Shown here in pieces: positions 1-64,000 of a DNA stretch of 64,000 nt. This stretch comes from Bacteroidota bacterium (lineage in GTDB: Bacteria > Bacteroidota > Ignavibacteria > OLB7). Location: positions 26,971-90,970 of the forward strand of contig JAFDZV010000036.1 in assembly GCA_018266795.1 (NCBI GenBank). The letters run 5' to 3'. The notes below the pieces were generated by a model that was not told where the DNA came from, made no database searches, and was given only the letters and a program-made list of their open reading frames with translations. The stretch's first letter is position 1, and each line of letters starts with the position of its first letter. The position numbers were made by a program, and so were the translations under genes.

Positions 1-3000
1 CGATCTCGATGGATGACGACACCACCCCGCTGCAATCGATGGCGGTGCTTCCCGGAGGCCCGTCGATCGACGCGCTCCGGCTCCCCAACCGCCTAACCTC
101 CGCCGTTCCAATCGTGCTGGAGGATGTATCGCTCACCTACAACGTTGGTGCACGCAGGGTTACGGAGTTCAACCTCGCGCTGCGCAGCGAGCAGCATTGG
201 GTGATCCTTCCGGCCTTTGCCGGCTGGCCGGCGGTGGAGTGGCTTGGGGTGAACGTGGTTGGATTCAATCTTGCCATCACCAACCCGTTCAGTTCGACCC
301 GCCGGGTGACAGCGAAGCTGTACGGTACACTGCGTCTGCTCGATCTCGCCGATATCGACTTCGAGATATTACGGACGCCCTCGCAGTGGCATCTCGCCGC
401 CAGCATGAATACCGAGTTCACTGTCCAGGACCTGATCGACAAGATCACCGATCCGGCCGGCCCGCGTGATTCCTGGGTGAGTGCGTTCGGCGCCATCAAG
501 ATCATTTCGCTGGAGGCGACATACGATACGCCCGGTGGCAACGGCCTGGATGGCGGGTTCACGTTCTCCGGCGAGGTTGACGTTGATTGGACCGTTGCGC
601 TCCCGAACGCGCCGGATGTCAGTGTTACCGTGAAGACCATCCGCGTCTCGGTGCAATCGCTCACGCTCCCCGGCGGCAACCGTTCGCGCAGCTTTGCTGT
701 TGTCGGCACGGTGAGGCTGTTCAATTCGCTCAATGTGCAGCTCTCGTTCGAGTACAACAACGGCCCGTATCGCATCGGCATCTCCACGCATCATCTCAGC
801 GGCCAGTACGACAGCGCCACCACGGCATTCTCGATCTCGCTCACGAACATCAAGCTCGGCGATCTGATCCGGAAGGTTGCGGATCTGATCGGCGTACGGG
901 ACGTGGGATTGGATGGCGGCTGGGCGTTCATCCAGGACATCAATCTCCCAACGACGACGCTCAAGATCTATCTGAAGGATCTCAACCTGAAATACGAGGC
1001 GCGGTTCGACTTCACCCCCAACCTCGATCTTGGATTCATCACCATTGTCTCCGTGGCTGTGCAGTACACCACGACAAATCAGTTCAGAGTGCTCGTGGAT
1101 GTGAAGCCGTTCGGATCGCAGAACACGACGTCGTTCACACTGCGCCCCGGAGAGCAGGGGAATTCCGGGGTGCCGGGAACGGCGGCGAAGGTCTTCGAGC
1201 TGCAGACGCTTGCGCTTGGCCAGCGGCTTACGTTCGCGGACCAGACTGCCGTGCGGAACGTCTCCGATGCGCTTGCCAGGATCACGTCGGCGTTCGACGT
1301 TCCCGCCGGTGATCTCCATCCACTCTGCGCGAACGACAAGCTGAAGTACGACGCGTCCGCCGGGATCATCTTCGGAACCGATCTCAGCCTGCTGGGCGCG
1401 CTTCACCTTCTCCTGGTGTTCAGCGATCGAAGCGTGGCCGGTGTTCGCCTGGAGGTGAACAGCACGCGTCTTCGCTTCCTCAACGGACTCGGATTCGAGA
1501 TCCTGTACAAGAAGGTGACCGAGAGCATCGGCGTCTACCAGATCGAGCTGCGATTGCCGGATGCCATCCGCCAGATCGACGTTGGGCAGGTATCGATCAC
1601 CATCCCGATCATCGCTCTCGATCTGTATACCAACGGCAACTTCCGTGTTGATCTGGGCTTCCCGAAGAACAACGACTTCTCCCGTTCGTTCACGCTGCAG
1701 GTGCTGCCGTTCCTCGGCTCCGGCGGTTTCTACTTCGCGATGCTGGAGGGAGCAACCGCATCGCGCCTGCCGGATGACTTCGATCGCAGCACCGGGGTGT
1801 TCAAGCCCGTGCTGGAGTTCGGCATCGGCCTCAGCCTGGGCGTTGGCAAGATCATTAACAAGGGAATATTCAACGCCGGCCTGAGCCTGACGTTCGAGGG
1901 AATTCTGGAGGGCGTCCTGGCGTTCTTCAATTCCAATACGAGCGCGCAGGAAAACGAAATGTACTACTGGATGCGCGGCACGTTCGCCGTGGTTGGCCGC
2001 ATCCAGGGAAGCGTGAGCTTCGCGGTTATCAACGCCAACGTTTCCATCGTGGCGTACGCGCGCATCGGCGTTACGCTGGAATCACGGAAGCCGATCGAAC
2101 TCTTCTTCGAGGCCGGTGTGGAGGTGAACCTCACCGTGCAGATCGGTATAGGCTGGTTGAGCACGGACATCAACTGCTCCTTCTCGATGACGATTCGCGA
2201 ATCGTTCCTCATCGACGCCAAGCCGCTGGGCAACGGTCCGTGGTCCACAGGGCGCGCGCACCTGCTGCCGGAGGCTCATGGCGGTGAGGCGCCTGCGGCG
2301 AGGGTTGCCGTTGCGCACGACATACCGCGGCCGGACTGGGCGCCCATTAAGTGGACGAATCCCGGAGAACTGGTGCTGGAATTCCGCCCGGACTTTACCG
2401 TTGCCGGTCCGGCGGCTGGGCCGGTTGCCACGCACTACGTGGGGATGCTGTTCCTGCGGAGCGTGAGCGATGCCGAGCGTACGGCCGACATGCTGGCCGG
2501 TACGGACTCGATGTCGGACTTCGAGCTCTTTGCCGACGCAATGCTGCTGTGGGGGCTGAACTCCGTGCGCGGCAACGGCGAGCTGTCCGGTGATGAAACG
2601 ATCAACGAGACGCTGCTCGGCCCCGCGGTGGGGCTGGAGGAGCTGGAGGATCTGTACGACGAGCTTACCGACGCCGCCGGCGGTGCCGCGCCGTTCACGT
2701 CGGACGAAGTGATCGAATTTCTCACGGGGTATTTCTCGGTTGTGATTCAGCCGCTTGCGATCAACAAGGCGCCGGGTCACCCTGACGAGAACAAGTCGCC
2801 CTATTACCGCCCTACCATGGCGGTGTTCCCGATGATTCCGGAACTGAGCATATCGGCGGACTGGGTTCTCGACACCTACGATGCCGTGTTCAAGGAAGTA
2901 TGCCGCGTGCCGCGCGATTACCGGAACGAGATCCGCGAACACTTTGCTCAGATGGCGGTGCAGTTCCAGAACACGCTCGAGACGGAGGCCAATCCGGACA

Positions 3001-6000
3001 TGGAGTTCCCGGCGGACGTCACGGAGACCTCGATTGCCGAGATGGTGTTCGAGGACTACTTCCTGATGATCATGCGTGTTGTGGTGAATGCGGCGATCGA
3101 TCTGCTGCGGGGGTACACCCAGCCCGGCGACAAGGTGACATCGATCGCCGCTCTGAAGACGAAGTACGGCGTTTCCACCACCGAGACGGTGAAGGCAAAC
3201 CGCCGGACGCCGCTGAAGGTGGGGGCCGTTCTGAATGTGAGCGGCCTGTATGCCACCGCACTGGATCTGGATACGATCGGCAGTCTGCTGGTGCGGGCCG
3301 GCGCCGATGTCACGTTCGAGATGGTGGATGAGCTGGCGAGTATCCACGCGGACCGGCCGGGATTCCTGAAGGGGGGCGCAACGTTCATCTACGACGGGGA
3401 GCCGATCACCATCGGCGCATCGGAAACGCTGACGCAGCTGGGAGCGCGGCTGGAGCCGTGGGCATCGCCGGGTGAGTTTGCATGGATCATATCGGATCTC
3501 GGTGTGCTGGCCGCAAGCACCTCACTCTACGTGCCGCTTGCGGCGCAGCACGCCATCACGGTTGCGGCAGACGATACACTGGCAAAGGTTGCGGCGCGCA
3601 TGCTCACGTTCGGCAGCACGGGCAACGCGGACTTCGTTGGCGAGATGGCAACGCTGAACGCCGATGTACCCGGTGTGCTGCGCGAGGGAACGATCGTGTT
3701 CGGATCGCAGGAGCCGTATCAGGTTGCCCCCGGAGATACGTTGCGCATCGTCGCGGCCGGCGCATTCTACGAGAGCGTGGCCGCGCTTGCCGCCGCCATC
3801 AAGGATGAAGCCGCCACCGTTGCGCCGGGCATACGTCTGGTTGTGCCGCCGCTTACGGCAGCCGCCGCCATGAACGGGCAGGACGCGCCCACACTTGTTT
3901 CGATGGCGATGGCGCGCGGGCTGGATCCGACGGAGCTCGGCCAGCTCAACGTTGCCGTGACGCCGCTGTTCGACTCCACGAGCACGGTGCAGGCCCCGAA
4001 CGTTGCAACGATCGCACTGAGCGAGCTTCGCACGGAGATGTACAAGCGCAAAGTGCTGGTGCAGGTGTCCGGCATTACGTCGTGCTTCGCGCAGCCCGGA
4101 CTCCGCCTTCCGATGCCCTCCGGATGGGCGCCCGGGCAGAACGATTTCTGGATGCTCCCAACCGATACGGAGCCGCTCTACTGGCTCACCGGCCAGCAGT
4201 TCGAGCTTCCGGTCTTCAACGATCCGGTAACGCCCGCGCCGTCGTTCGTTGTCTGGCTGGATGTGCCGCAGAACGCCGTGGGCTGGTACACGCTCCGTCC
4301 GCATCCCTTCGAGCTCACTCCGGATCCGAACAAGCCGGTAAGCGTGCCGTTCGATGCCGCGGCGATGACGTATCTGGACTCGCTTGCAACGGCTCCGTTT
4401 ACAACGGAGATCGACTGGATCAGGTCGCTGCCGAAATTCCGTCTGGAGGATTCGCGGCTGCCGCTGACCAAGCCTGTCGAGATACAGATGCCGGAACAGC
4501 TTTCGTTCGGCAATGGCGGCGGAACGGTGCCGAGCAATGTTGTTCCAACCCTCTGGTCGTTCAGCGAAGTGTTGCGCCGCAGCATCGGCACAACGTCGGG
4601 GTTGGCGTTTGCGCTCAACATCACGCGCGTGACCGCCGGCGCCGAGGAGATGGTTGACACCGTTGCCCGCTACACGTGGGCCACGGCGATCAAGGTGCGC
4701 GTTCGCATCGCCAGAAAGCCGGACGCCGGCATCGTTCCGATGACGTACGATATCGATGGTGCCGATCCGGAGGGGATGCTGAGCCTGGAACGCATTCTTG
4801 CCGACAACGGCGCGGATATTCGCAACGTGCACATTCTCTATCGCGGCGGCGGTGATTCCGGCACGGCCGCCTACAGAAGCGCCGGCACGGGCGGTGTGAG
4901 CGCGTTGATTCTGCGATCGAATCTCTCCACGCTCTCGAATCCCCAGGCGTCGAAGGGACTGGATCCGAAGAGCGTTCCATCGCCGGTCACGAACTACTTC
5001 AACAGCCCGGATTACCGGCGGGCAACGCTGCGCCTTCTCTGGCAGGGGAGCATTGTCCGCTCCGGCGGGTATCATCTCTACTATCGTGAGAACACGCCGG
5101 GCAGGGGATTGCCGGACGACGTGTTCGATGCCGATGGCTCGACCGAGATAACGGTGCTGGTTTCCTACAACGGCACAACGGTTCCCAGGTATGCCAATCG
5201 CGTGATTATCGGTGATGCGATCGATCCAACATGGGGCATTGTCGCAACGGTTCAGCCGAACAACGCTGCATATGCAGCCTCGCAGGTGAAGGTGCTGATG
5301 ATCCCGCCTGGACATGCCGGCTTCCAGCTGTATCGTCACCTGCGAACGATCGCATTCAACGGTCCTACCGCTACGGACACCGTCCACTCGCTCTACAGTC
5401 TGTTGAGTTATCGAGTGCTTGGCGTTCCGGGGCAGCAGGGATTTGCTGAGAGTATCGAGGCGCTGCCGAAGGGGCCGGGGCGACAGCTCATCCCGGATCC
5501 CACGTTTGCACCACCTCCGAACTCCGCACCGTACGAGGTGATGATTCCCGTGGCACCGCTGGCGCTCGACCCGATACCGGCGGGGATGCGCGCCACCACC
5601 AATGCACCCTATGTGGAGAGTCCGTATCGGAATATCGGTGCCACCATGATTGTCCGAACCGATTGGCGGGACGTGTTCGGGAACTCCACGATGAGTGGGT
5701 GGGCGCCCGTATCCGCACAGACCGGGTTTCCGCCGCCGCAGCCGCTCAAGGACGTGCCGGTGTTCATTGGATATACCGACCGGCTTGTAGGCCTTGGCCG
5801 ATGGCCGTCAACGCGAAGTGGATACAAGCTGGGCGGCATCGGGCCGGACGGGAAGCAACGGGCGATCATCCGCCTGGAACTGGACAACCGGCGCTACACC
5901 GCCGGGCCGGACGGGCCGATCAGCGCCACAACGAAGCGCAGCTATCTTCTTGCCGATCTCGACGTGTACCGGACGGCGTACTATCAGCTTATCTGTTCCG

Positions 6001-8741
6001 ACGTCTCCGTGAAGGCAACCGCGTCCTGGACCGCTCCGGATGCCGACATCTCCAAGGCTTCGCTGGTGGGCTACGTCGCGGATGTGATAGACTACCTTGC
6101 CGCGGGGGCCGTGGCCGTGCCCGCGCCATCGGTGGAACTGGACTTCTCGGCAGCATTGACCGTGACCGATCCCATCTTCCAGGTGTGGGTGAGCATGAAG
6201 ATCAGCCGTACCGCTCCGCTCGATCCGGACGTTGCCGATGTGACTGCGATCCGCGAGATCGTGGACGGCGTGGAGCCGTTGCTGGATCCGGCGCCGATCG
6301 GCCAGGCGGACTCGGAGGAAAAGATGCTGCGCCGTTTCGCCGCGGCGTTCGAAGGAGTGTTCACCACGCTCAAGCTCGCCACCGGGCTTTCGCGCATCGA
6401 TGACGGCCAGGGCTCATCGCGCACGCGGCTCTGGGCCGTCTCCATCGGCCAGCAGGGGACGATCTCCTGCACGATCGATGCCGCGCAGAACTTCTTCTTC
6501 GCTCCTGCGCCGCTGGCGCAGGCTCCGGCGAGCGGCACGGTTCAGGTGGACGCCTACGTAACAGGCAACGGGTTGGCCGGCAACCCGGAGTGGAAGCAGT
6601 ACGATGCGGTGGATGTCGACGACTGGGCGCGGCGCCTGATCGGCGCAATCGACACAGTGTTGCTGCCGCAGTATGCCATGCCCGGCTACCTGCTCGATCT
6701 GGGGCGCGCCGCAGCAGGCCCTGCGCCGGCCGACGGAATTGTTGATGGCTATATCAAGCGCATCATCGCGGCGAAGGAGAGTCTTGCAAACACGATTGCC
6801 GGCACGGTGACCTCGATTCATAACGAAGCGGGAGGTGACCGCGATGCCGCGGCCGATCTGCTGCTGCAGCGAATGCTGGTGCGCCTCTCTGCAGCATACG
6901 AGTTCGATGCGGTTGTGCAGCTTGGTGCCACGATTACATCATCGTACGCCGCGAACGGCGCGCCGAAGTTGTACGGCGAGCCGAGCGGTCGCGTGATGCG
7001 AGGCGATGTCGGCATCGATGACATCGATACCACCGCCGGTGCACAACCGGAGTTCACAACCTCAACAGCACGTATTCCCATGGCGAACGGGAATACATAT
7101 CTGACATATCTGTTCAGCTCGCAACAGGGTGAACCGGAGCGACTGATGGATACCAGAATGAAGTTCACGGCAACCGCCATCGAGCATCAGATCGACTCCA
7201 TTGTGGGGGTTGCGGGATATCAGGCATCGTCGTGGCTTACATTCATCAGGCCGATCGTGTTCCCGTCCGTTGGGCAGAACGCACAGCCGGAGTTCGCCGT
7301 CAAGGTGCCGATCCTCAACCGTGCGCTCCCGGCGGTTCCGACGCTTCTGGAGCAGGACATGGCAACGAACGTGGCTTCGAATCCGGGCGTTGACCTTACG
7401 CTTGCGCAGACGCGCGGCTGGACGTACGACTATGTCTACGATCGCGTGTCGCTCGGCACGTACGATGTGATCTTCACGGCACCGCGGTTCAACGTGCATC
7501 CGAACGAGATGCCGAAGCCGGGCGGGATCGACGAGCCCGATTTGTTCGCGACGCTGGCGGAGTTCGACTACATCTGGGATCTGCTGCAGAAGGATCTCTT
7601 CGAGGCGCTGCCGAATGTTCGGCAGTCCGGTCCCGCCACCGATGATACCCGTGCCGAGGTTGCGCTGCGGGTGTTCACCGAGCTCGTGGAGCGGGCGGCG
7701 CTTGCCTGGATGGCATGGGGCTGCTACTACGGTGTGTATGTACCGACGTACGAAACCAACGAGCGCTATCGCTATGTGATCAGCGAAGACGAGGAGGAGG
7801 TGACGATCGAAGGCGTAACGGGAATCTGTCACGTGATCACCATCCGCCTGTGCGACGGCACGCCCGACGTGGAGCTGCCGTGGGTGCTCATCGACGGATT
7901 CACGCCGGTCGTCCTCTCCAGCACGCCGACCGCCTGCAGGTTCTGCTACGGCTACATCGATCCGGTAACGCAGCAGCCGACGCTTCTGCAGACTGCCGAC
8001 GCGCTCACGATCCGCAACCGGCGTGTGATGTTCGAGAACCTCAACATCCTTGCACAGCAGAACGCGTGGGGCGGCGTCTATGCAGCTCGCAATATGAATC
8101 TGTTCCAGGGTGATGCCGCCTGCAACGCCGGCGCGCCGCGGCACACGAATCCGGCGTTCGTCTATCGCACGCCGATGGTTCGCTTCGGAAGCCTGCTGAC
8201 GCCGCTGATCGAGTACGACCGGCCGATACTGATCCGCGATCTGGGGCCCAACCCCGGGGTGCGCACGATCGGTGAGCACGTATCGGCCATGTTCACGGCC
8301 TTCTTCGAGGGGCTCTGGCAACAGAACGATCCCGCGATCTGCCGGAGGATCATGGCAACCTGCCGGTACGACTATCAACTGGACAGCGCCTCCGTTGCCG
8401 CCGATCCGGTGGTGGTGACGCTGCCGATTCACATGGCACCGCCGTTCGAGTTCGTGATACCGTACGATGAGGGAGAACTGCCCGATGACACGTTCACCTA
8501 TGCGGCCACGGACTCCATCACCACCTGGTTCAACAAGCGGTATCCGGAGCGGGGGCACGGAGTGCTGGTGTTCGATATCTCGGTGTACTCCAGTCTGAGC
8601 GCGAGCGACAAGCTGCCGGTCTATCGGATCAGCAATCTCCAGCTTTCGCTGAACGACGTGAGCGACCTGCAGGAGCCGCCTGTGGATCCGCCGGACGGAA
8701 TCACGATCTGCCCGGCATGGGTCGGCAACCCGGGCGCATGA
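1..8741 (+). CDS. Giant protein, paralog A (5'-partial, at least 2,910 aa in window); LysM-like repeat array; family not recognised
   Basis: The open frame runs from the window edge (in frame from nt 3, first ATG at 9) to a stop at 8741. It is collinear with the 3,371-aa ORF at 15654-25769. The shared motif FEILYKKVTESIGVYQ is aa 496 here and aa 857 in paralog B, so about 360 N-terminal residues probably lie upstream of the window. No signal peptide can be judged because the N-terminus is missing. Confidence 0.85.
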   Translation, partial: ISMDDDTTPLQSMAVLPGGPSIDALRLPNRLTSAVPIVLEDVSLTYNVGARRVTEFNLALRSEQHWVILPAFAGWPAVEWLGVNVVGFNLAITNPFSSTRRVTAKLYGTLRLLDLADIDFEILRTPSQWHLAASMNTEFTVQDLIDKITDPAGPRDSWVSAFGAIKIISLEATYDTPGGNGLDGGFTFSGEVDVDWTVALPNAPDVSVTVKTIRVSVQSLTLPGGNRSRSFAVVGTVRLFNSLNVQLSFEYNNGPYRIGISTHHLSGQYDSATTAFSISLTNIKLGDLIRKVADLIGVRDVGLDGGWAFIQDINLPTTTLKIYLKDLNLKYEARFDFTPNLDLGFITIVSVAVQYTTTNQFRVLVDVKPFGSQNTTSFTLRPGEQGNSGVPGTAAKVFELQTLALGQRLTFADQTAVRNVSDALARITSAFDVPAGDLHPLCANDKLKYDASAGIIFGTDLSLLGALHLLLVFSDRSVAGVRLEVNSTRLRFLNGLGFEILYKKVTESIGVYQIELRLPDAIRQIDVGQVSITIPIIALDLYTNGNFRVDLGFPKNNDFSRSFTLQVLPFLGSGGFYFAMLEGATASRLPDDFDRSTGVFKPVLEFGIGLSLGVGKIINKGIFNAGLSLTFEGILEGVLAFFNSNTSAQENEMYYWMRGTFAVVGRIQGSVSFAVINANVSIVAYARIGVTLESRKPIELFFEAGVEVNLTVQIGIGWLSTDINCSFSMTIRESFLIDAKPLGNGPWSTGRAHLLPEAHGGEAPAARVAVAHDIPRPDWAPIKWTNPGELVLEFRPDFTVAGPAAGPVATHYVGMLFLRSVSDAERTADMLAGTDSMSDFELFADAMLLWGLNSVRGNGELSGDETINETLLGPAVGLEELEDLYDELTDAAGGAAPFTSDEVIEFLTGYFSVVIQPLAINKAPGHPDENKSPYYRPTMAVFPMIPELSISADWVLDTYDAVFKEVCRVPRDYRNEIREHFAQMAVQFQNTLETEANPDMEFPADVTETSIAEMVFEDYFLMIMRVVVNAAIDLLRGYTQPGDKVTSIAALKTKYGVSTTETVKANRRTPLKVGAVLNVSGLYATALDLDTIGSLLVRAGADVTFEMVDELASIHADRPGFLKGGATFIYDGEPITIGASETLTQLGARLEPWASPGEFAWIISDLGVLAASTSLYVPLAAQHAITVAADDTLAKVAARMLTFGSTGNADFVGEMATLNADVPGVLREGTIVFGSQEPYQVAPGDTLRIVAAGAFYESVAALAAAIKDEAATVAPGIRLVVPPLTAAAAMNGQDAPTLVSMAMARGLDPTELGQLNVAVTPLFDSTSTVQAPNVATIALSELRTEMYKRKVLVQVSGITSCFAQPGLRLPMPSGWAPGQNDFWMLPTDTEPLYWLTGQQFELPVFNDPVTPAPSFVVWLDVPQNAVGWYTLRPHPFELTPDPNKPVSVPFDAAAMTYLDSLATAPFTTEIDWIRSLPKFRLEDSRLPLTKPVEIQMPEQLSFGNGGGTVPSNVVPTLWSFSEVLRRSIGTTSGLAFALNITRVTAGAEEMVDTVARYTWATAIKVRVRIARKPDAGIVPMTYDIDGADPEGMLSLERILADNGADIRNVHILYRGGGDSGTAAYRSAGTGGVSALILRSNLSTLSNPQASKGLDPKSVPSPVTNYFNSPDYRRATLRLLWQGSIVRSGGYHLYYRENTPGRGLPDDVFDADGSTEITVLVSYNGTTVPRYANRVIIGDAIDPTWGIVATVQPNNAAYAASQVKVLMIPPGHAGFQLYRHLRTIAFNGPTATDTVHSLYSLLSYRVLGVPGQQGFAESIEALPKGPGRQLIPDPTFAPPPNSAPYEVMIPVAPLALDPIPAGMRATTNAPYVESPYRNIGATMIVRTDWRDVFGNSTMSGWAPVSAQTGFPPPQPLKDVPVFIGYTDRLVGLGRWPSTRSGYKLGGIGPDGKQRAIIRLELDNRRYTAGPDGPISATTKRSYLLADLDVYRTAYYQLICSDVSVKATASWTAPDADISKASLVGYVADVIDYLAAGAVAVPAPSVELDFSAALTVTDPIFQVWVSMKISRTAPLDPDVADVTAIREIVDGVEPLLDPAPIGQADSEEKMLRRFAAAFEGVFTTLKLATGLSRIDDGQGSSRTRLWAVSIGQQGTISCTIDAAQNFFFAPAPLAQAPASGTVQVDAYVTGNGLAGNPEWKQYDAVDVDDWARRLIGAIDTVLLPQYAMPGYLLDLGRAAAGPAPADGIVDGYIKRIIAAKESLANTIAGTVTSIHNEAGGDRDAAADLLLQRMLVRLSAAYEFDAVVQLGATITSSYAANGAPKLYGEPSGRVMRGDVGIDDIDTTAGAQPEFTTSTARIPMANGNTYLTYLFSSQQGEPERLMDTRMKFTATAIEHQIDSIVGVAGYQASSWLTFIRPIVFPSVGQNAQPEFAVKVPILNRALPAVPTLLEQDMATNVASNPGVDLTLAQTRGWTYDYVYDRVSLGTYDVIFTAPRFNVHPNEMPKPGGIDEPDLFATLAEFDYIWDLLQKDLFEALPNVRQSGPATDDTRAEVALRVFTELVERAALAWMAWGCYYGVYVPTYETNERYRYVISEDEEEVTIEGVTGICHVITIRLCDGTPDVELPWVLIDGFTPVVLSSTPTACRFCYGYIDPVTQQPTLLQTADALTIRNRRVMFENLNILAQQNAWGGVYAARNMNLFQGDAACNAGAPRHTNPAFVYRTPMVRFGSLLTPLIEYDRPILIRDLGPNPGVRTIGEHVSAMFTAFFEGLWQQNDPAICRRIMATCRYDYQLDSASVAADPVVVTLPIHMAPPFEFVIPYDEGELPDDTFTYAATDSITTWFNKRYPERGHGVLVFDISVYSSLSASDKLPVYRISNLQLSLNDVSDLQEPPVDPPDGITICPAWVGNPGA
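3114..4005 (+). other. Array of about 5 degenerate LysM-like repeats inside giant paralog A
   Basis: The translated segments resemble the LysM pattern (Y-x-V-x-x-GDTL-x-x-IA ... hydrophobic-P). Examples: YTQPGDKVTSIAALKTKYGVSTTETVKANRRTPLKVGAVLNV, HAITVAADDTLAKVAARML..., YQVAPGDTLRIVAAGAFYESVAALAAAIKDEAATVAPGIRLVVPP. Assigned by eye only; no profile search was run. Confidence 0.45.
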
Positions 8742-9118
8742 TCGGGGAATGCATGCCTGCGACGACCGGTGGGGACCTTGTCTCCGTCCGGTCGTTGCCT
8801 CGCCGAACCGATGATGGGCGCGGCGTTGCGATCGCGGCATTGCCGTGCGCCGCTGCGGCAACACCGCCGCCGTTCGGCGTGCGTTGCTCGCAGTACCTGC
8901 AGGTACTTGCGAGAAGCTCAACCTCGACTGCGTCAGGGCATTCCTCCGCGATGGCTGCCCGCGGTCTCGGCAGGCGAGCGGAGCGAAGCCGCGGCCACAT
9001 TCCCCGCGCGCGCATCGTTCCGCCGGGTGAACGATGATGCAGGCCGTGCGGGTTGCCCGCGGGCATCCGCTCCGCTGCAGCTGATAACGAACACCTCCAC
9101 GATAACAGGCCAAGGCTC

Positions 9119-10429
<1,311 letters not shown>

Positions 10430-10684
10430 GGGAGGGCGGGCGCCGCCGCCCGGGGCTGCTGCAGGGGAGAATGCAGACGATTGCATCGCGCGCCGCGACC
10501 ACCGTGCCGCGGCGCGCGACCAGAGGCGGGGCCGGCGCTGCAACCGTTGTGGTTGCCGCCGGCAGCGCATCGCTACCGTGAAGAACGCACCATCACCAAC
10601 AGCTTCCATCAACGACCGGCCATCTCCGGCTTCCCCGCGAGATCGCTGCGCTCGGCGGTGAAGGCTTCAAGCGCCGAGACCAGC

Positions 10685-13600
10685 ATGGCTTATTTCAATC
10701 GACATCCGGACTCCGCTCTCTACACCTCGTCGCAGGGATACGGCGGCGGTTACGTAGCGTTCTATCTCTACGGCGACGAGTTCCCGGAGACGCTGACGAT
10801 ACCGGACACGTGGGAGACCCGTGTGGGCTACTATCTCTTCCTGAAGGAGCCGCCTCCGGAGAACGGAATGACGACGTTCGTCGCCGCCGTCAACGGAGCG
10901 CTTTCCGGTTCCGAACCCTGCCATACCAGCTTTGTCTGGTACACCTACAATGGGGCGGATGGATCGCTTGTCGAGATCAAGACGGTGAGTACGAATGCCG
11001 TTCCCGTGGATGACGAGGAAGGGGAGGATCCGGACGAGGACGAGGGGGAGGAGGATTACGAGGACGAGTACACGGTGCTGGTAACGGAGACGGCGCTCTT
11101 CAACTTCGGTGGCTACAAGCTCCCCATCGGCGTGAACATGCGTGTGGTGTACGAGCGCGACGGGGGCAACGACGTCACCGGATTCATCTTCGAATATCCG
11201 GAGGATCCGCAGCCGCGGTATCCGGCGGAGGCAGTTGTCGGGCCGCCCGATCCGCAGCGCAATCTTCACCTGACGTTCAATGGGGATGGCCGAGGATGTT
11301 TCGAGGGGATAGGCTTCATCAGCGATTATTCCGACGATGAGGAAACCGGCTGGTATGTCGGACTGCGATATGTGCTGGCAGTTGGCTGCGGGCTTGTTCC
11401 CCAGTATTACCCGGTGTTCGATTTCGGCGATGAATTGCGTCCGCTGCTCGAGATGCGTTGGGATCCGACAAATCATCTCGATCGCAACCGAACATATCTG
11501 GCATTTACCGGAGAATCGATTGCGCTTGTGGAGGACCCTCCGGATTCCGGCGTGTTCCGGCTGGAGGTTCCGGACAGCCCGGAAATCCTTCCCACATTCT
11601 TTCGTACGGTTACCGGTGAGCGCATAGCCTTTATTCCGGTTACCGAGGGAGAAGGCCGGTCCAAGCTTCTGTTCGAGACACGCGATACGGCTCCGATTGA
11701 ATGCGGCGGCTTCTGCTACTATCTGGTGCCTGCCGGCGAGTTCGAACTGCTGCTGCTGGACGAGTGCGGCGACCCGCTGACGCTTGCTTCCCAGAAGGCG
11801 GAAATGCCCGCCCGCTTCATGTGCGGCCTCTCCGGCATCGAGTCGGTGGGTTTCATGCCGCGCAACGAGTGCTTCGATGGCGATCGCATTCTCTTTGTTC
11901 CGCATTGCGATGCCTTCGTGCCGGCGTTTCCGATCAACGGAAACGGGGGCGGCCTTCCGGATCTCGACGCATTGCGTCTGATTGTGGAAGGGGAGTGCAC
12001 TGCGTGGGTTGGATTCATCGGGCCGAACGGCGAGGCGCGCGAGTTCGTGTACTATGCCCAGCCGGAGGATGCTCCACTCTACACGCGGCCCGGTGTTATC
12101 GCGGGAAGTGCACCGCTTCCGCTTATGGAGCCCGTGGCAGCGCTGTTCGAATCGGTATGCAGCCAGACCTGCTTTCCGGTGGCGCCGCCGGCGGGGGCTT
12201 ATCCTTCCGTTGATGCACCGAACCGTCCAACGTTTCTGAGCGCTCTGGAGCATCAGATCATAGGCCCCTGGCGCCGTGATGTGATCCGCAGAACGGCTGC
12301 GACGGCGCCGGATATCATGGAGCCGGCGACGTCCAAGCCAAGCGGCACTGGTGCCACCCCGCAGGGGTTGATCGCCGATGTTGCAGTGGATTCCTGGACG
12401 TCGCTTCTCCTGGCACAGAACCAGCGGACAAGCACTGTTCTGCGATTCTGGTATCCGGATGAGACACTGAAGGCAGCGTTCCAGACAAACCAGTTGTTCC
12501 TGGTTGCATCGCTCGCGAGCCATTTCACGATACCGAATCCGCAGCAGCCAACGGACAGGCGCTTCGAATCGCGGGTGAACATGGCGGATTGGAAGTTCGA
12601 CCTCAAGCTGTCGGGGAACCAGTTTCAGCGTCTCGACAATCCTGCGGCAGATGATTTCCATGATCTCAACAACACGCTGATCTTCAAGTTCTCGCCCGGC
12701 TCCATCTCAAGCCGGCTGCGCGATCCACGTTCGTGGACCAATCCCGGTGACTTCAATCGTACCAACGATGGGCTGCTCGATCTTCTCGCGCAGCGTCTCT
12801 CGGCATATGTCGCATATGCCAGAACACTTGCCTCCAGCAACGATCCCAAGGTCAGGGCCAGATATGCGCCGTTCATCGAGGTGATCGATGACGATGAATG
12901 GACCGGGATAATCGGTGTGAATATCTCGATCGACATGCAGCTGCTTCCATCGCAGTTGAGTGCATTGAGCGCAGGGGTTGATCAGAATTTCTTCGTGGCG
13001 CATCACATCGTGGTGGAGACAAGCTATGTGAAATTCTCCGAGCAGGGACAGGGACTCATGCCCGCCGAATGCTCGCTGTTTGGTCTGGTGGATTACAAGA
13101 GGCGGCAACCGGCTGTGCCACAGGGAGACGGCGGTAACACTGCTCCTGCGGCGGACTTCGATTTCTCCGTGAGCGACTTCCTCGCCGTGTTCCGTAACGG
13201 GTTGCTCAAGGAGTTCTCGTGCGCCGCAGATCTGAAGATCAACAGATTGTTCGGGGACAACATTACCGGGCTGACCGGAAATGATGGCGCAACGAACAAC
13301 GGTATTCGTCTGATCGGCCAGTACGATGCGCTCAGCAACACGCCGTCGTACGTGTTCACTCTGGAGGGTGGCGGGCAGTTCCAGCTTCAGAGCGCCATTC
13401 TCGAGTGGGTGGAGATTCGCAAGGCGCAGTTCTCGGTTCGGGAGGAGGCCGTGCCCAACAGGGGAAAGGACATGTATTGTGCCTTCGTCTTCTGGGGGGT
13501 CATGAAATTCCGCAGCATGGGGCTGACGGGGGACGCCGGGAACCTGGATATTTTCTCCTACGATGCGCTTGCATTCGAAGGAATGGCGCTGCGTATGAAG

Positions 13601-14260
13601 TTCAACATGGATTCGCCATCCGACAGGACATTTACCTTCGACAGCAGAACGATCGCTCTGGATACGGCCCCCGCGGTAACTATTCCGCGCGGCCAGAGCC
13701 TCGCAAAGAAATTCCCGATGCGGCTGCAGACGTTCATGTCATCGGACGCGGGGAAATTGCCCAAGGACCTGGGATACGTGGCTGTGGGTACGCAGTTGGC
13801 AGCGCAGCCGGTTGCGGCGCCATGGTATGGTCTCGACTATACGCTGAACCTCGGCACACTTGGTGAGTTTGCCGCCAATGCCGGGATTACCGTGCAGCTT
13901 GCCGTTACGTGGAGCCCTGGAGGGCCTTCGCAGCCACGCGCCCAGGTGTGGTTGAAGTTCCCGGGTGTCGGCGGCATCGGGAATGATCTGTTCAGCCTGG
14001 AGGGGGTCGTGAAATTTTCTGCGAGCTCGTACAGCCTGAAGGCCTTCACTGACGACGACGATATCGGATACCTGCTGACGCTGAACAGTATGGCGCTCCG
14101 CATTCTCGGCGTTGGAATTCCGTTCGGAGGCGGGCCGAATATCTACGTCTTCGGTCCGCCCAAGAGCCCGGCCCTGCTGAGCCCTACGGCAACGCCGAGC
14201 GACGATGCCCTGGGCTGGTTTGCCGTGTATCCGAAGCCTGCACCTCCGGGCGGCGGCTGA
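10685..14260 (+). CDS. Hypothetical large protein (1,191 aa) with a poly-acidic insert; family not recognised
   Basis: Long ORF. I prefer the ATG at 10685 (MAYFNRHPDS...) because the 68 codons from the track's TTG at 10481 are Arg/Pro-rich and look non-coding. Acidic run DDEEGEDPDEDEGEEDYEDEY at 11009-11070. No signal peptide, no TM segment, no YD/RHS repeats seen. Confidence 0.75.
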   Translation: MAYFNRHPDSALYTSSQGYGGGYVAFYLYGDEFPETLTIPDTWETRVGYYLFLKEPPPENGMTTFVAAVNGALSGSEPCHTSFVWYTYNGADGSLVEIKTVSTNAVPVDDEEGEDPDEDEGEEDYEDEYTVLVTETALFNFGGYKLPIGVNMRVVYERDGGNDVTGFIFEYPEDPQPRYPAEAVVGPPDPQRNLHLTFNGDGRGCFEGIGFISDYSDDEETGWYVGLRYVLAVGCGLVPQYYPVFDFGDELRPLLEMRWDPTNHLDRNRTYLAFTGESIALVEDPPDSGVFRLEVPDSPEILPTFFRTVTGERIAFIPVTEGEGRSKLLFETRDTAPIECGGFCYYLVPAGEFELLLLDECGDPLTLASQKAEMPARFMCGLSGIESVGFMPRNECFDGDRILFVPHCDAFVPAFPINGNGGGLPDLDALRLIVEGECTAWVGFIGPNGEAREFVYYAQPEDAPLYTRPGVIAGSAPLPLMEPVAALFESVCSQTCFPVAPPAGAYPSVDAPNRPTFLSALEHQIIGPWRRDVIRRTAATAPDIMEPATSKPSGTGATPQGLIADVAVDSWTSLLLAQNQRTSTVLRFWYPDETLKAAFQTNQLFLVASLASHFTIPNPQQPTDRRFESRVNMADWKFDLKLSGNQFQRLDNPAADDFHDLNNTLIFKFSPGSISSRLRDPRSWTNPGDFNRTNDGLLDLLAQRLSAYVAYARTLASSNDPKVRARYAPFIEVIDDDEWTGIIGVNISIDMQLLPSQLSALSAGVDQNFFVAHHIVVETSYVKFSEQGQGLMPAECSLFGLVDYKRRQPAVPQGDGGNTAPAADFDFSVSDFLAVFRNGLLKEFSCAADLKINRLFGDNITGLTGNDGATNNGIRLIGQYDALSNTPSYVFTLEGGGQFQLQSAILEWVEIRKAQFSVREEAVPNRGKDMYCAFVFWGVMKFRSMGLTGDAGNLDIFSYDALAFEGMALRMKFNMDSPSDRTFTFDSRTIALDTAPAVTIPRGQSLAKKFPMRLQTFMSSDAGKLPKDLGYVAVGTQLAAQPVAAPWYGLDYTLNLGTLGEFAANAGITVQLAVTWSPGGPSQPRAQVWLKFPGVGGIGNDLFSLEGVVKFSASSYSLKAFTDDDDIGYLLTLNSMALRILGVGIPFGGGPNIYVFGPPKSPALLSPTATPSDDALGWFAVYPKPAPPGGG

Positions 14261-14371
14261 GGTATGCGTGCGATCGTACACCTGGCCAGGCCCGAAATGC
14301 CGGGGACACGGATCCCGCCTGAAGAGAGAACGAACCATCACAACAAACAGTCACGACTCAGGAGAGAAGCC

Positions 14372-15637
14372 ATGCGCAGAATCAATGCGGCGGTATATCT
14401 GCTGCTGTTAACCATAGCGGTCGCAGCGCACGCTGCTCCAATGCAGACCTTGAAGATATACCACATCGGTGTGGGGCAGGGAGATTGCACATTCATCATC
14501 GCGAAAAAGGAACAGTCCAGGAAAGCACCAATCGTTGTCAGTGCGTTGATCGATGTTGGTTCCGGGCCGATCGTGCGAGCGGGGCGCGATCCAGCGTTGC
14601 TTTGGGCTGCCCTCCTGCAGATTATGGGCGAGAATTCAGTGCCGACGATCAATTATCTGATTCTCTCGCACCTGGATGAAGATCACATGGGGGCAGCGGA
14701 GGGATTGCTGTACGTTCTCGAGCGTCCCAATTTCAAGAAATATGCCAAGGGAATGATTGTGGTGGACAGAGGATGGCTGGACCCATCGACGAAGCCGACG
14801 GGGACAATCTATACCGGATTCGAGGGGCGTTTCGGAACCGGAAAGCCGTGGAGGCGGAAGAAGATTGATGTGAAGGAGAATTTGTTCGATGGCTACTTCG
14901 ACAACATGAAAATGTGGTGCGTTGCCGCCAACGGAGTGTCGCTGCAACCGAGAAATGGTGATCCGACAAAATGGAACAGGAGAGTGCTTGTACCGTCTGG
15001 TTCCCTGAATGAGAACGATCGCTGTTACGGTTTTCTGATCGAGTTCGATGGCTTCCGGTACTTCACGGCCGGCGATATGACCGGGTACGACGTCGACAGC
15101 CAGCACAATATCGAGCTTGGGTTCTCCGATTTTCTTACCCAGTGCATGCAGCGTGCGCAGCCCTCGGATGGGAACTGCCATGTCTGCTGCCTGAAGGTAA
15201 ATCACCACGGCAGTATCAACAGCACCAACCCGGATTTCGTGACCGCCACAAAGCCGAGGCTTGCGGTATTCTCGTCGGGTCTTCAGATGTTCAGCAACGG
15301 GCGACTACCACAGCAGGCCGTTGCAACACGGCTTCGGACAAATAACGCAGCGTGCAGTTTCTTCTACACCTACTGTCCCACGAATATTGCCGATCCGTAC
15401 GACGGTACGGTTCAGGACAACGATCCACTTTTCTTTACCGATCAACTGGATCGATGGCAGGATATCGTTGTCTCTGTTTCCCGCCCGAGTGCAAATCTCG
15501 TGGCAAATCGATTATACGGCGATGATATCACGATGAAGGTACAGGCCTGCTATCGTGATCGGTCCACGTTTGCCCGCACATCCAATCTGCGTGATCTGCC
15601 GGACGTTGTCTGCAGCAAGAAACACCCTGCACCGTAA
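14372..15637 (+). CDS. Secreted metallo-beta-lactamase-fold hydrolase, ComEC/Rec2 C-terminal-domain-like (421 aa)
   Basis: ATG at 14372 is preceded by GGAGAG. N-terminal signal peptide MRRINAAVYLLLLTIAVAAHAAP. The strand HIGVGQGDCTFII is typical of ComEC-type MBL domains, and the metal motif is LSHLDEDHMGG (HxDxDH-like). A later KVNHHGS motif is also present. Confidence 0.75.
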   Translation: MRRINAAVYLLLLTIAVAAHAAPMQTLKIYHIGVGQGDCTFIIAKKEQSRKAPIVVSALIDVGSGPIVRAGRDPALLWAALLQIMGENSVPTINYLILSHLDEDHMGAAEGLLYVLERPNFKKYAKGMIVVDRGWLDPSTKPTGTIYTGFEGRFGTGKPWRRKKIDVKENLFDGYFDNMKMWCVAANGVSLQPRNGDPTKWNRRVLVPSGSLNENDRCYGFLIEFDGFRYFTAGDMTGYDVDSQHNIELGFSDFLTQCMQRAQPSDGNCHVCCLKVNHHGSINSTNPDFVTATKPRLAVFSSGLQMFSNGRLPQQAVATRLRTNNAACSFFYTYCPTNIADPYDGTVQDNDPLFFTDQLDRWQDIVVSVSRPSANLVANRLYGDDITMKVQACYRDRSTFARTSNLRDLPDVVCSKKHPAP

Positions 15638-15653
15638 ACAGAGGAAGACTGCC

Positions 15654-18600
15654 ATGAGCCTTCAAACCTTCTACAATTCGCTTGGTGGAGACACCCCGCC
15701 GAATCCGATTGTCTTTGAGCTGGATGAGGATACTGTCGATCCGATCCTGATGCTGCTTACGCTCCTCGAGGTGGATCGGCTGGAGGTCGACATCGTTGGT
15801 GAGGGTGAGCATGATCCGCCATTCGGCATGGTATATACCGCGGACGACCAACCCATGACGATTCGTGGGAGCGCCGAGATGTACGGTGTTGCAACGACCG
15901 TGCTTCTTGTGTTCGTTCAGGACGCCGAGACCGATGCAATCCAGGGAACCCTTACAGCAGCGCTTGATATTACTTCGATTCAGGCGCTCTCGGATTCCGG
16001 TATCGCCGTCATCGCCAACATGGCGGACATCGCTGCGATGCCCGAAGCCGGAGTAGTGCTGGAGGTACTGGGCAATCTTTCGTTGACCACGTCGACGGCC
16101 GATCGCACGTTCGTTGTTCAGTCCGGGATCAAGGACGGAACCACCCGTGTGTTCCAGTCGCCCGCGGTTTCATTTACCGGATTGAACGTACGGGTTGATC
16201 GCGTCATTGGCGATCCGGCCTCGGAAGATGGGCCTGGTGCTCCTGTCACGACGTTGAGTGTAAAGGGGGCGTTCACGGTCTGCGGCCAGGCGCTGGACGT
16301 GACGGTGGATATTCCCGTTGGGGGAGTGGGCTCCACAATGTGGCGCTTCGCATTCACCAGTCCAACCGGATTCGGTCTCGATTCGCTTGTGGATCTGCTC
16401 AATGCATTCGGTGTCGGCGGGCAATTCGCTGCACTTCCCGATCGCATCAGATTGCTCTCCGCATTCCGGTTCATGGGCTTCGAGGTGATCGCCGATCCCT
16501 TCCCGTCGATCGCAAGCATCGAGGTCCTCTTTGCGATCACCGGCGACTGGAACGTCGTAGACACCGTTACGCTGCACAATATTACGTGCTCGCTGCTGGT
16601 CCAGAATCCGTTCAACGGACCATCTGCGCTTCTGAGGGCGAGCGGTGTGTTTACCGTTGGCGGCATTGATCTGGGGACGACACTGCTTATCCCGATAGGT
16701 GGTGGTAACTGGCTCGTGCGGTGTACAACCGACAGCGACAGCATCAATCTGCTCACGATGTCGCAACTGCCGGGGCGCTTCGACCTGAGCTCGCTTCAGG
16801 CACCGATCGGCACACAACAGCAGCTCGATGTTGTTCTGAACGATCTTACGGTTGTCTTCAATCCCATTGCGCGCACAATTGGAGCGATCTCGATCGCAGT
16901 GCGATATGCGGCTACGTGGAATGCCCTTGTCTACAATGGCGAGACGGTACTGAGCGTAACCAATCCTCAGTTCGTGATCGCCATCGATTCACCTCTGTCG
17001 AATAATCGCCGCGTCACGGCAAGCATCTCAGGGTTCGTGGCCTTTTACGATCTGATCAATGCGAGTTTCGAGATGACCAGATCGGGAGGAAGGTGGGCGT
17101 TTGCCGCCGAGACCACCAAACCGATTCGTCTCCAGGCGATCTTCGACAAGTTTTTTCCAACGTATCCGGAGTGGCTGGACGCGATCAAGGGATTTTCAAT
17201 CACCCAGATCGTGTTCAATTATACGACGTCGGGCGGGAGCCAGCCCGGTGTCTTCAATCTGAGTGCCCGCATCGAGGCCAATTGGGATTATGCACTCGGC
17301 GGCCAGACCGGTTCCATTCAACTGACCTCCATCAGCGCATCGGTTGGATCGCAGCCCGATCCTGCTCAGCCTGCGCAGCGGATCTGGACGTTCGCCGTTG
17401 CCGGCACCGTGCGCCTGTACGACACGTTCAACCTGACAGGCTCGTTCCAGTATCGTACAGGCAATGGTCCCGGATCGGGTGCCGAGATCGCCGTCGAGTT
17501 CGATGGCGTGCGTGGTGTCTACAACTCCACCAACAAGCGCATCGACGTCTCACTCGGGAATCGCACCGTCGGCGATCTGGTAAATACGCTCAACCGATTG
17601 GTCAACGGTCCCGCCACGCCGGACTATCAGTTCGAGTCGCCATGGGATCTCGTTGCCGGCATCAGCCTGCAGGGGCTGGTATTCAGCTTCTACTTCGACG
17701 GCAACAGCCAGAAGCGCTGCGGTATCACCTATCGTTTCCCGACGCCCGTCGATCTCGGCTTCATGAAGATTGTCTCGGTCTCGGTGATTGTGACGACCAC
17801 CAAGAAGATTCGCTTCGAGGCCGACGTGATTCCGTTCACGGCAACAACGCCGTCGCCGTTCGGATGGAATCTCGATGATGCGAATGTCCCGAAGCCGCCG
17901 GGCCGCTCGGCACGCATCCTCGATCTCAAGTACCTCGGCATCGGCCAGCGGCTCGAGCTGATGTCGGCGAATGCCACCCGCTCCGTTGACGACGGGATCG
18001 CTGCGATGAAGACCGCGTTCGCGATCCCGTCGGCAACCAGCCATCCGCTTACAGGCATGCAGGCCGGCCTGCGCTACAACCCGCAGATGAACTGGCTTGT
18101 GGGGGCGGACTTCCAGTTGTTCGGGGCGTTGGCGATCGGCTTCATCTTCAACGACAGCAACATAGCCGGTGTGCGCGTTGGCGTGGATGGCGATCGCTTC
18201 CGCTATCTCGGCGGCCTGAAGTTCGAGATCCTCTACAAGAAGGTAACCGAGAGCATCGGCGTGTACCAGATGGAGATCCGCGTGCCGGATTCCATCCGCC
18301 AGATCGAGCTGGGGCAGGTTTCGATCACGCTTCCGATCATCGCCTTCGAACTCTACACGAACGGCAATTTCAAGGTGGACTTCGGATTTCCGAAGGACAA
18401 TGACTTCTCCCGTTCGTTCATGATTCAGGTGTTTCCATTCCTGGGAGCCGGTGGTTTCTACTTTGCGCTGCTGGAGGGGGCAACATCGCCGCGTCTGCCG
18501 GCCAACTACAATCCGAACACCGGTGTGTTCCGTCCCGTGTTGTCGTTCGGCATCGGGCTCAGTCTGGGAGTGGGCAAGAGCATCAACCGCGGCATCTTCT

Positions 18601-21600
18601 CGGCGCAGCTCAGCATCACATTCGAGGGAATTCTGGAAGGGGTGATCGGCTTCTTCAACCCGACGAGCGGGAGCGGAACCGAGATCTACTACTGGCTTCA
18701 GGGCACGCTCGGCGTGGTTGGCCGGATCCAGGGAAGCGTGAGCTTCGCCGTCATTTCCGCAAGCGTCTCGCTGGTTGTGTACGCGCGTATCGGGGCCACA
18801 TTCGAATCATACCAACCACTCGTGCTCTTCTTCGAGGCCGGTGTGGATGTGAACCTTACGGTGCGCATCGGCGTTGGCTGGCTGAGCACCGATGTCAGTT
18901 GCTCCTTCTCCACCAGCATCCGCGAGTCGTTCACGATCCCGGTGCGCGGCAATGGAACGGCGCCGTGGGTTGGCGGCGGCCAGCATGCGTTGGGCCACGG
19001 CGCCGGGCCGCACGGTATGATCGGATCGAGTGCGGTGGCGCCGAAGGAAATGGGGGTTCTCCGCTGGAGAACGATCGACATGGCCGGCACGGGCGACGAA
19101 GTTCTTCTGGAGTTCCGTCCGATGTATACCGTGGCGGAAGGGCCGAACGGCCAGAAGTCCAACTACGTGGCAATGCTGTTTCTGCGCAGTGCATCGCAAT
19201 CGGAACGCGAGAACGACCATCGGACTGTCAACGAGATTCAGGCAACGGACTTTGAGGCGCTTGCAACCGGCATGTTGGTGTGGGCGATCAATGCATCGGT
19301 GAATGCCAACAACCAGACTGCCGTCAATGCGGGCAACATCGAGACCGAACTCCTTAACAAGGACGTCCGGATTGATCACCTGCAGGAAGTGTTCGATTCT
19401 CTGGCACGCCGGGCAGGAGCGGCTGCGAGTTTCGAGACGCAGCAACTGCTGGATTTCCTCCACCTGTATTTCACGATGGTGATCGTCCCATTGCAGCAGA
19501 ACCGGCATTCACCGAATGGTGGCAGCTCCGATGACCGGCCCACGCTGGCAGTGTTCCCAATGCCGCCGGACCTGGAACTGAAGGCGTTCTACGATGACGC
19601 GACCGTGGCCGACATCGACTTCGCCTCCTACAACATGGTACCGGACAGCTATTCCGGCGAGATCGCCAACCACTTCAAGGAAATCGCCATGCAGTTCCAG
19701 ACAGGGCTGGAAGCGAGCGTTGACGCGAATGAAATGCAGGCTGCGCCGGAGTATACGGGCGACGAAGAGTCCATGGCATCCTATGTCTTCGACGACTATT
19801 TCATGCTCCTTGCGCGTGGGGTGGTACATGCGGCCATGGATCTGCTGAAGAATTATTCGATTAAATCTGCCGGGGAGACTCTTGCCGCCCTGGCGACCAC
19901 CTATGGGGTTTCCCCGGGTGAGGTGGGCGTTGCAAATGCGGATCTGGCGATCACCGCACCGGCCACACTGCAGCTTGGCGGTGTGGCGGTAACCACGACG
20001 GCTACCGATACGCTCGCGGCATTGGCCTCGGACAGGGGGTTCCCGAACGACAATGGTTTCCTGGAGAGCCTCGGTCGCCTGAATGCGCTCACACCCGGAC
20101 TCGTGGCAACGGACACGGCGATCACGATCGGCGACGACTCAATCGATGTTGCAGAAAACGAGACGTTGTACTCCATGGCGACGAGGCTCCATGCTTCACC
20201 GGGTGCGGTTGCCGTCACGATTGCATCGCGGCAGGTGCTCAATGCCGATACGAGGCTGCTTCTTCCAACGGTTCCAACCACGTATCTCACCGTTGGGAGC
20301 GAGCCCAATCTGCGCTGGATCGCGTCCAACTACGTTGCAACGCCGGACTTCCAGTTCGAGACGGACTTCGCGCTCGCGAACGCGTTCGTTCCGGGGATCT
20401 TCGTTCCGGGAACCATCTTCACGATGGCGACCGGAGATGCGTACCAATCCATCGCGTCCGACTCGCTTGCAACAATTGCGGCGGCGGTGGGCTTCACCGT
20501 GGAATCGGTGGCGGGAGCCAGCAACGAGCTTTCCGGCATCATCGCTCCCGGAGTTCGCCTTACCATCCCTCCGGTGTCGGTTGCGCTGGAGGGTGCGCCA
20601 ACGTTGCGCCAGGTGCAGACAACCTATGGAGCCGGCATCGCGGCAGTGGCTGCGGCCAACGCCGCAACCCTTGTGCTGGGTGCGGCGGGCGGTTGCATTG
20701 AGCTGCCGAATGTGAAGAAGATCAAGATCGGAACGCTGAGGAAGGAAATGCTGCAGCGCGATCTGTTGATCGATCTTGGCGGCACGGTCTCGCGATTCAT
20801 GGTGCCGGGCCTGCGGCTGCCGCTCCCGACGCAGCAGCAGAATCCCGAGCCCGGCCTGTGGCCGAACTGCGAACCGGATGGATTGTATCGCCTTACCGGC
20901 CAGCAATTCGAGTTGGACAACCCGCTCGGCGGGCAGAACGGACCCGATCTGGATGTTATGCTGGTTGGCGGAGCCAACGCAGGCTGGTATTCGATGCGCG
21001 GGGACGCGGAGAACTACGAGAACCCCGAGAACGACGAGGTGTATGAAAATCCTGTGCGTGTCACGCTCGAGTGGGCTGACCTCGACAAGCTCGATCAGCT
21101 TGCCGCAGAGCAATTGCTGGTTGACGCGTCGCCCTACCGGAAGATCCCGATGTCGCAGACGCAGTTGAAGCGCTTCCCGCTTGGGCGTCCCGTGCAGATT
21201 CAGATGTCCGGTGCGTTTGCCTATGCCGTTGGAACGGCTCCCAACGGCGTGTTGCCGACCATCCTCAACTTCTCCGAGGGAATGCGCCGCGTGCTGGCGG
21301 TGGCCAGGAATCCGGAGCAGCGTTTCGATCTCGCGCTGGAGCGGCCGGACGGATCCGCTGCGGCGCTGAACGTCTACTCCTGGGCTACGGCAATCACCGT
21401 GAAGGTGCGTCGCGTTCGCCTGCCCGATGGTTCCATTGCTGCAATGACCTACGAGCTGGACGGTGCCGACGCCGAGGGGACGCTGACGCTGGAGAAGATC
21501 GTTGCCAGGGGAGGAACGTCCGGCTTCGGGTTCATTCAGGATATACATCTTCTCTTTGCCGGCCAGGGAGTTGGAGCGTTGCAGACCGACGGGCCGAATG

Positions 21601-24600
21601 CAATCAGTGCCTTCATCCTGCAAACCAATCTCTCCACGCTCACCAACCCGCAGGGGTCGAAGAGCATGGTGGCGGCGAAGGACGTACCGGCTGCGGTCGC
21701 AAATGATTTCAAGGACAACCGTGCCGAGATTCTGCGAGTACTGTGGGAGGGAAGTATCGTTCGCTCCGGCGGATACTATCTCTACTATCGGTGCGGTGGT
21801 GCATCGCGAGGGCTGCCGGACAGCGCGTTCAAGGATGACGGTACGGCGGACATCACGCTGTTGATCACCTATGGCTACGGGGCCGGCAATTATGCCTCCA
21901 GCGGGCTGCCGTCGTTCGTGAACCGGGTGGTAGTGGGGGCGGATGTTACCGTGGCTTCCGTGTTCGCAGTCTCGCACGAGCAGTCGATATCGGTAGCGGT
22001 GAACGGCACCACGACGCTCAGCCAGCTGATGGCCTCGTATCACACAAACCTTGCGGATCTGGCCGTGGACCTTGGCGGACAGGGGCTGAGCGTGGAGTCG
22101 ATTCCCGTTCCCGGTGCAGTGTACCAGGTGGCGCACGGCGGCGAGACGCTGGGCGCGGTTGCCAACCGATTCCATCTTGGCATCGATGCCATCAAAAGCG
22201 CGAACACGGATCTCGATGCGGGCCTCACCGCCGACAGCGAGTTGACCGAGTACCTGACCCTCGTGATCCCGCCGTTCACGCATCCGGTAGCTGCCGGGCA
22301 GAACCTTGCAGGCATTGCCGGCACATACAATGTGCCATTGACCGATCTCGTTGCTCCGCTTGCCGGCTCTGCAATCTTCGCTGCCGGACCGAATGTGAAC
22401 ATCCGCAGTCGCCTGGTAACGAAGTCGCCCACGGTGCCGCCGGGACACACCGGATTCCAGCTGTTCCGCGTGCCTCAGGAGACTCCGACAGTGCATGATG
22501 AGCCCACAGCCGCACAACAGTTGGAATCGCTCTACAGCCTGCTTGCATACTGGCTGGTGCAGAACCAGTGGTGCGATGGAAGCATGGAGGGACTGCCGCG
22601 CGGACCGGGGGAGGAACTGGCGGAGTTCACGGATCTTCCGGACGTGGAGGATCGGTGGAAGTACGAACAGGTACTGCCTGCGTACCGGTTTGTTCACAGC
22701 GCACTCCCGGCCGCCAACCCATATCGAGGGGTGGGTACGCTCGTGGAGATCGGCGTGGATTGGCGCGACGTGTTCGGCAATCTCCTGAACTACGTCTTCG
22801 AGGTTGATGGATGTTGGGGATCGAACGTTCTGCCGATCCGCCTGGGCTACACCGACGAAGTAATCGGAATCGGGCGTTGGCCGTCTGTGCGGTCATCCTA
22901 CAGCATGGGCTTCGATGCGAACTCGAATCCGACGAACGACATCGTACTGGAGTTCGATGTTGCGCGCTACCTGGTTACCCCGGAGGGTGAGCAGGCAAGT
23001 CTGGGGGATGTGTACAATATTGCCGGCGCCGACTACGAAGCATACACGCGCATCGCAAATCAGCTTGCCTGTGCCGATGTCACAGCCTGGGGAAGCACCA
23101 CGCTGGGCGGCCCGTCGCAGCCGCTCAGTATTGCCGCAATCCGTGCCTGGGTGGGAAGCATCGTAAGCTTCCTGGATCAGCTGTTCGCGGTGCTTATCGA
23201 CCCGGATGCGCCGCAGCCGCAGATCCCGGACGATCTCACGCTTCCGATCCCTGCCTCGCTTACAAACAACGAGGCGATCTTCCCGTTGATCGTTCGTTTC
23301 GGCATCGAGCGTACCGGGCGTATCGACGATGCATTCCTCGACATGCCCGCCGTGCGCGAGGCTACCGAGGACATCGAACCCGCCGGGCCGATCAAGGACT
23401 TCGCCGCGAACTTCGAGTGCGTCTATGGGGGGGCGAAGCTGGCCGCGGGCCTCTCGCGTCTGGAGGATACGGAGACCGATTCACGCAATCGGCTCTGGGT
23501 GGTGAAGCTGGGGCAGCTCAACGGCAATAATCGCGACCAGGGCCCATCGAATCCGAACAAACGGTTCCAGTATGCCGTCGACGATCAGCAGCAGGTGTTC
23601 TTCGCACCGATTCCGCTTGCTACGTCACCCATCGGATCGGAAGATCTGAACGTCTACAACTACGTTTCCGGACAGGGGCTGGCCGATGCAGTCACCAGGA
23701 AAACCTACAAGGGGGTTGATCTCGATGCCTGGGCCCGGACGTTCCTGAATGCGGTGGACACGATTCTGCTTCCTCAGTATGCAACTCCGGCACATCTGCT
23801 CGATCTTGGAAGCGCTGCTCCGGCGGGCTCGCGCGCGCTCGAGAAGATTATCGCTGCGAAGCGAATGATTGCCGGCGCCATCACGGGAATGGTGCAGGAG
23901 ATTGGAGACACAGGACGGGGAAACCTGGGCGAGGCCAGCGAGTTCTTCAGTCAGCGACTGCTGGTTCGATTGTCGGCAGCGTATGAAACCGATGCGATCG
24001 TTCAGCTGGGAGTAAACGTGGACTCGCCGTATGCCGATGCGGATACCACGTACGTACCGAAGCTGTATGGGCAGACAGTGGGACGGCGGCCGGGAACGGA
24101 GGAGTCGAAGCCGGAGTTCACGCTCTCCACGGCACGTGTTCCACTGGCACGCGAGAGTCAGTACCTGACATTCCTTTTCAGTGCGGAGACGGCGCTGCCC
24201 GAACAGATGTTCGAGGTGGATGTAGAATTCAACGTCAGCGCATTGGAATACCAGATTGCCGACGTGCCGGGCATTACCGATTATCGCGCGTCATCGTGGC
24301 TCACATTCATCATTCCACCCGACTCGCCAACCGTGCGGGCTGCTGTTCCGGTACCGATCCGGAAGTTCCCGCCCACGCCGACGTTGATCGAGCAGGAATT
24401 GATCACCACGGTTGACGCCACCGATGATGAGGAGGAATACAATGCGCTTACGCTTGCCGAGACGCGTGAATGGCAGTATGCATATACATACGAGCGGGTG
24501 CAGGGGACGCACGATGTAATCTTCACCTCCCCTCGATTCAATGTGGCCAACAGCGAACTGCCTCACGGCATCGGTGCGGAGGATCCCGATCTGTTCCAGG

Positions 24601-25769
24601 CGCTGGCGATGTTCGATCACGCCTGGGATGCCATCCAGCAGGATCTGTTCGATCCGTTGGTCAAGATCAGGCAGGGCGTTGCCGGTGCCGACGACGGCAA
24701 GGCCGATGCCGCTCTCACAGCGTTTGCCGCAATTGCATCCAAGGTTGCATGCGCATGGGGACGCTGGTTGTGCGATCGCGATTTCTACCGGCCGTCGTAC
24801 GGGACGGAAGATCCATACCTGTACGTGGTAAGCGAGGATGATCGCGACATCCTAGTCGAGGCGCAGGTGGTGCGGCGGTTCACGATAGCCGTCAGAGTCT
24901 GCCGCGGCCAGGCGGACGTTCCTCTACCGCGTATAGATGTCGATGGTTGGGAAACCCACCCGGTGGACAACGTATTGCCGGGATGGCGGATATTCTGGTA
25001 TTCAGCAGTAGGAGAGAACGGAACGGAGATCCTGGACAAGGATACTGCTGCGGAGGACCGCCAGCGAACGGTGGTATTCGAAACACTGGATATCCTGAAC
25101 AAGCAGAATGCATGGGGAGGGGTGTACACAACCCGGAACGAGAACATCTTCAACGATGCCGCCTGTAATCCGACTGCTTCCATTCATACGAATCGGGAGT
25201 TCATCTATCGTACTCCGATGGTTCGCTTCGGAAATCTGCTGACCCCACTCATCGAATATGACGGGACGATCGATGTCGGGAGTCTGAGTCCCGCGGAGCC
25301 GAGCCCGAAGGGAATCGGGAGCCACATCGGCACGTTGTTCACGAAGTTCTTCGAAGGGATTCAGAATCCGGCGCCGAACGAGACCCGAAGCATTCGCGTG
25401 GATTGCAGGTATGAGTATCGTCTGGGGAATCCCTATGGGATCGTGAGTCCGATGATCGTTACGCTGCCGATTGCTATGTCGCCGCCGTTCGATTTCCGGA
25501 TACATGCGGACGAGGACGCGACATGCCCGCAGCAGGCTGCCACTTTCACCTGTGCGCTTGCCGATGCGATCACCGCCTGGTACTACGCGCGGTTGCCCGA
25601 GCGGGATCAGGGGCGGTTCATTTTCGACATCGCAGTCTATTCAAGCCTGGGGAATACAGGCAAGCTGCCGATCTACCACGTGAAGTCCTTGCGGTTGAAT
25701 CTGAGCGACGTGAACGATCTGACCGAGGATGATTGCGACGACGACGGTGGCGACGGCACGGGAGGATGA
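15654..25769 (+). CDS. Giant protein, paralog B (3,371 aa); two LysM-like repeat arrays; family not recognised
   Basis: ATG at 15654 (MSLQTFYNSLGGD...) is preceded by GAGGAAG and lies 16 nt after the MBL stop. The ORF is uninterrupted to 25769. It is collinear with paralog A, with islands of high identity such as FEILYKKVTESIGVYQ..., NAWGGVY..RN.N.F...AACN....HTN..F.YRTPMVRFG.LLTPLIEYD, and VFDI.VYSSL....KLP.Y. No signal peptide and no T9SS-type C-terminal domain; the protein ends DDCDDDGGDGTGG. Confidence 0.85.
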   Translation: MSLQTFYNSLGGDTPPNPIVFELDEDTVDPILMLLTLLEVDRLEVDIVGEGEHDPPFGMVYTADDQPMTIRGSAEMYGVATTVLLVFVQDAETDAIQGTLTAALDITSIQALSDSGIAVIANMADIAAMPEAGVVLEVLGNLSLTTSTADRTFVVQSGIKDGTTRVFQSPAVSFTGLNVRVDRVIGDPASEDGPGAPVTTLSVKGAFTVCGQALDVTVDIPVGGVGSTMWRFAFTSPTGFGLDSLVDLLNAFGVGGQFAALPDRIRLLSAFRFMGFEVIADPFPSIASIEVLFAITGDWNVVDTVTLHNITCSLLVQNPFNGPSALLRASGVFTVGGIDLGTTLLIPIGGGNWLVRCTTDSDSINLLTMSQLPGRFDLSSLQAPIGTQQQLDVVLNDLTVVFNPIARTIGAISIAVRYAATWNALVYNGETVLSVTNPQFVIAIDSPLSNNRRVTASISGFVAFYDLINASFEMTRSGGRWAFAAETTKPIRLQAIFDKFFPTYPEWLDAIKGFSITQIVFNYTTSGGSQPGVFNLSARIEANWDYALGGQTGSIQLTSISASVGSQPDPAQPAQRIWTFAVAGTVRLYDTFNLTGSFQYRTGNGPGSGAEIAVEFDGVRGVYNSTNKRIDVSLGNRTVGDLVNTLNRLVNGPATPDYQFESPWDLVAGISLQGLVFSFYFDGNSQKRCGITYRFPTPVDLGFMKIVSVSVIVTTTKKIRFEADVIPFTATTPSPFGWNLDDANVPKPPGRSARILDLKYLGIGQRLELMSANATRSVDDGIAAMKTAFAIPSATSHPLTGMQAGLRYNPQMNWLVGADFQLFGALAIGFIFNDSNIAGVRVGVDGDRFRYLGGLKFEILYKKVTESIGVYQMEIRVPDSIRQIELGQVSITLPIIAFELYTNGNFKVDFGFPKDNDFSRSFMIQVFPFLGAGGFYFALLEGATSPRLPANYNPNTGVFRPVLSFGIGLSLGVGKSINRGIFSAQLSITFEGILEGVIGFFNPTSGSGTEIYYWLQGTLGVVGRIQGSVSFAVISASVSLVVYARIGATFESYQPLVLFFEAGVDVNLTVRIGVGWLSTDVSCSFSTSIRESFTIPVRGNGTAPWVGGGQHALGHGAGPHGMIGSSAVAPKEMGVLRWRTIDMAGTGDEVLLEFRPMYTVAEGPNGQKSNYVAMLFLRSASQSERENDHRTVNEIQATDFEALATGMLVWAINASVNANNQTAVNAGNIETELLNKDVRIDHLQEVFDSLARRAGAAASFETQQLLDFLHLYFTMVIVPLQQNRHSPNGGSSDDRPTLAVFPMPPDLELKAFYDDATVADIDFASYNMVPDSYSGEIANHFKEIAMQFQTGLEASVDANEMQAAPEYTGDEESMASYVFDDYFMLLARGVVHAAMDLLKNYSIKSAGETLAALATTYGVSPGEVGVANADLAITAPATLQLGGVAVTTTATDTLAALASDRGFPNDNGFLESLGRLNALTPGLVATDTAITIGDDSIDVAENETLYSMATRLHASPGAVAVTIASRQVLNADTRLLLPTVPTTYLTVGSEPNLRWIASNYVATPDFQFETDFALANAFVPGIFVPGTIFTMATGDAYQSIASDSLATIAAAVGFTVESVAGASNELSGIIAPGVRLTIPPVSVALEGAPTLRQVQTTYGAGIAAVAAANAATLVLGAAGGCIELPNVKKIKIGTLRKEMLQRDLLIDLGGTVSRFMVPGLRLPLPTQQQNPEPGLWPNCEPDGLYRLTGQQFELDNPLGGQNGPDLDVMLVGGANAGWYSMRGDAENYENPENDEVYENPVRVTLEWADLDKLDQLAAEQLLVDASPYRKIPMSQTQLKRFPLGRPVQIQMSGAFAYAVGTAPNGVLPTILNFSEGMRRVLAVARNPEQRFDLALERPDGSAAALNVYSWATAITVKVRRVRLPDGSIAAMTYELDGADAEGTLTLEKIVARGGTSGFGFIQDIHLLFAGQGVGALQTDGPNAISAFILQTNLSTLTNPQGSKSMVAAKDVPAAVANDFKDNRAEILRVLWEGSIVRSGGYYLYYRCGGASRGLPDSAFKDDGTADITLLITYGYGAGNYASSGLPSFVNRVVVGADVTVASVFAVSHEQSISVAVNGTTTLSQLMASYHTNLADLAVDLGGQGLSVESIPVPGAVYQVAHGGETLGAVANRFHLGIDAIKSANTDLDAGLTADSELTEYLTLVIPPFTHPVAAGQNLAGIAGTYNVPLTDLVAPLAGSAIFAAGPNVNIRSRLVTKSPTVPPGHTGFQLFRVPQETPTVHDEPTAAQQLESLYSLLAYWLVQNQWCDGSMEGLPRGPGEELAEFTDLPDVEDRWKYEQVLPAYRFVHSALPAANPYRGVGTLVEIGVDWRDVFGNLLNYVFEVDGCWGSNVLPIRLGYTDEVIGIGRWPSVRSSYSMGFDANSNPTNDIVLEFDVARYLVTPEGEQASLGDVYNIAGADYEAYTRIANQLACADVTAWGSTTLGGPSQPLSIAAIRAWVGSIVSFLDQLFAVLIDPDAPQPQIPDDLTLPIPASLTNNEAIFPLIVRFGIERTGRIDDAFLDMPAVREATEDIEPAGPIKDFAANFECVYGGAKLAAGLSRLEDTETDSRNRLWVVKLGQLNGNNRDQGPSNPNKRFQYAVDDQQQVFFAPIPLATSPIGSEDLNVYNYVSGQGLADAVTRKTYKGVDLDAWARTFLNAVDTILLPQYATPAHLLDLGSAAPAGSRALEKIIAAKRMIAGAITGMVQEIGDTGRGNLGEASEFFSQRLLVRLSAAYETDAIVQLGVNVDSPYADADTTYVPKLYGQTVGRRPGTEESKPEFTLSTARVPLARESQYLTFLFSAETALPEQMFEVDVEFNVSALEYQIADVPGITDYRASSWLTFIIPPDSPTVRAAVPVPIRKFPPTPTLIEQELITTVDATDDEEEYNALTLAETREWQYAYTYERVQGTHDVIFTSPRFNVANSELPHGIGAEDPDLFQALAMFDHAWDAIQQDLFDPLVKIRQGVAGADDGKADAALTAFAAIASKVACAWGRWLCDRDFYRPSYGTEDPYLYVVSEDDRDILVEAQVVRRFTIAVRVCRGQADVPLPRIDVDGWETHPVDNVLPGWRIFWYSAVGENGTEILDKDTAAEDRQRTVVFETLDILNKQNAWGGVYTTRNENIFNDAACNPTASIHTNREFIYRTPMVRFGNLLTPLIEYDGTIDVGSLSPAEPSPKGIGSHIGTLFTKFFEGIQNPAPNETRSIRVDCRYEYRLGNPYGIVSPMIVTLPIAMSPPFDFRIHADEDATCPQQAATFTCALADAITAWYYARLPERDQGRFIFDIAVYSSLGNTGKLPIYHVKSLRLNLSDVNDLTEDDCDDDGGDGTGG
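19851..20718 (+). other. LysM-like repeat array 1 of paralog B (positional equivalent of 3114-4005)
   Basis: Segments include NYSIKSAGETLAALATTYGVSPGEVGVANADLAI, TTTATDTLAALASDRGF..., DVAENETLYSMATRLHASPGAVAVTIASRQVLNADTRLLLP, TMATGDAYQSIASDSLATIAAAVGFTVESVAGASNELSGIIAPGVRLTIPP and LEGAPTLRQVQTTYGAGIAAVAAANAA. Assigned by eye. Confidence 0.45.
21969..22430 (+). other. Paralog-B-specific insertion carrying about 3 more LysM-like repeats
   Basis: B reads ...VVVGADVTVASVFA[VSHEQSI...154 aa...RLVTKSP]TVPPGHTGFQLFR. A reads ...VIIGDAIDPTWGIVATVQPNNAAYAASQVKVLMIPPGHAGFQLYR. The insert contains YQVAHGGETLGAVANRFHLGIDAIKSANTDL and HPVAAGQNLAGIAGTYNVPLTDLVAPLAG. Confidence 0.5.
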
Positions 25770-25827
25770 TACCGGCCTGGCACGTGGGGCCGATACGGCT
25801 TCATGGCGACAGATGCAATGAACGACG

Positions 25828-25865
25828 GCGTCTCGTTACTTCGGGTGACGAGACGCTTCGTTTTT
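25828..25865 (+). terminator. Rho-independent terminator closing the giant-gene block
   Basis: A perfect 9-bp stem GCGTCTCGT / ACGAGACGC (25828-25836 and 25848-25856) around an 11-nt loop, followed by TTCGTTTTT. It lies 59 nt after the paralog B stop. Confidence 0.7.
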
Positions 25866-25885
25866 AGTGCGCACGCTCGTTGCTC

Positions 25886-26938
25886 TCACCGCTCCCGAAA
25901 CTCCTGCGGTGCATTCGGCACCAGTGCGGGATCGGCGAGGTCCAACTCCAGCAACGTCTTTCCGTTGTTCGCCTCCACGCCGACGGTGAATGCGCCGAGT
26001 GATTGGAACGTGTACGCGAGCGTGCGATCCGGGCCAAGCTCCGCCGTCACCACATCCGGTTTGAACGTCGGATGCAGATGAATGGCAACCTGGTTCGACA
26101 TCACCTGCGCTTCGTCCGATGCGGTGACCTCCAGCGTGACGCGGAAGAAGGTCCTGCTGGAATCCACCGGCGTTACCGTTGCGCCGATCCTCCAGCCGTC
26201 GCGATCGGCGAGGCCGCCGAATCTCCCCTTTGCGGGATCGGACGCCATCTCCTCGTTATCCGCGTGGCCGGCGACTCCGCGAATGCCCGGAGCCGGCCCC
26301 TTGAACGTCTGCGCTGCTGCGGGCCGTGCTGCCGCGGCTGCCGTTCGCCAGATGACGCTCGCAAACTTCACCTGATTCTCCTTCGCCTGTTCGATGTCCG
26401 CCTGCACAGTCTCGCCAACCTTCTGTGCCTCCACGGATGCAGCGGTAGCCGACTGCGATATCTCCATCGCCGCCTCCGATCGCAGCTGAGCCGCGGCGGA
26501 TTTCCGCATCGCCCGCTCCGAATTTCGTTTGGCGTCGGCCGCCAGTGCGATCACCTGCCTGGAGACCGAGCCGATGAAGGCGCGCGAGGAGATGGCCGCC
26601 GCAAGACAGAAGCCGCCGTAGATGAAGAACTGCCATCCGGAGAGCTGCGCCGGGTTCGATGTGTCCACCAGTTTGCTGTCCGCGATCTTCAGGAAGAGCG
26701 GCACCAGAAACGCGGCGCCGACACCACGTACCACCGGCTGCCACACCGATGTGTCGGTAGGCACCGGTTGAGCCGGGACCGGCGTGGAGGCCGGATCGGC
26801 GGCCGATGCTCCGGTTGTGTCCGGTTCCGGCCGGCGCAGCGCGGAACGTCCATCCGGAAAGCCGAAGTAGCTGACCAGCCCTCCGAATATCCCGGCGAGA
26901 ACCGTGAGCGTGATGAGAATCGGGATCTGGGTTTCCAT
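25886..26938 (-). CDS. Membrane-anchored coiled-coil protein with a C-terminal pYEATS-like domain (350 aa)
   Basis: Three hydrophobic segments (IPILITLTVLAGIFGGLVSYFGF, VVRGVGAAFLVPLFLKI, WQFFIYGGFCLAAAISSRAFIG). An Ala/Gln/Glu-rich helical stretch follows. The C-terminus DPAKGRFGG...WRIGATV...FFRVTLEV...VAIHLHPTF...GAFTVGVEA...LLELDL matches my recollection of the prokaryotic YEATS (pYEATS) domain signature. Confidence 0.7.
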   Translation of the reverse strand: METQIPILITLTVLAGIFGGLVSYFGFPDGRSALRRPEPDTTGASAADPASTPVPAQPVPTDTSVWQPVVRGVGAAFLVPLFLKIADSKLVDTSNPAQLSGWQFFIYGGFCLAAAISSRAFIGSVSRQVIALAADAKRNSERAMRKSAAAQLRSEAAMEISQSATAASVEAQKVGETVQADIEQAKENQVKFASVIWRTAAAAARPAAAQTFKGPAPGIRGVAGHADNEEMASDPAKGRFGGLADRDGWRIGATVTPVDSSRTFFRVTLEVTASDEAQVMSNQVAIHLHPTFKPDVVTAELGPDRTLAYTFQSLGAFTVGVEANNGKTLLELDLADPALVPNAPQEFRER

Positions 26939-26974
26939 GGCAGCGCATCAATAGTGTGAATCGAGGAGGGAGTT

Positions 26975-27168
26975 GGTCAGTAGTCAGTGGTCAGTAGTCA
27001 GTAGGACAATGACTCCCTGAACAACTGACGACTACTGAGAAACGCATTGATATCTAAAGCCGCGAACCTCAGATGCTCAGGATTGAGTCCTGTTCCAGCG
27101 CCGACACGAGCGTTAGATGTTCAGGAGCTTCTCAATAACAACTGACGACTAACAACTGACGACTGACG
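26975..27168. repeat. Inverted arrays of NGTCAGT heptamers (STRR-like) in an intergenic gap
   Basis: Four tandem heptamers GGTCAGT AGTCAGT GGTCAGT AGTCAGT occupy 26975-27002. Complementary-sense arrays are ACTGACG ACT ACTGAG at 27024-27039 and ACTGACG ACTAACA ACTGACG ACTGACG at 27141-27168. The same family recurs at 63317-63476. Confidence 0.85.
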
Positions 27169-27201
27169 AGCAGCGATAGCCGTGCTCTTCGCGGCCGGCC
27201 G

Positions 27202-28098
27202 TCACGGCGCCATCTGGTACGTCCGGGCGCGAAGCTCGGCCGTGATCGCCTGATCCGAGCCGAGCGCCAGAAGCCGGTCTGCGCTCACCGGCTCTCCGAT
27301 GGAGATGTTGATGGTGCGCCCCCGCTTGTTCAGGATCTCGCGTGCAAGCAGAAGCGTCGAGAGTTTCGGCAGGGCGTAGCCGATCGTCCTGAACAGAAGG
27401 CTGTTGCTGCCGTGAACGAACGTTGGCACCACCGTCGGCCGGCATCGACGTACCAGCCCGGCGAGAAGGGGATACCAGACCGGATCGACAACCATCCCCT
27501 CGCGAAACGAGTGCTGCGATATGGCGCCCGCGGGGAAGAGCACAAGCGTGCCGCCGGCCTCCAGCCAGCGAACCGTATCCGCCATCGGGCGAAGGTTGGC
27601 GCGCTTTGCATCGGGTTTGTTGACTGCATCGACGAAGATGAACTCGCTCTGCAGCTCCGGCACCACGCGAAGCTGATAGGCTGCCATGGTGCGTGTGTCC
27701 GGGCGTTCGGCGCGCACCAGCTCGTGGAGTATCATTCCCTCTGCGGCGCCGAACGGATGGTTTGCAATGACGATGGTTCCGCCCGTTCGCGGGATGGACG
27801 CAGGAGTACCGCGCGCTATGGTCCACGCAATGCCGAAGCGTTTCAGCAGGCGCGCCATGAATCGATCGCCGGCAGTGCCGTTGCTGCGCTCGAGCTCCAC
27901 CGTTTCCAGCACGCGCGCAACACCGGTGGCGCGCAACACCGCCGCGCGGAGAGCACGCTTCCAGGAGCCTGCCGATGCGTCCGGGAAGAGAAGGTCCAGC
28001 GTTGTATTCGATACATGTTCTTCGGACACGCTGCGCGGCTGGTTCGGTTTCGCATCCGCGACGCGCGGCGCGGGAGACGTCTGTGCCGGGGAGGTCAT
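27202..28098 (-). CDS. Lysophospholipid/glycerolipid acyltransferase-family protein (298 aa)
   Basis: The motif VIANHPFGAAEGMIL resembles the NHxxxxD/E acyltransferase box of 'putative hemolysin'/PlsC-like proteins, and a downstream LVLFPAG block is present. I chose the ATG at 28098 (MTSPAQTS...) because the upstream 118 codons of the track ORF are Arg/His/Gln-rich and overlap a better ORF in another frame. Confidence 0.65.
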   Translation of the reverse strand: MTSPAQTSPAPRVADAKPNQPRSVSEEHVSNTTLDLLFPDASAGSWKRALRAAVLRATGVARVLETVELERSNGTAGDRFMARLLKRFGIAWTIARGTPASIPRTGGTIVIANHPFGAAEGMILHELVRAERPDTRTMAAYQLRVVPELQSEFIFVDAVNKPDAKRANLRPMADTVRWLEAGGTLVLFPAGAISQHSFREGMVVDPVWYPLLAGLVRRCRPTVVPTFVHGSNSLLFRTIGYALPKLSTLLLAREILNKRGRTINISIGEPVSADRLLALGSDQAITAELRARTYQMAP

Positions 28099-28457
28099 AT
28101 GATCCCTCGTCGATTGAAGTACCGCCCGCCGTTCCTCGTGAAGCGGCTTCCGATGCCGGTCGTGGAGACGGATGGGCTGAGTCCGGGTGATATGCCGGGC
28201 GCTGCGGCATGGACGAACACATTCGGCTTGACGATGCAGCCGGGGCCCACCGTGATGTTCGGACCGGATGATGCTGCCGCAGGCGCAGTGCCGGCCGGCG
28301 TGCTGTTGAAATCGAGGTTGGCCTGCACGAAGGGGTTGACGAGGCCGGAGAAGAGGCAGCGCGCGTACGGTCCGATCCGGAGACTGATGCTGCTGATGCC
28401 GTTGCCCGACGTGTTGGAGTAGCCGATGGCCATGGTACTGCGTTGCATGCAAGTCAT
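28095..28457 (-). CDS. Small basic Gly/Ser/Pro-rich hypothetical protein, translationally coupled to the acyltransferase
   Basis: Its stop TGA (28097-28095) overlaps the acyltransferase ATG (28098-28096) as ATGA. Third-codon positions are strongly G/C-biased across the ORF. Start is ambiguous (Met codons at 28490, 28457, 28448, 28433). Composition is 1 Asp and 0 Glu against 8 Arg/Lys. No family recognised. Confidence 0.45.
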   Translation of the reverse strand: MTCMQRSTMAIGYSNTSGNGISSISLRIGPYARCLFSGLVNPFVQANLDFNSTPAGTAPAAASSGPNITVGPGCIVKPNVFVHAAAPGISPGLSPSVSTTGIGSRFTRNGGRYFNRRGII

Positions 28458-28807
28458 GGTTGCTTCGAGGGCGTGAATGCGCCTGTGCATGCGTCCGCTG
28501 CCGGGCGCAATTGGGACTGTGGAAGGTCGAGGGGAGATGAACGAAACGCGATGCTCAAGATGTGATCTTTCGGGGACTGATCCAATTCAGAGGAAGGCGC
28601 CATGCACCGTGCTTCGCATCCTCCTGCGTCCGTGCCGCTCTACATTGGCGTGCGCAAATGCAACTCCTGTGAGGTTCACCCGCGAGCGGGACGCGTTCCG
28701 GCACCCGGAGCCGCCGCGCGGGCATGGCGCTGATGAAGGAGCGAACGGTGGCGGCATCGCGCCGATCGGGCAGGGCGCCTGCGTGCACGCCCTGCCTCGT
28801 TCCCGGC

Positions 28808-31800
28808 CTACAGAACAATGCCCGGCGTCCGGAAGATGGCCTCCCACTCGCGTGCACGGTTGTACCAGGTCTGTTCAACGGCCCATGCGCGCGCCCGAGC
28901 GCGCATCGCCTCTTTCGCCTCGGGATCGCGCAGCAGCACCAGCAGGCGGCGTACCGCCTCGGCGACAAACTCCGCCGACCGCGCGTCGCCCCCCAGCAGT
29001 ATTCCGCGATCGGCGATGGTGCTCGATAGCCCGGCCAGATCCGTGCAGACGCAGAGCGTGCCAGCCATCTGCGCCTCCAGCGCCGTGATGCAGTAGGTTT
29101 CGGTGAAGCTGGTGGGGTAGAACCACACGTCGCTCCGGAGGTACTCCTCGGCCAGTTGCTCCTGTCCGACGCGTCCATGATAGAACACGCCGGGCTGGCT
29201 CATGCGCCTGTGGATCAGGTCGCGCAGTGCGCGCGCGCCTGCATCCTGCGACATCTCGATCGCCTTGTCCCAGTTGTCGAAGCCGTAGAACACGTGGAGC
29301 TCGGCATCGGGCAGCAGCTCGCGGATCAGCGGGAAGATGCCCAGCAGCGTATCGAGTCCGCGATCGGGACTGGAGGAATAGATGAAGCGATTGGTGCGAC
29401 GTTCCACATGCCGTTCGAAACGCTCCGGATCGATGCCGTTGCCGGTGAGAATCAACTTGTCCGCCGGCACGCCGTGGATCGAGCAGAAGTTCCGGATGTG
29501 CCATGGGCTGAGGCAGAAGATGCCATCCAGCCGCTCGTAGAAGAACGGGACCAGATCGCGCTCCCCCAGCTCGGTTCCCATGGCATAGATATCGTGCACC
29601 CAGAGGTAGAGCTTCTTCACGCGCAGCGGGTTCTGCAGCACGAACATGTATCGTGATACGATCATTACGTCGATCACGTGCGCATCGATGAAGCGTTCGA
29701 ATCGGGCGTAGTCCAGATATTCCACGCTGTTGTACCGGCCCTCCATTCCATCGCAGCTGCTGAACACCACCACGCGATAGCCCAGCCGGGCGAGTTCCTC
29801 AGCCATGCGCGCTGCTGCCGTCTCCGATCCGCCGATGCCCGCGGAGCCGATCGTTGCCGACGTCCAGGGTTCATACGACGATCCGGTATGGATAACCAGC
29901 AACGGGCGATCGTGCTTCAGCGCCGCCCGCTCCATATTGGAGCGATCCTCCGCACGGAAGGCTTCCGGCATCTCCAGCTCGCGCGCCGCGCGGCTGGTGC
30001 CGCCGAAGTGGAACACGAAGCTGCGTTCGGTGACCGCACACTCGAAGCCCATCTTCCGTGCGCGAAGGCAGTAGTCCAGATCCTCCGATCCGTTCACGAA
30101 CTCCTCATCCAGCAGGCCGGTCATGCGGACCACGTCGCGCCGCACCAGCGTGCAGTAGAACGCCACCCAGTCCCGGCGGTACACGCGGTCGCGCTCCATG
30201 TGGGCCGTGTAGATCCGTTCGGGAGCGATGCCGGGTTCATCCACCCAGCGCAGCTGAAGCGTCCCCTCGAACAGCCTGTTCATGCCGGGGAGCAGTTCCA
30301 TGCCGTCAACCTCCATATGGTAATCGTGCAGCCATCCCTTGTCGCAGTTCGAGAGCGGGTTCACGATCCCCACATTCCCCTCGGCCTCCGCTATCATCGC
30401 CTCCAGCCAGCCGTGCGACACGATCACGTCGTCGTTGAGAATCACGATGAAGGGTGAGGAGCCTGCCCGGATTCCGACGTTCACCGCCTCCGAGAAGTTG
30501 AGCCGCCGTTCGGATTCGATCACCAGCACGGACTCCGGCAGACCCGCCGTCTGCCGCGGGCCGCCGCTGTTCACCACGATGATGCGATGCGGATGCTCCG
30601 TGCAGGCGATGATGCTCCGCACGCACGCCTGCAGATACTCCGGGTTGGCGCAGGTTGGGATCACGATATCGGCGGAGGTGTCCGGCACCGGCTTGTGTGC
30701 CTGCACTTCCACCGACGGGGTTGAGTAGCCGTCGTAATTGCCGCTTGCATCCACGACGAACCCGATCTGCTCCATCTCGCGCACCAGCTCTTCGCGCGTG
30801 AAGCCGGTGTGATGAATCTGCCCCTCCATCGGCTCGTCTCCGAGCGAACGCTGGATTCCATAGATCGTGTATCGATACCAGTCCCGCTCCTCCTGCGTTG
30901 CGGCTGCGAGAAAGGCACGGCAGCAATCGCCCAGATCCGGGAGCTTCAAGAGAACGGTCCCGCCGGGCTTCAACACGCGATACCATTCGCGCAGCGCCGT
31001 GCGCGCGCTTTCGTGGTAGAGATGCTCCAGCGCGTGCTCGCTGTGGATGGCGTCCACCGTTTCGTCGTCGTACGGAATATCATCCAGCGAGAACGTCTCG
31101 TCCACCTCGCGGCCCGGATACTTGTCGCAGTTGCGGTAGTCCAGGTAGCGCTTGTTACCGCTTCCGAGATTCAGCTTCACGATTCCGGTGGGCTGGGTCC
31201 GCTGCCCGGTGCGCTGCCGTTCGAGCACGGCAGCGAAGTAGTCGCGGTTGGCGAGCAGGTTCCTGTCGTTCGGCATCATGGCCAGCGCGTGCTCGTTGTA
31301 CTCGTTTGCCGTTATGTGATCGCCCAGCCGGTCGTGGCTGATGCAGATCTGTACCAGCGGCCCCACGCCGTAGGTGTACGAATCGAGCGGGCTCAGAACG
31401 TCGGGCGCCGGACGAAGGCAGAGCTCGTACCAGAAGATCGCCTCCTCGTAATCCTCCTCGTCGAATGCGATCGATCCCAGAATGAAGTGCGGCTCCGCCC
31501 AGCGGCTGTCCATGGCCCGCGCCAGCTTCGCCTCGGCACGAGCCTGCGAGCGGTACTCCGTTGCCCGCAGCGGATCCTTTCGCGAGAGATTGTAGTATCC
31601 CTTGGCGATTCGCTGCTGCGCGCCGATCCTGTCCTCGATCCATCCGTCCGGCATCGCCAGGAATCGCCTGAACTCCGCGATCGCCGGCTCCTCTCGTCCG
31701 GCGTCCAGATACTCCTTGCCGAGATAGTAGCAGATGCGCGCGTCGTTGCGATAGCGGTCACCGGCAACGGCCTTCTCGAGGATGCGGAGGTTCCGATTCT

Positions 31801-32323
31801 CGTCCGCGGCGGCGCCTGCATGCGTGCGCCTGTGCGTGATGGTGATATCCACGCGCTCCGATGTATTGGCCGTGCTCGTGATCATGCATTCGTGTATCGG
31901 ATACTGCCACCGGATGTCGGCTTCGCGCCGCACGATCCGCTCCCGATAGAGTGTGCAGAGCGTATTGCCGGAGGCATCCTGCGAGTAGTCGTACAGGAGC
32001 ATGTAGACATCCTTGTGGAGCCTCTCCTTCAATTCGAGCAGCCGCTCCAGATCCGATGGGAGAATCACGTCGTCTGCGTCCAGCCAGATGATGTAGGGGG
32101 AGGTTGCCTTGCTGAACGAATAGTTGCGTGCGGCTCCGAAGTCATCGATCCAGTCGAAATGTTCGATCACCGCGCCGAACCCGCGCGCGATTGCAATGGT
32201 GTTGTCCGTGGAACCCGTATCGACGATGATGATCTCGTCAACCAGAGGCCTGACCGAGGAGAGGCAGCGCGCAAGCACCTCCTCCTCGTTCTTCACGATC
32301 ATGCACAAGCTGATGGCTGGCAT
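28808..32323 (-). CDS. Multidomain glycosyltransferase/methyltransferase fusion (GT2 - TPR-like - class I SAM MTase - GT2 - GT4), 1,171 aa
   Basis: N-terminal GT2: ISLCMIVKNEEEVLARCL...IIIVDTGSTDNT...WLDADD. Helical TPR-like middle region (YYLGKEYLDAG...). MTase: LNLGSGNKRYLDYRNCD...LKPGGTVLLKLPD. Second GT2: DIVIPTCANPEYLQACVRSI...ILNDDVIV. C-terminal GT4: GIGGSETAAARMAEELARLGY...ETYCITALEAQMAG. ATG at 32323 (MPAISLCMIV). Confidence 0.8.
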   Translation of the reverse strand: MPAISLCMIVKNEEEVLARCLSSVRPLVDEIIIVDTGSTDNTIAIARGFGAVIEHFDWIDDFGAARNYSFSKATSPYIIWLDADDVILPSDLERLLELKERLHKDVYMLLYDYSQDASGNTLCTLYRERIVRREADIRWQYPIHECMITSTANTSERVDITITHRRTHAGAAADENRNLRILEKAVAGDRYRNDARICYYLGKEYLDAGREEPAIAEFRRFLAMPDGWIEDRIGAQQRIAKGYYNLSRKDPLRATEYRSQARAEAKLARAMDSRWAEPHFILGSIAFDEEDYEEAIFWYELCLRPAPDVLSPLDSYTYGVGPLVQICISHDRLGDHITANEYNEHALAMMPNDRNLLANRDYFAAVLERQRTGQRTQPTGIVKLNLGSGNKRYLDYRNCDKYPGREVDETFSLDDIPYDDETVDAIHSEHALEHLYHESARTALREWYRVLKPGGTVLLKLPDLGDCCRAFLAAATQEERDWYRYTIYGIQRSLGDEPMEGQIHHTGFTREELVREMEQIGFVVDASGNYDGYSTPSVEVQAHKPVPDTSADIVIPTCANPEYLQACVRSIIACTEHPHRIIVVNSGGPRQTAGLPESVLVIESERRLNFSEAVNVGIRAGSSPFIVILNDDVIVSHGWLEAMIAEAEGNVGIVNPLSNCDKGWLHDYHMEVDGMELLPGMNRLFEGTLQLRWVDEPGIAPERIYTAHMERDRVYRRDWVAFYCTLVRRDVVRMTGLLDEEFVNGSEDLDYCLRARKMGFECAVTERSFVFHFGGTSRAARELEMPEAFRAEDRSNMERAALKHDRPLLVIHTGSSYEPWTSATIGSAGIGGSETAAARMAEELARLGYRVVVFSSCDGMEGRYNSVEYLDYARFERFIDAHVIDVMIVSRYMFVLQNPLRVKKLYLWVHDIYAMGTELGERDLVPFFYERLDGIFCLSPWHIRNFCSIHGVPADKLILTGNGIDPERFERHVERRTNRFIYSSSPDRGLDTLLGIFPLIRELLPDAELHVFYGFDNWDKAIEMSQDAGARALRDLIHRRMSQPGVFYHGRVGQEQLAEEYLRSDVWFYPTSFTETYCITALEAQMAGTLCVCTDLAGLSSTIADRGILLGGDARSAEFVAEAVRRLLVLLRDPEAKEAMRARARAWAVEQTWYNRAREWEAIFRTPGIVL

Positions 32324-33025
32324 CGTTCTGTTGTGGTCTTGTGGTGGTTGGATATCGTATCCGCGCGATGCTTCCCGTGGGCCTGGGGGGCAGGCGTGCA
32401 TATGGTGATGCCGCGAAGGCTCGAACATCGGATGGCGGCACGGCCTTGCGGCTGCGCAGACACTCCGTTGTTGCCAGAAGCCGGTAATCGGAGCAGCCGA
32501 TGCCGAGTTCGTGCTTGTCGTAACGGAAAAAGCGAGCGTCGGTGGTTTCAGGCTTCGCGCCGCATCAGTGCGGCGCTTGAAGCAACGGCAAACATACGAT
32601 GCAGGCGCGAGTTATGCCAGAGGAGTGTCGGTGGTTGGTCGTCAGCTGATCGGTGTTCCCGGTGGCGGGATCGCTTGGGCCCCGTCTTGCCGGGGGATTG
32701 ATCTGGAAGGGACGTGAGCCCGGGGCGACAGGCACCTCCAACGTTCAGTGATCGATCAGATCCCGACAACGCCGCGCAGTTCCATTCACGTGTGGTGCAG
32801 CCGACACCGTACCATGGCTACGTAACCTCGCGCTGCCAACGGCTCGCCCCAAGCACAAAGCCCCAAGTCCCAAGCTCCAAGTCCCAGTTTGCACGAGATG
32901 GTTAACTTGAAACGTCATTGGCAGGTGCGCGGCGTCAGCACGTAGCCCGCATCCATGCCTTCGGCAACAGCGCGGACAATCCGCCTGCAATCCCTCCGGC
33001 AGCAACTCTTCCAGCTTCCATCCGC

Positions 33026-34465
33026 ATGACAATCGAACGCTTCTATCTCGCCTGCCTGTCGCACGCATCCTACATCGTCTCCTCCGGCTCCGAGGCCGCC
33101 GTGATCGATCCTCAGCGCGATGTGACCATCTATCTGGATTACCTGCAGGTGCATGGTCTGACCCTGAAGTATGTGGTGGAGACGCATCTGCATGCGGACT
33201 TTGTTTCGGGACATCTGGAGCTGGCGCACCTGACGGGCGCGGAGGTGGTGATGGGCTCGCGCGCGGGGGCCACCTTCACACATCTCGCCGTTCACGATGG
33301 CGACATCCTGCCGCTCGGCACCGCCAGCCTGAGCATGCTCGAGACGCCCGGACATACTCCGGAGGGAATCACCATCGCTGCAACGGACGCTGCCACGCCG
33401 GATGAGCCGATCGCGCTCTTCACCGGCGACACGCTGTTTGCCGGCGACGTTGGACGGCCGGATCTCCTGGGCGGCTTCGGTGTCACGAAGGAGGAGCTTG
33501 GCGGAATGCTCTATGATTCGCTGCACGAGAAGATCCTCACGATGCCGGATGAGACGCGCGTCTATCCTGCGCATGGCGCAGGCTCCAGCTGCGGCAAGGC
33601 GTTGCGCGACGTGGAGTTCACCACGCTCGGCGCCGAGAGGCTTACCAATTACGCGCTGCAGCCGATGAGCCGTGATGAGTTCATCCGCGCCGTCACCGAG
33701 GGGCAGCCGGAGGCGCCGGCATACTTCGCCAGCGATGCGATGATCAACCGCGCCGGCGCGCCGGCGCTGGGGAACGTGATGGACCGCGTGCGGCCGCTCG
33801 ATCCGGCGGAGTTCCGTTCGGAGATGGGGTGGGGGGCCGTGCTGCTGGATACGCGCGGCACCGATGATTTCGCCGCGGGGCATATTCCGGGCGCATACAA
33901 CATCGGGTTGGACGGGCAGTTCGCCACGTGGGTCGGGACTCTTCTTCCGATCCATGAGCCGCTGGTCATCGTTGCCGATCATGGCCGCGAGGCGGAGTCC
34001 GTGATGCGCTGCGCCCGCGTGGGCTACGACAACATCGTCGGCTTTCTGGCCGGCGGAATGGAAGCCTGGAGCGCGTCCGGTGGTGAGGTGCAGACGTTCG
34101 ACCGGATACGTCCGGCTGACCTCGCCGCTGAGATGGCATCGAACCATCCGCCGATCGTGATAGATGTTCGCCGCGAGGCCGAACGCGAGGCCAAGCACAT
34201 TCCCGGAACCACATTCGTCACGCTGAGCCAGCTCGAGAACTTCGTTACTTCGATCGTTGCGGATGGCCGTCCGGTAGTTGTGCATTGCGCGGCCGGATAT
34301 CGTTCGGCGATGGCTGTCTCCATACTCCAGCACGGCGGCGTGGCCAGCGTTCGCGATCTCGCCGGCGGCCTTGCCGCATGGGAGAGTGCGGGGCAGCCTG
34401 TTGATTACCACCAACCACAGTCTCTTCTCGATTCCTCCGAAGTAGCCCTGGAACCTGCGGGCTGA
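33026..34465 (+). CDS. MBL-fold persulfide dioxygenase-like domain fused to two rhodanese domains (479 aa)
   Basis: MTIERFYLACLSHASYIV... has the metal motif ETHLHADFVSG plus TPGHTPEG and AHGAGSSCG. The C-terminal half has two rhodanese-like repeats. The second carries the active-site loop VVHCAAGYRSA; the first lacks the Cys. Confidence 0.8.
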   Translation: MTIERFYLACLSHASYIVSSGSEAAVIDPQRDVTIYLDYLQVHGLTLKYVVETHLHADFVSGHLELAHLTGAEVVMGSRAGATFTHLAVHDGDILPLGTASLSMLETPGHTPEGITIAATDAATPDEPIALFTGDTLFAGDVGRPDLLGGFGVTKEELGGMLYDSLHEKILTMPDETRVYPAHGAGSSCGKALRDVEFTTLGAERLTNYALQPMSRDEFIRAVTEGQPEAPAYFASDAMINRAGAPALGNVMDRVRPLDPAEFRSEMGWGAVLLDTRGTDDFAAGHIPGAYNIGLDGQFATWVGTLLPIHEPLVIVADHGREAESVMRCARVGYDNIVGFLAGGMEAWSASGGEVQTFDRIRPADLAAEMASNHPPIVIDVRREAEREAKHIPGTTFVTLSQLENFVTSIVADGRPVVVHCAAGYRSAMAVSILQHGGVASVRDLAGGLAAWESAGQPVDYHQPQSLLDSSEVALEPAG

Positions 34466-34481
34466 GTTTCTCGAAAATCGG

Positions 34482-34520
34482 TTTCCCGTATTGAAATCCG
34501 GGAAATGTTATCGTTATTTT
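34482..34520 (+). terminator. Possible terminator hairpin after the dioxygenase-rhodanese gene
   Basis: A 7-bp stem TTTCCCG / CGGGAAA (34482-34488 and 34499-34505) is followed by the T-rich TGTTATCGTTATTTTA, 17 nt after the stop. The stem is weak. Confidence 0.35.
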
Positions 34521-34963
34521 ACTTCCATGAAGTTCAGTGATCATGGAAGTACATGCACTGCACACGCTTCTCTTCTCGGCGGTTGCGATCTGCCATCGCA
34601 AGCGTCCGGGATTGTTATCACCCCTCCCTCACGATACCCACAGTCTGTCGCCAAGAGAACAGGACCCTCCGGGACAACCACTTGACCATACGGTACGGCA
34701 TGCCGGTGATGGGCGAAATCTCCGTGTGCCGCAACTCGTGTTGCGATACTTCGTGCGTTGGGCGACCCCGCGAAGAGTGGTTGTCGGGCCTTTGGATAAG
34801 CGGAACTCATCAGAGTGTTCCCGGCAGCGCCGGCTCGATGCCGGCGCCGGATCGGGAGCCGGGTTCCGCACACTACTTATAGGAGATCAGTATGGGCATC
34901 TCAACAACCACATGCGGTTCGGCATGGATGGGAAGCACCCTCCATGCCCGCACTCGAGCAAGG

Positions 34964-37900
34964 ATGGGCGCCAGGGGGTGGCTCCCGATTCTGCTCCTCT
35001 TCTGTTTCTGTGCGACCGGGCTCGTTGCCCAGGAGGAGCAGAAGATCGTTGGCACAGTAACCGATGCAACGTCCCACAATCCGATCGCCGGCGCCACCGT
35101 GATTCTCACGGGAACCAACTTCGGAGGCGTGGCCGATCGCAGCGGTAAATTCACCATCAACCGTGTCCCTGTCGGTTCCTATACCGTGGAAGCCCGGGCC
35201 GTTGGATTCACCCGCGTCTCCAAGAAGACGAGTGTGGCGGCCGGACAGACCGCCACCGTCAACTTCGAGCTCACGTCGGCACCGCTGCAGCAGAACGAGA
35301 TCGTGGTAATGGGCCTCAGCGGCGAGACCGATCGCAAGAAGCTCGGCAACGTGATCGGATCGGTTGAAGGAACCGAAGTGGCACACGCGGTGACGCCGAA
35401 CGCGATCGACGCGATCTCCGGCCGCGTGACGGGCGTACAGGTGACGCGAACGAACGGTGTTCCCGGCGCAGGCACCTATATCACCATTCGGGGACGCAAG
35501 ACCATCTCCGGCGGCTCCGAGCCTCTGTACGTCGTGGACGGCACAATCATCGACAACTCGTCCGTAAAGGGATCGGACTTCCAGGGGGGAAATGTTCAGA
35601 TGGCGAATCGTGCCGTGGACATCAATCCCTCGGACATCGAGTCCATCGAAATTCTCAAGGGCGCGTCAGCAGCGGCGATCTACGGGTCGCGCGCCGCAAA
35701 CGGCGTGGTGATCATTACCACCAAGCGCGGCCGCGCTCGCGGCGACAAGCTCGCAACCGTTACGCTCAGCAGTTCCGTGCAGACCGACGACAAGGTCGGC
35801 TCCATTCCATTGCAGACCATCTACGGCCAGACGACGCCGTACAAGCCGGGATCGAACGGCGACAATGGAACGCCGGGCAGCTCCAGCTCGTGGGGTGCGA
35901 AGCTGGACCCCTCGGTGCCCACCTATCAGCACGACCAGGACGTGTTCCGCACCGGCGTCTCCGCGGAGAACACCCTGACGGTATCCGGCGCCGCCGGGCC
36001 GATCAACTACCTGGCCACCGGCACATGGACGGACATGCAGGGCTTCGTAGTCGGTTCCTCGCTCGATCGCCGCAGCGTGCGCTTCAACCTCGGTGCGGAG
36101 ATCATGCCGAAGGTCTATATCCAGAGCAACAGCAACTACATCTCGATTGCGAACGATCTGCCGCAGAACGGAAGCAACACCTCCGGCATTCTGCTCGGCT
36201 CGCTCAGAACCCCGCCGGAGTTCGACAACAAGAACTATCTGGAGCCCGATGGCGTAACACAGCGCCGCTTCGGCTTCTACGACAATCCGATCTGGACCGA
36301 AAACAACAACACCTTCACTACGGACATCAACCGCTTCATTCACAGCTCCTCCGTGGACTGGAGTCCGCTGGAGTGGCTGAGCGTGAACGGCCGCGTGGGC
36401 CTGGATCGCTACGATCACTTCAACGTGAAGCGCCTTGCGGTGCAGAGCGCCGGCTCGGCGAACCGCGACGGAGAGGTGGATCAGTTCCGTGCAACCTTGA
36501 GCACGGTGAATGCGGATCTGAGCATCAATGCCAACAAGCAGCTGACGGACAACTTCGGGTTGAATGTGACGCTGGGGAGCCAGACCATCTGGGAGAACTC
36601 CACGGAGACGGACGGCAGCTCGAGCTCGACCCTGCCGTTCTTCGACGAGATTCAGGCGGGCTCCGCCCGCGATGCATCGTCGTCCGAATCGCACGCGAAG
36701 ACGATCGGCCTGTTCGCGCAGGTAACCGGAACGCTCAACAACCGGCTGAGCCTTACGCTCGCGATGCGTCGTGACGGCAGCTCCACCTTCGGCGTCTCGG
36801 AGAAGTATCACTACTATCCGAAGGTGAGCGCGGCCTACACGATTTCCGACGAGCCGTTCATGGAGAGCTCCAAGGATCTGCTCAGCAACCTTCGCCTGCG
36901 CGGCTCCTACGGCGAGGCCGGTTCGCCCACGCTTCCGGGCCCGTACGCCACCAACTTTCTCTACGGCACGTACGGGTTCCCCGATCCGTGGGACCGTCCC
37001 ACGTCTGCCGGCCGCGACGGGTTCATCGGCATCCGCCAGAGTTCCAGCACGCCGCAGGAATACGTGGTTGCGGGCAACGACAATATCTCGCCGGAGCTGA
37101 GCAAGGAGGTGGAGGCAGGGCTCGATCTGGGACTGTTCGATAACCGGATCGGTCTGGAGTTCACCTACTACAAGCAGAACATTCAGGATCTGATCCTCTA
37201 CGTCCCGGTGCCCGGTTCCTCCGGCTACGACCAGCAGCTGCGCAATGCCGGCAAGATGGAGAACTCCGGCATAGAGCTCGGCCTCACCTTCGAGCCGTTG
37301 AACACGGCGGACGTTACGTGGCACTCCACCGTCAACTACAGCACGTACAAGAACACCGTAACGGAACTGGCCATCAAGCCGGCAGGAGCGCCTGTTACCG
37401 GCACCGAGTTCATTCAGCTCGAAGGTGGCTTCACGGGCGTTACCAACGTTGCGATGGTCGGCCAGCCGCTGGGCGTGATGCGCGGTGTGGGCTGGCTTCG
37501 CGACATCAACGGCAACCGCGTCTATTCCGGCGACACCTACACCGACAAGAGCGGCAAGCAGCAGGTTGCGGAGGATTATTTCGGCAACGCCTTCAAGGGG
37601 GCGCCGGTGATCGATCCCGAGCTTCAGATCATCGGCGATCCGAATCCGAGCTACACGTTCTCCTGGAACAACGAGTTCACCCTCTTCAAGGACTTCAGCA
37701 TCGGCTTCCTGATCGATGCCTCGATCGGGCAGAAGGTGTGGAACGGAACGCGCGGTGCGCTCTACAACTTCGGCACGCACGGCGACACGAAGGATCGCGA
37801 CGATCCATGGTTCAACGACCGGGGCGAGCCGGTGATGGACTACAGCGACACTGCCGGCGGCAAGGCGCCTGTGCAGGCGACGCGCGAATCGTACTACCGG

Positions 37901-38188
37901 CTGTACGCCAACACCTTCGTTGGTGGTGCCGACGAGGCGCACATGGAGGATGCCTCCTACGTAAAGCTCCGCGAGGTGCATGTCGAGTATCGATGGGGCG
38001 GCCTGCAGGATTGGGGAATCGAGACGGTGACGTTCGGCGTCTCCGCCCGCAACCTTCACACCTGGACCAACTACTCCGGCTACGATCCGGAAGTGAACAA
38101 CTTCCAGCAGGCGGAGGGACGCGGCTTCGACTATTTCACGCTGCCGCAGACCCGTTCAATCCGATTCTCACTCTCGATCACCTATTAA
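34964..38188 (+). CDS. SusC/RagA-family TonB-dependent outer-membrane receptor
   Basis: Signal peptide MGARGWLPILLLFCFCATGLVAQ. Carboxypeptidase-regulatory-like domain GTVTDATSHNPIAGATVILTGTNFGGVADRSGKFTINRVPVGSYTVEA. Plug region (IEILKGASAAAIYGSRAANGVVIITTK). Terminal beta-strand RSIRFSLSITY. An alternative earlier ATG is at 34892. Confidence 0.9.
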   Translation: MGARGWLPILLLFCFCATGLVAQEEQKIVGTVTDATSHNPIAGATVILTGTNFGGVADRSGKFTINRVPVGSYTVEARAVGFTRVSKKTSVAAGQTATVNFELTSAPLQQNEIVVMGLSGETDRKKLGNVIGSVEGTEVAHAVTPNAIDAISGRVTGVQVTRTNGVPGAGTYITIRGRKTISGGSEPLYVVDGTIIDNSSVKGSDFQGGNVQMANRAVDINPSDIESIEILKGASAAAIYGSRAANGVVIITTKRGRARGDKLATVTLSSSVQTDDKVGSIPLQTIYGQTTPYKPGSNGDNGTPGSSSSWGAKLDPSVPTYQHDQDVFRTGVSAENTLTVSGAAGPINYLATGTWTDMQGFVVGSSLDRRSVRFNLGAEIMPKVYIQSNSNYISIANDLPQNGSNTSGILLGSLRTPPEFDNKNYLEPDGVTQRRFGFYDNPIWTENNNTFTTDINRFIHSSSVDWSPLEWLSVNGRVGLDRYDHFNVKRLAVQSAGSANRDGEVDQFRATLSTVNADLSINANKQLTDNFGLNVTLGSQTIWENSTETDGSSSSTLPFFDEIQAGSARDASSSESHAKTIGLFAQVTGTLNNRLSLTLAMRRDGSSTFGVSEKYHYYPKVSAAYTISDEPFMESSKDLLSNLRLRGSYGEAGSPTLPGPYATNFLYGTYGFPDPWDRPTSAGRDGFIGIRQSSSTPQEYVVAGNDNISPELSKEVEAGLDLGLFDNRIGLEFTYYKQNIQDLILYVPVPGSSGYDQQLRNAGKMENSGIELGLTFEPLNTADVTWHSTVNYSTYKNTVTELAIKPAGAPVTGTEFIQLEGGFTGVTNVAMVGQPLGVMRGVGWLRDINGNRVYSGDTYTDKSGKQQVAEDYFGNAFKGAPVIDPELQIIGDPNPSYTFSWNNEFTLFKDFSIGFLIDASIGQKVWNGTRGALYNFGTHGDTKDRDDPWFNDRGEPVMDYSDTAGGKAPVQATRESYYRLYANTFVGGADEAHMEDASYVKLREVHVEYRWGGLQDWGIETVTFGVSARNLHTWTNYSGYDPEVNNFQQAEGRGFDYFTLPQTRSIRFSLSITY

Positions 38189-38205
38189 TCCGGGGGCGTA
38201 CGATA

Positions 38206-39576
38206 ATGAACATGAAGAAGATCAATCGTGGCCTCTGGTCACTCGCGCTCGGACTGGTGATCGCTGGTGCTTTCGGGATCTCCGGGTGCAGCATCGACGA
38301 TTCGGTGAACCAGTCGCCGAACGGTATCAGCAGCGACAAGATCAAGTCGCGCGACGGTATGCTTGGCGTGCTGGTGGCGCTCCAGTCTGTGAGCGGCGAC
38401 TTCTACAGCGGCGACCGCTCGCGTGTCAACAGCATCTGGTCGTGGCAGATGGCCGGTACCGGTCAGGGCCGGCAGCAGCCGGTTGGATGGAATTCCTACG
38501 TGATGGATGTGGACGGGCCCACCAACGATAACTGGCTCAACGGTTATCGCGGCGTGAAGCTCGCGAACGATATCCTCACGATTGCTCCCACGGTGAACTT
38601 CGGCGGCGACAACGACAAGGCGCGCGCCACCATCATGGGGATCGCGGAGGTGTACAAGGCAGTCATCTTCGGTGAGCTTGCCGCTACGTACGGATCGATC
38701 CCAATCGAGATCGACGGGTTCACTCCCGCGCTGTTCGTGTCGCAGTCGCAGGCGTACGACGAGGTGCAGCGCCTCCTCACGAGCGCCCTCTCCCGCTTCG
38801 ACAACGCAACCACGATACAGCAGGATCTGAACTTCCAGGGCGATGGCGCGAAGTGGAAGGCGGTGATCCATTCGCTGAAGGCCCGCTATTTCCTCCATGT
38901 GAAGAAGTACGCCGAGGCGTTGAACGAGGTGGGGAACGGCATTGCCGATCCAACAGGCAACCTGATGGCGATCTACACGGACAATCCGAACGAGGTCTCG
39001 CCGTGGGGACACTGGACCGGCAACGAAGGTGAGCCGATCAAGGTGGAGAAGACCTACATGGACCTGTTGAAGAGCGAGGTTGGAGACAAGCGCCTGGACG
39101 AGTACTTCAACAAGAATGCCGACGGCAACTATCTCGGCTTCGCCGCACACGGCGAGGCGGGCGCAACGGCCGACGAGATGAACCCGGACAAGGTGTCCGG
39201 CCTGAAGAAGTACAGCCAGTTTGCGGACGACTTCCCGTTCATTACCTATGAGGAGAACGTGTTGATCCGTGCTGAGTGCGAGGCGCGCGTCGGGGCGCTT
39301 CCGAACGCCGTTACGGCCGTCAACGTGATTCGTACGGAGGCGGGGCTTCCGGACTTCGCATCCACGGACAAGGACGCCGCCATCACGGAGATCCTGAAGC
39401 AGAAGGATCTGCAGCTCTTCCTCGAAGGGCAGGCCTACACCGATCAGCGGCGCACCGGCACCACGGCGGAGCAGAACGTTCCGAAGCGGTGGATCTACCC
39501 GTCGAGCGAGAAGAACGCCAACCCGAACACGCCGGCGGACAACGACGCGCTGGTCAATGTGCTCGTTGGCCCATAG
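38206..39576 (+). CDS. SusD/RagB-family outer-membrane lipoprotein
   Basis: ATG at 38206 lies 17 nt after the SusC stop. Lipoprotein signal MNMKKINRGLWSLALGLVIAGAFGISGC. Helical TPR-like body, with a C-terminal ...QRRTGTTAEQNVPKRWIYPSSEKNANPN typical of SusD-like proteins. The track ORF start at 37318 is an in-frame read-through inside susC. Confidence 0.85.
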   Translation: MNMKKINRGLWSLALGLVIAGAFGISGCSIDDSVNQSPNGISSDKIKSRDGMLGVLVALQSVSGDFYSGDRSRVNSIWSWQMAGTGQGRQQPVGWNSYVMDVDGPTNDNWLNGYRGVKLANDILTIAPTVNFGGDNDKARATIMGIAEVYKAVIFGELAATYGSIPIEIDGFTPALFVSQSQAYDEVQRLLTSALSRFDNATTIQQDLNFQGDGAKWKAVIHSLKARYFLHVKKYAEALNEVGNGIADPTGNLMAIYTDNPNEVSPWGHWTGNEGEPIKVEKTYMDLLKSEVGDKRLDEYFNKNADGNYLGFAAHGEAGATADEMNPDKVSGLKKYSQFADDFPFITYEENVLIRAECEARVGALPNAVTAVNVIRTEAGLPDFASTDKDAAITEILKQKDLQLFLEGQAYTDQRRTGTTAEQNVPKRWIYPSSEKNANPNTPADNDALVNVLVGP

Positions 39577-39774
39577 GCTTCCCGCTTCATTGAAGCGTGC
39601 CCGGCATTTGTAGGAGATGATGGGCGCGATCATCGACGGCCCGGACTGCCAGCGTGCAGCCCGGGCCGTTCGGTTGAACGGGTTCGCTTCGTACCTTTGC
39701 AGGATTCATTCATCGGCGCGGCGCCATGCCGCCTGCGCCAGCGATTCAGAAACAGAGCAACAACGGCAACAGCG

Positions 39775-40906
39775 ATGTACGAGAACATTGAGGATAGACT
39801 GAACGACCAGCGCGTGAAGATCACCGACCTGCGGAGGTATCTTTGACATCGAACGCAAGGAACGTGATATAGCGGAGATGGAGGCGCGTTCGCAGGAGCC
39901 GGGCTTCTGGGACGACAACGTAGCCGCGCAGAAGGTGATGCGCGAGATTGCGACGCGCAAGGAGTGGGTGGAGCAGTGGAAGGCCGCCAGCCAGGCCGCC
40001 GACGATATCGGTGCGTTGATCGAGCTTGGGCGGGAGGCGGAGGATGACTCCATGGCCGGCGAGATGGAGACGGAGCTCTCCAGGCTCGGCGGGATGGTGG
40101 AGGGCCTGGAGTTCCGCAACATGCTCTCCGATCCGGATGACGTACGCGACGCCATCCTGAAGGTGCAGGCGGGAGCCGGAGGAACGGAGGCGCAGGACTG
40201 GGCGCAGATGCTGCTCCGGATGTACATGCGCTGGGCGGAGCGGAAGGGCTACAACATTGCGCTGCTCGATGAGCAGGAGGGAGATCAGGCCGGTCTGAAG
40301 TCCGCCTCCATCGAGATCAGCGGCCCGTATGCGTTCGGCAATCTCAAGTCGGAGAACGGCGTTCACCGTCTGGTGCGCATATCGCCCTACGATGCCGCCG
40401 CGCGCCGGCATACATCGTTCGCCTCGATCTTCGTGTATCCGGTTGTGGACGATGACGTTGCCGTGGAGATCAATCCTGCCGACGTCACGCTGGAGACGTT
40501 TCGCTCCGGCGGCAAGGGCGGGCAGAACGTGAACAAGGTGGAAACGGCCGTGCGCCTTCGGTACGACTACACCAGCCCGCGCGGCGATAAGCATCAGATC
40601 ATCGTGAGCTGCCAGGAGGAGCGCTCGCAGCTCCAGAACCGCGAACGCGCGATGAAGATGCTGAAGTCCGAAGTGTACGAGATCCTGCGGCGCGAGGAGG
40701 AGGAGCGGAAGGCCGCGATCGAGGGTGCGAAGAAGAAGATCGAATGGGGAAGCCAGGTGCGCAACTACGTGTTCCAGCCGTACACGCTCGTGAAGGATAC
40801 GCGCACCGGTGAGGAGACCGGTGACGTACAGGCGGTGATGAACGGCGAGATCGATCCGTTCATCAAGGCGTATCTGATGGAGTATGCAACGCCGCCCGGG
40901 GATTGA
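39775..40906 (+). CDS. prfB: Peptide chain release factor 2, expressed via programmed +1 frameshift
   Basis: Frame 0 reads ATG 39775 MYENIEDRLNDQRVKITDLRRYL, then TGA at 39844. The +1 frame from 39845 continues DIERKERDIAEMEARSQEPGFWDD...SGGKGGQNVNKVETAVRL (GGQ motif) to 40906. Confidence 0.95.
39833..39847 (+). promoter_or_regulatory. prfB: RF2 autoregulatory +1 frameshift site (internal SD-like GGAGG, then TAT CTT TGA C)
   Basis: The sequence GGAGGTATCTTTGAC has the same spacing and slippery CUU-UGA-C context as E. coli AGGGGGUAUCUUUGAC. Confidence 0.9.
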
Positions 40907-41085
40907 TTGCCTGCGTACTGCGCCTCGTGTGAGTCACGAAGCGCTTCGGAGGAACTCTGCGTGCCGTCGCGAGCTGCGCGACGGCGTTCGGGGAGTCGAA
41001 TGACGACGTTCCCCCGTGTCTGTAGAATTCGGCCTGCCCCGGTACGTTCGCGTGACGGGGCAGATGCCGGCCATCGTCGAGTGGA

Positions 41086-41595
41086 ATGATGAAGCTGCCG
41101 TTCGCTGTGTTTCTGCTTTCGCTGCTGCTGATGATGCCGCGGGTTCCGGTGCTTGCCCAGGCGCAGCACACTCGTCCGATCCCGCCATCGCCCCCAACGC
41201 ACTATCTCTCCTTCGAGGCGATCGCCATCTCCTCGGTGAATTTCTCCTACGAGTATCGGATGAACGACTATTTCCGTGGACGCACGGGGATTACGTCCAT
41301 CCCGACATTCAATCCGGCCAACGCACGAGTCGGGGTGCCGTTGATGGCCTCCTTCGTGGCGGGTGGCGAAGTCGTCAAGGTGGAGGTTGGCGGCGGCGCG
41401 ATATTTCCACTCGGGAATGGTTCCGTTGTCGCAACCGGTGTGCTGGCGATTCGCTTCGAGCCGAGAGACTACGGCCTGTTCGGTTCGCTTGGCTGGCGGC
41501 CGGTCTTCATGCCGACGTCGGAGGATGCGTTCGCCGATTTCGTCCGCATCTTCCCGCTGCTCGGCGTTGGAGCGCGCATCGGATACTGCTTCTAG
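41086..41595 (+). CDS. Small secreted / outer-membrane-like hypothetical protein (169 aa)
   Basis: Signal peptide MMKLPFAVFLLSLLLMMPRVPVLAQA. Alternating beta-strand-like sequence ending in aromatic ...GARIGYCF. I prefer it to the overlapping 41016-41948 ORF, which is Arg/Gly-rich. Confidence 0.6.
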   Translation: MMKLPFAVFLLSLLLMMPRVPVLAQAQHTRPIPPSPPTHYLSFEAIAISSVNFSYEYRMNDYFRGRTGITSIPTFNPANARVGVPLMASFVAGGEVVKVEVGGGAIFPLGNGSVVATGVLAIRFEPRDYGLFGSLGWRPVFMPTSEDAFADFVRIFPLLGVGARIGYCF

Positions 41596-41684
41596 GCTTT
41601 ATCCGACAATCTTGTCCGGGCCGGACCGCGGGCCCTGGTGCCCATCGCGACGTTGCACTTCGTGCAGAGAAGTGCCGTACGGAA

Positions 41685-41927
41685 TTACTCATCCGCGGTA
41701 TGATCGGACGTATCGCCTGCGTCGGAGGAATGCCGGCCGGTGCGCTGGCGCATGTAGGAGCGGGCCACGAACGCGGACGCGACCAGGAAGATCACCATCA
41801 ACCCCACCTCGATCCAATCCGAGAGTATCCACGATCTGAACGCCACCCTGCCGCCGTTCGATGCGATCCAGAGATCGGCCATGATGACGCTCGTGAAGAA
41901 GAGAAGGGCAGCAAGGATCGGTTTCAT
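41685..41927 (-). CDS. Small two-TM membrane protein (80 aa)
   Basis: ATG at 41927: MKPILAALLFFTSVIMADLW...WIEVGLMVIFLVASAFVARSY, followed by a charged tail. No family recognised. Confidence 0.45.
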   Translation of the reverse strand: MKPILAALLFFTSVIMADLWIASNGGRVAFRSWILSDWIEVGLMVIFLVASAFVARSYMRQRTGRHSSDAGDTSDHTADE

Positions 41928-42078
41928 GCGTGCATGTGTGAATACTGAATCGATACCGGCCGCCATCGCGGTTGCGTGAACGAAGATACGACCTCCGCGG
42001 CCTTTGCGTCCCTCGGTGCCCATTCTCCGGCGATGGAAGGAGTCTGGCAATACACGACTTCCGTATCTTGGCCGGCCT

Positions 42079-42735
42079 ATGAGCACAGCGGACTACTATC
42101 TCGAGAAGGATGCATCCTACTATGCACTGGTGCGCTACGATGTGATCGGAATGATTCCGCGCGGCGTTCGCCGGATGCTGGACATCGGTTGCAGCAACGG
42201 CGCAACCTCCGCGGTGGCCAAGGAGCAGTTGGGGATCGAGGAGACGGTGGGAGTGGAGCCGTTCGCTTCCAGTGCGGCGCTGGCGGCCGGGCACATGGAT
42301 CGTGTGATCAACGCGGACATCGAGGTGCTGGAGGATCTGGGCTTTCCGGAGGGATACTTCGACTGCATCATCTGCGCCGATGTGCTGGAGCATCTGCGCG
42401 ATCCCTGGGCCGTACTCCGATTCCTTCGCAGGTATCTGAGCGACGACGGATGTCTCATCGCCAGCATCCCGAACATCCAGCACATCGTTCCGCTGCTGAA
42501 GATGGCGCGCAACCGGTTCGAGTACGAGGAGCACGGCATCCTGGATAGGACTCATCTCCGGTTCTTCACGCTTCACACGATGATCCGCATGTTCAACGAT
42601 AGCGGGTTTGCGGTGGAGATGGTGGAATCGAATCGCAGCAACAGCCTGCCCTACAGGCTCGCCACCATCGCATCCCTCGGCCTCTTCCGCCCGTTCACCG
42701 TCTTTCAGTACCGCCTCCGCTGCCGCAAGGCGTAG
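42079..42735 (+). CDS. Class I SAM-dependent methyltransferase (218 aa)
   Basis: Motif I MLDIGCSNG, post-I VGVEP, and FDCIICADVLEHLRDPWAVLRFLRRYLSDDGCLIASIPN (Methyltransf_11/23-like). Confidence 0.8.
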   Translation: MSTADYYLEKDASYYALVRYDVIGMIPRGVRRMLDIGCSNGATSAVAKEQLGIEETVGVEPFASSAALAAGHMDRVINADIEVLEDLGFPEGYFDCIICADVLEHLRDPWAVLRFLRRYLSDDGCLIASIPNIQHIVPLLKMARNRFEYEEHGILDRTHLRFFTLHTMIRMFNDSGFAVEMVESNRSNSLPYRLATIASLGLFRPFTVFQYRLRCRKA

Positions 42736-42804
42736 CGCCTGCAGAGGGGGGGGGCGTCCGAAGGTGCTCGAGCGTTGTGATGCGAGCACAACGGGGACTG
42801 CGCG

Positions 42805-43479
42805 TCAACGTTCGCGCCACTCGATCCCTTCGCGCATTGTCGCGCCGGGCTGGCCTCCGATTACGGCATTCGGCGTGGAGAGCGCCCGTGAAATCAACGA
42901 ACCAGCCGCCACTACGCAGCCGTCCGGAATTACCGCCCCTTTCAGTATCAGACTCCTGCAGCCGACCCAGACATGTTCTCCGATCACGACGGGAGTGTCG
43001 GGGTTCAGAAGGGCGCCGTTCGCGTCGTGAATCGGATGGAAGTCCGTATCCATTATCTGAATGTCCCACGACAGGAGCGAGCCGGCTCCGATCGTAATCG
43101 CGCAGTGACTGATGATCGCGGTCTCGGCGGTAACGTTCACGTCGCTGCCCACGGTGAGCACCGCGCCGGTGTGAACGGAGAGCTTCGTGCCGTGCCCCAT
43201 CCCGCAGCGTCCCTTGAACACCACGCTTCCGCCCACATCCCAGATGGAGCGCGAGCGATGTTGGTCGAAGATGCTTACCTGCCCGAAGCCCAGATGAATC
43301 ATGCGCGGCCGCACCGGCCCTTCGATCGCAACGGACCCCTTCATCCGAAACAGCCAGACGCGATGCGATACGATGATCGGGAACCTCAGCGCGTCGCGAA
43401 GCGGCAGATACCGGAGATTGAAGATGATGGTCTTCGGGAGAGCGAGGAGGAAGAGGATAACGGAGCGAAGCGTCTGCAT
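42805..43479 (-). CDS. Hexapeptide-repeat (left-handed beta-helix) acyl/acetyltransferase (224 aa)
   Basis: An N-terminal hydrophobic helix is followed by LbH-type repeats: VGGSVVFKGRCGMGHGTKLSVHTGAVLTVGSDVNVTAETAIISHCAITIGAGSLLSWDIQIMDTDFHPI...VIGEHVWVGCRSLILKGAVIPDGCVVAAGSLI. This resembles WcaF/colanic-acid-type O-acetyltransferases. Confidence 0.8.
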   Translation of the reverse strand: MQTLRSVILFLLALPKTIIFNLRYLPLRDALRFPIIVSHRVWLFRMKGSVAIEGPVRPRMIHLGFGQVSIFDQHRSRSIWDVGGSVVFKGRCGMGHGTKLSVHTGAVLTVGSDVNVTAETAIISHCAITIGAGSLLSWDIQIMDTDFHPIHDANGALLNPDTPVVIGEHVWVGCRSLILKGAVIPDGCVVAAGSLISRALSTPNAVIGGQPGATMREGIEWRER

Positions 43480-43615
43480 GGGTTCCTATCAAACGGCTGA
43501 TCAGGTTATCAGCGGTCGTTCACGACTGAGGGCCTGGTTCTTCGTACGCTCGCCTGCGGCTCGCCGAGAGTTCCTGGCAGCCGCACGGAAAAGCCGAGCG
43601 GAAGCGAGCCGCATG

Positions 43616-45130
43616 CTACGACCTCTGCCCCCTGCGCGTGCCGAAGATACGACCGATCGAGCGACGGAGCACGCTCAGCAGAAGCGCGAGGAGCGATTGT
43701 CCCGATTGCGAGGACCGCATGCCCAGCATCATGTGCAGGTCGTGGATGTCGGTTCGCGACAACCGGCTGGTAGCGGAGTCGATGGCGGTGGAGGCGGAGA
43801 GCACGTCCTTCAGAAGCTCGTTCAGGCGGTTTGCCATCTCCTGCAACTGGCGCATCTGCGACTCGGACCCGCCGGACTTCAACAGCATCTGTACATGCTC
43901 GTACAGCAGGGCCGCCTCGCGCAGGGCATCCGCGTCTATCCCCTCCTGAAAATCCTCCTCGACCTCTGCCAGCAGTTCGCGGATCTCCTCGATCTCGCTC
44001 TCGCGAAGCGTGAAGATCGCATCGGAGGAGATGTCGTTCACGTTGACGAAGACGGAGGAGAGCTCCTCGATCTCGCGCCCGTAGCTCCGCTTCAGTTTGT
44101 CCGTGATGGCGGATCGCACCTGCTCCACGCGGCGAGCCAGCGAGACGGCCTTGTCCGAGGATGTCTTGCTGACCTGCGCGCGCGTGATGCGCAACTCCTC
44201 CTCCAGCTGTACAAGGTTGCGCTGCTCCGCGCTGGAGCCGCGGCGCGCGAGGTCGTGCAGCAGCTTGTCGTCAGGGATGATCGTGGCGTTGCCGATCTTG
44301 ATCGTGTTGATTCGGATCGTGTCACCGAGCGCGGAGCGGATCTTCTCCACATCCAGATGGCAGGCGCCGTCGGTCACCATCAGGATCTCCGCGCCGGAGA
44401 GCGTGGACTGCGCCCGGATGTCGTCAGCGGCCTGAAGAATCGCGCGCTCCATCACCGTGCCGTTTCCCAGTCTGCTCAGGCGCATGACGTAGCGAATAAG
44501 GCTCCACAGCCCGCTGCTGTCGGTTGCGGTCTGCAGCGGCCCCAGATCGGTATCGAACGTCCGGAGATAGATGTGCCCCAGCTCGCGCAGGTTGCGCTTC
44601 AGAAAGACGTAGGTCACTGCCTTGGCCATCTGAAAGCGATGGTGCGATGTCATCGAGGTGGAGGTATCCAGCAGGAGATAGACCTTCTGCTTGAAGTTGT
44701 TCGGGGAGTAGTCCGAACCGGAGGAACCGAAGGGGATGATAACCGGCGTGCGCGGCACGTTGATCCAGAGCGAGCGCGTGGCCAGGCGATGCATGAACAC
44801 TTCGTCCGGCAGCAGATACTGATGCGGAAAGATCCGCTTGATGTCGCTGATGTTCTGCATCAGTGCGGCCTCGTACTCCTCGCCGTGCGTCACGTTCCGA
44901 TTGGGCACCCATTCGCGCGATGCAGGCTCGCGCTTCGGCTCCACGATCGCGGAGACCGTCATTACCGATTCGATGGATCGGAAGAGCGGCGAGTCCGGAT
45001 CCTCCAGGACACGGGCAATCTCGAAGACCGCCGTGAAGTCCTCGGGAAGAAGTTCATCGAGCCCGCGGAGGTAGCCGAATTCCTCCATGTGCTCGAAGAA
45101 GGAGCTATGCGTGAGAACCGCATGGCGCAT
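43616..45130 (-). CDS. von Willebrand factor A (VWA) domain protein with a long C-terminal coiled-coil (504 aa)
   Basis: MIDAS motif VYLLLDTSTSMT, with later NGT and MVTDG elements. The C-terminal 190 aa or so are Glu/Leu/Arg-rich and helical, ending in the hydrophobic SLLALLLSVL. Its ATG overlaps the stop of the upstream AAA+ gene (TGATG). Confidence 0.8.
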   Translation of the reverse strand: MRHAVLTHSSFFEHMEEFGYLRGLDELLPEDFTAVFEIARVLEDPDSPLFRSIESVMTVSAIVEPKREPASREWVPNRNVTHGEEYEAALMQNISDIKRIFPHQYLLPDEVFMHRLATRSLWINVPRTPVIIPFGSSGSDYSPNNFKQKVYLLLDTSTSMTSHHRFQMAKAVTYVFLKRNLRELGHIYLRTFDTDLGPLQTATDSSGLWSLIRYVMRLSRLGNGTVMERAILQAADDIRAQSTLSGAEILMVTDGACHLDVEKIRSALGDTIRINTIKIGNATIIPDDKLLHDLARRGSSAEQRNLVQLEEELRITRAQVSKTSSDKAVSLARRVEQVRSAITDKLKRSYGREIEELSSVFVNVNDISSDAIFTLRESEIEEIRELLAEVEEDFQEGIDADALREAALLYEHVQMLLKSGGSESQMRQLQEMANRLNELLKDVLSASTAIDSATSRLSRTDIHDLHMMLGMRSSQSGQSLLALLLSVLRRSIGRIFGTRRGQRS

Positions 45131-46455
45131 CAGTGAAGCGGCGTCTCGATGCTGTTGCGAACGTTGAAGATCACGTGTGCGTCGTACTGGAGCTTGGATC
45201 GAAGCTCCCGCACCTCGTCCGTTGCCGGCTGGAATCGTTCAAGGTACTCGGTAACCAGGCGTCGGTTGTTCTCCACGGCCACATCCGCCATGCCGAACGC
45301 CTCGCGGGCCCACTCGCGCAGCGTCCGTTTGATCGGCATGTTCTCGATGTTCGTGATCGGCTGGCTGAGCAGGTCGGGCTGTGCCTTCAACTGATCCAGC
45401 AGCGCCTTGAAATCGAGCAGCGTCTTCAACTGCTCCATCGCCTGGCTTGCGAGGAACTGATGCTGAAGGGTCTGCGTGGCCTTGGTCCAGGCGGCGCGTT
45501 CGTCGTCCAGCCCGACCGTGGTGAAGAGTACGTAGAGCTTGTCCACGTCGCTCTGCGTTACCGTTGTTCGCCCATGCATGAAGGCGATTGCGCGGAGCAG
45601 ATCGAACGCCTTCACCTGCTTGCGCGGGGAGATGTAGTAGTCGCGCTGATGAGCGGCCGGAGAGCCCTGCGCCAGGCTTCGGTTGCGCAGTTCCTCGTAG
45701 TATCGTATTACGATATTGGTATAGTACGCGATCTCGTTCGGCACGGTGATCTGCATGATCGGGCTCGTGCCCTGGCAGATCCGGGTTACCTCCAGGAGAG
45801 TGGCGAACGAAATCCGTTTCGGAGGGACCACGGGCTGGCCGCCGTGCATCAGATACTGCTGCGAGATGCGGTACTGATGATAGGGGTCCTTGTCCGGGAA
45901 CACAACGGACTGGTAGGTGAAGCGGTCCAGCAGCGCCTCGGTGATCTCGCTGATGCGCAGATAGTTGGTTGCGGCGATCACGGTATGGATGGCCGCGCGC
46001 TGCCGCTGAATGCCGAGGATCAACTCGCGTTCGTTCAGGAGCGAGAGGAGGGCGCGGAGCGTGAAGTCGTTGGCATCGAAGATCTCGTCGATGAATCCGA
46101 ACTCGCTTTCAACGAGCGACCCCTCCGTATTGTGAACGATCTTCCCCACCTTCAGCTCCTCCACGTTGAGGCCGCCGAAGTAGGTGTCCGGCTGCTGCTC
46201 CTTCGAGGCCTGCACCTTGAAGTAGCGCGCGTCGGTGAACATGAGGAACACCTGTTCGGTCAGCAGCGACTTGCCGACGCCCGTACGGCTCTGAATCAGC
46301 GCGTGCTCGCCCGTCAGCAGGGCGCAGAAGAGCTGTTCGATCACGTCGGTGCGATTGATGACGCGGCGGTTGACGAAGTCGATGGCGTCCTGGAGGTCGA
46401 GGATAACCTGCTGGGAGTTGAATGCAGTGCTGGCAGCTTCTGTCACGGAGCGCAC
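45130..46455 (-). CDS. RavA/MoxR-like AAA+ ATPase (441 aa)
   Basis: Walker A IQSRTGVGKSLL, Walker B GFIDEIFDAN, then the sensor region LRALLSLLNERELI...VIAATN...ALLDRF. GTG start at 46455. It is coupled to the downstream VWA gene, the classic MoxR/RavA-VWA(ViaA) arrangement. Confidence 0.8.
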   Translation of the reverse strand: MRSVTEAASTAFNSQQVILDLQDAIDFVNRRVINRTDVIEQLFCALLTGEHALIQSRTGVGKSLLTEQVFLMFTDARYFKVQASKEQQPDTYFGGLNVEELKVGKIVHNTEGSLVESEFGFIDEIFDANDFTLRALLSLLNERELILGIQRQRAAIHTVIAATNYLRISEITEALLDRFTYQSVVFPDKDPYHQYRISQQYLMHGGQPVVPPKRISFATLLEVTRICQGTSPIMQITVPNEIAYYTNIVIRYYEELRNRSLAQGSPAAHQRDYYISPRKQVKAFDLLRAIAFMHGRTTVTQSDVDKLYVLFTTVGLDDERAAWTKATQTLQHQFLASQAMEQLKTLLDFKALLDQLKAQPDLLSQPITNIENMPIKRTLREWAREAFGMADVAVENNRRLVTEYLERFQPATDEVRELRSKLQYDAHVIFNVRNSIETPLH

Positions 46456-46612
46456 TCTCCTTGGTTGGCGGAACCGGTATGAAGGATCTGCCGATCCGGC
46501 GGCCGGGGGTGCGAAGGCCCTGCCGGGTCAACGGGCGAATATACGTTTCAAACCACGCAACACATCATCGTTTCCATCACCGGATCTATATTCGCCGGCG
46601 CTCGGATCTCTC

Positions 46613-47497
46613 ATGAATATCTACTTCGCCTACGGGCTTACCCTCGCCTCGGAACTCGAGCTTCCCTCCCTCGCACGCGGGGAGGGGCGCGCGGACATTG
46701 CCGTGCGCCTCGGCGTACCTGCGGAACGCCCGCCGTCGGAGATCGGCATCCATGGCTACTACGCGCTGGGGCCGGCAGTGGCCCACTACGTGTGGCGGGG
46801 TGTCGGCTGCTTTGCGGTCAGGGATGGCAGTGAGATCGTCGCGGAGCTGGAGCCGGGCGCGGACGATGCCTCGGTGGCCAACCTGATTACCGGCTCGCTT
46901 CTCGCCATCGCAATGCATCAGCGCGGTCTTCTCGTGCTGCACGGATGCGGTGTCGAAATCGGCGGCCATGTGGTCGGCTTCGTTGCCGATACGGGAGGGG
47001 GGAAGTCCACCACGGCCGCAGCGTTCGTACGCGCCGGGTATCCGATGGTGACGGACGATCTGCTCGTGATCGAGCCGGGGCCTAACGGCACCCTTCCGGT
47101 TGTTCGTTCCGGGCCTGCCCGGATGAAGCTATGGCCGGATACGCTTCGCACGTTCGGGCATGAGCCGGGAAGTCTGCCGAAGGTGGTAGGCCCGCGCGAC
47201 AAACGGTTGATCGATGCAGATCTGCATACGGGCGCCGCGTGGTTGCCGCTGGCTGCGATTCACGAGCTCGCGTGGGGGGAGGAAACCCGGATCGAACCGC
47301 TTGCGCCGCAGGAGGCGCTCCTTGCGCTGGTTCGCAACTCCTACTGCGTAAAGCTTCTGGACCGTATGGGGAACCAGGGAGCGTTCCTGCAGTTGTGTGC
47401 TCTTCTGGCATCGCAGGTGCCGGTGCGGCGGCTGGTGCGGGTTCGCGATCTGGATCGGCTGGAGGAGTTGGTGGAAAATATGAGATATGAAATATGA
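46613..47497 (+). CDS. HPr kinase/phosphorylase C-terminal-domain-like (HprK-related) kinase (294 aa)
   Basis: LVLHGCGVEIGGHVVGFVADTGGGKSTTAAAFVRAGY resembles the HprK P-loop region (hHG..v...G.GVLi.G.SG.GKS..A). ATG at 46613 (MNIYFAYGL). It is divergent from the AAA+/VWA pair. Confidence 0.65.
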   Translation: MNIYFAYGLTLASELELPSLARGEGRADIAVRLGVPAERPPSEIGIHGYYALGPAVAHYVWRGVGCFAVRDGSEIVAELEPGADDASVANLITGSLLAIAMHQRGLLVLHGCGVEIGGHVVGFVADTGGGKSTTAAAFVRAGYPMVTDDLLVIEPGPNGTLPVVRSGPARMKLWPDTLRTFGHEPGSLPKVVGPRDKRLIDADLHTGAAWLPLAAIHELAWGEETRIEPLAPQEALLALVRNSYCVKLLDRMGNQGAFLQLCALLASQVPVRRLVRVRDLDRLEELVENMRYEI

Positions 47498-47540
47498 AGG
47501 TGTCCGCTCAGTGACCCGACGGGTTCGGGGAATCAGATAT

Positions 47541-47830
47541 TGTCACTCTGACGAGTGAAACGAGGAGGAAGACCGTCGCACGCCGCGCACGCGACTCGGG
47601 GTGACAAGACGTGGTTGAGAGTCGACATGGTCATGATGAGTGTGCCACTGCTGGTATGGTCATCCTGACGACGAGCGAAGCGAGGAGGAAGGATCCTGGC
47701 GTAGACAGGTGGTGATTGACAACGCAGCCTGCACCGCCACGGTTAAATCAGTATGGAATCTGTCTGATCTTGCCCCGAAAGCGTGGACACCCTTCGCCGC
47801 GTGCTACGCACGCGGCGAAGGGTGACAAAG
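47541..47830. repeat. Cluster of GTCAYYCTGAC...GAGGAGGAAG...GGTGACAA dispersed-repeat copies plus a 13-bp perfect hairpin
   Basis: Copy 1 is 47541-47607 (TGTCACTCTGACGAGTGAAACGAGGAGGAAGACC...CGGGGTGACAA). Copy 2 starts at 47659 (GTCATCCTGACGACGAGCGAAGCGAGGAGGAAGGATCC) and ends ...GAAGGGTGACAAAG at 47817-47830. The hairpin CCTTCGCCGCGTG-CTACG-CACGCGGCGAAGG is at 47791-47821. A related copy lies at 53761-53794. Confidence 0.7.
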
Positions 47831-47869
47831 AGGGTTATGATGAGATATGATCATCCTCTCTTCCATGTC

Positions 47870-48979
47870 TCATAGTTTCCCCTCGTGCCACTCCGTGATC
47901 ACGCCGCCGCCGATGACATCATCTCCTTCATAGAGCACCACGCTCTGGCCGCGTGTGATTGCGCGCCGGGGCTCGTCGAACAACAGATCCAGGGTTCCGT
48001 CCGGGAGCGTACGGGCGGTGGCGGGCGCACCTTCGTCCTTGTAGCGGATCTTGGCCGTTACGCGGAGCGGTTCATCGATGGAGGCATACTTGATCAGATT
48101 CACATTCGAGGCGCGAAGGCCGCGATGCATCAACTGATCGTTGCCTCCAACCTCCACCGTGTTGGTTGATGCATCGATGTTGATCACGTAGAGCGGATCG
48201 GCCGAGGAGATACCGAGGCCGCGGCGCTGGCCAACAGTGTAGAACGGGAAGCCGGCGTGCCGGCCGATCACCTTCCCGTCCTGAACGATGTCGCCTCCCT
48301 TGACGCGATCGTCGAGACCCGGAACGTTGTCGCGCAGGAAGCGCGTGTAGTCGTTGTCCGGAATGAAGCAGATCTCGTACGACTCCTGCTTCCCGGCAAC
48401 CGGCAGATCCAGGCGGGCTGCGATTGCGCGCGACTCCGGCTTCGTGAGATCGGCGAGGGGGAAGATCGTGCGGGCCAGCGACTCCTGTGCAACCGCCCAG
48501 AGCGCGTACGACTGGTCCTTCGATGCATCCAGCCCGCGGCTGAGGATATACCGTCCGCTCTCCACGTTGCGGCGGATACGGGCATAGTGGCCGGTGGCAA
48601 CAAACGCCGCACCGAGCGAATCGGCGCGCCGGAGCATCTCCGCCCACTTGATCTTCCGGTTGCACATCACGCACGGGTTCGGCGTGTCGCCCGCCAGGTA
48701 TGCGCCAACGAAGTAGTCGATGATCTCCTCGCCGAAGCGCTCGGTGAAGTCGTACACATAGTGCGGAATGCCGAGCCGGATCGCCACACGCCGCGCATCG
48801 TTGATCCCGTCCAGCGAGCAGCAGCTGGTGTCGCTGCCGACATTGCCCCCTACATCCTCGTACCGGTAGGTCTTGATCGTAATGCCCACCACGTCGTAGC
48901 CCTGCTCCACGAGCAGCGCCGCGGCCACCGACGAATCGAGACCGCCGGACATTCCGACGATGACGCGAGGCTTGGACAT
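47870..48979 (-). CDS. mnmA: tRNA 2-thiouridine(34) synthase MnmA
   Basis: PP-loop VIVGMSGGLDSSVAAALL, catalytic-Cys context TPNPCVMCNRKIKW, and ATGHYARI. Full-length at 369 aa. Confidence 0.95.
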   Translation of the reverse strand: MSKPRVIVGMSGGLDSSVAAALLVEQGYDVVGITIKTYRYEDVGGNVGSDTSCCSLDGINDARRVAIRLGIPHYVYDFTERFGEEIIDYFVGAYLAGDTPNPCVMCNRKIKWAEMLRRADSLGAAFVATGHYARIRRNVESGRYILSRGLDASKDQSYALWAVAQESLARTIFPLADLTKPESRAIAARLDLPVAGKQESYEICFIPDNDYTRFLRDNVPGLDDRVKGGDIVQDGKVIGRHAGFPFYTVGQRRGLGISSADPLYVINIDASTNTVEVGGNDQLMHRGLRASNVNLIKYASIDEPLRVTAKIRYKDEGAPATARTLPDGTLDLLFDEPRRAITRGQSVVLYEGDDVIGGGVITEWHEGKL

Positions 48980-49174
48980 GGAAGTAGGGTTCCTAACAGA
49001 ACGGTCCGAATGTCAACAACGGCTGCTGGCTACCATGAGCCTGGTTCTTTGTACGCTCGCCTGCGGCTCGCTTTGGTTCTTGGTCAGTTGCAAGAATCCG
49101 GAGTTGCCGCTGCCCATTGAGAGCCGGTTCTGAAACTTCGCAGGCCCAGGAACCAAGAACGAAGACCTACGCTC

Positions 49175-51769
49175 TCACTCCGCCGGAACAAGGTGCGTCA
49201 CCGAGGTAACGGCTCTGCCAACGGGTGAGGAAGACGCGAGAGCAAGATAACCATTGCAGCTCCAGAGCACGGTCTGGTTCTTGTAAAACTGATTCAGCGG
49301 CTGGCCGCTCTCGCCGGACGTGATCACGCTTCGCATGAATGCGGTGGTATCGCCAAAGTCCACGATCTGCCGCATCGACGGGCCCAGGCGCACCTTGAAC
49401 GGCTGGTTCATGTCCCACTCCGCACAGTTCAATGTTGTGCTCGCACCGCCGATCTCGAACGGTCCGATATCCACGATGCCGCGCAGCTTCTCGTTCGTAT
49501 CGAACTGATGCTTGAACAGGAGGGTGTGCATCGCGCCGAACTTCCACTGGTTGATGTCCCAGGTGTCGAACCGTGCATGGAGCGAGTCGAGCGCGCGCCC
49601 CAGCGCCTTGCGCAGGATGTCGTCGCGGGTCTCCACGCGTCCATGTGTGGTGACGTCGTCGAACCAGCGGCTGTCGATCATCGCGTGATAGCGGATGGCG
49701 CGAATCGGCTGCTGCGCAATCGAGACGTAGTTGCGGAACACGTCCGGGCCCATCTCGTCGCGGTAGGTCATCTCGATGGTGGTCTGCAGCCACTGTGCGG
49801 CGATCGCCGCCTCAGGCGCATCGGCAACCATGGCGCCGTTCCACATGCGGAGCTTCCTCAATGCAAGCTGCACCGCGGAGCCCTGCCGTGCGCTGTCCGG
49901 GAAGGCGCGCAGAAGGAAGCCGACCATGTAGAGCATGTGCGGCGAAACCAGGTCCGCCTGCATCTGCACGAAGTCCGTCGTGTTGAAATTGTTCCCCTCC
50001 TTCAGCAGCTCATCGATGCGAACCGCGCGCGAGGGATCCTCCCACAGATCGCCCACGGTGTAGTTGAGGCCGTTGGCAAGCTTGTTGTTGGCGCTTGCCA
50101 CGTAGCCGCGGGCAGGATTGACGAGCGAGGGGAGTTGCTCCATCGGAACGGTTCCCTTCCAGTCGTACCGGCTGTCCCAGCCCGGGTTGGGGTACGTTGC
50201 GTGTGTTGCCTCACGGATGGGTATGCGCGCAACCGGAATGCTTGCGATCGTGCCGGCGCGGTCGGCATAGATGTAGTTGAGCGAGGGGATGCCTCCAAGC
50301 CTGATGGCCGCCGTGAACTCCTGAAGGTTGCGCGCCGTTCCAATTCCCTGCAGCGCGGCGATCTCCTGCGACACGTCTGCGCCCCGCCAGCGCATCGCCA
50401 CCGCCGCGGTTGCCGTGATAGAGGAGGAGTCCGCAACACGCCGGCCGTTCACCATGTGGTGCGCGTAGGGATGCAGATCGGAGATCAGCGGACCGTGGCG
50501 GCTTGTGCGAATGCTCATCGGCACACCTGCCGAATCCTTCACGCGGATGGTATCACGGATCAGTCCAAGCTTCTCCCACCCGTTGTCCACCTGCACCGTG
50601 GTGTGCTTCAGGCTGTCGATCTTCTCGATGTAGAAATCTGTCTCATCGGCCATGAGGCTGGTGAGACCCCATGCGATATCGTTGTTGCGGCCGATCACGA
50701 CGAACGGCAGACCGGGGAGCGTAACGCCGGCAACGCGGTTCCCCCCGTAGTTGATCACCGCCTGGTACCAGCGGCAGGGAGCCGTGAAGGTGAGGTGGGG
50801 ATCGTTCGCCAGCATCGGCTTCCCTCCGGCGGCGCGGTTGCCGGCAATGGCCCAGGCATTGGAGCCGACATGCGCACCGTCGATCCCCAGGAACTTCCGC
50901 ATGCTCAGCTCCACGCCGATGACATCCGTCAGGTCGGTTGCAGGGAACGCCTCGGCTCCTGCGCGCGAGGTGCGCCCCGGTGCGGGCCTGCGCGAGGCGG
51001 TGTCGCGCCGTGCAGAGGAATCACGCGCGGCGGCGCTGTCGCGGCGGGTGGTATCCACGTGCGCTGCCAGATGCTGCTCCAGCAGCGGCTCCGGGTGCTG
51101 GCCGCCGGGGATGATGGTTGGCGCGTCCGTTGGATAGTAGGGAAGAATCTGGGCAAAACGGAGCGAGTCCACGCGCCGTCCGATATCTCCCATCACGATA
51201 TCGGTCCAGAAGCCGGTGTTGAGTTCCCAGGCAAGGAGCCGGACGATGAGCACGGAGTGCTCGGGCGTCCACGGTTCCGGTTCGTAGCCCAGCGCATCGA
51301 ACTCCATTGCATAGCGCCCCTTGTGATCGCGAATGAACGCGTTCACGCCGCTGGCGTAGGCCTCCAGCGCTTCGCGGGTTCGCTTCGGCATGTTGCGAAC
51401 AATCTCTCGCGCGGTGCGCTTGAAGCCGATCGTGCGGAGAAGCTTGTCGAACTCGATCGTGGGCTGGCCGAAGATCTCCGAGAGCCGGCCTTCGCCGGCG
51501 CGGCGCATCAGGTCCATCTGCCACAGCCGGTCCTGAGCGTGCGCATAGCCGAGCGCCGCCATCGCGTCGTTCTCGGTTGCGGCGTCGATGTAGGATACTC
51601 CGTTCTGATCGCGCGTGATGCTGGCGCTCGCGCTCAGGCCGGGGATCGATCCGTCGTTCTCGCCATCTGCCACGAACGAACGGCCCACCAGACGAAGTCC
51701 GAGCCATGTGAACCCCAGAGCGAGGGCAATGATAACGAGCAGCGTACCGACGATCGAGAAGCGGCGCAT
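49175..51769 (-). CDS. Penicillin acylase-family Ntn-hydrolase (possible beta-lactam or acyl-homoserine-lactone acylase), 864 aa
   Basis: ATG at 51769 with membrane anchor/signal MRRFSIVGTLLVIIALALGFTWL. Beta-subunit N-terminal nucleophile context GAHVGSNAWAIAG...MLANDPHL. Substrate cannot be inferred from the sequence alone. Confidence 0.85.
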   Translation of the reverse strand: MRRFSIVGTLLVIIALALGFTWLGLRLVGRSFVADGENDGSIPGLSASASITRDQNGVSYIDAATENDAMAALGYAHAQDRLWQMDLMRRAGEGRLSEIFGQPTIEFDKLLRTIGFKRTAREIVRNMPKRTREALEAYASGVNAFIRDHKGRYAMEFDALGYEPEPWTPEHSVLIVRLLAWELNTGFWTDIVMGDIGRRVDSLRFAQILPYYPTDAPTIIPGGQHPEPLLEQHLAAHVDTTRRDSAAARDSSARRDTASRRPAPGRTSRAGAEAFPATDLTDVIGVELSMRKFLGIDGAHVGSNAWAIAGNRAAGGKPMLANDPHLTFTAPCRWYQAVINYGGNRVAGVTLPGLPFVVIGRNNDIAWGLTSLMADETDFYIEKIDSLKHTTVQVDNGWEKLGLIRDTIRVKDSAGVPMSIRTSRHGPLISDLHPYAHHMVNGRRVADSSSITATAAVAMRWRGADVSQEIAALQGIGTARNLQEFTAAIRLGGIPSLNYIYADRAGTIASIPVARIPIREATHATYPNPGWDSRYDWKGTVPMEQLPSLVNPARGYVASANNKLANGLNYTVGDLWEDPSRAVRIDELLKEGNNFNTTDFVQMQADLVSPHMLYMVGFLLRAFPDSARQGSAVQLALRKLRMWNGAMVADAPEAAIAAQWLQTTIEMTYRDEMGPDVFRNYVSIAQQPIRAIRYHAMIDSRWFDDVTTHGRVETRDDILRKALGRALDSLHARFDTWDINQWKFGAMHTLLFKHQFDTNEKLRGIVDIGPFEIGGASTTLNCAEWDMNQPFKVRLGPSMRQIVDFGDTTAFMRSVITSGESGQPLNQFYKNQTVLWSCNGYLALASSSPVGRAVTSVTHLVPAE

Positions 51770-51935
51770 CGAAGAGAGATAGGAGAGGAGAGGCCGAGAT
51801 GGAGGCGGCGAGGCGGGCGATCGAGGCCCCGCAGCTCCCACGTCGTTCCTCCCGTGTGATTCAAACGGATTCCGGCGCGACGCCTGCGAGGCGTCGCGCC
51901 GGAATGCAATCTACAACCGATAGCTCACGTTCCGA

Positions 51936-53330
51936 TCAGATGCCGGCAACGATCTCGCCGATCGCCTCGCGGATCATCGCCATCCCTTCGTCGATCTGGG
52001 CCGCCGTGATGTTGAGTGCCGGCCGGAAGCGGATCGAGCGGTCGCCGCATCCCAGGATCAGCAGCCCCTTGTCGTAGCACTTCTGCCGGAGCAGGTCCCG
52101 CTCCTGGGCCGTCGCGATATCCACAGCGCAGAACAGTCCGCGGCCGCGGGCGTTGGAGACAAGTCCCGGATACTCCGCTGTCAGCTCCGCAAGGCGCGTC
52201 ATGAGATGCCCGCCAACCGTGCGGGCGTTCCGGACAAGGTTCTCCTCCTCGATGATCTCCAGGAACTTCGTGAAGCGGACCATGTCCACCAGGTTGCCCC
52301 CCCATGTGGAGTTGATGCGGCTGGACTTGTGAAACGCATGGTTTGGAATGTCGTCGATCCGGTCCGTTGCCAGAATGCCGCACACCTGCGACTTCTTGCC
52401 GAAGCTCATGATATCCGGGCGAACGCCGAGTGCCTCGTGCGCCCACATCGTGCCGGTCATCCCCACACCCGTCTGCACCTCGTCGAAGATGAGCAGCGCC
52501 TCCTCCTGGTCGCAGATGGCGCGAAGCTGTGCAAGGTATTCGGGCCGGAAGTGGTTGTCTCCCCCCTCGCCCTGAATCGGCTCCAGGATGATGCAGGCAA
52601 TCGCGTCCGGATTCTCCGCGAACGCCTTCCGGATTTCCGCGAGCGACTGCTCCTCGCGGGCGATCGTCTCCTCCAGGTTCTTCCCCTCCAGCGGGAAGCT
52701 CGCGGCCGGAGCACAGACGCGCGGCCAGTCCGTGAACTTCGGGAAGTAATTCGTCTTCGTGGGATCGGTGTTCGTCAGGCTGAGCGCATATCCGGAGCGG
52801 CCGTGAAAGGCATGGCGCAGATGGAGCACGAGGTGGCCGTGTTCGTGCTGATAGCCGTTGTGGAAGTTCTTCTGCACCTTCCAATCGAACGCCACCTTCA
52901 ATGCATTCTCCACGGCGAGCGTACCTCCCTCGATGAAGAAGCTGTACTTGAAATACTCCGGCACGGCAACCCGGAAGAACGTGGAGACGAACTCCGCCAT
53001 CTCGACGGTATACACGTCGGAGCAGGATGGCTTGTGCAGAGCCACGGTGCCGATCTTCCGGATGAACTCCGGCGTTCTCATCTCCGGATGGTTCATCCCG
53101 ACCGGATTGGAGGCGAAGAAGGTGAAGAAGTCCAGATAGCGTTTTCCCGTAGCGGCGTCGTACAGATACGGGCCCTGGCTGCGCTCCAGATCGAGCACGA
53201 GGTCGAACCCGTCGGCGAGCATGTAATGGGCGAGCGTGCTGTGCACCTGGTCCGGCTGAACGCCGTGGCCCGCATGGTGATGGGAGTTGTGCGCAGCCGC
53301 GGCATTGGTCTCGTGAAGTTCGCGCGTCAT
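51936..53330 (-). CDS. lat: Class-III aminotransferase, L-lysine 6-(epsilon)-aminotransferase-like (464 aa)
   Basis: ATG at 53330. The N-terminal ...LADGFDLVLDLERSQGPYLYDAATGKRYLDFFTFFASNPVGMNHPEM matches what I recall as the Lat family signature. PLP-lysine context MSFGKKSQVCG. The symbol is assigned by family resemblance only. Confidence 0.75.
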   Translation of the reverse strand: MTRELHETNAAAAHNSHHHAGHGVQPDQVHSTLAHYMLADGFDLVLDLERSQGPYLYDAATGKRYLDFFTFFASNPVGMNHPEMRTPEFIRKIGTVALHKPSCSDVYTVEMAEFVSTFFRVAVPEYFKYSFFIEGGTLAVENALKVAFDWKVQKNFHNGYQHEHGHLVLHLRHAFHGRSGYALSLTNTDPTKTNYFPKFTDWPRVCAPAASFPLEGKNLEETIAREEQSLAEIRKAFAENPDAIACIILEPIQGEGGDNHFRPEYLAQLRAICDQEEALLIFDEVQTGVGMTGTMWAHEALGVRPDIMSFGKKSQVCGILATDRIDDIPNHAFHKSSRINSTWGGNLVDMVRFTKFLEIIEEENLVRNARTVGGHLMTRLAELTAEYPGLVSNARGRGLFCAVDIATAQERDLLRQKCYDKGLLILGCGDRSIRFRPALNITAAQIDEGMAMIREAIGEIVAGI

Positions 53331-53760
53331 GGTATCGATACTCCTGAATTCAGTCTGCTGATGGATGGTTCCGCGAATGCGTGGGCAACGCTTGCATGCT
53401 GGGGGGCCGGTTGCCATCACTCGTCCCGATGCCGGGGCATCGTACGCCCTGGATGCCGCCGAACTCCGCGTCCGTCACGGGCATCATGACGAACCGGTTC
53501 AGCAGCGGGTGTTCCCGGGACGAGCGGGTAGGGGAGTTGGTACGAACCTAGGATGGAAGGGCGTTGGTGGTCAGGCTCCATCGGCGGAAGCGCGCGGCAA
53601 CGAGCGACGCGGAGAGGAAGGAGCCTCCCCGGATCGTTCCGCCCGAAGCGATGACGCTGCTGGTATGGAGTGTGCGAACGCGCATGATGCCGGAAAGATA
53701 CGGTTCCGGCACCGGCCCGCAAAAAACGGTAGTGTCTCGGTTTGAGCATCGGCACCGTTG

Positions 53761-53794
53761 TGTCATCCTGAGCTGCAGGCGAAGGATCTCGCAC
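53761..53794. repeat. Solo copy of the GTCATCCTGAGC...GAAGGATCTCGC dispersed repeat
   Basis: TGTCATCCTGAGCTGCAGGCGAAGGATCTCGCACC is related to the copies at 47541 and 47659. It lies in the 0.8-kb non-coding gap between lat and uvrA. Confidence 0.6.
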
Positions 53795-54127
53795 CACCGG
53801 TTGGCCCTGCGGGATGTGTATCGCAGCCCTTCGGGCCTTCAGCCGTGCGGAGTGCGTACCCGGTCGTAGATCCCGGCCCGGCCCGGGAGCTTGCCGAAGG
53901 GCTCGGCGCCGAAATGGCCCCTGGCCGATGATGGCCGTGCAGCTATCAAACCGGGACAGGACCAAAAAACATGAACAAGTTGTAAACCGGCCCTGCGGGC
54001 GCGTGTGATGGGTGCAGGCCGCATGATCAATTGTGTATTTTATGCGGTTCCGTTCTTCGGCCCGGCCGTATAGTAGCGGTTGATCCCTGGAGGCGGGCCA
54101 GCGAAGCACAGGCAAGGACACAGCCAC

Positions 54128-57100
54128 GTGAAGGATAGATCAGAACGCAGCAAGAAGGGCGACGCGAAGAAGCCTCGCGCCACGGCAGCCACGCCCGCAG
54201 AGAAGGGGACGAAGAAGGTGGTGACGAAGGCATCTGCATCGGCGCCGAAGACAGCCACGAAGCGGAAGGCTTCGCCGAAGGGTGCCGTGATGCAGGACAT
54301 CCATGCGGTGAGCGCGGATGTGGTTGATGCTTCGCGCGGCGTCAACGGTGCCGCAACCCTGCCGGCTCCGGAGAACGGCGCAGCTGCGCCCGGCATCTTC
54401 CGGATGCCGGAGGCGAGCCCGAAGAATACCCTGACAATTCGGGGAGCGAACGTCCACAATCTGAAGAACGTTTCCATTGCTCTTCCGCGGAACCGGATGA
54501 TCGTGGTGAGCGGCGTATCCGGCTCCGGAAAGTCGTCGCTCGCGTTCGACACCATCTATGCCGAGGGGCAGCGCCGATATGTGGAGTCGCTATCGGCATA
54601 TGCCCGCCAATTCCTCTCGCGCATGGCGAAGCCCGATGTGGAGAGCATCACCGGGCTTGCTCCGGCGATCGCCATCGAGCAGAAGACCATCACGAAGAAT
54701 CCCCGTTCAACCGTTGGCACAACGGCAGAGGTGTACGACTATTTGCGCCTGCTGTTCGCACGCATCGGCCAGACGATATGCAAGGCCTGCGGCGAGCCGG
54801 TGCGCAAGGATACTCCGCGCACCGTGCAGGAGGCGATGAAGGAGTTGGAGGAGGGAACCCGTTTCTACGTTCTGTTCCCGATGCATGCGCACGAGAAGCG
54901 TTCGTTGAAGGAGGAGCTTGCCAATCTCCGTGAACAGGGCTTCTTCCGTGTGGTGATCGGTGAGGGAAGCGATGTGGTGGATCTTAACGAGCAGGAGCCG
55001 GAGGGCGTGGCCAAGAGCGACGTGTTCGTTCTGGTGGATCGCGTGGTGTTCCGCAACGATCCCGACGTGCTGACCCGCATCGCGGACTCCGCGGAGACTG
55101 CATTCCGCGAGGGAGAGGGGCGCGCGGTGATACACCTGCTGGAGACCGGTCAGCGCCGGCATTTCAGTACCCGCTTCGAGTGCGCGAACGACGGCATCAA
55201 GTACGAGGAGCCGCAGCCGAAGCTGTTCAGCTTCAATAATCCGTTCGGTGCGTGCCCGGAGTGCCAGGGATTCGGAAAGGCGATCGGCATCGACATGGAT
55301 CTCGTGATTCCGGATCGGACGAAGACGCTGCGGGGCGGTGCGATCATCGCGTACTCCACGCCGAAGCACTCGGAACATTATCGCCGGATTACCGCGATCG
55401 CGAAGGAAGCGAATCTGGATCTGGACAAGCCGATGTCGCAGCTGTCGCAGTACGAGTGGAACGTGGTGATTCACGGCTACGGCAAGTATCCCGGCGTTGT
55501 CGGATTCTTCAAGGAGATCGAGGAGCACGCCTACAAGATGCACAACCGCGTTTTCCTTTCGCGGTTCCGCGGCTACACCACATGCCCACGCTGCAAGGGC
55601 TCGCGCCTGCGCACCTCTGCGATGCGTGTGTTCATTCACGGGAAGTCCATTCCGGACATCGTTGCGATGACCATCGAGGAGGCGTACGCATGGATCGGGG
55701 CGCTTGCCCTTACCCCGTACGAGGAGCAGGTGGCAAGCCGGATCATGGAGGAGATCACCAAGCGCCTCCGCTATCTCAACGAGGTCGGGCTTGGCTATCT
55801 CCGGCTGGACCGGCTGAGCCACACACTCTCCGGCGGAGAGTCGCAGCGCATCAACCTTGCCACCTCCATCGGCTCCGCGCTGGTGGGAGCGATGTACGTT
55901 CTCGACGAGCCTTCCATCGGGCTGCATCCGCGCGACACCGACAGGCTGGTGCGCATCCTGAAGTCGCTGCGCGATCTCGGTAACACGGTGATCGTTGTGG
56001 AGCACGATCCGGATATCATCCGCAACGCCGATGTGATCGTGGACATGGGGCCGCACGCCGGGGAACATGGCGGGCAGGTGGTGTTCAATGGGAGTGTGGA
56101 GGATGTGATCAACGATCCCCACTCGCTCACCGGTGCATACCTCTCCGGGCGGAAGTCCATACCGGTGCGAACGGCGCGGCGCAAGCCCGGTTCCCGGCGC
56201 ATCAGCGTGCGCGGCGCATCGGAACACAATCTGAAGGAGATCGACGTGGACTTCCCGCTCGATATGCTGACGGTTGTGACCGGCGTCTCGGGCTCGGGGA
56301 AATCCACGCTCGTGCACGACGTGCTGTATCCGGCGGTGGCACGTTCCAAGGGAGCCACCGTTGCGCTGACCAGGAATGTGGGTTCGGTTGACGGCGTGGA
56401 CCTTGTCGGAGCCGTCGAGATGGTGGACCAGTCGCCGATCGGCAGGTCGCCGCGCTCCAATCCGGTCACGTACGTGAAGGCGTTCGATGCCATTCGCGAG
56501 CTGTTCGCGTTGACGCCGGTTGCGAAGGTGAACGGCTGGAAGCCTGGCTATTTCTCCTTCAACGTTCCCGGCGGTCGCTGCGAGGCCTGCCAGGGAGAAG
56601 GCGTTGTAAAGGTGGAGATGCAGTTCCTTGCGGACATCGCGCTCACATGCGAGGTGTGCAAGGGGAAGCGCTTCAAGCCGGAGACGCTGCAGGCGGTGTA
56701 CCGAGGAAAGAACGTGGTGGACGTGCTGGAGATGACGGTGGAGGAGGCGATAGAATTCTTCGCGAAGGAGAAGAAGGTTGTCAGCAAGCTCGCCGGCCTG
56801 CGCGATGTCGGCCTGGGATATATTCGTCTCGGGCAGCCTGCCACCACGCTCTCCGGCGGCGAGGCGCAGCGCGTGAAGCTTGCGGCGCAGCTGGTGACGC
56901 CGGCCGACGAGCGGACGCTCTTCATTCTGGACGAGCCGACCACCGGCCTTCACTTCGACGACATCGCGACGCTGCTGAAAGCGTTCAACGCTCTGATCGA
57001 TGCCGGCCATTCGCTGGTGGTGATCGAGCACAATCTGGATGTTATCCGGAGCGCGGACTGGATCATCGATCTCGGCCCGGAGGGGGGGGATGCCGGCGGC

Positions 57101-57190
57101 AACCTGGTCTGTGCAGGAACGCCGGAACACGTTGCGGGCTGCTCCGGTTCCTATACCGGGCGCTTCCTCAAGGAGCTTGCCCGCCGCTGA
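54128..57190 (+). CDS. uvrA: Excinuclease ABC subunit A (UvrA), possibly with a Lys/Ala/Thr-rich N-terminal extension
   Basis: The canonical core begins at 54428 ([62 protein letters not shown]). Both ABC modules and the zinc-finger Cys pairs are present, and the ORF ends at 57190. Start is uncertain: TTG 54080, GTG 54128 (AAGGA lies 11 nt upstream) or ATG 54290. Confidence 0.9.
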
Positions 57191-57398
57191 ACCGCGGAAC
57201 CACGCGGGCGGCATCGAGTCATAAACGATACAGCGACGCCGTGACGAATTGCCTCCGGAAATTTTCAATCGGTAACGCATTCCGGCGGGAAATGCACAGG
57301 CTGCTTCGTTCCATGCCCCTTTCGTATGTTTGTGGCCATGGTATTTCGGAGCCCGGCATTCTTCGCCTCAATCCTTCACATCTCGTTGCGTCCCCTCA

Positions 57399-58718
57399 AT
57401 GAACCTTCTCGATAGGATCAACGCGCGCCAGTTCTCGGTTGCGGTTGTCGGTCTCGGTTACGTTGGTCTTCCACTTGCAGTCGAGTTTGCCCGCGCCGGC
57501 ATTCGAACCATCGGCATCGATGTCGACGCATCGAAGATCGATGCGCTGCGTGCGGGCAACAACTACATCCGCGACATCGCGGATGACGATGTGCGCGCCG
57601 TGGTGGAGAACGGAACGTTCGCGGCAACCACGGAGTTCGTACCCGTTCACGACGTGGACGTTGTCTACATCTGCGTGCCGACGCCTTTCACGGCGAACAA
57701 GGAGCCGGACATCTCCTACATCGTGCAGGCCTCCGAGGGGATCGCGGCGAACATGAGGAACGATCAGTGCATCATCCTGAAGAGCACCACGTTTCCGAAC
57801 ACCACGCAGGGGCATGTGCAGCCCATCCTGGAGCGCGGCGGCATGAAGGTGGGCAGGGATTTCTACCTTGCCTTTTCGCCCGAACGTATCGATCCTGGGA
57901 ACAAGGTATGGCACACGGCGAACACGCCGATCGTTGTCGGAGGAGTGACGCCGGAGTGCACGAAGATCGCCGCAGCAGTCAATCGCGTGATCATCGCGAA
58001 GGTTGTGGAGGTAAGCTCTCCGAAGGTTGCCGAGATGGAGAAGCTGTTGGAAAACATCTTCCGCTCGGTGAACATCGCGCTGGTGAACGAGCTGGCGCAG
58101 CTGTGCGATCGGATGGGGGGGATCAACATGTGGGAGGTGGTGGAGGCCGCTGCAACCAAGCCGTTCGGCTTCATGCCGTTCTATCCCGGCCCCGGAATCG
58201 GCGGCCACTGCATCCTGATCGATCCGTACTACCTGAGCTGGCTGGCGCGTGAACACGATTTCGTTACCAACTTCATCACCCTCGCCGCAGAGGTGAACGA
58301 GTCCATGCCGTTCTATGTGAAGCAGATGGTGCTGCGCCAGGTTGCTCACATGCCGGTGACGTTGAAGGCCGCGCGCATCGTGCTTCTGGGGGTTGCGTTC
58401 AAACGCGATGTGGACGATCTGCGCCACTCCCCCGCGCTCCGCGTGATGGAACTCCTTACACAGGACGGCGCGGAGAACATTTGCTACGTGGATCCCTACG
58501 TTCCCTCGCTGGATCTCTTTGGCAGGACCGTGCACGCGGTGCCGTACAGCGATTCCGTGATCGCGGACGCCGATATCGTGGTGATCACCACCGATCATAC
58601 GGCGTTCGATTACGAACGGATCGTTGCCAGTGCGAGAGTGGTTGTCGATACCCGCAACGCGACGAAGAACGTTCGCACCGGGCGCGAGAAGATTCATCTG
58701 CTCGGGAGCGGCGAGTGA
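57399..58718 (+). CDS. Nucleotide-sugar (UDP-N-acetylhexosamine) dehydrogenase, WbpA/TviB/WecC family (439 aa)
   Basis: Rossmann motif VAVVGLGYVGLPLAVEFARAG. Catalytic-Cys region PGPGIGGHCILIDPYYLSW. ATG at 57399. Confidence 0.85.
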   Translation: MNLLDRINARQFSVAVVGLGYVGLPLAVEFARAGIRTIGIDVDASKIDALRAGNNYIRDIADDDVRAVVENGTFAATTEFVPVHDVDVVYICVPTPFTANKEPDISYIVQASEGIAANMRNDQCIILKSTTFPNTTQGHVQPILERGGMKVGRDFYLAFSPERIDPGNKVWHTANTPIVVGGVTPECTKIAAAVNRVIIAKVVEVSSPKVAEMEKLLENIFRSVNIALVNELAQLCDRMGGINMWEVVEAAATKPFGFMPFYPGPGIGGHCILIDPYYLSWLAREHDFVTNFITLAAEVNESMPFYVKQMVLRQVAHMPVTLKAARIVLLGVAFKRDVDDLRHSPALRVMELLTQDGAENICYVDPYVPSLDLFGRTVHAVPYSDSVIADADIVVITTDHTAFDYERIVASARVVVDTRNATKNVRTGREKIHLLGSGE

Positions 58719-59821
58719 GCACGGTTATCTCCGTTGTCGGCGCCAGGCCGAACTTCATGAAGGCCGCGCCGGTGAAGCATGCGTTCGAGCGTATCCCGTC
58801 CGTCCGGCATCTGCTGGTGCACACCGGGCAGCATTACGATCCGAACATGTCTGATGTCTTCTTCGAGGACCTCGGCATGGGGAGGCCGGATCTCTACCTG
58901 AACGTGGGCTCCGGCTCGCACGCAGTTCAGACGGCGAAGGTGATGGTGGAGTTCGAGCGCATCTGCCTGGAGGAACGCCCGGCGATGGTGATCGTGTACG
59001 GCGACGTGAACTCCACGCTCGCGGCGGGTGTGGTGGCGAAGAAGTTGAACGTCCCGCTGGCCCATGTGGAATCAGGGCTGCGGAGCTACGACAGAAGGAT
59101 GCCGGAGGAGATCAACCGCATCGCCACCGACGCGATCACCGATCTCTTCTTCGTGACCGAGGAGAGCGGGCGGCGAAATCTGATGCACGAGGGAATCCGG
59201 GCGCAGGATATCCACCTGGTTGGAAACACGATGATCGATTCGCTCGCGCGCTTCTGTGCGAGCCATGCCGCGCCCCGGCCGGACGGCGATTACTTCGTCC
59301 TCACGCTCCATCGGCCGAGCAATGTGGACGATCCCGCCGCGCTGCGGCGTCTGCTGGATGCGATCGATGAAGGAGCAGGGGGGATGGGAATCCGTTTCCC
59401 GGTGCATCCCCGGACCGAGGCGGCGATGCGCGCTTCCGGCGACTACGACCGCATCGCCTCGAATTCCCGCTGGCGCCTGCTTCCGCCGGCCGGGTACAGC
59501 GAATTCATTCAAATGGTGCGCGCCGCTCGCGGCGTGATCACCGACTCCGGCGGCGTGCAGGAGGAGACGACATGGCTCGGCATCCCATGCCTCACGCTCC
59601 GCGAATCCACCGAGCGCCCGTCGACGGTGGAAGTGGGAACAAATCATCTCATCGGTGTTGAACCGTTGATGGTGCGTGACGCTGTCGCGCGCATCGCCGC
59701 GTCGGCACCGGCCGGGACGGAACAGGAGCGCCATTCGGTCCCGCCGCTCTGGGACGGAGACGCAGCGAGCCGCATAGCTCGCGCCGTTGTCCGCTACCTG
59801 GAGCAGCATACACATTCGTGA
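58715..59821 (+). CDS. wecB: UDP-N-acetylglucosamine 2-epimerase (non-hydrolysing)
   Basis: The GTG start at 58715 overlaps the upstream stop (GTGA). VISVVGARPNFMKAAPV...HTGQHYD...MSDVFFEDLG...GDVNSTLAA...HVESGLRSYDRRMPEEINR is the family signature. Confidence 0.9.
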   Translation: MSTVISVVGARPNFMKAAPVKHAFERIPSVRHLLVHTGQHYDPNMSDVFFEDLGMGRPDLYLNVGSGSHAVQTAKVMVEFERICLEERPAMVIVYGDVNSTLAAGVVAKKLNVPLAHVESGLRSYDRRMPEEINRIATDAITDLFFVTEESGRRNLMHEGIRAQDIHLVGNTMIDSLARFCASHAAPRPDGDYFVLTLHRPSNVDDPAALRRLLDAIDEGAGGMGIRFPVHPRTEAAMRASGDYDRIASNSRWRLLPPAGYSEFIQMVRAARGVITDSGGVQEETTWLGIPCLTLRESTERPSTVEVGTNHLIGVEPLMVRDAVARIAASAPAGTEQERHSVPPLWDGDAASRIARAVVRYLEQHTHS

Positions 59822-59831
59822 TATCGTTCTG

Positions 59832-61601
59832 ATGCACGTACGTTCATATCGATCGACGCACTGGCTGCGGCTGGTGCTCCTGCTTACAAGTCTGTTTCCG
59901 GCAATGCTCGCGGCGCAGCCGTCATCGCCGGTGTCGAAGGGTCCGGGTGACGACCTGGTCATCAAGAAATCCGACGGTCAGGGCAAGAGTGCGACCTTCG
60001 GGCAGGACCTGCCTCCGTTGGAACGGGCGGTGGATCCGGCGCTGTATCGCGTCGGGCCCAACGATCAACTCCTTCTCTCGATCCCGTTGATCGAGGGGGG
60101 GGACTTCCAACTGGTGGTCTCCGTAGACAACACCATCCTGTTGCCTCGTGGATTCCCGCTGATCAATGTCAAGGGCATGACCCTTTCGCGCCTTCGCGAG
60201 GTGGTGGATTCGCTCTACCGAGCGCGATCGGCATCCTACCGCAACGTCAACATCTCGCTGGTCAAGCCGCGGTCCATCTATGTATCGGTGACGGGGGATG
60301 TGCTCTTCCCGGATCGGTACGTCATGACTGCGGCCGACAGGCCGACAACCGCGATCGATATCGCCAACAGGATCTCGCAGGAGGGGCTCACCAAGCAGCG
60401 CGAGGAGGAGATTGCCGAGCAGCGCCGCCGCACGCGCGACGATCGCCTTGGCGCCGGCAATTTCGGCGGCGCGCAGCCGATGCAGCGCTGGGTGACGCTG
60501 CGCCATAACGACGGCTCCATCCAGCGGCTGGACCTGATGCGCTATCGCGCGCTCGGCGACGAGTCGCAGAATCCGACGCTGCGCGAGGGGGATGAGCTGA
60601 TCGTTCATTCGTCCACCATCGGCAGCTCCACGATCTCCGCCGTCGGTGCCGTAAACTCTCCTGCCACCATGCCGTTCGCCGACGGCGACAATGCGCTGAT
60701 GCTCTACCGTCTCTCCGGTGGCGTCCGCGAGGGGGGAGTGGTGAAGGAGGCGTTCATCGCGCGGCGCACGGCCGCCGGTCTGGAGAAGGTTCCGCTGGAT
60801 CTGGATGACAGCGTATCGCTTGCATCGACGAAGCTTGCCGCAGGCGATCAGTTCGTGGTGGTTGCGGACGATGCGGCCGTAACGGGAGGCTCCCGTGTTG
60901 GGGCGGTATCCGTGGTCGGCGAGGTGGAGCGTCCCGCCGTCTATCCGATCGTTCCCGGCGTGACGACGCTCTCCGAGCTGATCACGATGGCCGGCGGCGT
61001 GAAGCCGGATGCCGCTCTCAACGGCGCCTACATCACACGTGCGGTGGACAGTCGTTTTCAGAAGCCGGCGTCGGTGCTGGCGAGCGATCCGGGCGCCTAC
61101 ATATCCGCCAGTTCGCTCGCGCTCGACGATACCACCCGGATGAAGTTCGACCTGGAGAATCAGAGGAACCGCGTCTCCGCGGACTTCGTCGAGATCGTCG
61201 GGCGCGGCAACAAGGCGCACGATGTTCCGCTGGAGCATGGTGATGAAGTGGTGATTCCGCCGAACCCGAAGAACGTGTTCGTGCGCGGCCGCGTGCAGCA
61301 TCCCGGCTGGGTTGCCTACGCACCCGGAGCGCAGTACGATTACTACATCACGATGGCCGGCGGTTATATCGATGCCGCAGTGCCCGGGCGTTCGCAGGTG
61401 TTGAAGTTCGGCTCCGGGATCTGGGATGATCCCGGCCATACAACGATCATGCCGGGTGACGAGATCTACGTTCCGGGTGAGCGCGATCTGCCCGGGCGAA
61501 CGTCGCTCGAGATCGCGGGAACGATCGTAGGAATCACCGGCGGCATAGCAAGCCTGGCGTTCACAATCTTCACCTTCGTGCAGCAGCTCACGAAGAAATG
61601 A
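59832..61601 (+). CDS. Polysaccharide export protein (Wza-like; Poly_export + SLBB domains), 589 aa
   Basis: Signal MHVRSYRSTHWLRLVLLLTSLFPAMLAAQ. Poly_export motif YRVGPNDQLLLSIP...VDNTILLPRGFPLINVKGMTLSRLREVV. SLBB-like repeats VSVVGEVERPAVYPIVPGVTTLSELITMAGG and VFVRGRVQHPGWVAYAPGAQYDYYITMAGG. C-terminal TM helix. Confidence 0.8.
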   Translation: MHVRSYRSTHWLRLVLLLTSLFPAMLAAQPSSPVSKGPGDDLVIKKSDGQGKSATFGQDLPPLERAVDPALYRVGPNDQLLLSIPLIEGGDFQLVVSVDNTILLPRGFPLINVKGMTLSRLREVVDSLYRARSASYRNVNISLVKPRSIYVSVTGDVLFPDRYVMTAADRPTTAIDIANRISQEGLTKQREEEIAEQRRRTRDDRLGAGNFGGAQPMQRWVTLRHNDGSIQRLDLMRYRALGDESQNPTLREGDELIVHSSTIGSSTISAVGAVNSPATMPFADGDNALMLYRLSGGVREGGVVKEAFIARRTAAGLEKVPLDLDDSVSLASTKLAAGDQFVVVADDAAVTGGSRVGAVSVVGEVERPAVYPIVPGVTTLSELITMAGGVKPDAALNGAYITRAVDSRFQKPASVLASDPGAYISASSLALDDTTRMKFDLENQRNRVSADFVEIVGRGNKAHDVPLEHGDEVVIPPNPKNVFVRGRVQHPGWVAYAPGAQYDYYITMAGGYIDAAVPGRSQVLKFGSGIWDDPGHTTIMPGDEIYVPGERDLPGRTSLEIAGTIVGITGGIASLAFTIFTFVQQLTKK

Positions 61602-63310
61602 TCAGCCTCATGAACAGAGCCGTTCGCACTCATGCGGCCGCGATACTTCTGGTGTGCGGTCTGCTTGCGGGCCGTACCGCCGCCCGCGCGCAGAGCGAGC
61701 TGCTTCCGGTGGATCATCCGGCCACCGCGACGCTGGTGCGCCTGTACGAGTTCGGAGGCATTCCGGAGTTCCCGCGCGAGCACCTTCCGATATCGCGGGC
61801 ATATGCTCTGCGGCTGCTTGTGCAGGCCGGCAGGGATACCACTCTGCCGGATCTGTTGCGCAGACAGGCCGCATACTATAGCGACGAACTGGTGGCGGAG
61901 ACCGGGTTCGCTCCAACCGCAGCCTTCATCCCAACCGCCGACACATCCACGCTGATCTACGATCACATCGGCGGTGACCAGCCGGTGGTGGTTCTGGAGT
62001 ATCGAGACCCGGAGTTGCACACGCACGTGGCGCTGGAGCCGGTGCTGGATGGAGACCTGCGGGTGGATCCCGATGCTCACGCAACCGCGCTGATTGCCCG
62101 GGGCGGCCTGGAGCTGCGCGGAACACTTCTCGGCCATATCGGCTTTTCCGGACGCGTCACCAACGGCTCGGTGGCCGGCGATTCCGCGATCGCAGCGCGC
62201 GACCCGCACATCAATCGCGACGGCTCCTTCGGCATCACCGGCTTCGGCCGCGACGTCAGCTCCGGTGACGGGCACATCCGTGCGGACTTCGACAACGTTG
62301 CCATCGAGCTCGGGCACGAACGGGTGCAGCTTGGCGGGGGGCTGAGCGAGAGCCTGCTGCTGGGCTCCGATCTTCCGGTCAACTTCGATTACCTTCGCTT
62401 CTCGGCTCGCTTCGGACGTGTAGCGTTCACACATATCCATGCCTCGCTGCTCGGTGAGGCCACGGGCGATTCGCGCGGGCCGTACGCGGAGATACCGGCG
62501 AAGTACGTGGCCGCGCATCTCCTCAGCTTCGGTCCGTTTGCGGGCCTTCGATTCTCGATCGGCGAGTCCGTGATCTACCATGGGCGGCCGTTCGATCTGG
62601 GCTATATCAACCCGCTCGTCTTCATGAAGACGCAGGAGCAGTATCTGCTGGATCGCGACAACGCGAACCTCTATCTGGCGATGACCTGGGCTCCGATCAG
62701 AAGAGCGTTGCTGGAAGGGGAGATCCTGGTGGATGACCTGCGCTTCTCGCAGATCGGGAAGGGCTTCTGGAACAACAAGACGGCGTGGCGCGTGGCGCTC
62801 CGGACCACGGCCGTCGGTGTCGACTGGCTGGACGCCGCTGTCTCCTACACGCGGCTCGAGCCGTATGTGTTCACGCACTTCAACCCGCTCAACGACTACA
62901 CACATGCCGGCGCAATTCTCGGCGGCGGAGGGCTGCAGCCGAATTCCTGCCTCACCGAACTGACGTTGGGCGCCACCCCTGCGCCGTGGCTGCACGTGCA
63001 GGCTGCTGCCGGCTTCGGCGAGCACGGCGCCAACACGTACGGCATCGATCCGGTGACCGGGCGCGATACTGTTCTGGTGAACGTTGGCGGAGATGTGCAC
63101 CAGACGCATCGCGCGATTCTGGACAACGATCACGTGACGTTTCTGGACGGCATTCTGGAGAAGACCGTGCACCTGCGGCTGGAGGCGGAGTACGAACTGC
63201 GGCGCAACGTCTATCTGCGCATCGCGGCCCTTCGCGATCAGACAACGGTGAACGGCAGCACCTCTCCGGTGACGGAGATCCGGTGCGGCCTGCACGTCGG
63301 GGCGCACTAG
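61598..63310 (+). CDS. Outer-membrane beta-barrel-like protein, possibly capsule-assembly Wzi family (570 aa)
   Basis: Its ATG overlaps the upstream stop (ATGA). Signal peptide ...AAILLVCGLLAGRTAARAQ. N-terminal LPVDHPATATLVRLYEFGGIPEFPREHLPISRAYALRLL resembles the Wzi N-terminal helical bundle. The rest is beta-rich. Its position next to the Wza-like gene supports the call, which rests on recollection only. Confidence 0.55.
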   Translation: MISLMNRAVRTHAAAILLVCGLLAGRTAARAQSELLPVDHPATATLVRLYEFGGIPEFPREHLPISRAYALRLLVQAGRDTTLPDLLRRQAAYYSDELVAETGFAPTAAFIPTADTSTLIYDHIGGDQPVVVLEYRDPELHTHVALEPVLDGDLRVDPDAHATALIARGGLELRGTLLGHIGFSGRVTNGSVAGDSAIAARDPHINRDGSFGITGFGRDVSSGDGHIRADFDNVAIELGHERVQLGGGLSESLLLGSDLPVNFDYLRFSARFGRVAFTHIHASLLGEATGDSRGPYAEIPAKYVAAHLLSFGPFAGLRFSIGESVIYHGRPFDLGYINPLVFMKTQEQYLLDRDNANLYLAMTWAPIRRALLEGEILVDDLRFSQIGKGFWNNKTAWRVALRTTAVGVDWLDAAVSYTRLEPYVFTHFNPLNDYTHAGAILGGGGLQPNSCLTELTLGATPAPWLHVQAAAGFGEHGANTYGIDPVTGRDTVLVNVGGDVHQTHRAILDNDHVTFLDGILEKTVHLRLEAEYELRRNVYLRIAALRDQTTVNGSTSPVTEIRCGLHVGAH

Positions 63311-63316
63311 TCGAGT

Positions 63317-63476
63317 GGTCAGTAGTCAGTGGTCGGTAGTCAGTAGCTCGTTGTTGTCTTCGACTGGCAACTGACCACTAACGACTAACGACTGACATTC
63401 CGAAGTCAGTGGTTGGTAGTCAGTAGCTCGTTGTTGTCTTCGACTGACAACTGACCACTAACGACTGACGACTGAC
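63317..63476. repeat. Two tandem 80-bp units of the NGTCAGT-heptamer inverted-repeat element
   Basis: Unit A (63317-63396): GGTCAGT AGTCAGT GGTCGGT AGTCAGT AG - spacer CTCGTTGTTGTCTTCGACTGGCA - ACTGACC ACTAACG ACTAACG ACTGAC. Unit B (63404-63476) is the same with 3 left-arm heptamers. The 50-nt cores differ at only a few positions, at a spacing of 80 nt. The element starts 7 nt after the stop at 63310. Confidence 0.85.
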
Positions 63477-63568
63477 AACCTGCACTCCGAATTGCACTGA
63501 GAGGAAGTCCATGCAGATGTGTCGAGGAGGTATGCGTAGGGCGGGCGCCTTCGGCGCAGGCAAATCAT

Positions 63569-64000
63569 ATGCGAACCATGAGTTCAACAATGCGAGATAG
63601 AATTGTTCCGGCTGGCGACCAGTCCGGGTTGCCGGAGGGTCAGGTGATTCTCTTCGAGCAGTTCCGGATGTTCAAGCGAACGTGGAAGCTGGTGCTGGCG
63701 ATCGCCATCGTGGCGACTGCCGGCGTTGCGGTGTATGTCTTCGGCTATATGCCGGTGGAGTACATGGCCGTTGTGCGTGCGCTTCCCCCGAACAAGTCCG
63801 GCACGCCGCTCGACAACATCATCGGTGGAATATCGACGTCGCTCAAGGACTTCGGGCTCTCCAAGCTCGTGGGGAAGGCGGGATCGGACAACGGTTATTC
63901 CCGTTCGGTGCTGATCACCAGCCAGCCGCTGTTCGATTCGCTCATCTCGCACTACGATCTGTTCACCGTGTACGGCATCCCGAAGGGACGCTACGACAAG
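63569..64000 (+). CDS. Polysaccharide chain-length determinant (Wzz/GumC-like) protein, 3'-partial
   Basis: Not in the ORF track because it runs off the window. My translation from ATG 63569 (alternatives 63578 and 63590): MRTMSSTMRDRIVPAGDQSGLPEGQVILFEQFRMFKRTWKLVLAIAIVATAGVAVYVFGYMPVEYMAVVRALPPNKSG... This is a Wzz-type N-terminus (cytoplasmic lead, one TM, then Y-x-A motif context), with GC3-rich codons and an EPS-locus context. Confidence 0.6.
   Translation, partial: MRTMSSTMRDRIVPAGDQSGLPEGQVILFEQFRMFKRTWKLVLAIAIVATAGVAVYVFGYMPVEYMAVVRALPPNKSGTPLDNIIGGISTSLKDFGLSKLVGKAGSDNGYSRSVLITSQPLFDSLISHYDLFTVYGIPKGRYDK

Follow-up and report, generated by a model that had tools for sequence, protein, structure and literature searches.

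Two tandem copies of a mobile cassette built around giant LysM-bearing proteins in a Bacteroidota genome, with a possible role in antagonism

The 64-kb stretch of DNA analyzed here, called the window below, comes from a Kapaibacterium-like Bacteroidota MAG and carries two tandem cassettes, modules A and B, of a horizontally mobile system that is neither rare nor peculiar to its source genome. The core proteins are unlike anything characterized, and the cassette therefore probably encodes an undescribed cell-wall-targeting machine. Our tentative reading of its function (probability about 0.35) is a cytoplasmically assembled, glycan-binding antagonistic complex that would carry a DNase. The initial annotation had put this block forward as an undescribed system, a claim that stands because the genes are strongly syntenic, in related as well as unrelated genomes, and no characterized family has claimed the large proteins. 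The features of the window are as follows.

9..8741, + strand: giant A, ORF with its 5' end truncated by the window start, 2,910 aa seen
1464..2258 (aa 486-750), + strand: conserved island of giant A, a beta-hairpin domain rich in Gly and comparatively hydrophobic
3405..3803, + strand: degenerate LysM-like array of giant A, 2-3 units (motif scan and iterated LysM HMM)
9119..10429, + strand: collagen-like protein, 436-aa ORF
10685..14260, + strand: p1191, 1,191-aa ORF, locus tag JST22_16115
14372..15637, + strand: MBL phosphodiesterase, 421-aa ORF
14372-14434, + strand: MBL signal peptide, an N-terminal hydrophobic signal sequence with cleavage motif AHA/AP
15654..25769, + strand: giant B, 3,371-aa ORF
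18192..18986 (aa 848-1112), + strand: conserved island of giant B, modeled as 8-10 long antiparallel beta-strands
19869..20519, + strand: first LysM-like array region of giant B (iterated LysM HMM at aa 1407-1433 and 1598-1623)
22134..22355, + strand: second LysM array of giant B, two units (HMM at aa 2162-2188 and 2213-2235)
25827..25867, + strand: intrinsic terminator, also placed at 25827-25857, whose 14-bp stem (7 of the pairs GC) encloses a 3-nt loop ahead of a T-rich tail
28808..32428, - strand: multidomain glycosyltransferase, 1,206 aa, assigned by Pfam domains, beyond the block first annotated

The five co-directional ORFs of the + strand block, with gaps of 377, 255, 111 and 16 nt in order, end at one strong terminator, just as had been described. 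The giants are indeed paralogs, with 39% identity over at least 1,779 aa, rising to 70% identity and 86% positives over 262 aa in the island; the first residues of giant A align to residue 361 of giant B, so that about 360 aa are missing from giant A. The view that the giants bracket a single five-gene system needs correcting: the block is real, but it consists of two modules, with giant A's own p1191-like partner (P0015, JST22_16095, 1,161 aa, 44% identical to p1191) encoded upstream of the window. The collagen gene goes with giant A as an accessory of module A; p1191, the MBL and giant B form module B. Next door, a pYEATS/YLATT conflict-system protein is encoded, a neighbor conserved only in the closest relative, L003.

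A profile search with the island retrieved 1,370 protein clusters, a family that includes giant A, and 391 loci in species-representative genomes of at least 13 phyla (391 of ~185,000 species genomes, ~0.2%). Nine plasmids were matched, including Mycetohabitans rhizoxinica pBRH02 and Burkholderia sp. FERM BP-3421 p1, where the genes, annotated as 'hypothetical' and 'LysM domain-containing' proteins, sit together in compact islands. The hosts include Bacteroidota, Acidobacteriota and Pseudomonadota as well as the monoderms Streptomyces, Paenibacillus, Lysinibacillus and Clostridia, and the core proteins are without signal peptides in monoderm and diderm hosts alike. The cassette order is small proteins (optional), p1191, a phosphodiesterase/DNase slot, the giant and, optionally, a collagen-like protein and a GT2-TPR glycosyltransferase, the last two in some lineages only. 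Its invariant core is p1191 followed by the giant of 3,000-4,400 aa, usually with the slot gene between them. The arrangement goes beyond chance: it recurs in dozens of unrelated genomes. The patchy distribution and the plasmid carriage fit an accessory function in conflict or antagonism. Neither a lysis cassette nor secretion genes occur in the flanks (10 kb each side of the island match, a few kb past the cassette ends).

Whether the collagen-like, MBL and 1,191-aa proteins accompany the giants had been named as a check, and the answer differs among them: in 62/62 loci with enough flank, the giant has a p1191 homolog upstream, but the MBL occurs in 13 loci, the window among them (a DNase I-like EEP takes its place in 31), and collagen-like ORFs adjoin the system in 13/82. 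The ~1,200-aa p1191 is the obligate partner of the giant, and the other two are lineage-specific accessories. p1191 is without a signal peptide; its structure model rests on 8 sequences (pLDDT 66.5), so that a known fold could have gone unrecognized. Upstream, the cassette usually encodes one to three small proteins of 230-430 aa, with multiple paralogs.

No motif had been assigned to the three largest proteins, and the searches largely agree: Pfam matched nothing in giants A and B except one LysM in giant B, and neither PADLOC nor PHROG matched the giant or p1191. Across the family the giants, mostly about 3,000-4,500 aa long (1,370 cluster representatives), share a conserved scaffold and are the scaffold proteins of their modules; giant B aligns with family representatives over its full length at 26-29% identity, with conserved columns reaching the C-terminus. 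Conservation peaks in a domain of ~265 aa, Gly-rich and relatively hydrophobic, that is modeled as long beta-hairpins and that in giant A carries invariant family motifs such as FEILYKKV and YTNGNF. Its GRAVY in giant A is +0.29 vs. +0.04 for the whole protein, and in 86 giants +0.40 vs. +0.05 for the remainder. The structure model of giant B covered 860 of 3,371 residues; the N-terminal part of the model has repeated units of about five strands and a helix each, and in fold comparisons the island matched the walls of beta-barrels including BamA, TamA and LptD at 4-10% identity, matches in which barrel closure is not verifiable. Together with the hydrophobicity of the island, these models raise the idea of a bridge or channel across the envelope, of AsmA/TamB/BLTP or Omp85 type, in which the beta-rich repeats and the island form a lipid or polymer groove or a barrel. 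We regard this as highly improbable, given that Pfam finds no AsmA, TamB, DUF490 or Omp85 (at E cut-offs as loose as 1 for giant B and 0.01 for giant A), that the giant has neither a signal peptide nor an N-terminal anchor, that the system occurs in the above monoderms, which have no outer membrane, and that it is an accessory, plasmid-borne element of so few species.

LysM-like arrays had been recognized in the initial annotation, and both Pfam (second array of giant B, aa 2164-2189, E = 1.3e-6) and a LysM HMM iterated on the family recover them, the HMM counting 2 units for giant A and 4 for giant B. LysM binds GlcNAc glycans, i.e., peptidoglycan or chitin. Family members have between 0 and 23 units, grouped in discrete arrays that are inserted at 3-4 sites of the scaffold. 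Two giant homologs have weak matches to Phage_tail_X, a LysM-like domain, and the collagen repeats match tail-fiber PHROGs; with signal-less components that suggest release by lysis, this could point to degenerate structural genes of a prophage, tailocin or eCIS, such as those for giant tail fiber and baseplate proteins. This origin is largely refuted and scarcely credible: besides the missing PHROG matches for the giant and p1191, the island had no tblastn match in 50,697 phage genomes, IMG/VR matches were confined to 4 of 2.9 million contigs, all at contig ends, TM-scores in the BFVD fold search were ≤0.13, and the flanks hold no sheath, tube, portal or capsid genes.

The collagen repeats reported for the 436-aa protein are clear (PF01391, E = 2e-31); the protein is without a signal peptide and ends in a ~135-aa C-terminal domain without assignment. 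Homologous ORFs directly follow the giants in loci L019, L020, L026, L028 and L045; they share the N-terminal motif NWSY[LM]ILNGI and differ in their C-terminal tips (Kelch in L020). The glycosyltransferase (GT2-TPR-methyltransferase-GT2-GT4/GT1 in Pfam) is probably linked to the system: homologs of it adjoin giants in L003, L008 (53% identity), L019, L032, L065 and L072, and in L052 the giant carries one as a C-terminal fusion; perhaps it glycosylates the collagen-like protein or the giant. The recurrence of both genes beside giants lends itself to another explanation, in which the system builds a structure of the producer itself (envelope, coat or fibrils), much like an exosporium, a sheath or the coat of a spore or cyst. 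On this view, glycosylated collagen-like filaments would decorate a layer built from the LysM giant and its partner, both signal-less, and the substrates remodeled by the phosphodiesterase would be teichoic-acid-like polymers or eDNA. A precedent is the BclA nap, which Bacillus assembles on its exosporium inside the mother cell, and the missing signal peptides are as in coat proteins assembled there; the LysM units weakly match the SafA/ExsA spore-coat domain, the MBL has a further resemblance to Pce, the teichoic-acid phosphorylcholine esterase, and the multiple paralogous small subunits agree with a coat. However, endospore formation is not known from many of the host lineages, e.g., Bacteroidota, Acidobacteriota and Pseudomonadota, the collagen and glycosyltransferase genes accompany a minority of loci (13/82), the slot most often encodes a DNase I-like nuclease rather than a wall-polymer esterase, and plasmid carriage and the small share of species genomes argue against a core envelope role, which makes a producer coat unlikely.

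The slot enzyme of the window had been called a ComEC-type MBL with the block's only signal peptide, and we likewise find it to be, by its similarities, a secreted ComEC/Pce-type metallo-beta-lactamase-fold phosphodiesterase: it partially matches TIGR00361 (ComEC/Rec2; NCBIfam, E = 9e-12), matches PDB ComEC 9vc6 (E = 9e-5) and Pce/CbpE, has a weak Lactamase_B match in Pfam and the metal motif SHLDEDH, and is the only block protein with an N-terminal hydrophobic signal sequence. The EEPs that fill the slot elsewhere match DNase I in profile comparison (E ~8e-9), have invariant catalytic N, E, H, D, N, D and H residues and are without signal peptides. An antibacterial nuclease toxin normally needs an immunity gene; none is evident beside these signal-less enzymes. 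In Paenibacillus, the gene immediately downstream encodes a metallophosphatase, and a gene of the thermonuclease family precedes the p1191-like gene by ~4 kb. A slot that varies yet always encodes a nuclease or phosphodiesterase would also suit anti-phage or anti-plasmid defense, with the giant and p1191 sensing infection or envelope damage and the DNase degrading invading or host DNA. EEPs without signal peptides would be cytoplasmic, the MBL is weakly similar to the defense MBLs LmuA (PADLOC, 6e-10), Avs1a and 6A-MBL (NCBIfam), and the patchy, plasmid-borne distribution suggesting horizontal transfer and the adjoining pYEATS/YLATT gene would agree. Yet we consider defense quite improbable, since PADLOC recognizes neither core protein, no NTPase, STAND or other sensor domains were found, the MBL has a Sec signal peptide in the window and 7 related loci, LysM arrays and collagen-like fibers are extracytoplasmic glycan-binding or fiber modules, and the pYEATS neighbor is conserved only in L003.

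In the antagonistic complex that we tentatively prefer, the signal-less giant, p1191 and the small subunits would assemble in the cytoplasm into a large complex, whose collagen-like fibers may be glycosylated, to be released, e.g., by lysis, as are tailocins, eCIS and Tc toxins. LysM arrays and fiber tips could attach it to the wall of a competitor, prey or fungal cell, where the beta-hairpin island might engage or breach the membrane and the associated DNase degrade target or released DNA. Against this complex speak the flanks free of lysis and secretion genes and the lack of an evident immunity gene beside the EEPs. In Bacteroidota, moreover, Sec exports the MBL on its own and none of the other components, which fits poorly with one particle assembled beforehand.

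Several known systems invite comparison. With porins, Omp85/BamA and autotransporter beta-domains, the island shares 4-10% identity and no Pfam OMP match, and it lies inside a 3,371-aa protein (residues 850-1110) without a signal peptide, also in monoderms. The 436-aa protein has long G-X-Y tracts like the collagen-like surface proteins Scl1/2, Lcl and BclA, and GT2-TPR-GT4 glycosyltransferases likewise accompany it; however, these tracts score well below the cut-offs of the Lcl and SclB models, and the protein is an optional cassette accessory with its own N-terminal motif, lacking an LPXTG, a signal peptide and an exosporium-targeting motif. As in CdtB and other DNase I-like toxin subunits, the commonest slot enzyme has the conserved catalytic set and is encoded with putative carbohydrate-binding delivery components, but it has no signal peptide, its partners are 1,200-aa and 4,000-aa proteins rather than the ricin-like lectin subunits CdtA and CdtC, and the window has a ComEC-type MBL instead. 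Tailocins and eCIS (Afp, PVC) are cytoplasmically assembled, signal-less, multi-subunit antagonistic particles, as proposed for our complex; LysM-like domains, collagen-like or fiber proteins for target binding and a patchy, horizontally transferred distribution are common to both, whereas the cassette has no sheath, tube, baseplate, spike or AAA ATPase genes and its core proteins are unrelated, with no PHROG, phage or BFVD similarity. Compared with Tc toxins, the giants have no Pfam matches to VRP1, TcA_TcB_BD, SpvB, TcdB_mid or RHS/YD, the effector is a separate gene and not the C-terminal hypervariable region of a cocoon protein, and an alpha-helical translocation channel is not evident in the cassette proteins. 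The likeness to Tc toxins and tailocins would thus be one of logic, between systems unrelated in sequence and in the modeled segments: in the Tc loci as in the cassette, a compact accessory gene set encodes very large signal-less proteins, receptor-binding insertions (the LysM arrays in our case) vary within a conserved scaffold, and the enzymatic component is variable.

The first part of the window is occupied by five forward-strand genes, among them two for paralogous giant scaffold proteins (giant A and giant B), which are separated, in order, by gaps of 377, 255, 111 and 16 nt and are followed by a terminator:

9-8741, +, giant A, 2,910 aa seen, frame open to the window edge
9119-10429, +, collagen-like protein, 436 aa
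10685-14260, +, p1191, the 1,191-aa partner protein of the giants
14372-15637, +, metallo-beta-lactamase-fold protein (MBL), 421 aa
15654-25769, +, giant B, 3,371 aa
25827-25857, terminator, 14-bp stem with T tail

The five reading frames and the terminator of the initial annotation are confirmed, and codon-position GC backs all five ORFs as genuine genes. In the alignment with giant B, giant A begins opposite residue 361, and therefore about 360 aa are absent from giant A as seen. Identity between the giants is 39% over at least 1,779 aa and 70% over a 262-aa stretch, the most conserved domain of these proteins (hereafter the island). Across the five ORFs, Pfam and NCBIfam recognise collagen repeats, a ComEC-type MBL and one LysM domain and nothing else, and a Sec-type signal peptide is carried by the MBL only. 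A paralog of p1191 (locus tag JST22_16115) with 44% identity, P0015 (JST22_16095), is positioned upstream of the window, and the spacing of the locus tags is compatible with an arrangement in which one further gene separates P0015 from giant A, with the collagen-like protein and then p1191 following. In the nearest genome, a Candidatus Kapaibacterium MAG, the island is 92% identical and the gene order is unchanged.

A gene-order survey of 82 homologous loci by tblastn and ORF clustering placed a p1191 homolog immediately before the giant, on the same strand, in all 62 loci whose upstream flank reaches 5.2 kb or more. Between the two lies a variable gene of about 400 aa, and this slot holds an EEP-family (DNase I-like) protein in 31 of 69 loci, a ComEC/Pce-type MBL in 13, nothing in five and other or unknown content in 20. 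Because of this organisation the window is read as containing two tandem cassettes, and the single five-gene unit proposed initially has to be divided. Module B is p1191, MBL and giant B, while module A probably consists of P0015 and likely a slot gene, both outside the window, followed by giant A and the collagen-like protein. The MBL and the collagen-like protein, earlier taken as parts of one unit, are both lineage-specific accessories, the latter kind of ORF adjoining the system in 13/82 loci, mostly directly after the giant. Upstream of p1191 stands a protein of about 430 aa (28 of 57 loci) or otherwise one to three paralogous proteins of about 230-280 aa; neither family has a detectable relative, PDB profile searches were empty for both, and hhalign of the ~230-aa against the ~430-aa family gave no homology. 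In flanks of up to 10 kb on either side of the island, neither an export or release route nor an immunity gene was identified for the cassette.

The slot varies further. Several loci have tandem paralogous MBL pairs, while in Pedobacter and Flavobacterium loci it contains two proteins of about 140-155 aa (clusters 18 and 19) without family assignment instead; these arrangements come from the slot regions of L011, L059, L064, L068 and L073. In Paenibacillus, the p1191-like gene has a metallophosphatase gene immediately downstream and, about 4 kb before it, a gene of the thermonuclease family.

The system is spread far wider than one genome. A word-indexed homolog search returned 13 fragmentary matches for the island and eight for p1191, a query with an alignment gave no more, and the true size of the family became visible only by exhaustive HMMER search and genome scan. 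The island profile matched 1,370 cluster representatives (1,087 with E < 1e-30), mostly proteins of 3,000-4,500 aa with the island around residues 500-1,400, and the giants of the family can be aligned to the full length of giant B, C-terminus included. The genome scan, with one genome per species, yielded 391 loci in the following host groups:

Bacteroidota: Pedobacter, Mucilaginibacter, Flavobacterium, Saprospiraceae
Ignavibacteria, Chlorobiales, Acidobacteriota, Chloroflexota, Gemmatimonadota, Planctomycetota, Eremiobacterota
Actinomycetota (Streptomyces), Bacillota
Pseudomonadota (Janthinobacterium, Duganella), Myxococcota (Sorangium), Cyanobacteriota
One Methanothrix MAG

Nine plasmids carry the system, for example Mycetohabitans rhizoxinica pBRH02 and Burkholderia sp. 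FERM BP-3421 p1, where it is annotated just as 'hypothetical' or 'LysM domain-containing'. The Methanothrix sp. locus (L074; contig bin152_1, 160,770 bp) presents a complete pair of p1191 and giant under an archaeal label, which is either a genuine inter-domain transfer or a binning error. Two plasmid loci have the giant as two adjacent genes, of 1,114 and 2,614 aa in M. rhizoxinica pBRH02 (L083; 4769-15968) and of 1,528 and 1,588 aa in Paenibacillus pART37 (L089; 16030-25388); one is split before the island and the other after it, and these differing split points suggest that the giant is built as a string of modules that can be taken apart.

The EEP proteins, which occupy the slot at loci other than those of the window, match PF03372 at 1.7e-8, and their profile matches DNase I at E of about 8e-9; with the catalytic columns N, E, H, D, N, D and H invariant they belong, judged by sequence, to the DNase I-like EEP family, and they have no signal peptide. 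The window MBL matches TIGR00361 partially (9e-12); lacking the membrane domains of ComEC, it stays far under the equivalog cut-off. It matches ComEC in the PDB (9vc6, 9e-5) and also resembles the phosphorylcholine esterase Pce. It carries SHLDEDH, which is of the required H-x-[HD]-x-D-H type, and is classed as a putative nuclease of the ComEC-type MBL group. A nuclease-armed defence system is a rival reading that we regard as quite unlikely: among known anti-phage systems, PADLOC gave no match for giant, p1191 or collagen-like protein, and only the MBL matched, weakly, to the LmuA, RTasMBL and Avs1a MBL modules.

LysM is the sole recognised domain in the 12 giants scanned and in the PDB profile search, where the giants match LytE, Ecp6 and others. 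Giant B matches PF01476 at E = 1.3e-6, and 11 of the 12 family members match as well (best E 1e-41); the label describes a module and not the function of the giant family. With an iterated LysM HMM, each giant is counted to have 0-23 units in three to four discrete arrays (two units in giant A and four in giant B), and across the family the arrays vary as insertions while the scaffold around them is conserved. About a quarter of one giant, residues 561-1420 of giant B, was modelled with AlphaFold on a 31-sequence alignment; the model reaches a mean pLDDT of 72 (80-93 within the island). It consists, in order, of N-terminal units, each with about five strands and one helix, the island and a helical region. 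The island is modelled as 8-10 antiparallel strands of 18-23 residues apiece, and its GRAVY of +0.40, compared to +0.05 for the rest, goes along with a higher glycine content and equal charge. For p1191, modelled on a shallow alignment, the PDB profile search found nothing, and hhalign detected no homology to the giant. Since the core proteins are, in the modelled parts, not detectably related to solved structures, they may have new folds.

Searches against known systems assigned the giants to none of them. Tc toxins (TcA/TcB/TcC) are recognised by VRP1, neuraminidase-like or TcA_TcB_BD domains or by SpvB together with an RHS-repeat cocoon, and the giants have no Tc profile matches. RHS/YD polymorphic toxins combine YD/RHS repeats with a variable C-terminal toxin domain; no RHS Pfam match is present in the giants, and instead of being polymorphic their C-terminus is conserved throughout the family. 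An outer-membrane beta-barrel (porin, Omp85, autotransporter) requires a Sec signal, a closed barrel and a diderm host, and OMP or autotransporter profiles gave no matches. That the giants form an AsmA-like envelope bridge is very unlikely: Pfam gave no AsmA, TamB or bridge-like lipid-transfer match, with E allowed to reach 1 for giant B and 0.01 for giant A, and there is no N-terminal hydrophobic segment. A degenerate phage module has a still slighter claim. Only four IMG/VR contigs match, all at contig ends; PHROGs has no match for giant or p1191, 50,697 phage genomes gave no match and BFVD no meaningful one, and sheath, tube and baseplate genes are absent from the annotated flanks, which places the cassette outside the phage tail, tailocin and eCIS class. 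Literature searches, by protein accession as well, turned up no paper that describes the system. The initial proposal of an undescribed system survived all profile, phage, defence, fold and literature searches that were run.

The collagen-like ORFs have the N-terminal motif NWSY[LM]ILNGI in common, of which the window protein carries an 11-residue form, and differ in their C-terminal domains (e.g. Kelch). The window protein has collagen repeats, but no signal peptide and no LPXTG, and falls outside the collagen adhesin class (Scl, Lcl), with NCBIfam scores of 94-142 bits against cut-offs of 325-500. Close to the block, a large glycosyltransferase is encoded:

28808-32428, -, glycosyltransferase, 1,206 aa, with GT2, TPR, methyltransferase, GT2 and GT4/GT1 fused

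Its GT2-TPR-GT4 relatives adjoin giants in Ignavibacteria, Mucilaginibacter, Flavobacteriales and Bacteroidota MAGs, and L052, an Actinomycetes MAG, has a GT2 domain joined to the C-terminus of its giant. Fibres and glycosyltransferases would also suit the assembly of a coat or fibril on the producer itself, which we consider unlikely; collagen-like ORFs accompany a minority of loci. Nearly every component of the cassette, in monoderm and diderm hosts, is without a signal peptide.

Three further observations concern the surroundings of the block:

25886-26938, -, fusion of prokaryotic YEATS and three-TM YLATT (PF20305, PF20303), conflict-system domains, directly after the terminator
32918-34465, +, second, unrelated MBL fold fused to two rhodanese domains (Lactamase_B and Rhodanese), without apparent link to the cassette
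43616-46455, -, MoxR-type AAA ATPase (PF20030, bpMoxR) adjoining a VWA-domain protein

Apart from the window, L003, the closest relative (71% identity), alone keeps the YEATS-YLATT gene beside the cassette, so that any link to the system is tentative. The Lactamase_B and Rhodanese pair suggests a persulfide-dioxygenase-type sulfur enzyme, and the MoxR and VWA genes we take to be the core pair of a 'MoxR-vWA-beta-propeller ternary' conflict system. Elsewhere the window carries ordinary chromosomal genes (SusC/SusD, a class-I peptide chain release factor with PCRF and RF-1 domains, MnmA, UvrA and others).

The cassette is conserved, mobile and multi-gene, and its core proteins are without characterised relatives. 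Its recognisable parts are predicted glycan-binding LysM arrays, a putative DNase or phosphodiesterase and optional, potentially glycosylatable collagen-like fibres. At the level of recognisable families it is categorically new; its mechanism is hypothetical. With a probability of roughly 0.3, the cassette of p1191, nuclease and giant represents an unrecognised class of bacterial weapon or translocation machine, with an evolutionary origin separate from that of phage tails, Tc toxins and the numbered secretion systems and spread horizontally over at least 13 phyla of monoderms and diderms, in which a LysM-decorated scaffold of 3,000-4,400 aa with a novel beta-hairpin membrane-engaging domain would dock on peptidoglycan or chitin and deliver or deploy a DNase. 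The complex may be assembled in the cytoplasm and then released, dock on peptidoglycan or chitin walls via LysM arrays and fibres, engage the membrane through the beta-hairpin island and finally deploy the DNase, a series of steps that we put forward tentatively and, as a whole, doubt somewhat more than we believe. Against this weapon or translocation reading count the failure to find a release route or an immunity gene in the flanks, the small modelled share of the giant, the shallow alignment behind the p1191 model and the fact that the MBL, whose signal peptides are confined to Bacteroidota-type loci, is there predicted to be Sec-exported and the other components are not. The remaining probability falls to explanations outside those named here.

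A functional machine would be a broad new entry in the short list of large bacterial antagonism or translocation devices and would give a role to more than 1,000 clusters of 3,000-4,400-aa proteins labelled 'hypothetical' or 'LysM domain-containing'. Should its role prove to be in structure or defence, the system would still be well defined and testable through the strict p1191-giant pairing and the interchangeable DNase slot, and culturable hosts are available in Pedobacter, Mucilaginibacter, Janthinobacterium, Burkholderia sp. FERM BP-3421, Mycetohabitans rhizoxinica (pBRH02), Sorangium and Streptomyces. The mechanism that we infer would share its logic with Tc toxins, tailocins and CdtB-type toxins, but in sequence and in the modelled parts the cassette is unrelated to them.

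Follow-up and report, generated by a model that had tools for sequence, protein, structure and literature searches.

LysM-like arrays predicted inside two giant paralogous proteins of an Ignavibacteria genome

LysM is among the best-known carbohydrate-binding modules, and to our knowledge its characterised carriers in bacteria have one to six modules and are secreted proteins of small size, either wall hydrolases or adhesins; AcmA of Lactococcus lactis, for instance, has a C-terminal array of three. The NlpC/P60 endopeptidase of Thermus thermophilus (PDB 4uz2, 4uz3 and 4xcm), a small enzyme of ~250 aa with a catalytic domain and two closely spaced N-terminal LysM modules, reportedly binds chitohexaose. 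In Enterococcus faecalis AtlA, six LysM modules stand in tandem and their multivalency raises glycan binding (PMC4083421). The AtlA modules bind peptidoglycan additively, with contacts made mostly by backbone amides in the beta1-alpha1 and alpha2-beta2 loops (PMC4083421). Hydrolases of the AtlA/AcmA type possess a signal peptide and a catalytic domain and carry their arrays terminally, and AtlA itself is a string of beads joined by low-complexity linkers of 16-23 aa. A LysM domain is also found in a signal-less multi-protein assembly conserved across many phyla, that of phage-tail-like systems (PLTS/eCIS/Afp/PVC), where the LysM protein is a fixed baseplate component (PMC4122934); that protein is small, has one C-terminal LysM and is encoded beside sheath, tube, VgrG, gp25 and baseplate-J genes.

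The window analysed here, a 64,000-nucleotide stretch of contig JAFDZV010000036.1, encodes two proteins that share features with these systems and depart from all of them. Giant A (3-8741, + strand) is a continuous ORF with a GC3 of 0.78 whose 5' end runs off the window start; the part within the window matches database protein P0074, the full-length giant A of 3,278 aa, without a difference over residues 367-3278, and the N-terminal 366 aa lie outside the window. Giant B (15654-25769, + strand) is a continuous frame of 3,371 aa beginning at ATG 15654, and the two proteins are paralogues along their entire length with ~30% identity. Like AtlA they have six tandem LysM modules, in the array of giant A and in the first array of giant B, but the arrays are internal to proteins of more than 3,000 aa, the linkers are only 2-7 aa, and neither a signal peptide nor a hydrolase domain is recognised. 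Searches with Pfam and NCBIfam found no domain besides LysM in either giant, and no peptidoglycan hydrolase catalytic domain; PADLOC and PHROGs gave no match for the giants, and a PDB sequence search found no relatives of the conserved core or of whole giant B outside the LysM units.

A profile HMM derived from the giant family located 15 units in the window, six in giant A and nine in giant B, all on the + strand. The array of giant A spans 3114-4001 (aa 1038-1333; i-E 4e-10 to 7e-5), with units at 3114-3245, 3249-3398, 3405-3539, 3549-3707, 3717-3851 and 3861-4001. Array 1 of giant B spans 19854-20711 (aa 1401-1686; i-E 4e-13 to 8e-6), with units at 19854-19982, 19989-20135, 20142-20270, 20283-20429, 20442-20573 and 20580-20711. 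Giant B also has a second array of three units at 21987-22409 (aa 2112-2252; i-E 5e-3, 7e-7 and 2.5e-8), which falls in a gap of the A/B alignment and is thus an insertion peculiar to giant B; nowhere in giant B is the Pfam LysM match better than in this array (aa 2196-2221, GTG numbering). Units are 41-53 aa long, contiguous and in the same order in both proteins, and the short linkers mean that they may pack as a rigid body. The initial annotation had placed tandem LysM-like arrays in both paralogues, and the unit HMM recovers them at its coordinates; its figure of about five units has to be revised, as there are six in each of these arrays and three more in giant B.

Comparison of the units with one another indicates considerable age. 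Scores for 32% of unit pairs exceed the 95th percentile of shuffled pairs, and for five of the six units in array 1 of giant B the best partner is the giant A unit at the same position (B1-A1 55, B3-A3 63, B4-A4 56, B5-A5 78, B6-A6 35), the exception being B2, whose score with A2 (33) is below that with A4 (56). Because the units of giant B pair by position with those of giant A, the six-unit array is older than the duplication that gave rise to the two genes. No DNA-level tandem repeat is present in the arrays and a reading of that kind was dropped; the repeats are old and recognisable solely as protein.

A scan with the Pfam LysM model (PF01476), one of the checks proposed in the initial annotation, was positive, albeit marginally: the fragment at 19851-20718 scored 22.6 bits (E=1e-4), and that at 3114-4005 scored 20.9 bits, exactly the gathering cut-off of 20.9. 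Whole giant B reached 28.6 bits (E=1.3e-6). When the 15 window units by themselves were made into a profile, it matched the Thermus NlpC/P60 endopeptidase best and over the full module length (4uz2 E=7e-12, 4xcm E=1e-10), with low identity to any single window unit; its matches also include YkuD, SleL/YaaH, AtlA, Ecp6 and CERK1, and the top 16 all contain LysM. Of the 15 units, 14-15 retain the hydrophobic core positions L9, I12, L23 and L40, 12 retain the hallmark T8 and 10 retain D/E7, and the loop hallmarks are eroded (G6 in 5 of 15, N27 and G37 in 8 each, P43 in 6). An AlphaFold2 model of giant B aa 640-1720, built on the family alignment, has the beta-alpha-alpha-beta fold in all six units of array 1 with pLDDT ~66-90. 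This region is 87% identical to a Kapabacteria protein (P0165) named 'LysM peptidoglycan-binding domain-containing protein' in the database. A word-index homologue search with the LysM region gave no match. On the evidence of profiles and predicted structure, the repeats are genuine but degenerate LysM (CBM50) domains, in agreement with the identity first proposed for them.

Judged by sequence, giants A and B are low-copy, degenerate members of a giant LysM repeat family, with which they share a full-length scaffold, its core, internal arrays and an upstream same-strand partner of ~1,150 aa. Multi-copy LysM in signal-less giants had been described in the initial annotation as unusual. The lack of a signal stands, since a hydropathy scan found no hydrophobic N-terminal segment in giant B or full-length giant A; the word unusual calls for qualification, since the family, counted from representatives at E<=1e-3, comprises at least 1,169 clusters (50% identity), already labelled LysM, in more than 10 phyla. 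Members are 2,500-5,569 aa long and have 0-28 LysM units without any other recognised domain. In a set of 118 full-length representatives, the median number of units is 13.5, the maximum of 28 compares with the 1-6 modules per protein given in PMC4083421, and protein length fits ~3,220 aa plus 49 aa per LysM unit. The linker median is 4 aa, and relatives have several arrays, whose insertion points in the conserved scaffold of ~3,200 aa are fixed.

The consensus unit of the family, YTVQAGDTLASIAAAFGVTVADLAAANADVPGLLAAGATLTIPG, is a canonical LysM, and relatives have near-canonical units (GDTL...N...G...IP) in hundreds, with D7 in 85%, T8 in 94% and N27 in 79%. All 12 family arrays tested match Pfam LysM (best E=6e-41), and a Pseudomonas member (4.6e-59) and a Streptomyces member (3e-32) match it with no other Pfam domain in either. 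Giant B is alignable to most relatives over aa ~600-3350; the conserved core, with the motif FEILYKK...YTNGNF...FPFxGxGGFYF, has 40-69% identity to 80 genomic loci. A word-index search with the core returned gene fragments only, and the loci from which these come (L001-L005) are frameshifted long-read assemblies. Carriers are soil, water and host-associated bacteria, diderms as well as monoderms, and include Pseudomonas, Burkholderia, Streptomyces, Paenibacillus, Lysinibacillus, Nostoc and Sorangium. The database names 'LysM peptidoglycan-binding domain-containing protein' and 'LysM repeat protein' (for example HVZ41237.1 of Kapabacteria, WP_273995198.1 of Burkholderia and WP_013436642.1 of Mycetohabitans) are automatic annotation only; literature searches with accessions, with giant gene and LysM, and with rhizoxinica and LysM found no paper on the family, and a preprint on giant genes of Omnitrophota makes no mention of LysM. 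Compared with the family at large, the units of giants A and B are lower in number and more eroded, the neighbouring hydrolase is of the MBL and not the EEP type, and a collagen-like gene specific to the lineage is present.

The operon that holds the giants is conserved; besides the giant it encodes the ~1,150-aa partner together with a hydrolase of EEP or MBL fold. In the window the partner gene is at 10481-14260 (+ strand; likely start ATG 10682, ~1,150-1,260 aa), and its product has no match in Pfam, NCBIfam, PADLOC, PHROG or PDB. A tblastn search of 85 loci gave homologues of the partner in 75; in 58 loci they cluster upstream of the giant, and in one locus (L080) the partner is fused to the N-terminus of the giant. 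The hydrolase-like partner, with ComEC/MBL and LmuA-type matches, is at 14264-15637 (+ strand) and ends just upstream of the start of giant B; an EEP-like hydrolase occupies this slot in other loci, and in L064 the MBL protein is fused to the giant. Since the operon is conserved and both partners occur as fusions, the products are likely to form a multi-protein unit. If Met37 (nt 14372) is the translation start, the N-terminus of the MBL partner, MRRINAAVYLLLLTIAVAAHAAP, is signal-peptide-like, which points to a putative extracytoplasmic site of action. Two known kinds of system were considered for the locus and dropped. An eCIS or phage-tail module lacks all of its hallmark genes: sheath, tube, VgrG, gp25 and baseplate-J had no Pfam or PHROG match among the window neighbours or at the Pseudomonas locus, in this comparison the giant, the partner and the small upstream ORFs of the latter gave no PHROG or Pfam match, and tblastn against phages gave none. 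A type I-secreted adhesin was set aside because RTX repeats are lacking and neither the window nor any of the four annotated plasmid loci has ABC/MFP genes.

The most conserved region of the family corresponds to 18096-18938 (+ strand; giant B aa ~814-1095). It is all-beta with six terminal amphipathic strands of ~20 residues, and models as a long-stranded amphipathic beta-sheet resembling membrane barrels, a likeness for which the best Foldseek E is 0.012. A true outer-membrane barrel (porin, TonB-dependent receptor or Omp85) was rejected, given that there is no signal peptide and that the family is also present in monoderms; what the giants have in common with outer-membrane beta-barrel proteins is strand architecture only.

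For the arrays themselves we favour, as a reading that is probable if not strongly so, a role as multivalent anchors for GlcNAc polymers, either peptidoglycan or chitin. Glycan binding is inferred from the domain family, and location and the wall involved (the producer's own or that of a target) are likewise inferred. The arrays would combine low affinity with high avidity toward GlcNAc-containing polymers and would hold the scaffold, with its barrel-like amphipathic beta-sheet, on a cell wall; the scaffold would act jointly with the EEP/MBL hydrolase and the ~1,150-aa partner. As the giants are without a signal peptide and the family spans diderms and monoderms, the wall would have to be reached by non-classical export or by release on lysis, as with tailocins, eCIS and Tc toxins. 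Because contacts in AtlA are mostly with backbone amides, binding tolerates sequence drift (PMC4083421).

Several observations sit uneasily with anchoring, and most of them would suit a LysM fold from which glycan binding has been lost or was never present, the units serving as compact structural spacers or protein-protein modules in a large cytoplasmic or particle-like assembly; we regard this as possible, though somewhat unlikely. An export signal is all but absent from the family (a hydrophobic N-terminus in 1 of 113 full-length relatives), hydropathy gives neither a signal peptide nor a convincing transmembrane helix in giant A, giant B or the partner, and no secretion or lysis genes are seen in the annotated loci. 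The linkers are very short by comparison with those of AtlA, and the arrays lie internally, between conserved scaffold blocks. Core residues are kept in the window units while loop hallmarks are eroded, and when units are scanned singly just 1 of 15 reaches E<=0.01 against Pfam LysM. LysM folds do occur in non-glycan settings, as the PDB matches of the 15-unit profile include trypanosome mitoribosomal uS10m, and the baseplate LysM of phage-tail-like systems offers a precedent for a fixed component of a signal-less assembly. Against this stand the near-canonical units of the relatives and the variation from 0 to 28 copies on a constant scaffold, which suits an avidity module more than a fixed structural element.

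It is also conceivable that the arrays are functional in relatives but are decaying, dispensable relics in the two Kapaibacterium proteins. Giant A with 6 units and giant B with 8-9 fall below the family median, the mean unit score of giant A (17.0) lies between the 5th (16.0) and 25th (18.4) percentiles of the family, array 2 is wholly missing from giant A, and both giants lack the large array found at ~2,500-3,200 of the relatives' own residue numbering. Decay of this kind is nevertheless improbable, for both giants retain six units, matched in position and with intact hydrophobic cores, despite their low overall identity, and the Kapabacteria-type relatives P0101, P0110 and P0100 also have six each; this positional retention in paralogues and relatives indicates purifying selection on the LysM fold. 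A likeness to LysM that arises by chance or from an Ala/Gly/Thr-rich composition, in some other small helical module such as a helix-turn-helix, would account for the poor recognition of single units by Pfam and for a single-unit AlphaFold2 model which, on a shallow alignment, formed just two helices and gave non-significant Foldseek matches to a mixture of CBM50/LysM and helix-turn-helix domains. This we consider very improbable and effectively refuted, since 50 shuffles of giants A and B yielded no unit at i-E<=0.01 (15 observed), and the profile matches to LysM structures, the Pfam scores of homologous arrays and the six folded units of the family-alignment model all speak for LysM.

If the arrays are anchors, they may further supply wall binding to a new kind of multi-protein machine, a giant wall-targeting toxin or delivery system, a proposal that we make tentatively and think unlikely as it stands. 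Such a machine may consist of three conserved parts: a signal-less scaffold of 3,000-5,500 aa, the ~1,150-aa partner, and a hydrolase with an EEP or MBL fold. In the scaffold, a porin-like amphipathic beta-sheet domain may be combined with as many as 28 LysM modules, and the system may have spread by horizontal transfer over its more than 10 phyla. Sec-free release, for example by lysis, may be followed by latching onto the peptidoglycan or chitin of other cells, whose envelope may then be breached or modified. Were this true, the system would be unrelated to Tc toxins, eCIS, Rhs or bacteriocins. The wider interest lies in a family that places as many as 28 LysM modules inside signal-less giants with no other recognised domain. 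Knowledge of its targets and site of action could bring to light a new system for envelope targeting or envelope building, and would test whether LysM works in a protein without a classical export route. For the window the outcome is modest, in that two genes can be annotated as degenerate LysM repeat family members.

A minor feature of the locus is the gene for a collagen-like Gly-X-Y protein (9053-10429, + strand; Pfam Collagen 2e-31) between giant A and the partner gene. Its C-terminal part is common only to the loci L006, L007 and L009, and a collagen-like gene accompanies the giants only in this lineage.

The arrays within the two giant proteins can be resolved into discrete LysM units. 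In giant B (+ strand, from an ATG at 15654 to 25769; 3,371 aa), six units of 41-53 aa and the 2-7 residues between them account for the whole of the stretch 19851-20718, and the stretch 3114-4005 of giant A, which runs off the window start, ends at 8741 on the + strand and is identical to residues 367-3278 of database protein P0074 (3,278 aa), is built in the same way. The initial annotation had the coordinates and the sequence pattern right, its count of about five units being replaced here by six per array. An HMM trained on units across the giant family detects six units in A and nine in B (i-E<=0.01), and none in 50 shuffles of A and B; the three extra B units form a ~150-aa insertion (21987-22409) that is absent from A. 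The giants are paralogous over their entire length, with identity of at most 75% (B aa ~880-1080) and of ~30% across the array region, and for five of the six B units the best-scoring partner is the positionally equivalent A unit; the six-unit array is therefore older than the duplication. The inter-helix loop is longer in units 2 and 4, and the arrays are not repetitive at the DNA level.

The assignment of these units to LysM, proposed from the sequence alone, is supported by PDB profile matches, the arrays of relatives and the predicted fold, which together settle the question. Taken singly, the window units are poor matches, only one of the 15 reaching Pfam LysM at E<=0.01; the arrays score at the curated threshold (22.6 bits for B and 20.9 for A, with a cut-off of 20.9) and the whole of B scores 28.6 bits, its best single stretch lying in the three-unit insertion. 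An independent profile was built from the 15 window units only, which tile the arrays completely and are therefore not cherry-picked, and was searched against all PDB sequences; the best 16 matches all contain LysM, among them T. thermophilus NlpC/P60 (E=7e-12), YkuD, SleL/YaaH, AtlA, Ecp6 and CERK1. Homologous arrays of relatives are unambiguous, matching Pfam LysM in 12 of 12 cases tested (best E=6e-41); family proteins of Pseudomonas and Streptomyces do so at 4.6e-59 and 3e-32 respectively, and the family consensus unit, YTVQAGDTLASIAAAFGVTVADLAAANADVPGLLAAGATLTIPG, is a textbook LysM. An AlphaFold2 model of B aa 640-1720, made from an alignment with 21 family members (mean pLDDT 73.8), places strand-helix-helix-strand, the beta-alpha-alpha-beta order, at the expected positions in all six units (pLDDT ~66-90); a single-unit model from a 15-row alignment has two helices only and gave no significant Foldseek matches. 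Fold-determining hydrophobic positions are retained in 14-15 of the 15 window units, and the loop hallmarks G6, N27, G37 and P43 are half lost. Chance resemblance to LysM is effectively excluded.

Relatives identified by the conserved core (FEILYKK...YTNGNF...FPFxGxGGFYF) occur at 202 places in GTDB species genomes and on nine plasmids, and span the Bacteroidota, Acidobacteriota, Chloroflexota, Actinomycetota, Bacillota, Cyanobacteriota, Planctomycetota, Gemmatimonadota, Myxococcota and Pseudomonadota. Exhaustive searching with HMMER yielded 1,169 cluster representatives (50% identity), mostly of 3,000-4,500 aa and the longest of 5,569 aa, with homology from about residue 600 through the C-terminus. 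Among 118 full-length representatives there are 0-28 LysM units per protein (median 13.5). These are grouped into several arrays whose insertion points are fixed, the linkers have a median length of 4 aa, and protein length follows approximately 3,220 + 49 aa per unit. Relatives carry 2-4 units at the site of the B insertion and a further array of 8-10 units downstream that neither A nor B has; both giants are at the low end of the family in copy number, and the units of A also rank towards the bottom in quality. In some genomes two genes make up the giant, and they are consecutive on plasmids of Mycetohabitans rhizoxinica (pBRH02), Paenibacillus (pART37) and Tistrella (pTM1); this split suggests separable modules. 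A Hint-domain protein precedes the pTM1 locus. In four ENA long-read metagenome contigs (L001-L004) frameshifts shatter family giants into dozens of short called genes, and a word-index protein search recovered fragments only; gene-call catalogues from frameshifted long-read assemblies may undercount the family.

The giants belong to a conserved operon. A homologue of the partner gene (10481-14260; 1,259 codons), whose product of ~1,150-1,260 aa has no detectable domain and no assigned function, is present in 75 of 85 loci by tblastn and in 58 is clustered with the giant as its immediate upstream neighbour. This order holds for most loci, in different phyla, and at one locus (L080) the partner is fused to the giant. 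A ~440-aa protein is often encoded further upstream, and a hydrolase, usually EEP-like (WNIQFF...SDHLPI), often lies between partner and giant; in the lineage of the window this slot is filled by an MBL-fold protein (ComEC/LmuA-like; 14264-15637) with a signal-peptide-like N-terminus, which in Niastella (L064) is fused to the N-terminus of the giant. No signal peptide was found in giants or partners, a hydrophobic N-terminus occurring in one of 113 full-length relatives, and among the window neighbours and at the Pseudomonas locus there were no recognisable genes for secretion, lysis, phage tails or defence systems.

The most conserved region of the family (B aa ~814-1095) is all-beta in the AlphaFold2 model and ends in six ~20-residue strands in which hydrophobic residues alternate with small or polar ones. 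Foldseek returned nothing significant for this core, the best matches being LptD, ushers and porins, followed by perforin, MAC, gasdermin and pleurotolysin pores. We read this modelled resemblance as one of strand architecture and not of family membership, because the family is without signal peptides and is present in monoderms; insertion of the core into lipid, or its wrapping around lipid, is speculative.

We lean towards a role for the arrays as multivalent anchors for GlcNAc polymers, which would tether the scaffold to a cell wall. Binding by LysM modules is additive and relies mostly on backbone contacts, so that it tolerates sequence drift (PMC4083421), and a copy number that varies while the scaffold stays constant fits an avidity module. 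Access to a wall would require non-classical export or lysis, for which signal-less phage-tail-like systems with a LysM protein in the baseplate offer a precedent (PMC4122934). Alternatively, the units may serve structure or protein binding and have no part in glycan recognition; this reading draws support from the absence of an export signal, the shortness of the linkers and the erosion of loop residues, and we consider it possible, if rather unlikely. Decay of the arrays into relics is improbable, since the paralogues have kept the residues that determine the fold as well as the order of the units.

The LysM domain itself is known, and annotation pipelines already label giant homologues, including the Kapabacteria orthologue HVZ41237.1, as 'LysM peptidoglycan-binding domain-containing protein' or 'LysM repeat protein'; Pfam finds no other domain in A, B or the Pseudomonas and Streptomyces giants, and a literature search on the family found no paper. 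Their architecture departs from that of every characterised LysM protein in its internal multiple arrays, the lack of a signal peptide and the conserved partner and hydrolase.

Giant A and the partner gene are separated by 9053-10429, which encodes a collagen-like protein with ~250 residues of Gly-X-Y triplets, a globular C-terminal domain that recurs only at the closest loci (L006, L007 and L009), and no signal peptide; its PHROG tail-fibre matches rest on the triplets alone. Giant B is followed immediately, on the opposite strand (25886-26938, - strand), by a gene for a three-TM YLATT protein with a prokaryotic YEATS domain, which recurs only at L006 and is therefore probably not part of the giant system. 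The nearest genome is a Candidatus Kapaibacterium MAG, in which the giant core is 98% identical and neighbours 43-93%. The remaining window is ordinary chromosome, with genes for a peptide chain release factor, MnmA, UvrA, a TonB-dependent receptor and glycosyltransferases. It also holds a 1,206-aa fusion of two GT2 domains, a methyltransferase, TPR repeats and GT4/GT1 domains (28808-32428, - strand), adjoined by an acyltransferase gene (27202-28452), and a MoxR-type AAA+ (bpMoxR) and VWA gene pair (43616-46455, - strand) of a type that has been described under the name of MoxR-vWA ternary systems.

What the first reader, a model, noticed from the sequence alone, without database searches (positions are those of the whole stretch)
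25886..26938. Membrane-anchored coiled-coil protein with a pYEATS-like C-terminal domain, convergent on the giant block
The C-terminal ~110 aa (DPAKGRFGGLADRDGWRIGATVTPVDSSRTFFRVTLEVTASDEAQVMSNQVAIHLHPTFKPDVVTAELGPDRTLAYTFQSLGAFTVGVEANNGKTLLELDLAD) fit the pattern I recall for prokaryotic YEATS domains: D-P-x-K-G-x-(F/W)-G-G, then R-L/I-x-A-x-V, then F-x-V-x-L-x-V, then V-x-F-x-L-H-P-(S/T)-F, then G-x-F-x-(V/I)-G, then LELDL. Comparative genomics has described this domain as an adaptor or effector-associated module in NTPase-dependent biological conflict systems. Here it is fused to a 3-TM anchor and a helical stalk. I do not recognise that architecture, and no partner NTPase is adjacent in this window.
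Basis: partly seen in the sequence, partly recalled or inferred. Interest (0 to 1): 0.6.

Follow-up and report, generated by a model that had tools for sequence, protein, structure and literature searches.

The report
Known YLATT–pYEATS membrane protein, divergent member
The gene is real and does encode a three-helix membrane anchor joined by a long helix to a bacterial YEATS-like domain, but this exact architecture is already catalogued (Pfam YLATT + pYEATS), so it is a divergent, stand-alone member of a known, experimentally untested family rather than a new design.

Summary
The ORF at 25886-26938 (-) is real: 350 aa, dN/dS 0.27 against a 71%-identical orthologue. It passes Pfam's cut-offs for pYEATS (PF20305) and for YLATT, "YEATS-Like-Associating Three TM" (PF20303). 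The exact protein is already in NCBI.

The family has about 3,200 clusters at 50% identity. pYEATS lies in the C-terminal part of its proteins and is elsewhere fused to SIR2, TIR, subtilase, caspase, SLOG or STAND domains, so YLATT sits in the effector slot. Neighbours of 21 YLATT-pYEATS loci vary, and only one locus has a STAND NTPase operon. In this window the context is envelope/housekeeping, and the adjacency to the giant gene is lineage-specific.

Best reading: a stand-alone cytoplasmic-sensor/membrane-effector protein. That mechanism is inferred, not shown. Interest is low to moderate.

The parts
25886..26938 (-). YLATT-pYEATS gene (350 aa + stop)
   Evidence: ORF; Pfam PF20303 + PF20305 above cut-offs; identical protein in NCBI and 71% orthologue; dN/dS 0.27
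26519..26938 (-). YLATT three-TM module (aa 1-140): TM1 aa 4-26 (26861-26929), Pro-rich loop 1 aa 27-65, TM2 aa 66-85 (26684-26743), short loop 2, TM3 aa 101-124 (26567-26638)
   Evidence: Pfam YLATT 78.1 bits in two stretches; hydropathy and K/R distribution; AF2 helices 4-26, 66-85, 101-116 and 118-192; invariant G19, G72, P80-L81-F82-L83, C111, A115, F121; 89-93% identical to the orthologue
26363..26587 (-). Long helix (aa 118-192) continuing from TM3 into the cytoplasm (stalk)
   Evidence: AF2 model, pLDDT ~55-80; no heptad periodicity above shuffles
26240..26362 (-). Low-confidence Ala/Pro/Gly-rich linker (aa 193-233)
   Evidence: pLDDT <50 for aa 184-234; 46% identity and dN/dS 0.45 against the orthologue
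25889..26239 (-). pYEATS domain plus conserved C-terminal tail (aa 234-350); pocket positions H289, T291, F292, L314, F317
25827..25857 (.). G+C-rich hairpin between the two convergent genes (terminator-like)
   Evidence: 14-pair stem followed by a T-run on the + strand; sequence
26939..27201 (.). 263-bp upstream intergenic region carrying short dispersed repeats; only 36 bp in the orthologous locus
27202..28098 (-). Upstream same-strand acyltransferase (Acyltransf_2; resembles the OlsF O-acyltransferase domain and GlsA); start codon uncertain
   Evidence: syntenic in the Kapabacteria locus with a 36-bp gap to the YLATT-pYEATS gene

Best explanation
The gene encodes a divergent member of the known YLATT-pYEATS family. 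It is an inner-membrane protein with an N-out/C-in three-helix module. TM3 continues as a ~75-residue helix into the cytoplasm, followed by a flexible linker and a cytoplasmic YEATS-fold beta-sandwich. Shown here: family membership, the fold, a partly conserved reader pocket, purifying selection, and the absence of a conserved partner gene. Inferred: it works as a one-polypeptide sensor-effector. In this model the cytoplasmic pYEATS domain binds a ligand, either an acyl-amide (acyl-lysine-like) group on a protein or metabolite or a partner protein. That signal passes through the stalk to the strongly conserved 3-TM module, which then acts on the membrane by oligomerising and causing leak or depolarisation. 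This would be analogous to SLATT-type TM effectors. The main argument is positional: in other pYEATS proteins the part N-terminal to pYEATS holds SIR2, TIR, subtilase or caspase effector domains, and YLATT occupies that position. In this genome it is a stand-alone gene without an NTPase. My confidence in the identity is about 0.95 and in the mechanism about 0.35-0.4.
Against: No experiment exists on any YLATT or pYEATS protein. There are no PADLOC or NCBIfam hits. Only about 3-4 of 64 neighbours in 21 loci hit defence models. The contexts of many homologues are housekeeping, for example L007 beside a ribosomal operon and enolase. The window context is glycosyltransferase, acyltransferase, TonB-dependent receptor and release factor. 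The pocket Tyr/Trp is Leu314 here, so ligand binding may be altered or lost. TM2 and TM3 are only moderately hydrophobic, and topology rests on the positive-inside rule alone. Membrane permeabilisation is pure analogy.
Confidence: 0.4

Rival explanations
1. Membrane-tethered adaptor or scaffold. In this reading YLATT is only an anchor, and the cytoplasmic pYEATS domain (with its conserved FPxEFRER tail) recruits or regulates a separately encoded soluble enzyme at the membrane. The enzyme differs between genomes.
For: The gene directly upstream on the same strand is a different enzyme in different loci: patatin (L003/L008), Peptidase_S8 + CHAT (L006), EAD5-trypsin (L024), Peptidase_C1 (L018), DUF6623 with a 4-bp overlap (L012), and an acyltransferase here. 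The C-terminal tail is 87% conserved, with invariant F347 and R348.
Against: No partner is conserved. Several loci have only housekeeping or unknown neighbours. The TM helices carry invariant motifs and the lowest dN/dS in the protein. In other architectures pYEATS is fused directly to the effector rather than recruiting it.
Confidence: 0.25
2. Envelope or lipid housekeeping role. In the Kapabacteria-like lineage the gene would belong to an operon of glycosyltransferase, aminolipid-type O-acyltransferase and YLATT-pYEATS. The membrane-proximal pYEATS pocket would read an N-acyl amide, such as an aminolipid head group or an acylated lysine of an envelope protein, to regulate membrane composition.
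For: The genes are on the same strand. The gap between the acyltransferase and the YLATT-pYEATS gene is only 36 bp in the orthologous locus. The acyltransferase resembles the OlsF O-acyltransferase domain (E 3.8e-36) and GlsA (E 1.4e-20). Patatin-like lipases recur near pYEATS genes in about 5 loci. The surrounding genes are envelope or housekeeping genes.
Against: The association is seen only in two closely related genomes whose whole block is syntenic. In the window the gap is 263 bp and holds an inserted repeat. The acyltransferase scores are far below the equivalog cut-offs (124.8 against 620, and 73.6 against 260). No other YLATT-pYEATS locus has such an acyltransferase. The pocket here lacks the key aromatic residue.
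Confidence: 0.12
3. Functional partner of the convergent giant-protein block, for example in anchoring, secretion or immunity for the 3404-aa LysM protein.
For: The convergent adjacency is kept in the Kapabacteria orthologous locus. dS is elevated both in the 3' half of this gene (0.96-1.16) and in the giant gene (0.72), against about 0.3 in the other flank.
Against: Three loci with 37-39%-identical homologues of the giant gene's C-terminal part keep their own upstream block genes (LysM in all three, MBL-like in one) but have no YLATT or pYEATS in 12-24 kb, checked with HMMs on six-frame ORFs. None of the other 20 YLATT-pYEATS loci has such a giant gene. The convergent orientation with a hairpin between the genes argues against co-transcription.
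Confidence: 0.03

Closest known systems
YLATT-pYEATS proteins (Pfam PF20303 + PF20305; NCBI 'YEATS-associated helix-containing protein'), e.g. CHSO_0051 of Chryseobacterium sp. StRB126
   Same: Same domain order and size (~350 aa): 3 TM, helical stalk, linker and C-terminal pYEATS. The invariant PLFL, DPxKGxFGG, LHxS/TF, GAFTVG, LELDLA and FRER motifs are present.
   Different: Only 24-34% identical to typical Bacteroidota members. It lacks their ~70-aa TM2-TM3 insert; this short-loop form is itself common (43 of the 87 classifiable sequences). It has a longer Pro-rich loop 1, and Leu replaces the pocket Tyr/Trp.
Eukaryotic YEATS acyl-lysine readers (AF9, ENL, Taf14, Yaf9, GAS41, YEATS2; Pfam PF03366)
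   Same: Best structural match. The 'vvFhLHeSF' and 'Y-x-x-F' pocket elements align.
   Different: Sequence similarity is marginal (E ~0.2 by HMM against PDB sequences). The AF9 Y78 / Taf14 W81 position is Leu here. The protein is bacterial and membrane-tethered, not chromatin-associated. No ligand is known.
[quoted passage not shown]
   Same: A small helical TM module attached to, or encoded next to, cytoplasmic sensing modules in conflict systems. SLATT proteins are predicted pore-forming effectors and are required for DRT10 defence. pYEATS, like SLATT, co-occurs with SLOG domains.
   Different: Three TM helices rather than two. No Pfam SLATT match at E<=10. No nucleotide-signalling or RT partner is present here. 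The resemblance is functional analogy only.
SIR2-pYEATS, ParA-like NTPase-TIR-pYEATS, subtilase-pYEATS and SLOG/caspase/STAND-pYEATS proteins
   Same: Same pYEATS domain in the C-terminal part of the protein, with the same motifs.
   Different: They carry enzymatic or NTPase modules where this protein has a membrane module. Many have 2-3 tandem pYEATS copies.

Membership tests
pYEATS (Pfam PF20305) | HMM score at or above the gathering cut-off | tested here: met
   34.3 bits against 26.9, E 2.1e-8, aa 265-334 covering profile positions 1-72 of 73
pYEATS (Pfam PF20305) | YEATS-type Ig-like beta-sandwich fold | tested here: met
pYEATS (Pfam PF20305) | Family sequence motifs (DPxKGxFGG, LHxS/TF, GAFTVG, LELDLA, FRER tail) | tested here: met
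   All are present, and the invariant columns D, H, F, G-A-F-T-V-G and E are conserved in the window protein
Eukaryotic-type YEATS acyl-lysine reader | Complete aromatic-cage pocket (AF9 H56, S58, F59, Y78, F81) | tested here: not met
   H289, T291, F292 and F317 align, but the Y78-equivalent is L314. That position is Y/W/F in 158/170 domain instances.
Eukaryotic-type YEATS acyl-lysine reader | Binding of acetyl- or crotonyl-lysine | not testable with these tools
   Needs binding assays with the purified domain
YLATT (Pfam PF20303) | HMM score at or above the gathering cut-off | tested here: met
   78.1 bits against 26.7, E 5.5e-22, in two stretches split by the loop-1 insert
YLATT (Pfam PF20303) | Three TM helices fused N-terminally to a pYEATS domain | tested here: met
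   Hydropathy and AF2 helices 4-26, 66-85 and 101-124, with pYEATS in the same polypeptide
NTPase-centred conflict systems (Kaur et al. 2020, PMC7159879) | Adjacent STAND, vWA-MoxR or other NTPase core gene | tested here: not met
   None found among the window ORFs scanned from 9 to 47.5 kb or in the orthologous locus. One is present in only one of the 21 YLATT-pYEATS loci, L024.
NTPase-centred conflict systems (Kaur et al. 2020, PMC7159879) | Effector-associated domain (EAD), Death-like or TRADD-N adaptor linking effector to NTPase | tested here: not met
   No EAD hit in the window protein at E<=10. EAD5 was seen only in the L024 neighbour.
Catalogued anti-phage defence systems (PADLOC-DB 2.0) | Match to any defence-protein model | tested here: not met
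   0 families at E<=10. Few neighbours across the loci match.
Coiled-coil proteins | Heptad (a/d) hydrophobic periodicity in the helical stalk | tested here: not met
   Contrast 0.18 against a shuffle mean of 0.16 +/- 0.06. Typical members are 51-60% E/K/R/D/Q. This is a crude home-made test.
SLATT 2TM effectors | Two-TM SLATT domain with SMODS, SLOG or RT partner | tested here: not met
   Three TM helices, no SLATT Pfam hit, and no such partner in the window

The most novel reading that the evidence does not exclude
Bacterial pYEATS domains are genuine acyl-amide readers. In this Kapabacteria-like lineage the membrane-tethered copy, with Leu in place of the pocket Tyr, has been re-purposed from conflict to envelope physiology. 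It would be co-expressed with an aminolipid-type O-acyltransferase, would sense N-acylated aminolipids or lysine acylation at the inner leaflet, and would gate its 3-TM module in response. That would make it the first prokaryotic 'reader' of an acyl mark wired directly to a membrane output.
Probability: 0.07. Interest if true: 0.65.

Novelty: new member of a known kind. Interest (0 to 1): 0.25.

Why it matters
The main value is as a correction. The architecture flagged as unrecognised is a catalogued Pfam pairing with thousands of relatives, so this window does not reveal a new design. The remaining interest lies in the family rather than in this copy. No YLATT or pYEATS protein has been studied experimentally, yet the eukaryotic acyl-lysine pocket is largely conserved in bacteria (H-x-S/T-F plus Y/W-x-x-F). 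The domain is also wired to SIR2, TIR, caspase, SLOG, STAND and a 3-TM module. If pYEATS reads an acyl mark to trigger these outputs, that would be a new sensing principle in bacterial conflict or stress systems. The window copy, with its Tyr-to-Leu pocket, minimal loops and no partner genes, would be a useful natural variant for testing what the pocket does.

Tried and rejected
Literature. Five searches (pYEATS, YLATT, 'prokaryotic/bacterial YEATS', PF20305/PF20303, conflict-system terms) found no text on the bacterial domain. The 'YEATS' hits in Kaur et al. 2020 are an author's surname, and its one held supplement and the 2021 paper have nothing.

Family and collection scans. PADLOC and NCBIfam scans of the protein were empty. 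The phage collection gave no match. Rfam found nothing in the window. There is no sigma-70-like promoter near the gene, though that consensus may not apply to this phylum.

Conserved partner gene. I clustered neighbours of 44 non-redundant loci and scanned them with Pfam and PADLOC. No cluster is shared by more than 7 loci, and the most frequent ones are probably two-component regulators. My single-linkage cluster c19 was heterogeneous: EAD5-trypsin in L024 but Exo_endo_phos in L018. I therefore do not count it as a recurrent partner.

Link to the giant gene. Rejected after looking at distant homologues. The full-length giant-protein search timed out.

Spurious-ORF explanation. Rejected on dN/dS, homologues and HMM hits.

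Coiled-coil description. Rejected on the periodicity test.

Gene calls in fetched loci come from a crude longest-ORF caller, so small genes and exact starts are unreliable.

Full report
**1. Observation**

Its translation ends with the quoted C-terminal string.

It is a real gene:
- The identical sequence is in NCBI as a hypothetical protein of a Bacteroidetes MAG.
- A 71%-identical orthologue from Candidatus Kapabacteria is named 'YEATS-associated helix-containing protein'.
- Nei-Gojobori dN/dS between the two is 0.27.

The overlapping plus-strand ORF at 26003..26959 is an antisense shadow of the kind common in 62% G+C DNA.

**2. Identity**

Pfam gives two hits above the curated cut-offs:

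| Family | Bits | Cut-off | E-value |
|---|---|---|---|
| PF20303 YLATT, 'YEATS-Like-Associating Three TM' | 78.1 | 26.7 | 5.5e-22 |
| PF20305 pYEATS | 34.3 | 26.9 | 2.1e-8 |

The architecture it 'did not recognise' is the one the N-terminal family is named after. PADLOC and NCBIfam have no model for the protein.

A profile of 18 full-length homologues, searched against 1.84 billion representatives, finds 3,210 clusters at E<=1e-3 and 2,400 at E<=1e-10. Of the 174 family sequences I collected:
- 110 carry both modules;
- 60 carry pYEATS only, mostly as 2-3 tandem copies;
- about half of the classifiable two-module proteins (43 of 87) share the window's short TM2-TM3 loop.

**3. Anatomy**

- Hydropathy shows three hydrophobic segments at about aa 5-27, 66-85 and 101-124.
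- An AlphaFold2 model built on the 18-sequence alignment has helices at 4-26, 66-85 and 101-116. A single helix at 118-192 carries TM3 on into a stalk. Residues 30-60 and 184-234 are disordered. A confident beta-sandwich covers 240-350 (pLDDT about 88-93).
- Flanking K+R counts favour N-out/C-in in all 18 members (145 against 53; 9 against 1 for the window protein). This puts pYEATS in the cytoplasm, which fits its other fusion partners (section 5), all normally cytoplasmic domains.
- The stalk has no heptad periodicity above shuffles. In typical members it is 51-60% charged or polar residues (E/K/R/D/Q). So 'helical stalk' holds but 'coiled coil' does not, by a crude test.

Compared with typical Bacteroidota members (24-34% identity), the window protein and its orthologue lack a ~70-aa insert between TM2 and TM3 and have a longer Pro-rich loop 1.

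**4. Is it really YEATS-like?**

Three independent lines agree:
- Foldseek against the PDB puts seven Taf14 entries and Sas5 in the top eight, with Yaf9, AF9, YEATS2 and ENL further down the list (E 1e-4 to 1e-2).
- A profile of 42 pYEATS domains hits PDB sequences only weakly (E about 0.2). However, 28 of the 30 listed are YEATS domains, aligned on AF9's 'VVFHLHESF' pocket strand.

hhalign to AF9 (E 1.4e-4) aligns the pocket residues as follows:

| AF9 pocket residue | Window protein | pYEATS family |
|---|---|---|
| H56 | H289 | invariant His |
| S58 | T291 | S or T in 168/170 |
| F59 | F292 | invariant Phe |
| Y78 | L314 | Y/W/F in 158/170 |
| F81 | F317 | invariant Phe |

The Tyr/Trp alternation at the Y78 position mirrors AF9 Tyr against Taf14 Trp. 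Leu occurs there only in the window protein, its orthologue and one other domain. So the family keeps a reader-type pocket, and this copy has lost one aromatic wall.

**5. What pYEATS travels with**

In every architecture I examined, the accompanying domains lie N-terminal to pYEATS:
- SIR2_2-pYEATS, ParA-like NTPase-TIR_2-pYEATS and Peptidase_S8-pYEATS.
- In 36 large proteins: SLOG cluster 4 (13), caspase (5), nSTAND1, STALD, LRR, response regulator and TIR.
- RefSeq-annotated 'SIR2 family', 'FRG domain-containing' and 'pYEATS domain-containing' proteins on rhizobial plasmids.

There is no match in phage genomes. This is the domain vocabulary of the Aravind-type conflict systems. My survey supports its substance. 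By position, YLATT replaces an effector domain.

**6. Neighbourhoods**

I fetched 47 loci from reference genomes plus nine from protein look-ups, called ORFs crudely, and clustered and scanned the neighbours.

Across the 21 non-redundant YLATT-pYEATS loci there is no conserved partner. The gene just upstream on the same strand varies:

| Locus | Upstream same-strand gene(s) |
|---|---|
| L003/L008 | patatin |
| L006 | CHAT + Peptidase_S8 |
| L018 | Peptidase_C1 |
| L012 | DUF6623 |
| L026 | histidine kinase (HisKA_3-type cluster; response regulator just before it) |
| L007 | two proteins with no Pfam hit (histidine kinase and response regulator further upstream) |

- One locus, L024, is a typical conflict operon: trypsin-like peptidase, PLD, AAA-like protein, STAND-like NTPase, EAD5-trypsin and then YLATT-pYEATS.
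- Others are plainly housekeeping. L007 lies between a ribosomal-protein operon and enolase/citrate synthase.
- Only about 3-4 of 64 neighbours hit PADLOC models.

**7. The window's own context**

Upstream on the same strand are:
- a 1206-aa GT2-methyltransferase-GT2-GT4 protein;
- an Acyltransf_2 protein resembling the OlsF O-acyltransferase domain and GlsA, well below their equivalog cut-offs.

Beyond them lie an MBL-rhodanese homologue, a TonB-dependent receptor and a release factor. No NTPase was found.

The Kapabacteria locus is collinear. Its gap between the acyltransferase and the YLATT-pYEATS gene is only 36 bp, against 263 bp here, where a short dispersed repeat has been inserted.

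Identity across the syntenic block:

| Gene | Identity to Kapabacteria orthologue |
|---|---|
| TonB-dependent receptor | 97% |
| Glycosyltransferase | 94% |
| MBL-rhodanese | 94% |
| Acyltransferase | 88% |
| Giant gene | 84% |
| YLATT-pYEATS | 71% |

Within the YLATT-pYEATS protein, the TM segments (89-93%; dN/dS 0.13-0.17) and the C-terminal tail (87%) are constrained, while the loops and linker diverge.

The convergent giant gene is not a partner. Three loci with 37-39%-identical homologues of its C-terminal part keep their own upstream block genes (LysM-containing in all three, MBL-like in one). None has YLATT or pYEATS.

**8. Mechanism**

Shown:
- family membership, fold, probable cytoplasmic orientation and a partly conserved pocket;
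- strong constraint on the TM module;
- no fixed partner gene.

Inferred:
- It is a single-chain sensor-effector. Ligand binding by pYEATS would be transmitted through the stalk to a membrane-active 3-TM module. SLATT is the analogy: it is a predicted pore-former and is required for DRT10 defence.

I put this mechanism at about 0.35-0.4. The rivals are:

| Rival | Confidence |
|---|---|
| Membrane-tethered adaptor for variable neighbouring enzymes | 0.25 |
| Lineage-specific envelope/lipid role linked to the acyltransferase | 0.12 |
| Link to the giant block | 0.03 |

**9. Verdict**

This is a new, divergent member of a known but experimentally uncharacterised family. It is not a new architecture, and it shows no sign of an NTPase-dependent system in this genome. 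Interest is low to moderate.

Noticed in passing
window 26974-27001, 27020-27044, 27137-27175; 63316-63478: A dispersed short repeat built of ~14-nt units (TGGTCAGTAGTCAG and the related AACAACTGACGACT), in both orientations, lies in two intergenic regions. There are 10 matches at <=2 mismatches against 0.2 expected. At 26.9-27.2 kb it is an insertion relative to the Kapabacteria locus. It may be a REP/MITE-like element. Rfam has no match.
   Followed up: partly
window 9-25769 (+): The 'giant block' has five co-directional ORFs: 2910 aa (it starts near the window's left edge, so it may extend beyond it; no Pfam hit), 458 aa (collagen-like repeats), 1259 aa (no hit), 457 aa (weak MBL / ComEC-like) and 3404 aa (only a LysM hit). 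Homologous blocks in metagenome contigs (L057-L059) carry the same content split into several ORFs, and most of those products have no Pfam hit. This is a large uncharacterised gene set.
   Followed up: partly
window 25886-26938 versus L001 10001-11053: Synonymous divergence jumps about threefold inside the gene. dS is about 0.3 in the TM-encoding 5' half and in the housekeeping flank. It is 0.96-1.16 in the stalk, linker and pYEATS parts and 0.72 in the giant gene. This suggests a recombination boundary or a more divergent imported segment.
   Followed up: no
L024 1814-10690: A Cyclobacteriaceae MAG has a same-strand run of trypsin-like peptidase, PLDc_2, AAA-like protein, STAND-like NTPase (NPHP3_N/NB-ARC/nSTAND), EAD5-Trypsin_2 and YLATT-pYEATS. 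It is the only locus seen where YLATT-pYEATS sits in a typical NTPase conflict operon, and it is a good candidate for experiments.
   Followed up: partly
P0066, P0072, P0108-P0170: Many 500-1,800-aa proteins carry 2-3 tandem pYEATS domains in their C-terminal part, behind SLOG (LDcluster4), caspase, nSTAND1 or LRR modules. Their domain variant has the motifs DDLQKxRWGG and AYEAFTVGA.
   Followed up: partly
plasmid NZ_CP076854-type hits; H6 NZ_CP054613.1 1508884-1509189: pYEATS occurs on rhizobial megaplasmids in 'SIR2 family' and 'FRG domain-containing' proteins. One Paenibacillus replicon matches only the YLATT part (aa 7-130), in a stretch with no listed gene.
   Followed up: no
L003/L008 9136-9927; L020, L042, L017, L053: Patatin-like phospholipase genes recur near pYEATS genes. 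They are directly upstream on the same strand in the Ferruginibacter loci (L003/L008) and within 1-8 genes in four other loci. The association is weak and possibly above chance, and I did not test it statistically.
   Followed up: partly
window 25827-25857: A 14-pair G+C-rich hairpin with a T-run sits between the two convergent genes. It is a likely shared (bidirectional) terminator.
   Followed up: no

Follow-up and report, generated by a model that had tools for sequence, protein, structure and literature searches.

A RavA-like MoxR-VWA gene pair of Kapabacteria and Ignavibacteria, with an HprK-like kinase as an occasional neighbour

Pairs of a MoxR-class AAA+ ATPase and a VWA protein are abundant, and clients are known for only a handful of them. 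In RavA-ViaA of Escherichia coli, a two-gene operon with the ATPase gene before the VWA gene, RavA carries an AAA_lid_8 lid and a LARA domain that binds LdcI and phosphatidylglycerol. ViaA has an N-terminal RavA-binding domain and a VWA domain at its C-terminal end, and finishes in an arginine-rich amphipathic helix which binds anionic lipids and places the protein at the inner membrane (PMC9489729). NorQ-NorD, CbbQ-CbbO and CoxD-CoxE, which act in metalloenzyme maturation, are built on the same principle, an AAA+ ring working with a VWA adaptor that bears a MIDAS. A MoxR and vWA pair likewise forms the core of the MoxR-vWA-beta-propeller ternary systems, whose third component combines a variable N-terminus with TPR and beta-propeller regions; Bacteroidota are among their host phyla (Kaur, Burroughs, Iyer and Aravind 2020, PMC7159879). 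A different kind of system enters the comparison through a neighbouring gene. The lasso-peptide precursor kinases, of which the paeninodin kinase is an example, are homologues of HPr kinase (PMC8498205), and their clusters encode a precursor, a PqqD-like B1 protein, a transglutaminase-like B2 protein and an Asn-synthase-like cyclase.

The locus described here lies in a 64-kb window, by which is meant the whole stretch of DNA analysed (Table 1). The initial annotation of the window had described a RavA/MoxR-like ATPase gene coupled to a VWA gene, with an HprK-related kinase gene transcribed divergently 157 nt away, and this gene arrangement is borne out.

Table 1. Positions of the genes, protein regions and intergenic segments at the locus, counted from the first base of the window
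Feature	Position	Strand	Remarks
VWA partner protein	43616..45130	-	504 aa; Pfam VWA_2, VWA, VWA_3 matches
C-terminal basic amphipathic helix, residues 479-504, putative membrane-targeting tail	43619..43696	-	
Acidic helical C-terminal region, residues 377-470	43721..44002	-	net charge -13; bundle helices 377-449
Helical hairpin, residues 301-349, within VWA fold before last beta-strand	44084..44230	-	AlphaFold model
MIDAS DxSxS motif, D155-T-S157-T-S159	44654..44668	-	invariant in 25 homologues
TGATG stop/start overlap of ATPase and VWA genes	45128..45132	-	read in sequence
MoxR-class AAA+ ATPase	45130..46455	-	441 aa from GTG start; 438 aa as deposited
Divergent intergenic region between ATPase and kinase genes, 157 nt	46456..46612	.	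ATPase GTG to kinase ATG
Orphan HprK-like serine kinase, lasso-peptide kinase family	46613..47497	+	294 aa
Intergenic region between convergent kinase and mnmA genes	47498..47869	.	direct repeats and hairpin

The ATPase consists of a RavA-like core and lid followed by an all-helical C-terminal domain. It matches the Pfam models bpMoxR (PF20030, 96.5 bits), AAA_5 and AAA_lid_8, all above the gathering thresholds, and RavA is both its sole sequence match in the PDB (E 6e-22) and its top Foldseek match. These hits, together with that to the NCBIfam RavA equivalog NF010054, uphold the assignment to the MoxR/RavA-like AAA+ proteins. RavA is thus the closest characterised ATPase, but the equivalog score falls far short (68.1 bits against a cutoff of 681), and the HMM classification suggested initially, whilst it finds RavA nearest, does not place the protein in a MoxR subfamily of known function. 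The NF010054 alignment is confined to model positions 20-321 of 498 and the structural model is purely helical over residues 301-434, so that, unlike RavA, the ATPase has no LARA domain. Across 18 sequences, the Walker A residues K62/S63, the Walker B residues D123/E124, and N164 and R178 do not vary. The core features of the MoxR clade (Walker A lysine, Walker B Asp-Glu, sensor-1 polar residue and arginine finger) are all present, and by these residues the full catalytic set of an AAA+ protein is retained.

On the minus strand (...cttcacTGATGcgccat...) the ATPase stop codon and the VWA ATG share one base, the last of the former and the first of the latter, which is the overlap that had been read there initially. 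The deposited annotation of the identical VWA protein begins 14 codons downstream, giving 490 aa. The overlapping start is supported, because residues upstream of the deposited methionine, an 'FF' pair included, are kept in distant homologues. Full-length homologues (36-78% identity, about 500 aa) have one common architecture throughout: a conserved helical motif at the N-terminus leads through a disordered linker to the MIDAS-bearing VWA domain, into which a helical hairpin is inserted, and an acidic bundle of helices and a basic amphipathic tail complete the chain. D155, S157, S159, T225 and D254 are invariant in 25 of 25 homologues, confirming the intact MIDAS (DTSTSM) noted at the outset and indicating that the site is complete. 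Solved structures match the VWA core alone, the fold matches including the VWA domain of NorD, and VWA_CoxE is matched weakly by 17 of the 25 homologues.

The C-terminal part of the protein needs a different description from the one first given, an acidic coiled coil of about 190 aa ending in a hydrophobic tail. In the AlphaFold model (pLDDT 79) the VWA domain spans residues 148-364, with about 140 residues after it; there are helices at 301-319 and 325-349, a strand at 360-364 and a helical bundle thereafter. A long helical region does exist, but only residues 377-470 are acidic and the hairpin lies inside the VWA fold. The tail, rather than hydrophobic, is a basic amphipathic helix, with a net charge of +7 over the last 34 residues of the window protein and of +4 to +11 over the last 30 residues of all 25 aligned homologues (hydrophobic moment 0.40-0.88); the last-28-residue tails of the VWA ORFs look alike in all the related loci listed. 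As in ViaA, it is an arginine-rich amphipathic helix that ends the protein, and by its resemblance to the ViaA lipid-binding helix the tail may be a membrane tether. In other respects the partner differs from ViaA. Its VWA domain lies in the middle of the chain, and the ViaA model NF008230 finds no match in the window protein and one among 25 homologues (E 9e-4).

Relatives of the ATPase occur in 198 species genomes, and 80 loci (L001-L080) were fetched for comparison, all from Kapabacteria/Ignavibacteria-type MAGs. The window itself comes from a Candidatus Kapabacteria MAG. A VWA gene lies near the ATPase gene in 49 of the 80 loci, downstream in 48, and in 38 as the very next gene on the same strand; in the other 31, the 10 kb to either side yielded no VWA homologue. 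The genomic coupling typical of the MoxR clade is therefore seen both in the overlap with the ATPase stop codon and in these 49 loci. Spacings were taken from naive longest ORFs, a few of them clearly over-extended, and by this measure 25 of the 38 directly adjacent pairs overlap or are at most 10 nt apart, whilst 11 have gaps of more than 60 nt.

The identities of the two proteins track those of their housekeeping neighbours. Towards L004 they are 78% (ATPase) and 73% (VWA), with 80% for MnmA and 89% for PrfB; towards L012 they are 68% and 62%, with 78% and 81%. The pair thus appears to be inherited vertically with these neighbours and to diverge at housekeeping rates. The initial annotation had raised the prospect of a housekeeping MoxR subfamily of known function: the pair does behave in a housekeeping-like way, but it does not fall within such a subfamily. 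Other neighbours in related loci include UvrC, UDP-glucose dehydrogenase, RpoN and the atp operon, and no third gene is conserved beside the pair across the 80 loci. The pair seems best regarded as an uncharacterised, lineage-specific MoxR-VWA subfamily in which the architecture of the VWA partner is the distinctive element. Its range, Kapabacteria and Ignavibacteria rather than Gammaproteobacteria, is a further difference from RavA-ViaA.

The kinase is a member of another family. It scores well below the cutoffs for HprK-related kinase A (TIGR04352, 38.7 bits against 200) and HPr kinase/phosphorylase (TIGR00679, 16 against 240), and also falls below that of TIGR04355; no precomputed Pfam match is listed for the deposited protein identical to it. 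It aligns end-to-end with lasso-cluster kinases at 33-39% identity (38.7% over residues 3-292, E 3e-48, with that of L083), which bears out the suggested kinship with kinases of lasso-peptide loci. It shares with the precursor kinases the GKST of the P-loop, the DD pair and the conserved His and Arg residues: H102, R104, H110, GKST 130-133 and D148 are invariant and D149 nearly so. Three more distant homologues had their context looked up (P0198, P0142 and P0129), and all three lie in lasso-peptide clusters containing a precursor, PqqD, Transglut_core3, Asn_synthase, the kinase, an ABC transporter and NTP_transf_5. In contrast, precursor, B1/B2, cyclase, exporter and nucleotidyltransferase genes are absent near the window kinase. 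Searches with tblastn, using three lasso protein sets, found no lasso gene besides the kinase in the 64-kb window or in L001-L080, and no ORF with a lasso leader motif was present in the window or its relatives, although positive controls were recovered; the initial remark that no lasso context is visible here therefore holds. Judged by its conserved residues, the protein is a catalytically intact orphan of the lasso-type family. It also diverges much faster than its neighbours, with 87% identity in L001 against 96-98% for the neighbours, and 42-53% in loci where the ATPase keeps 76-84%. It differs in GC by codon position as well, with GC1 0.73 and GC3 0.74, where nine other genes of the window have 0.59-0.65 and 0.76-0.85.

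Conservation of the three genes as neighbours, proposed initially as a check, is found for the pair, but the kinase adjoins it in only seven of the 80 loci, the closest ones (L001-L006 and L046); at least four metagenome contigs, recognised by their matching lengths, also carry both kinase and ATPase. In the next relatives, L007-L012, mnmA directly adjoins the ATPase gene. Since the kinase is restricted to one small sub-clade whereas the pair extends across Kapabacteria and Ignavibacteria, the 'trio' is probably not a system, and the comparison of loci points to an accident of synteny.

We consider it reasonably probable that the two genes encode a lineage-specific RavA-ViaA-like chaperone/co-chaperone pair of Kapabacteria and Ignavibacteria, with the kinase outside the module. 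By analogy with characterised MoxR-VWA pairs, the ATPase would form a hexameric ring that remodels a client protein, a peptide of which would be captured by the MIDAS site of the VWA partner; remodelling, oligomerization, contact between the two proteins and membrane binding are all inferred in this way. As in ViaA, the basic C-terminal helix may hold the complex at the cytoplasmic membrane, on its inner face, in which case a membrane-associated complex is the probable client. The two genes would usually be co-transcribed and often translationally coupled. The kinase, from a family that phosphorylates a C-terminal serine of lasso-peptide precursors, would have been acquired in a single Kapabacteria sub-clade, at a site between mnmA and the ATPase gene.

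Other roles for the kinase can be set against this arrangement. It could be a working tailoring enzyme of a split lasso pathway, with the remaining genes elsewhere in the genome and the MoxR-VWA pair unrelated to it. Its full-length homology, conserved catalytic residues and persistence across several species fit such a role, but this seems unlikely given that the kinase sits inside the cluster in each of the three clusters examined, and that PqqD, Transglut_core3, Asn-synthase-like and NTP_transf_5 genes and leader-motif ORFs are lacking in the 64-kb window and in the 5-21 kb around seven relatives. It is quite unlikely that the three genes form a functional unit in the sub-clade, in which a kinase expressed from a divergent promoter region common to both sides would phosphorylate serines and so regulate the MoxR-VWA machine or its client. 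The adjacency and divergent orientation are kept in the seven loci and the further contigs, and the catalytic residues are intact; however, the whole block from PrfB to an aminotransferase is syntenic in the sub-clade, so adjacency of kinase and ATPase says little, and the pair stands without the kinase in 73 of 80 loci, the next-closest relatives included. The intergenic region, 157 nt also in the closest relative L001, extends to 229-318 nt in L002-L006 without alignable sequence, the distant homologues looked up are lasso-cluster enzymes, and a C-terminal serine, the known type of target, is present on the VWA protein in two of the seven kinase-bearing loci, the window counted. We regard as highly improbable the related idea that the sub-clade kinase lost its RiPP cluster and was re-used to phosphorylate a serine on a membrane-tethered MoxR-VWA chaperone or its client; if true, this would connect a RiPP-type HprK-like kinase with an AAA+ chaperone for the first time.

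Two further readings concern the pair itself. The initial annotation had mentioned thresholding switches in conflict systems, and a defence module akin to the ternary systems might be suspected because PF20030, a model built for them, is the best Pfam match of the ATPase and because an 'AAKS' P-loop variant in some family members recalls their GXXXTAKS (PMC7159879). PF20030, however, also matches all ten distant RavA-like relatives sampled (80-131 bits) and hence is not specific to ternary systems. The VWA proteins have no propeller match in Pfam, everything after the VWA domain being helical in the AlphaFold model, and no TPR/beta-propeller component lies within about 10 kb of the pair in the window, nor is there a conserved third cluster across the 80 loci. 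There is no variable or effector region; architecture is uniform, context syntenic and divergence housekeeping-like. None of the three proteins matched PADLOC-DB 2.0 (E <= 0.01), no phage match to the pair was found, and plasmid relatives do not exceed 31% identity. A conflict role is thus extremely improbable. It is very unlikely that the pair is a dedicated assembly factor acting on the F-type ATP synthase membrane sector or on some other respiratory complex. In favour are the membrane association that the VWA tail suggests, the reported link of RavA-ViaA with respiratory complexes, and 15 of the 80 loci in which an atpZ-I-B-E-F operon, in one of two orientations, is no more than 10 kb from the ATPase gene. 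One inversion among related genomes could nevertheless account for both arrangements, neighbours in the remaining 65 loci are unrelated, and there is no atp gene in this window. Nor does a cognate nor, cbb or cox gene adjoin the pair in the 80 loci, and the ATPase is RavA-like rather than of the CbbQ/NorQ type.

The well-conserved RavA-ViaA-like subfamily offers a clean set for comparisons aimed at the role of RavA-like machines beyond the enterobacteria. A Pfam 'bpMoxR' match should not count as evidence for a conflict system, and kinase matches can occur without a lasso cluster, a caution for RiPP genome mining.

The segment between the kinase gene and mnmA had been singled out as a place for short precursor-like ORFs, and none was found in it. 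It is not conserved in the closest relative; its features in the window are local direct repeats and, at 47788-47824, a perfect hairpin of 17 bp.

The pair formed by the gene for a MoxR-class AAA+ ATPase and the gene for its VWA partner belongs to the MoxR-VWA kind, as an uncharacterised and lineage-specific member. Both genes, and the divergent HprK-like kinase gene that the initial annotation grouped with them as a trio, are real as open reading frames in the window (see table). All three proteins have identical counterparts in a Bacteroidota/Kapabacteria MAG. The stop/start overlap claimed for the pair can be read directly in the minus-strand sequence, cacTGATGcgc, in which the stop of the ATPase gene and the start of the VWA gene have one base in common. 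For the identical VWA protein, the deposited annotation gives 490 aa, with a start 14 codons further in. The overlapping start is favoured because the residues ahead of the deposited methionine, notably an 'FF' pair, are kept in distant homologues. The spacing given for the divergent kinase was also correct, with 157 nt separating its ATG start from the GTG start of the ATPase gene.

Coordinates of the features discussed
Feature	Position	Strand	Length
Very large ORF	9-8741	+	2910 aa
Very large ORF	10481-14260	+	1259 aa
Very large ORF	15555-25769	+	3404 aa
prfB (release factor 2)	39878-40906	+	342 aa
Methyltransferase	42004-42735	+	
Hexapeptide acetyltransferase	42805-43479	-	
VWA protein	43616-45130	-	504 aa
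AAA+ ATPase	45130-46455	-	441 aa
HprK-like protein (kinase)	46613-47497	+	294 aa
Spacer between kinase and mnmA	47498-47869		372 nt
Perfect hairpin in spacer	47788-47824		17 bp

In a scan limited to one genome per species, 198 species proved to have an ATPase relative. The 80 loci that were kept (L001 to L080, L001 being the closest), across which ORFs were clustered, all come from Kapabacteria/Ignavibacteria-type MAGs. Of the 80, 49 have the VWA gene; it lies downstream of the ATPase gene in 48, and in 38 of them it is the immediate downstream neighbour, on the same strand. The genes of 25 of these 38 direct pairs overlap or lie at most 10 nt apart, and those of 11 lie more than 60 nt apart, as measured on naive longest ORFs, among them a few that clearly extend too far. 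Elsewhere among the 80, either no VWA gene lies within 10 kb of the ATPase gene, or the two are separated by one to three genes without relation to the pair, for example a metallophosphoesterase or an IS200-like transposase. A membrane metallophosphoesterase of ~400 aa occupies this position in L019, L034, L039, L044, L053, L063, L074, L075 and L079, a subset of the Ignavibacteria-type loci that sometimes has further small genes; the transposase also lies between the pair genes in L075 and L079. The metallophosphoesterase insertions mean that the pair does not form a tight operon everywhere.

Identities to the window proteins are 78% for the ATPase, 73% for the VWA protein, 80% for MnmA and 89% for PrfB in L004, and 68%, 62%, 78% and 81%, respectively, in L012; the pair identities track those of the housekeeping neighbours. 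As judged from such comparisons, the ATPase and VWA genes show tight linkage and vertical inheritance. No conserved third gene accompanies the pair among the 80 clustered loci, where its neighbours include UvrC, UDP-glucose dehydrogenase, RpoN, dihydroorotate dehydrogenase, the atp operon and others. In 15 of the 80 loci, the pair has the operon for the Fo sector of ATP synthase, atpZ-I-B-E-F, no more than 10 kb away (L014, L020, L029, L034, L040, L044, L053, L060, L062, L063, L069, L071, L074, L075 and L079), directly downstream on the same strand in some and divergent upstream in others, and the 64-kb window has no atp gene. One inversion among related genomes could explain the two orientations. 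The proximity is a weak lead: it may point to the client of the pair or reflect no more than synteny.

The ATPase matches the Pfam families PF20030 (bpMoxR, 96.5 bits), AAA_5 and AAA_lid_8. Its Walker A, Walker B, sensor-1 and arginine-finger residues are invariant in the alignment, RavA is the only solved structure matched by its sequence, and its best fold match is again RavA, followed by a Cytophaga MoxR protein. By its sequence, the ATPase is catalytically intact and RavA-like. Assignment to a MoxR subfamily by HMM holds for this RavA-like core and falls short of RavA itself, since the RavA equivalog model scores 68 bits against a cutoff of 681, with model positions 20-321 of 498 aligned. 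RavA is defined by its LARA domain; the C-terminal 130 residues of the ATPase are all helical in the predicted model, and this domain is therefore absent. At 50% clustering the entire family collapses to one representative. The next relatives outside it (280-360 bits) gave no functional lead, being proteins from uncultivated lineages, among them two candidate-phyla-radiation MAGs.

The initial annotation credited the VWA protein with an intact MIDAS motif, and D155, S157, S159, T225 and D254 are indeed invariant across 25 homologues; the site is complete. An N-terminal motif, LPEDFTAVFEIARVLED, is also conserved. The acidic coiled-coil C-terminus ascribed to the protein survives in part: residues 377-470 are acidic (net -13) and helical, but the AlphaFold model (pLDDT 79, pTM 0.74) has a helical hairpin (residues 301-349) inserted in the VWA fold ahead of its last strand (360-364), and then a helical bundle (377-449). 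The supposed hydrophobic tail is in fact a basic amphipathic helix in all 25 aligned homologues, the last 34 residues of the window protein having a net charge of +7 and the last 30 residues across the homologues +4 to +11. The listed tails of VWA ORFs from related loci are alike, with the same basic amphipathic look. The tail is not a transmembrane segment.

By analogy with characterised MoxR-VWA pairs (summarised in PMC7159879), a ring formed by the ATPase would use ATP to remodel a client, with a client peptide held by the MIDAS site. The basic amphipathic helix may tether the VWA protein to the cytoplasmic membrane and, through it, the complex as well, as the precedent of ViaA suggests (PMC9489729). 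Given such a predicted tether, a membrane-associated complex is the likely client. The proposed mode of action is like that of RavA-ViaA, but membership tests place the pair outside both RavA and ViaA, and outside the beta-propeller ternary systems as well. A role in conflict systems, which had also been raised, fares poorly. PF20030 matches 10 of 10 sampled distant relatives (80-131 bits), and so marks a broad RavA-like clade and not ternary conflict systems. The features that define the latter (PMC7159879) are a vWA protein bearing a beta-propeller and a TPR/propeller protein as third component; the pair has neither. PADLOC gave no match for the ATPase, VWA protein or kinase, plasmid relatives reach at most 31% identity, and a search for phage relatives gave no match. 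A mobile-element origin was rejected on this lack of close plasmid or phage relatives, and together these results argue against a mobile or defensive origin of the pair.

The trio, by comparison, is a product of local synteny. Conservation of the three genes as neighbours does not extend beyond L001-L006 and L046 of the 80 loci, all with an ATPase identity of 76% or more; mnmA directly adjoins the ATPase gene in L007-L010 and L012. The kinase evolves much faster than its neighbours, with 87% identity in L001 against 96-98% for the neighbours, and 42-53% where the ATPase has 76-84%. Its GC1 is 0.73 and its GC3 0.74, compared with 0.59-0.65 and 0.76-0.85 in nine other genes measured. As an observation the finding holds up; its meaning is ordinary.

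The kinase scores 38.7 bits against TIGR04352 (HprK-related kinase A; cutoff 200) and 16 bits against HprK proper. Outside the Kapabacteria sub-clade its family occurs in Mesorhizobium, cyanobacteria and others, and the three homologues with fetched context all sit in lasso-peptide clusters. Two of the three have a full layout of precursor, PqqD, Transglut_core3, Asn_synthase, kinase, ABC transporter and NTP_transf_5; an Acaryochloris cluster is without the PqqD, Transglut_core3 and Asn_synthase genes. The alignment of the window kinase with these lasso-cluster kinases runs from end to end, and the invariant residues (His, Arg, GKST and Asp) are retained. Its sequence puts it in the family, but its context does not. 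When three lasso protein sets were compared by tblastn with the window and all 80 loci, only the kinase was found, and a leader-motif scan, which picks up the true precursors in the control loci L081-L083, gave nothing relevant near the kinase; it is therefore an orphan here. It is highly improbable that this orphan was recruited to regulate the chaperone in this Kapabacteria sub-clade. Lasso kinases act on the linear precursor by phosphorylating its C-terminal Ser (PMC8498205), and the window VWA protein ends in Ser, the target type of these enzymes. Action of the kinase on the VWA tail was rejected, as a C-terminal Ser occurs in only two of the seven kinase-bearing loci, window included. A shared kinase/ATPase regulatory region was likewise discarded: the intergenic regions (157 to 318 nt) are unalignable beyond the closest relative, L001, and a promoter and terminator scan was at chance level.

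The spacer downstream of the kinase, between the convergent kinase and mnmA genes, holds only local repeats and a hairpin. A short precursor-like ORF was sought there among listed ORFs of at least 20 aa and by the leader-motif scan, and none emerged. Two copies of a ~35-nt motif, TAT.GTCA..CTGACGA...GAGGAGGAAG, are present. A structured RNA or repeat element was rejected, there being no Rfam family at the gathering threshold and no conservation of the spacer in the 98%-identical relative L001; a miRNA match (E 0.004) is meaningless.

The genes flanking the trio in the window are of ordinary kinds. One side has SusC/SusD-like genes, prfB and genes for a methyltransferase and a hexapeptide acetyltransferase; the other has mnmA, a penicillin-acylase-like gene and an aminotransferase gene. 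The methyltransferase and acetyltransferase names are backed by Pfam and NCBIfam, and the other names are a reading of the translations. The presence of the methyltransferase and acetyltransferase genes, which lie between prfB and the VWA gene, varies from one close relative to another. A PADLOC 'mad2' match of the methyltransferase (6e-11) probably reflects only a generic SAM-methyltransferase domain. The prfB ORF starts at 39878; prfB usually has a programmed +1 frameshift leader upstream. Rfam found no family in the window. The three very large ORFs have a coding-type GC3 of 0.71-0.78 and no Pfam match at 1e-5, except for one LysM-like stretch in the largest, and may encode giant surface or secreted proteins of unknown family.
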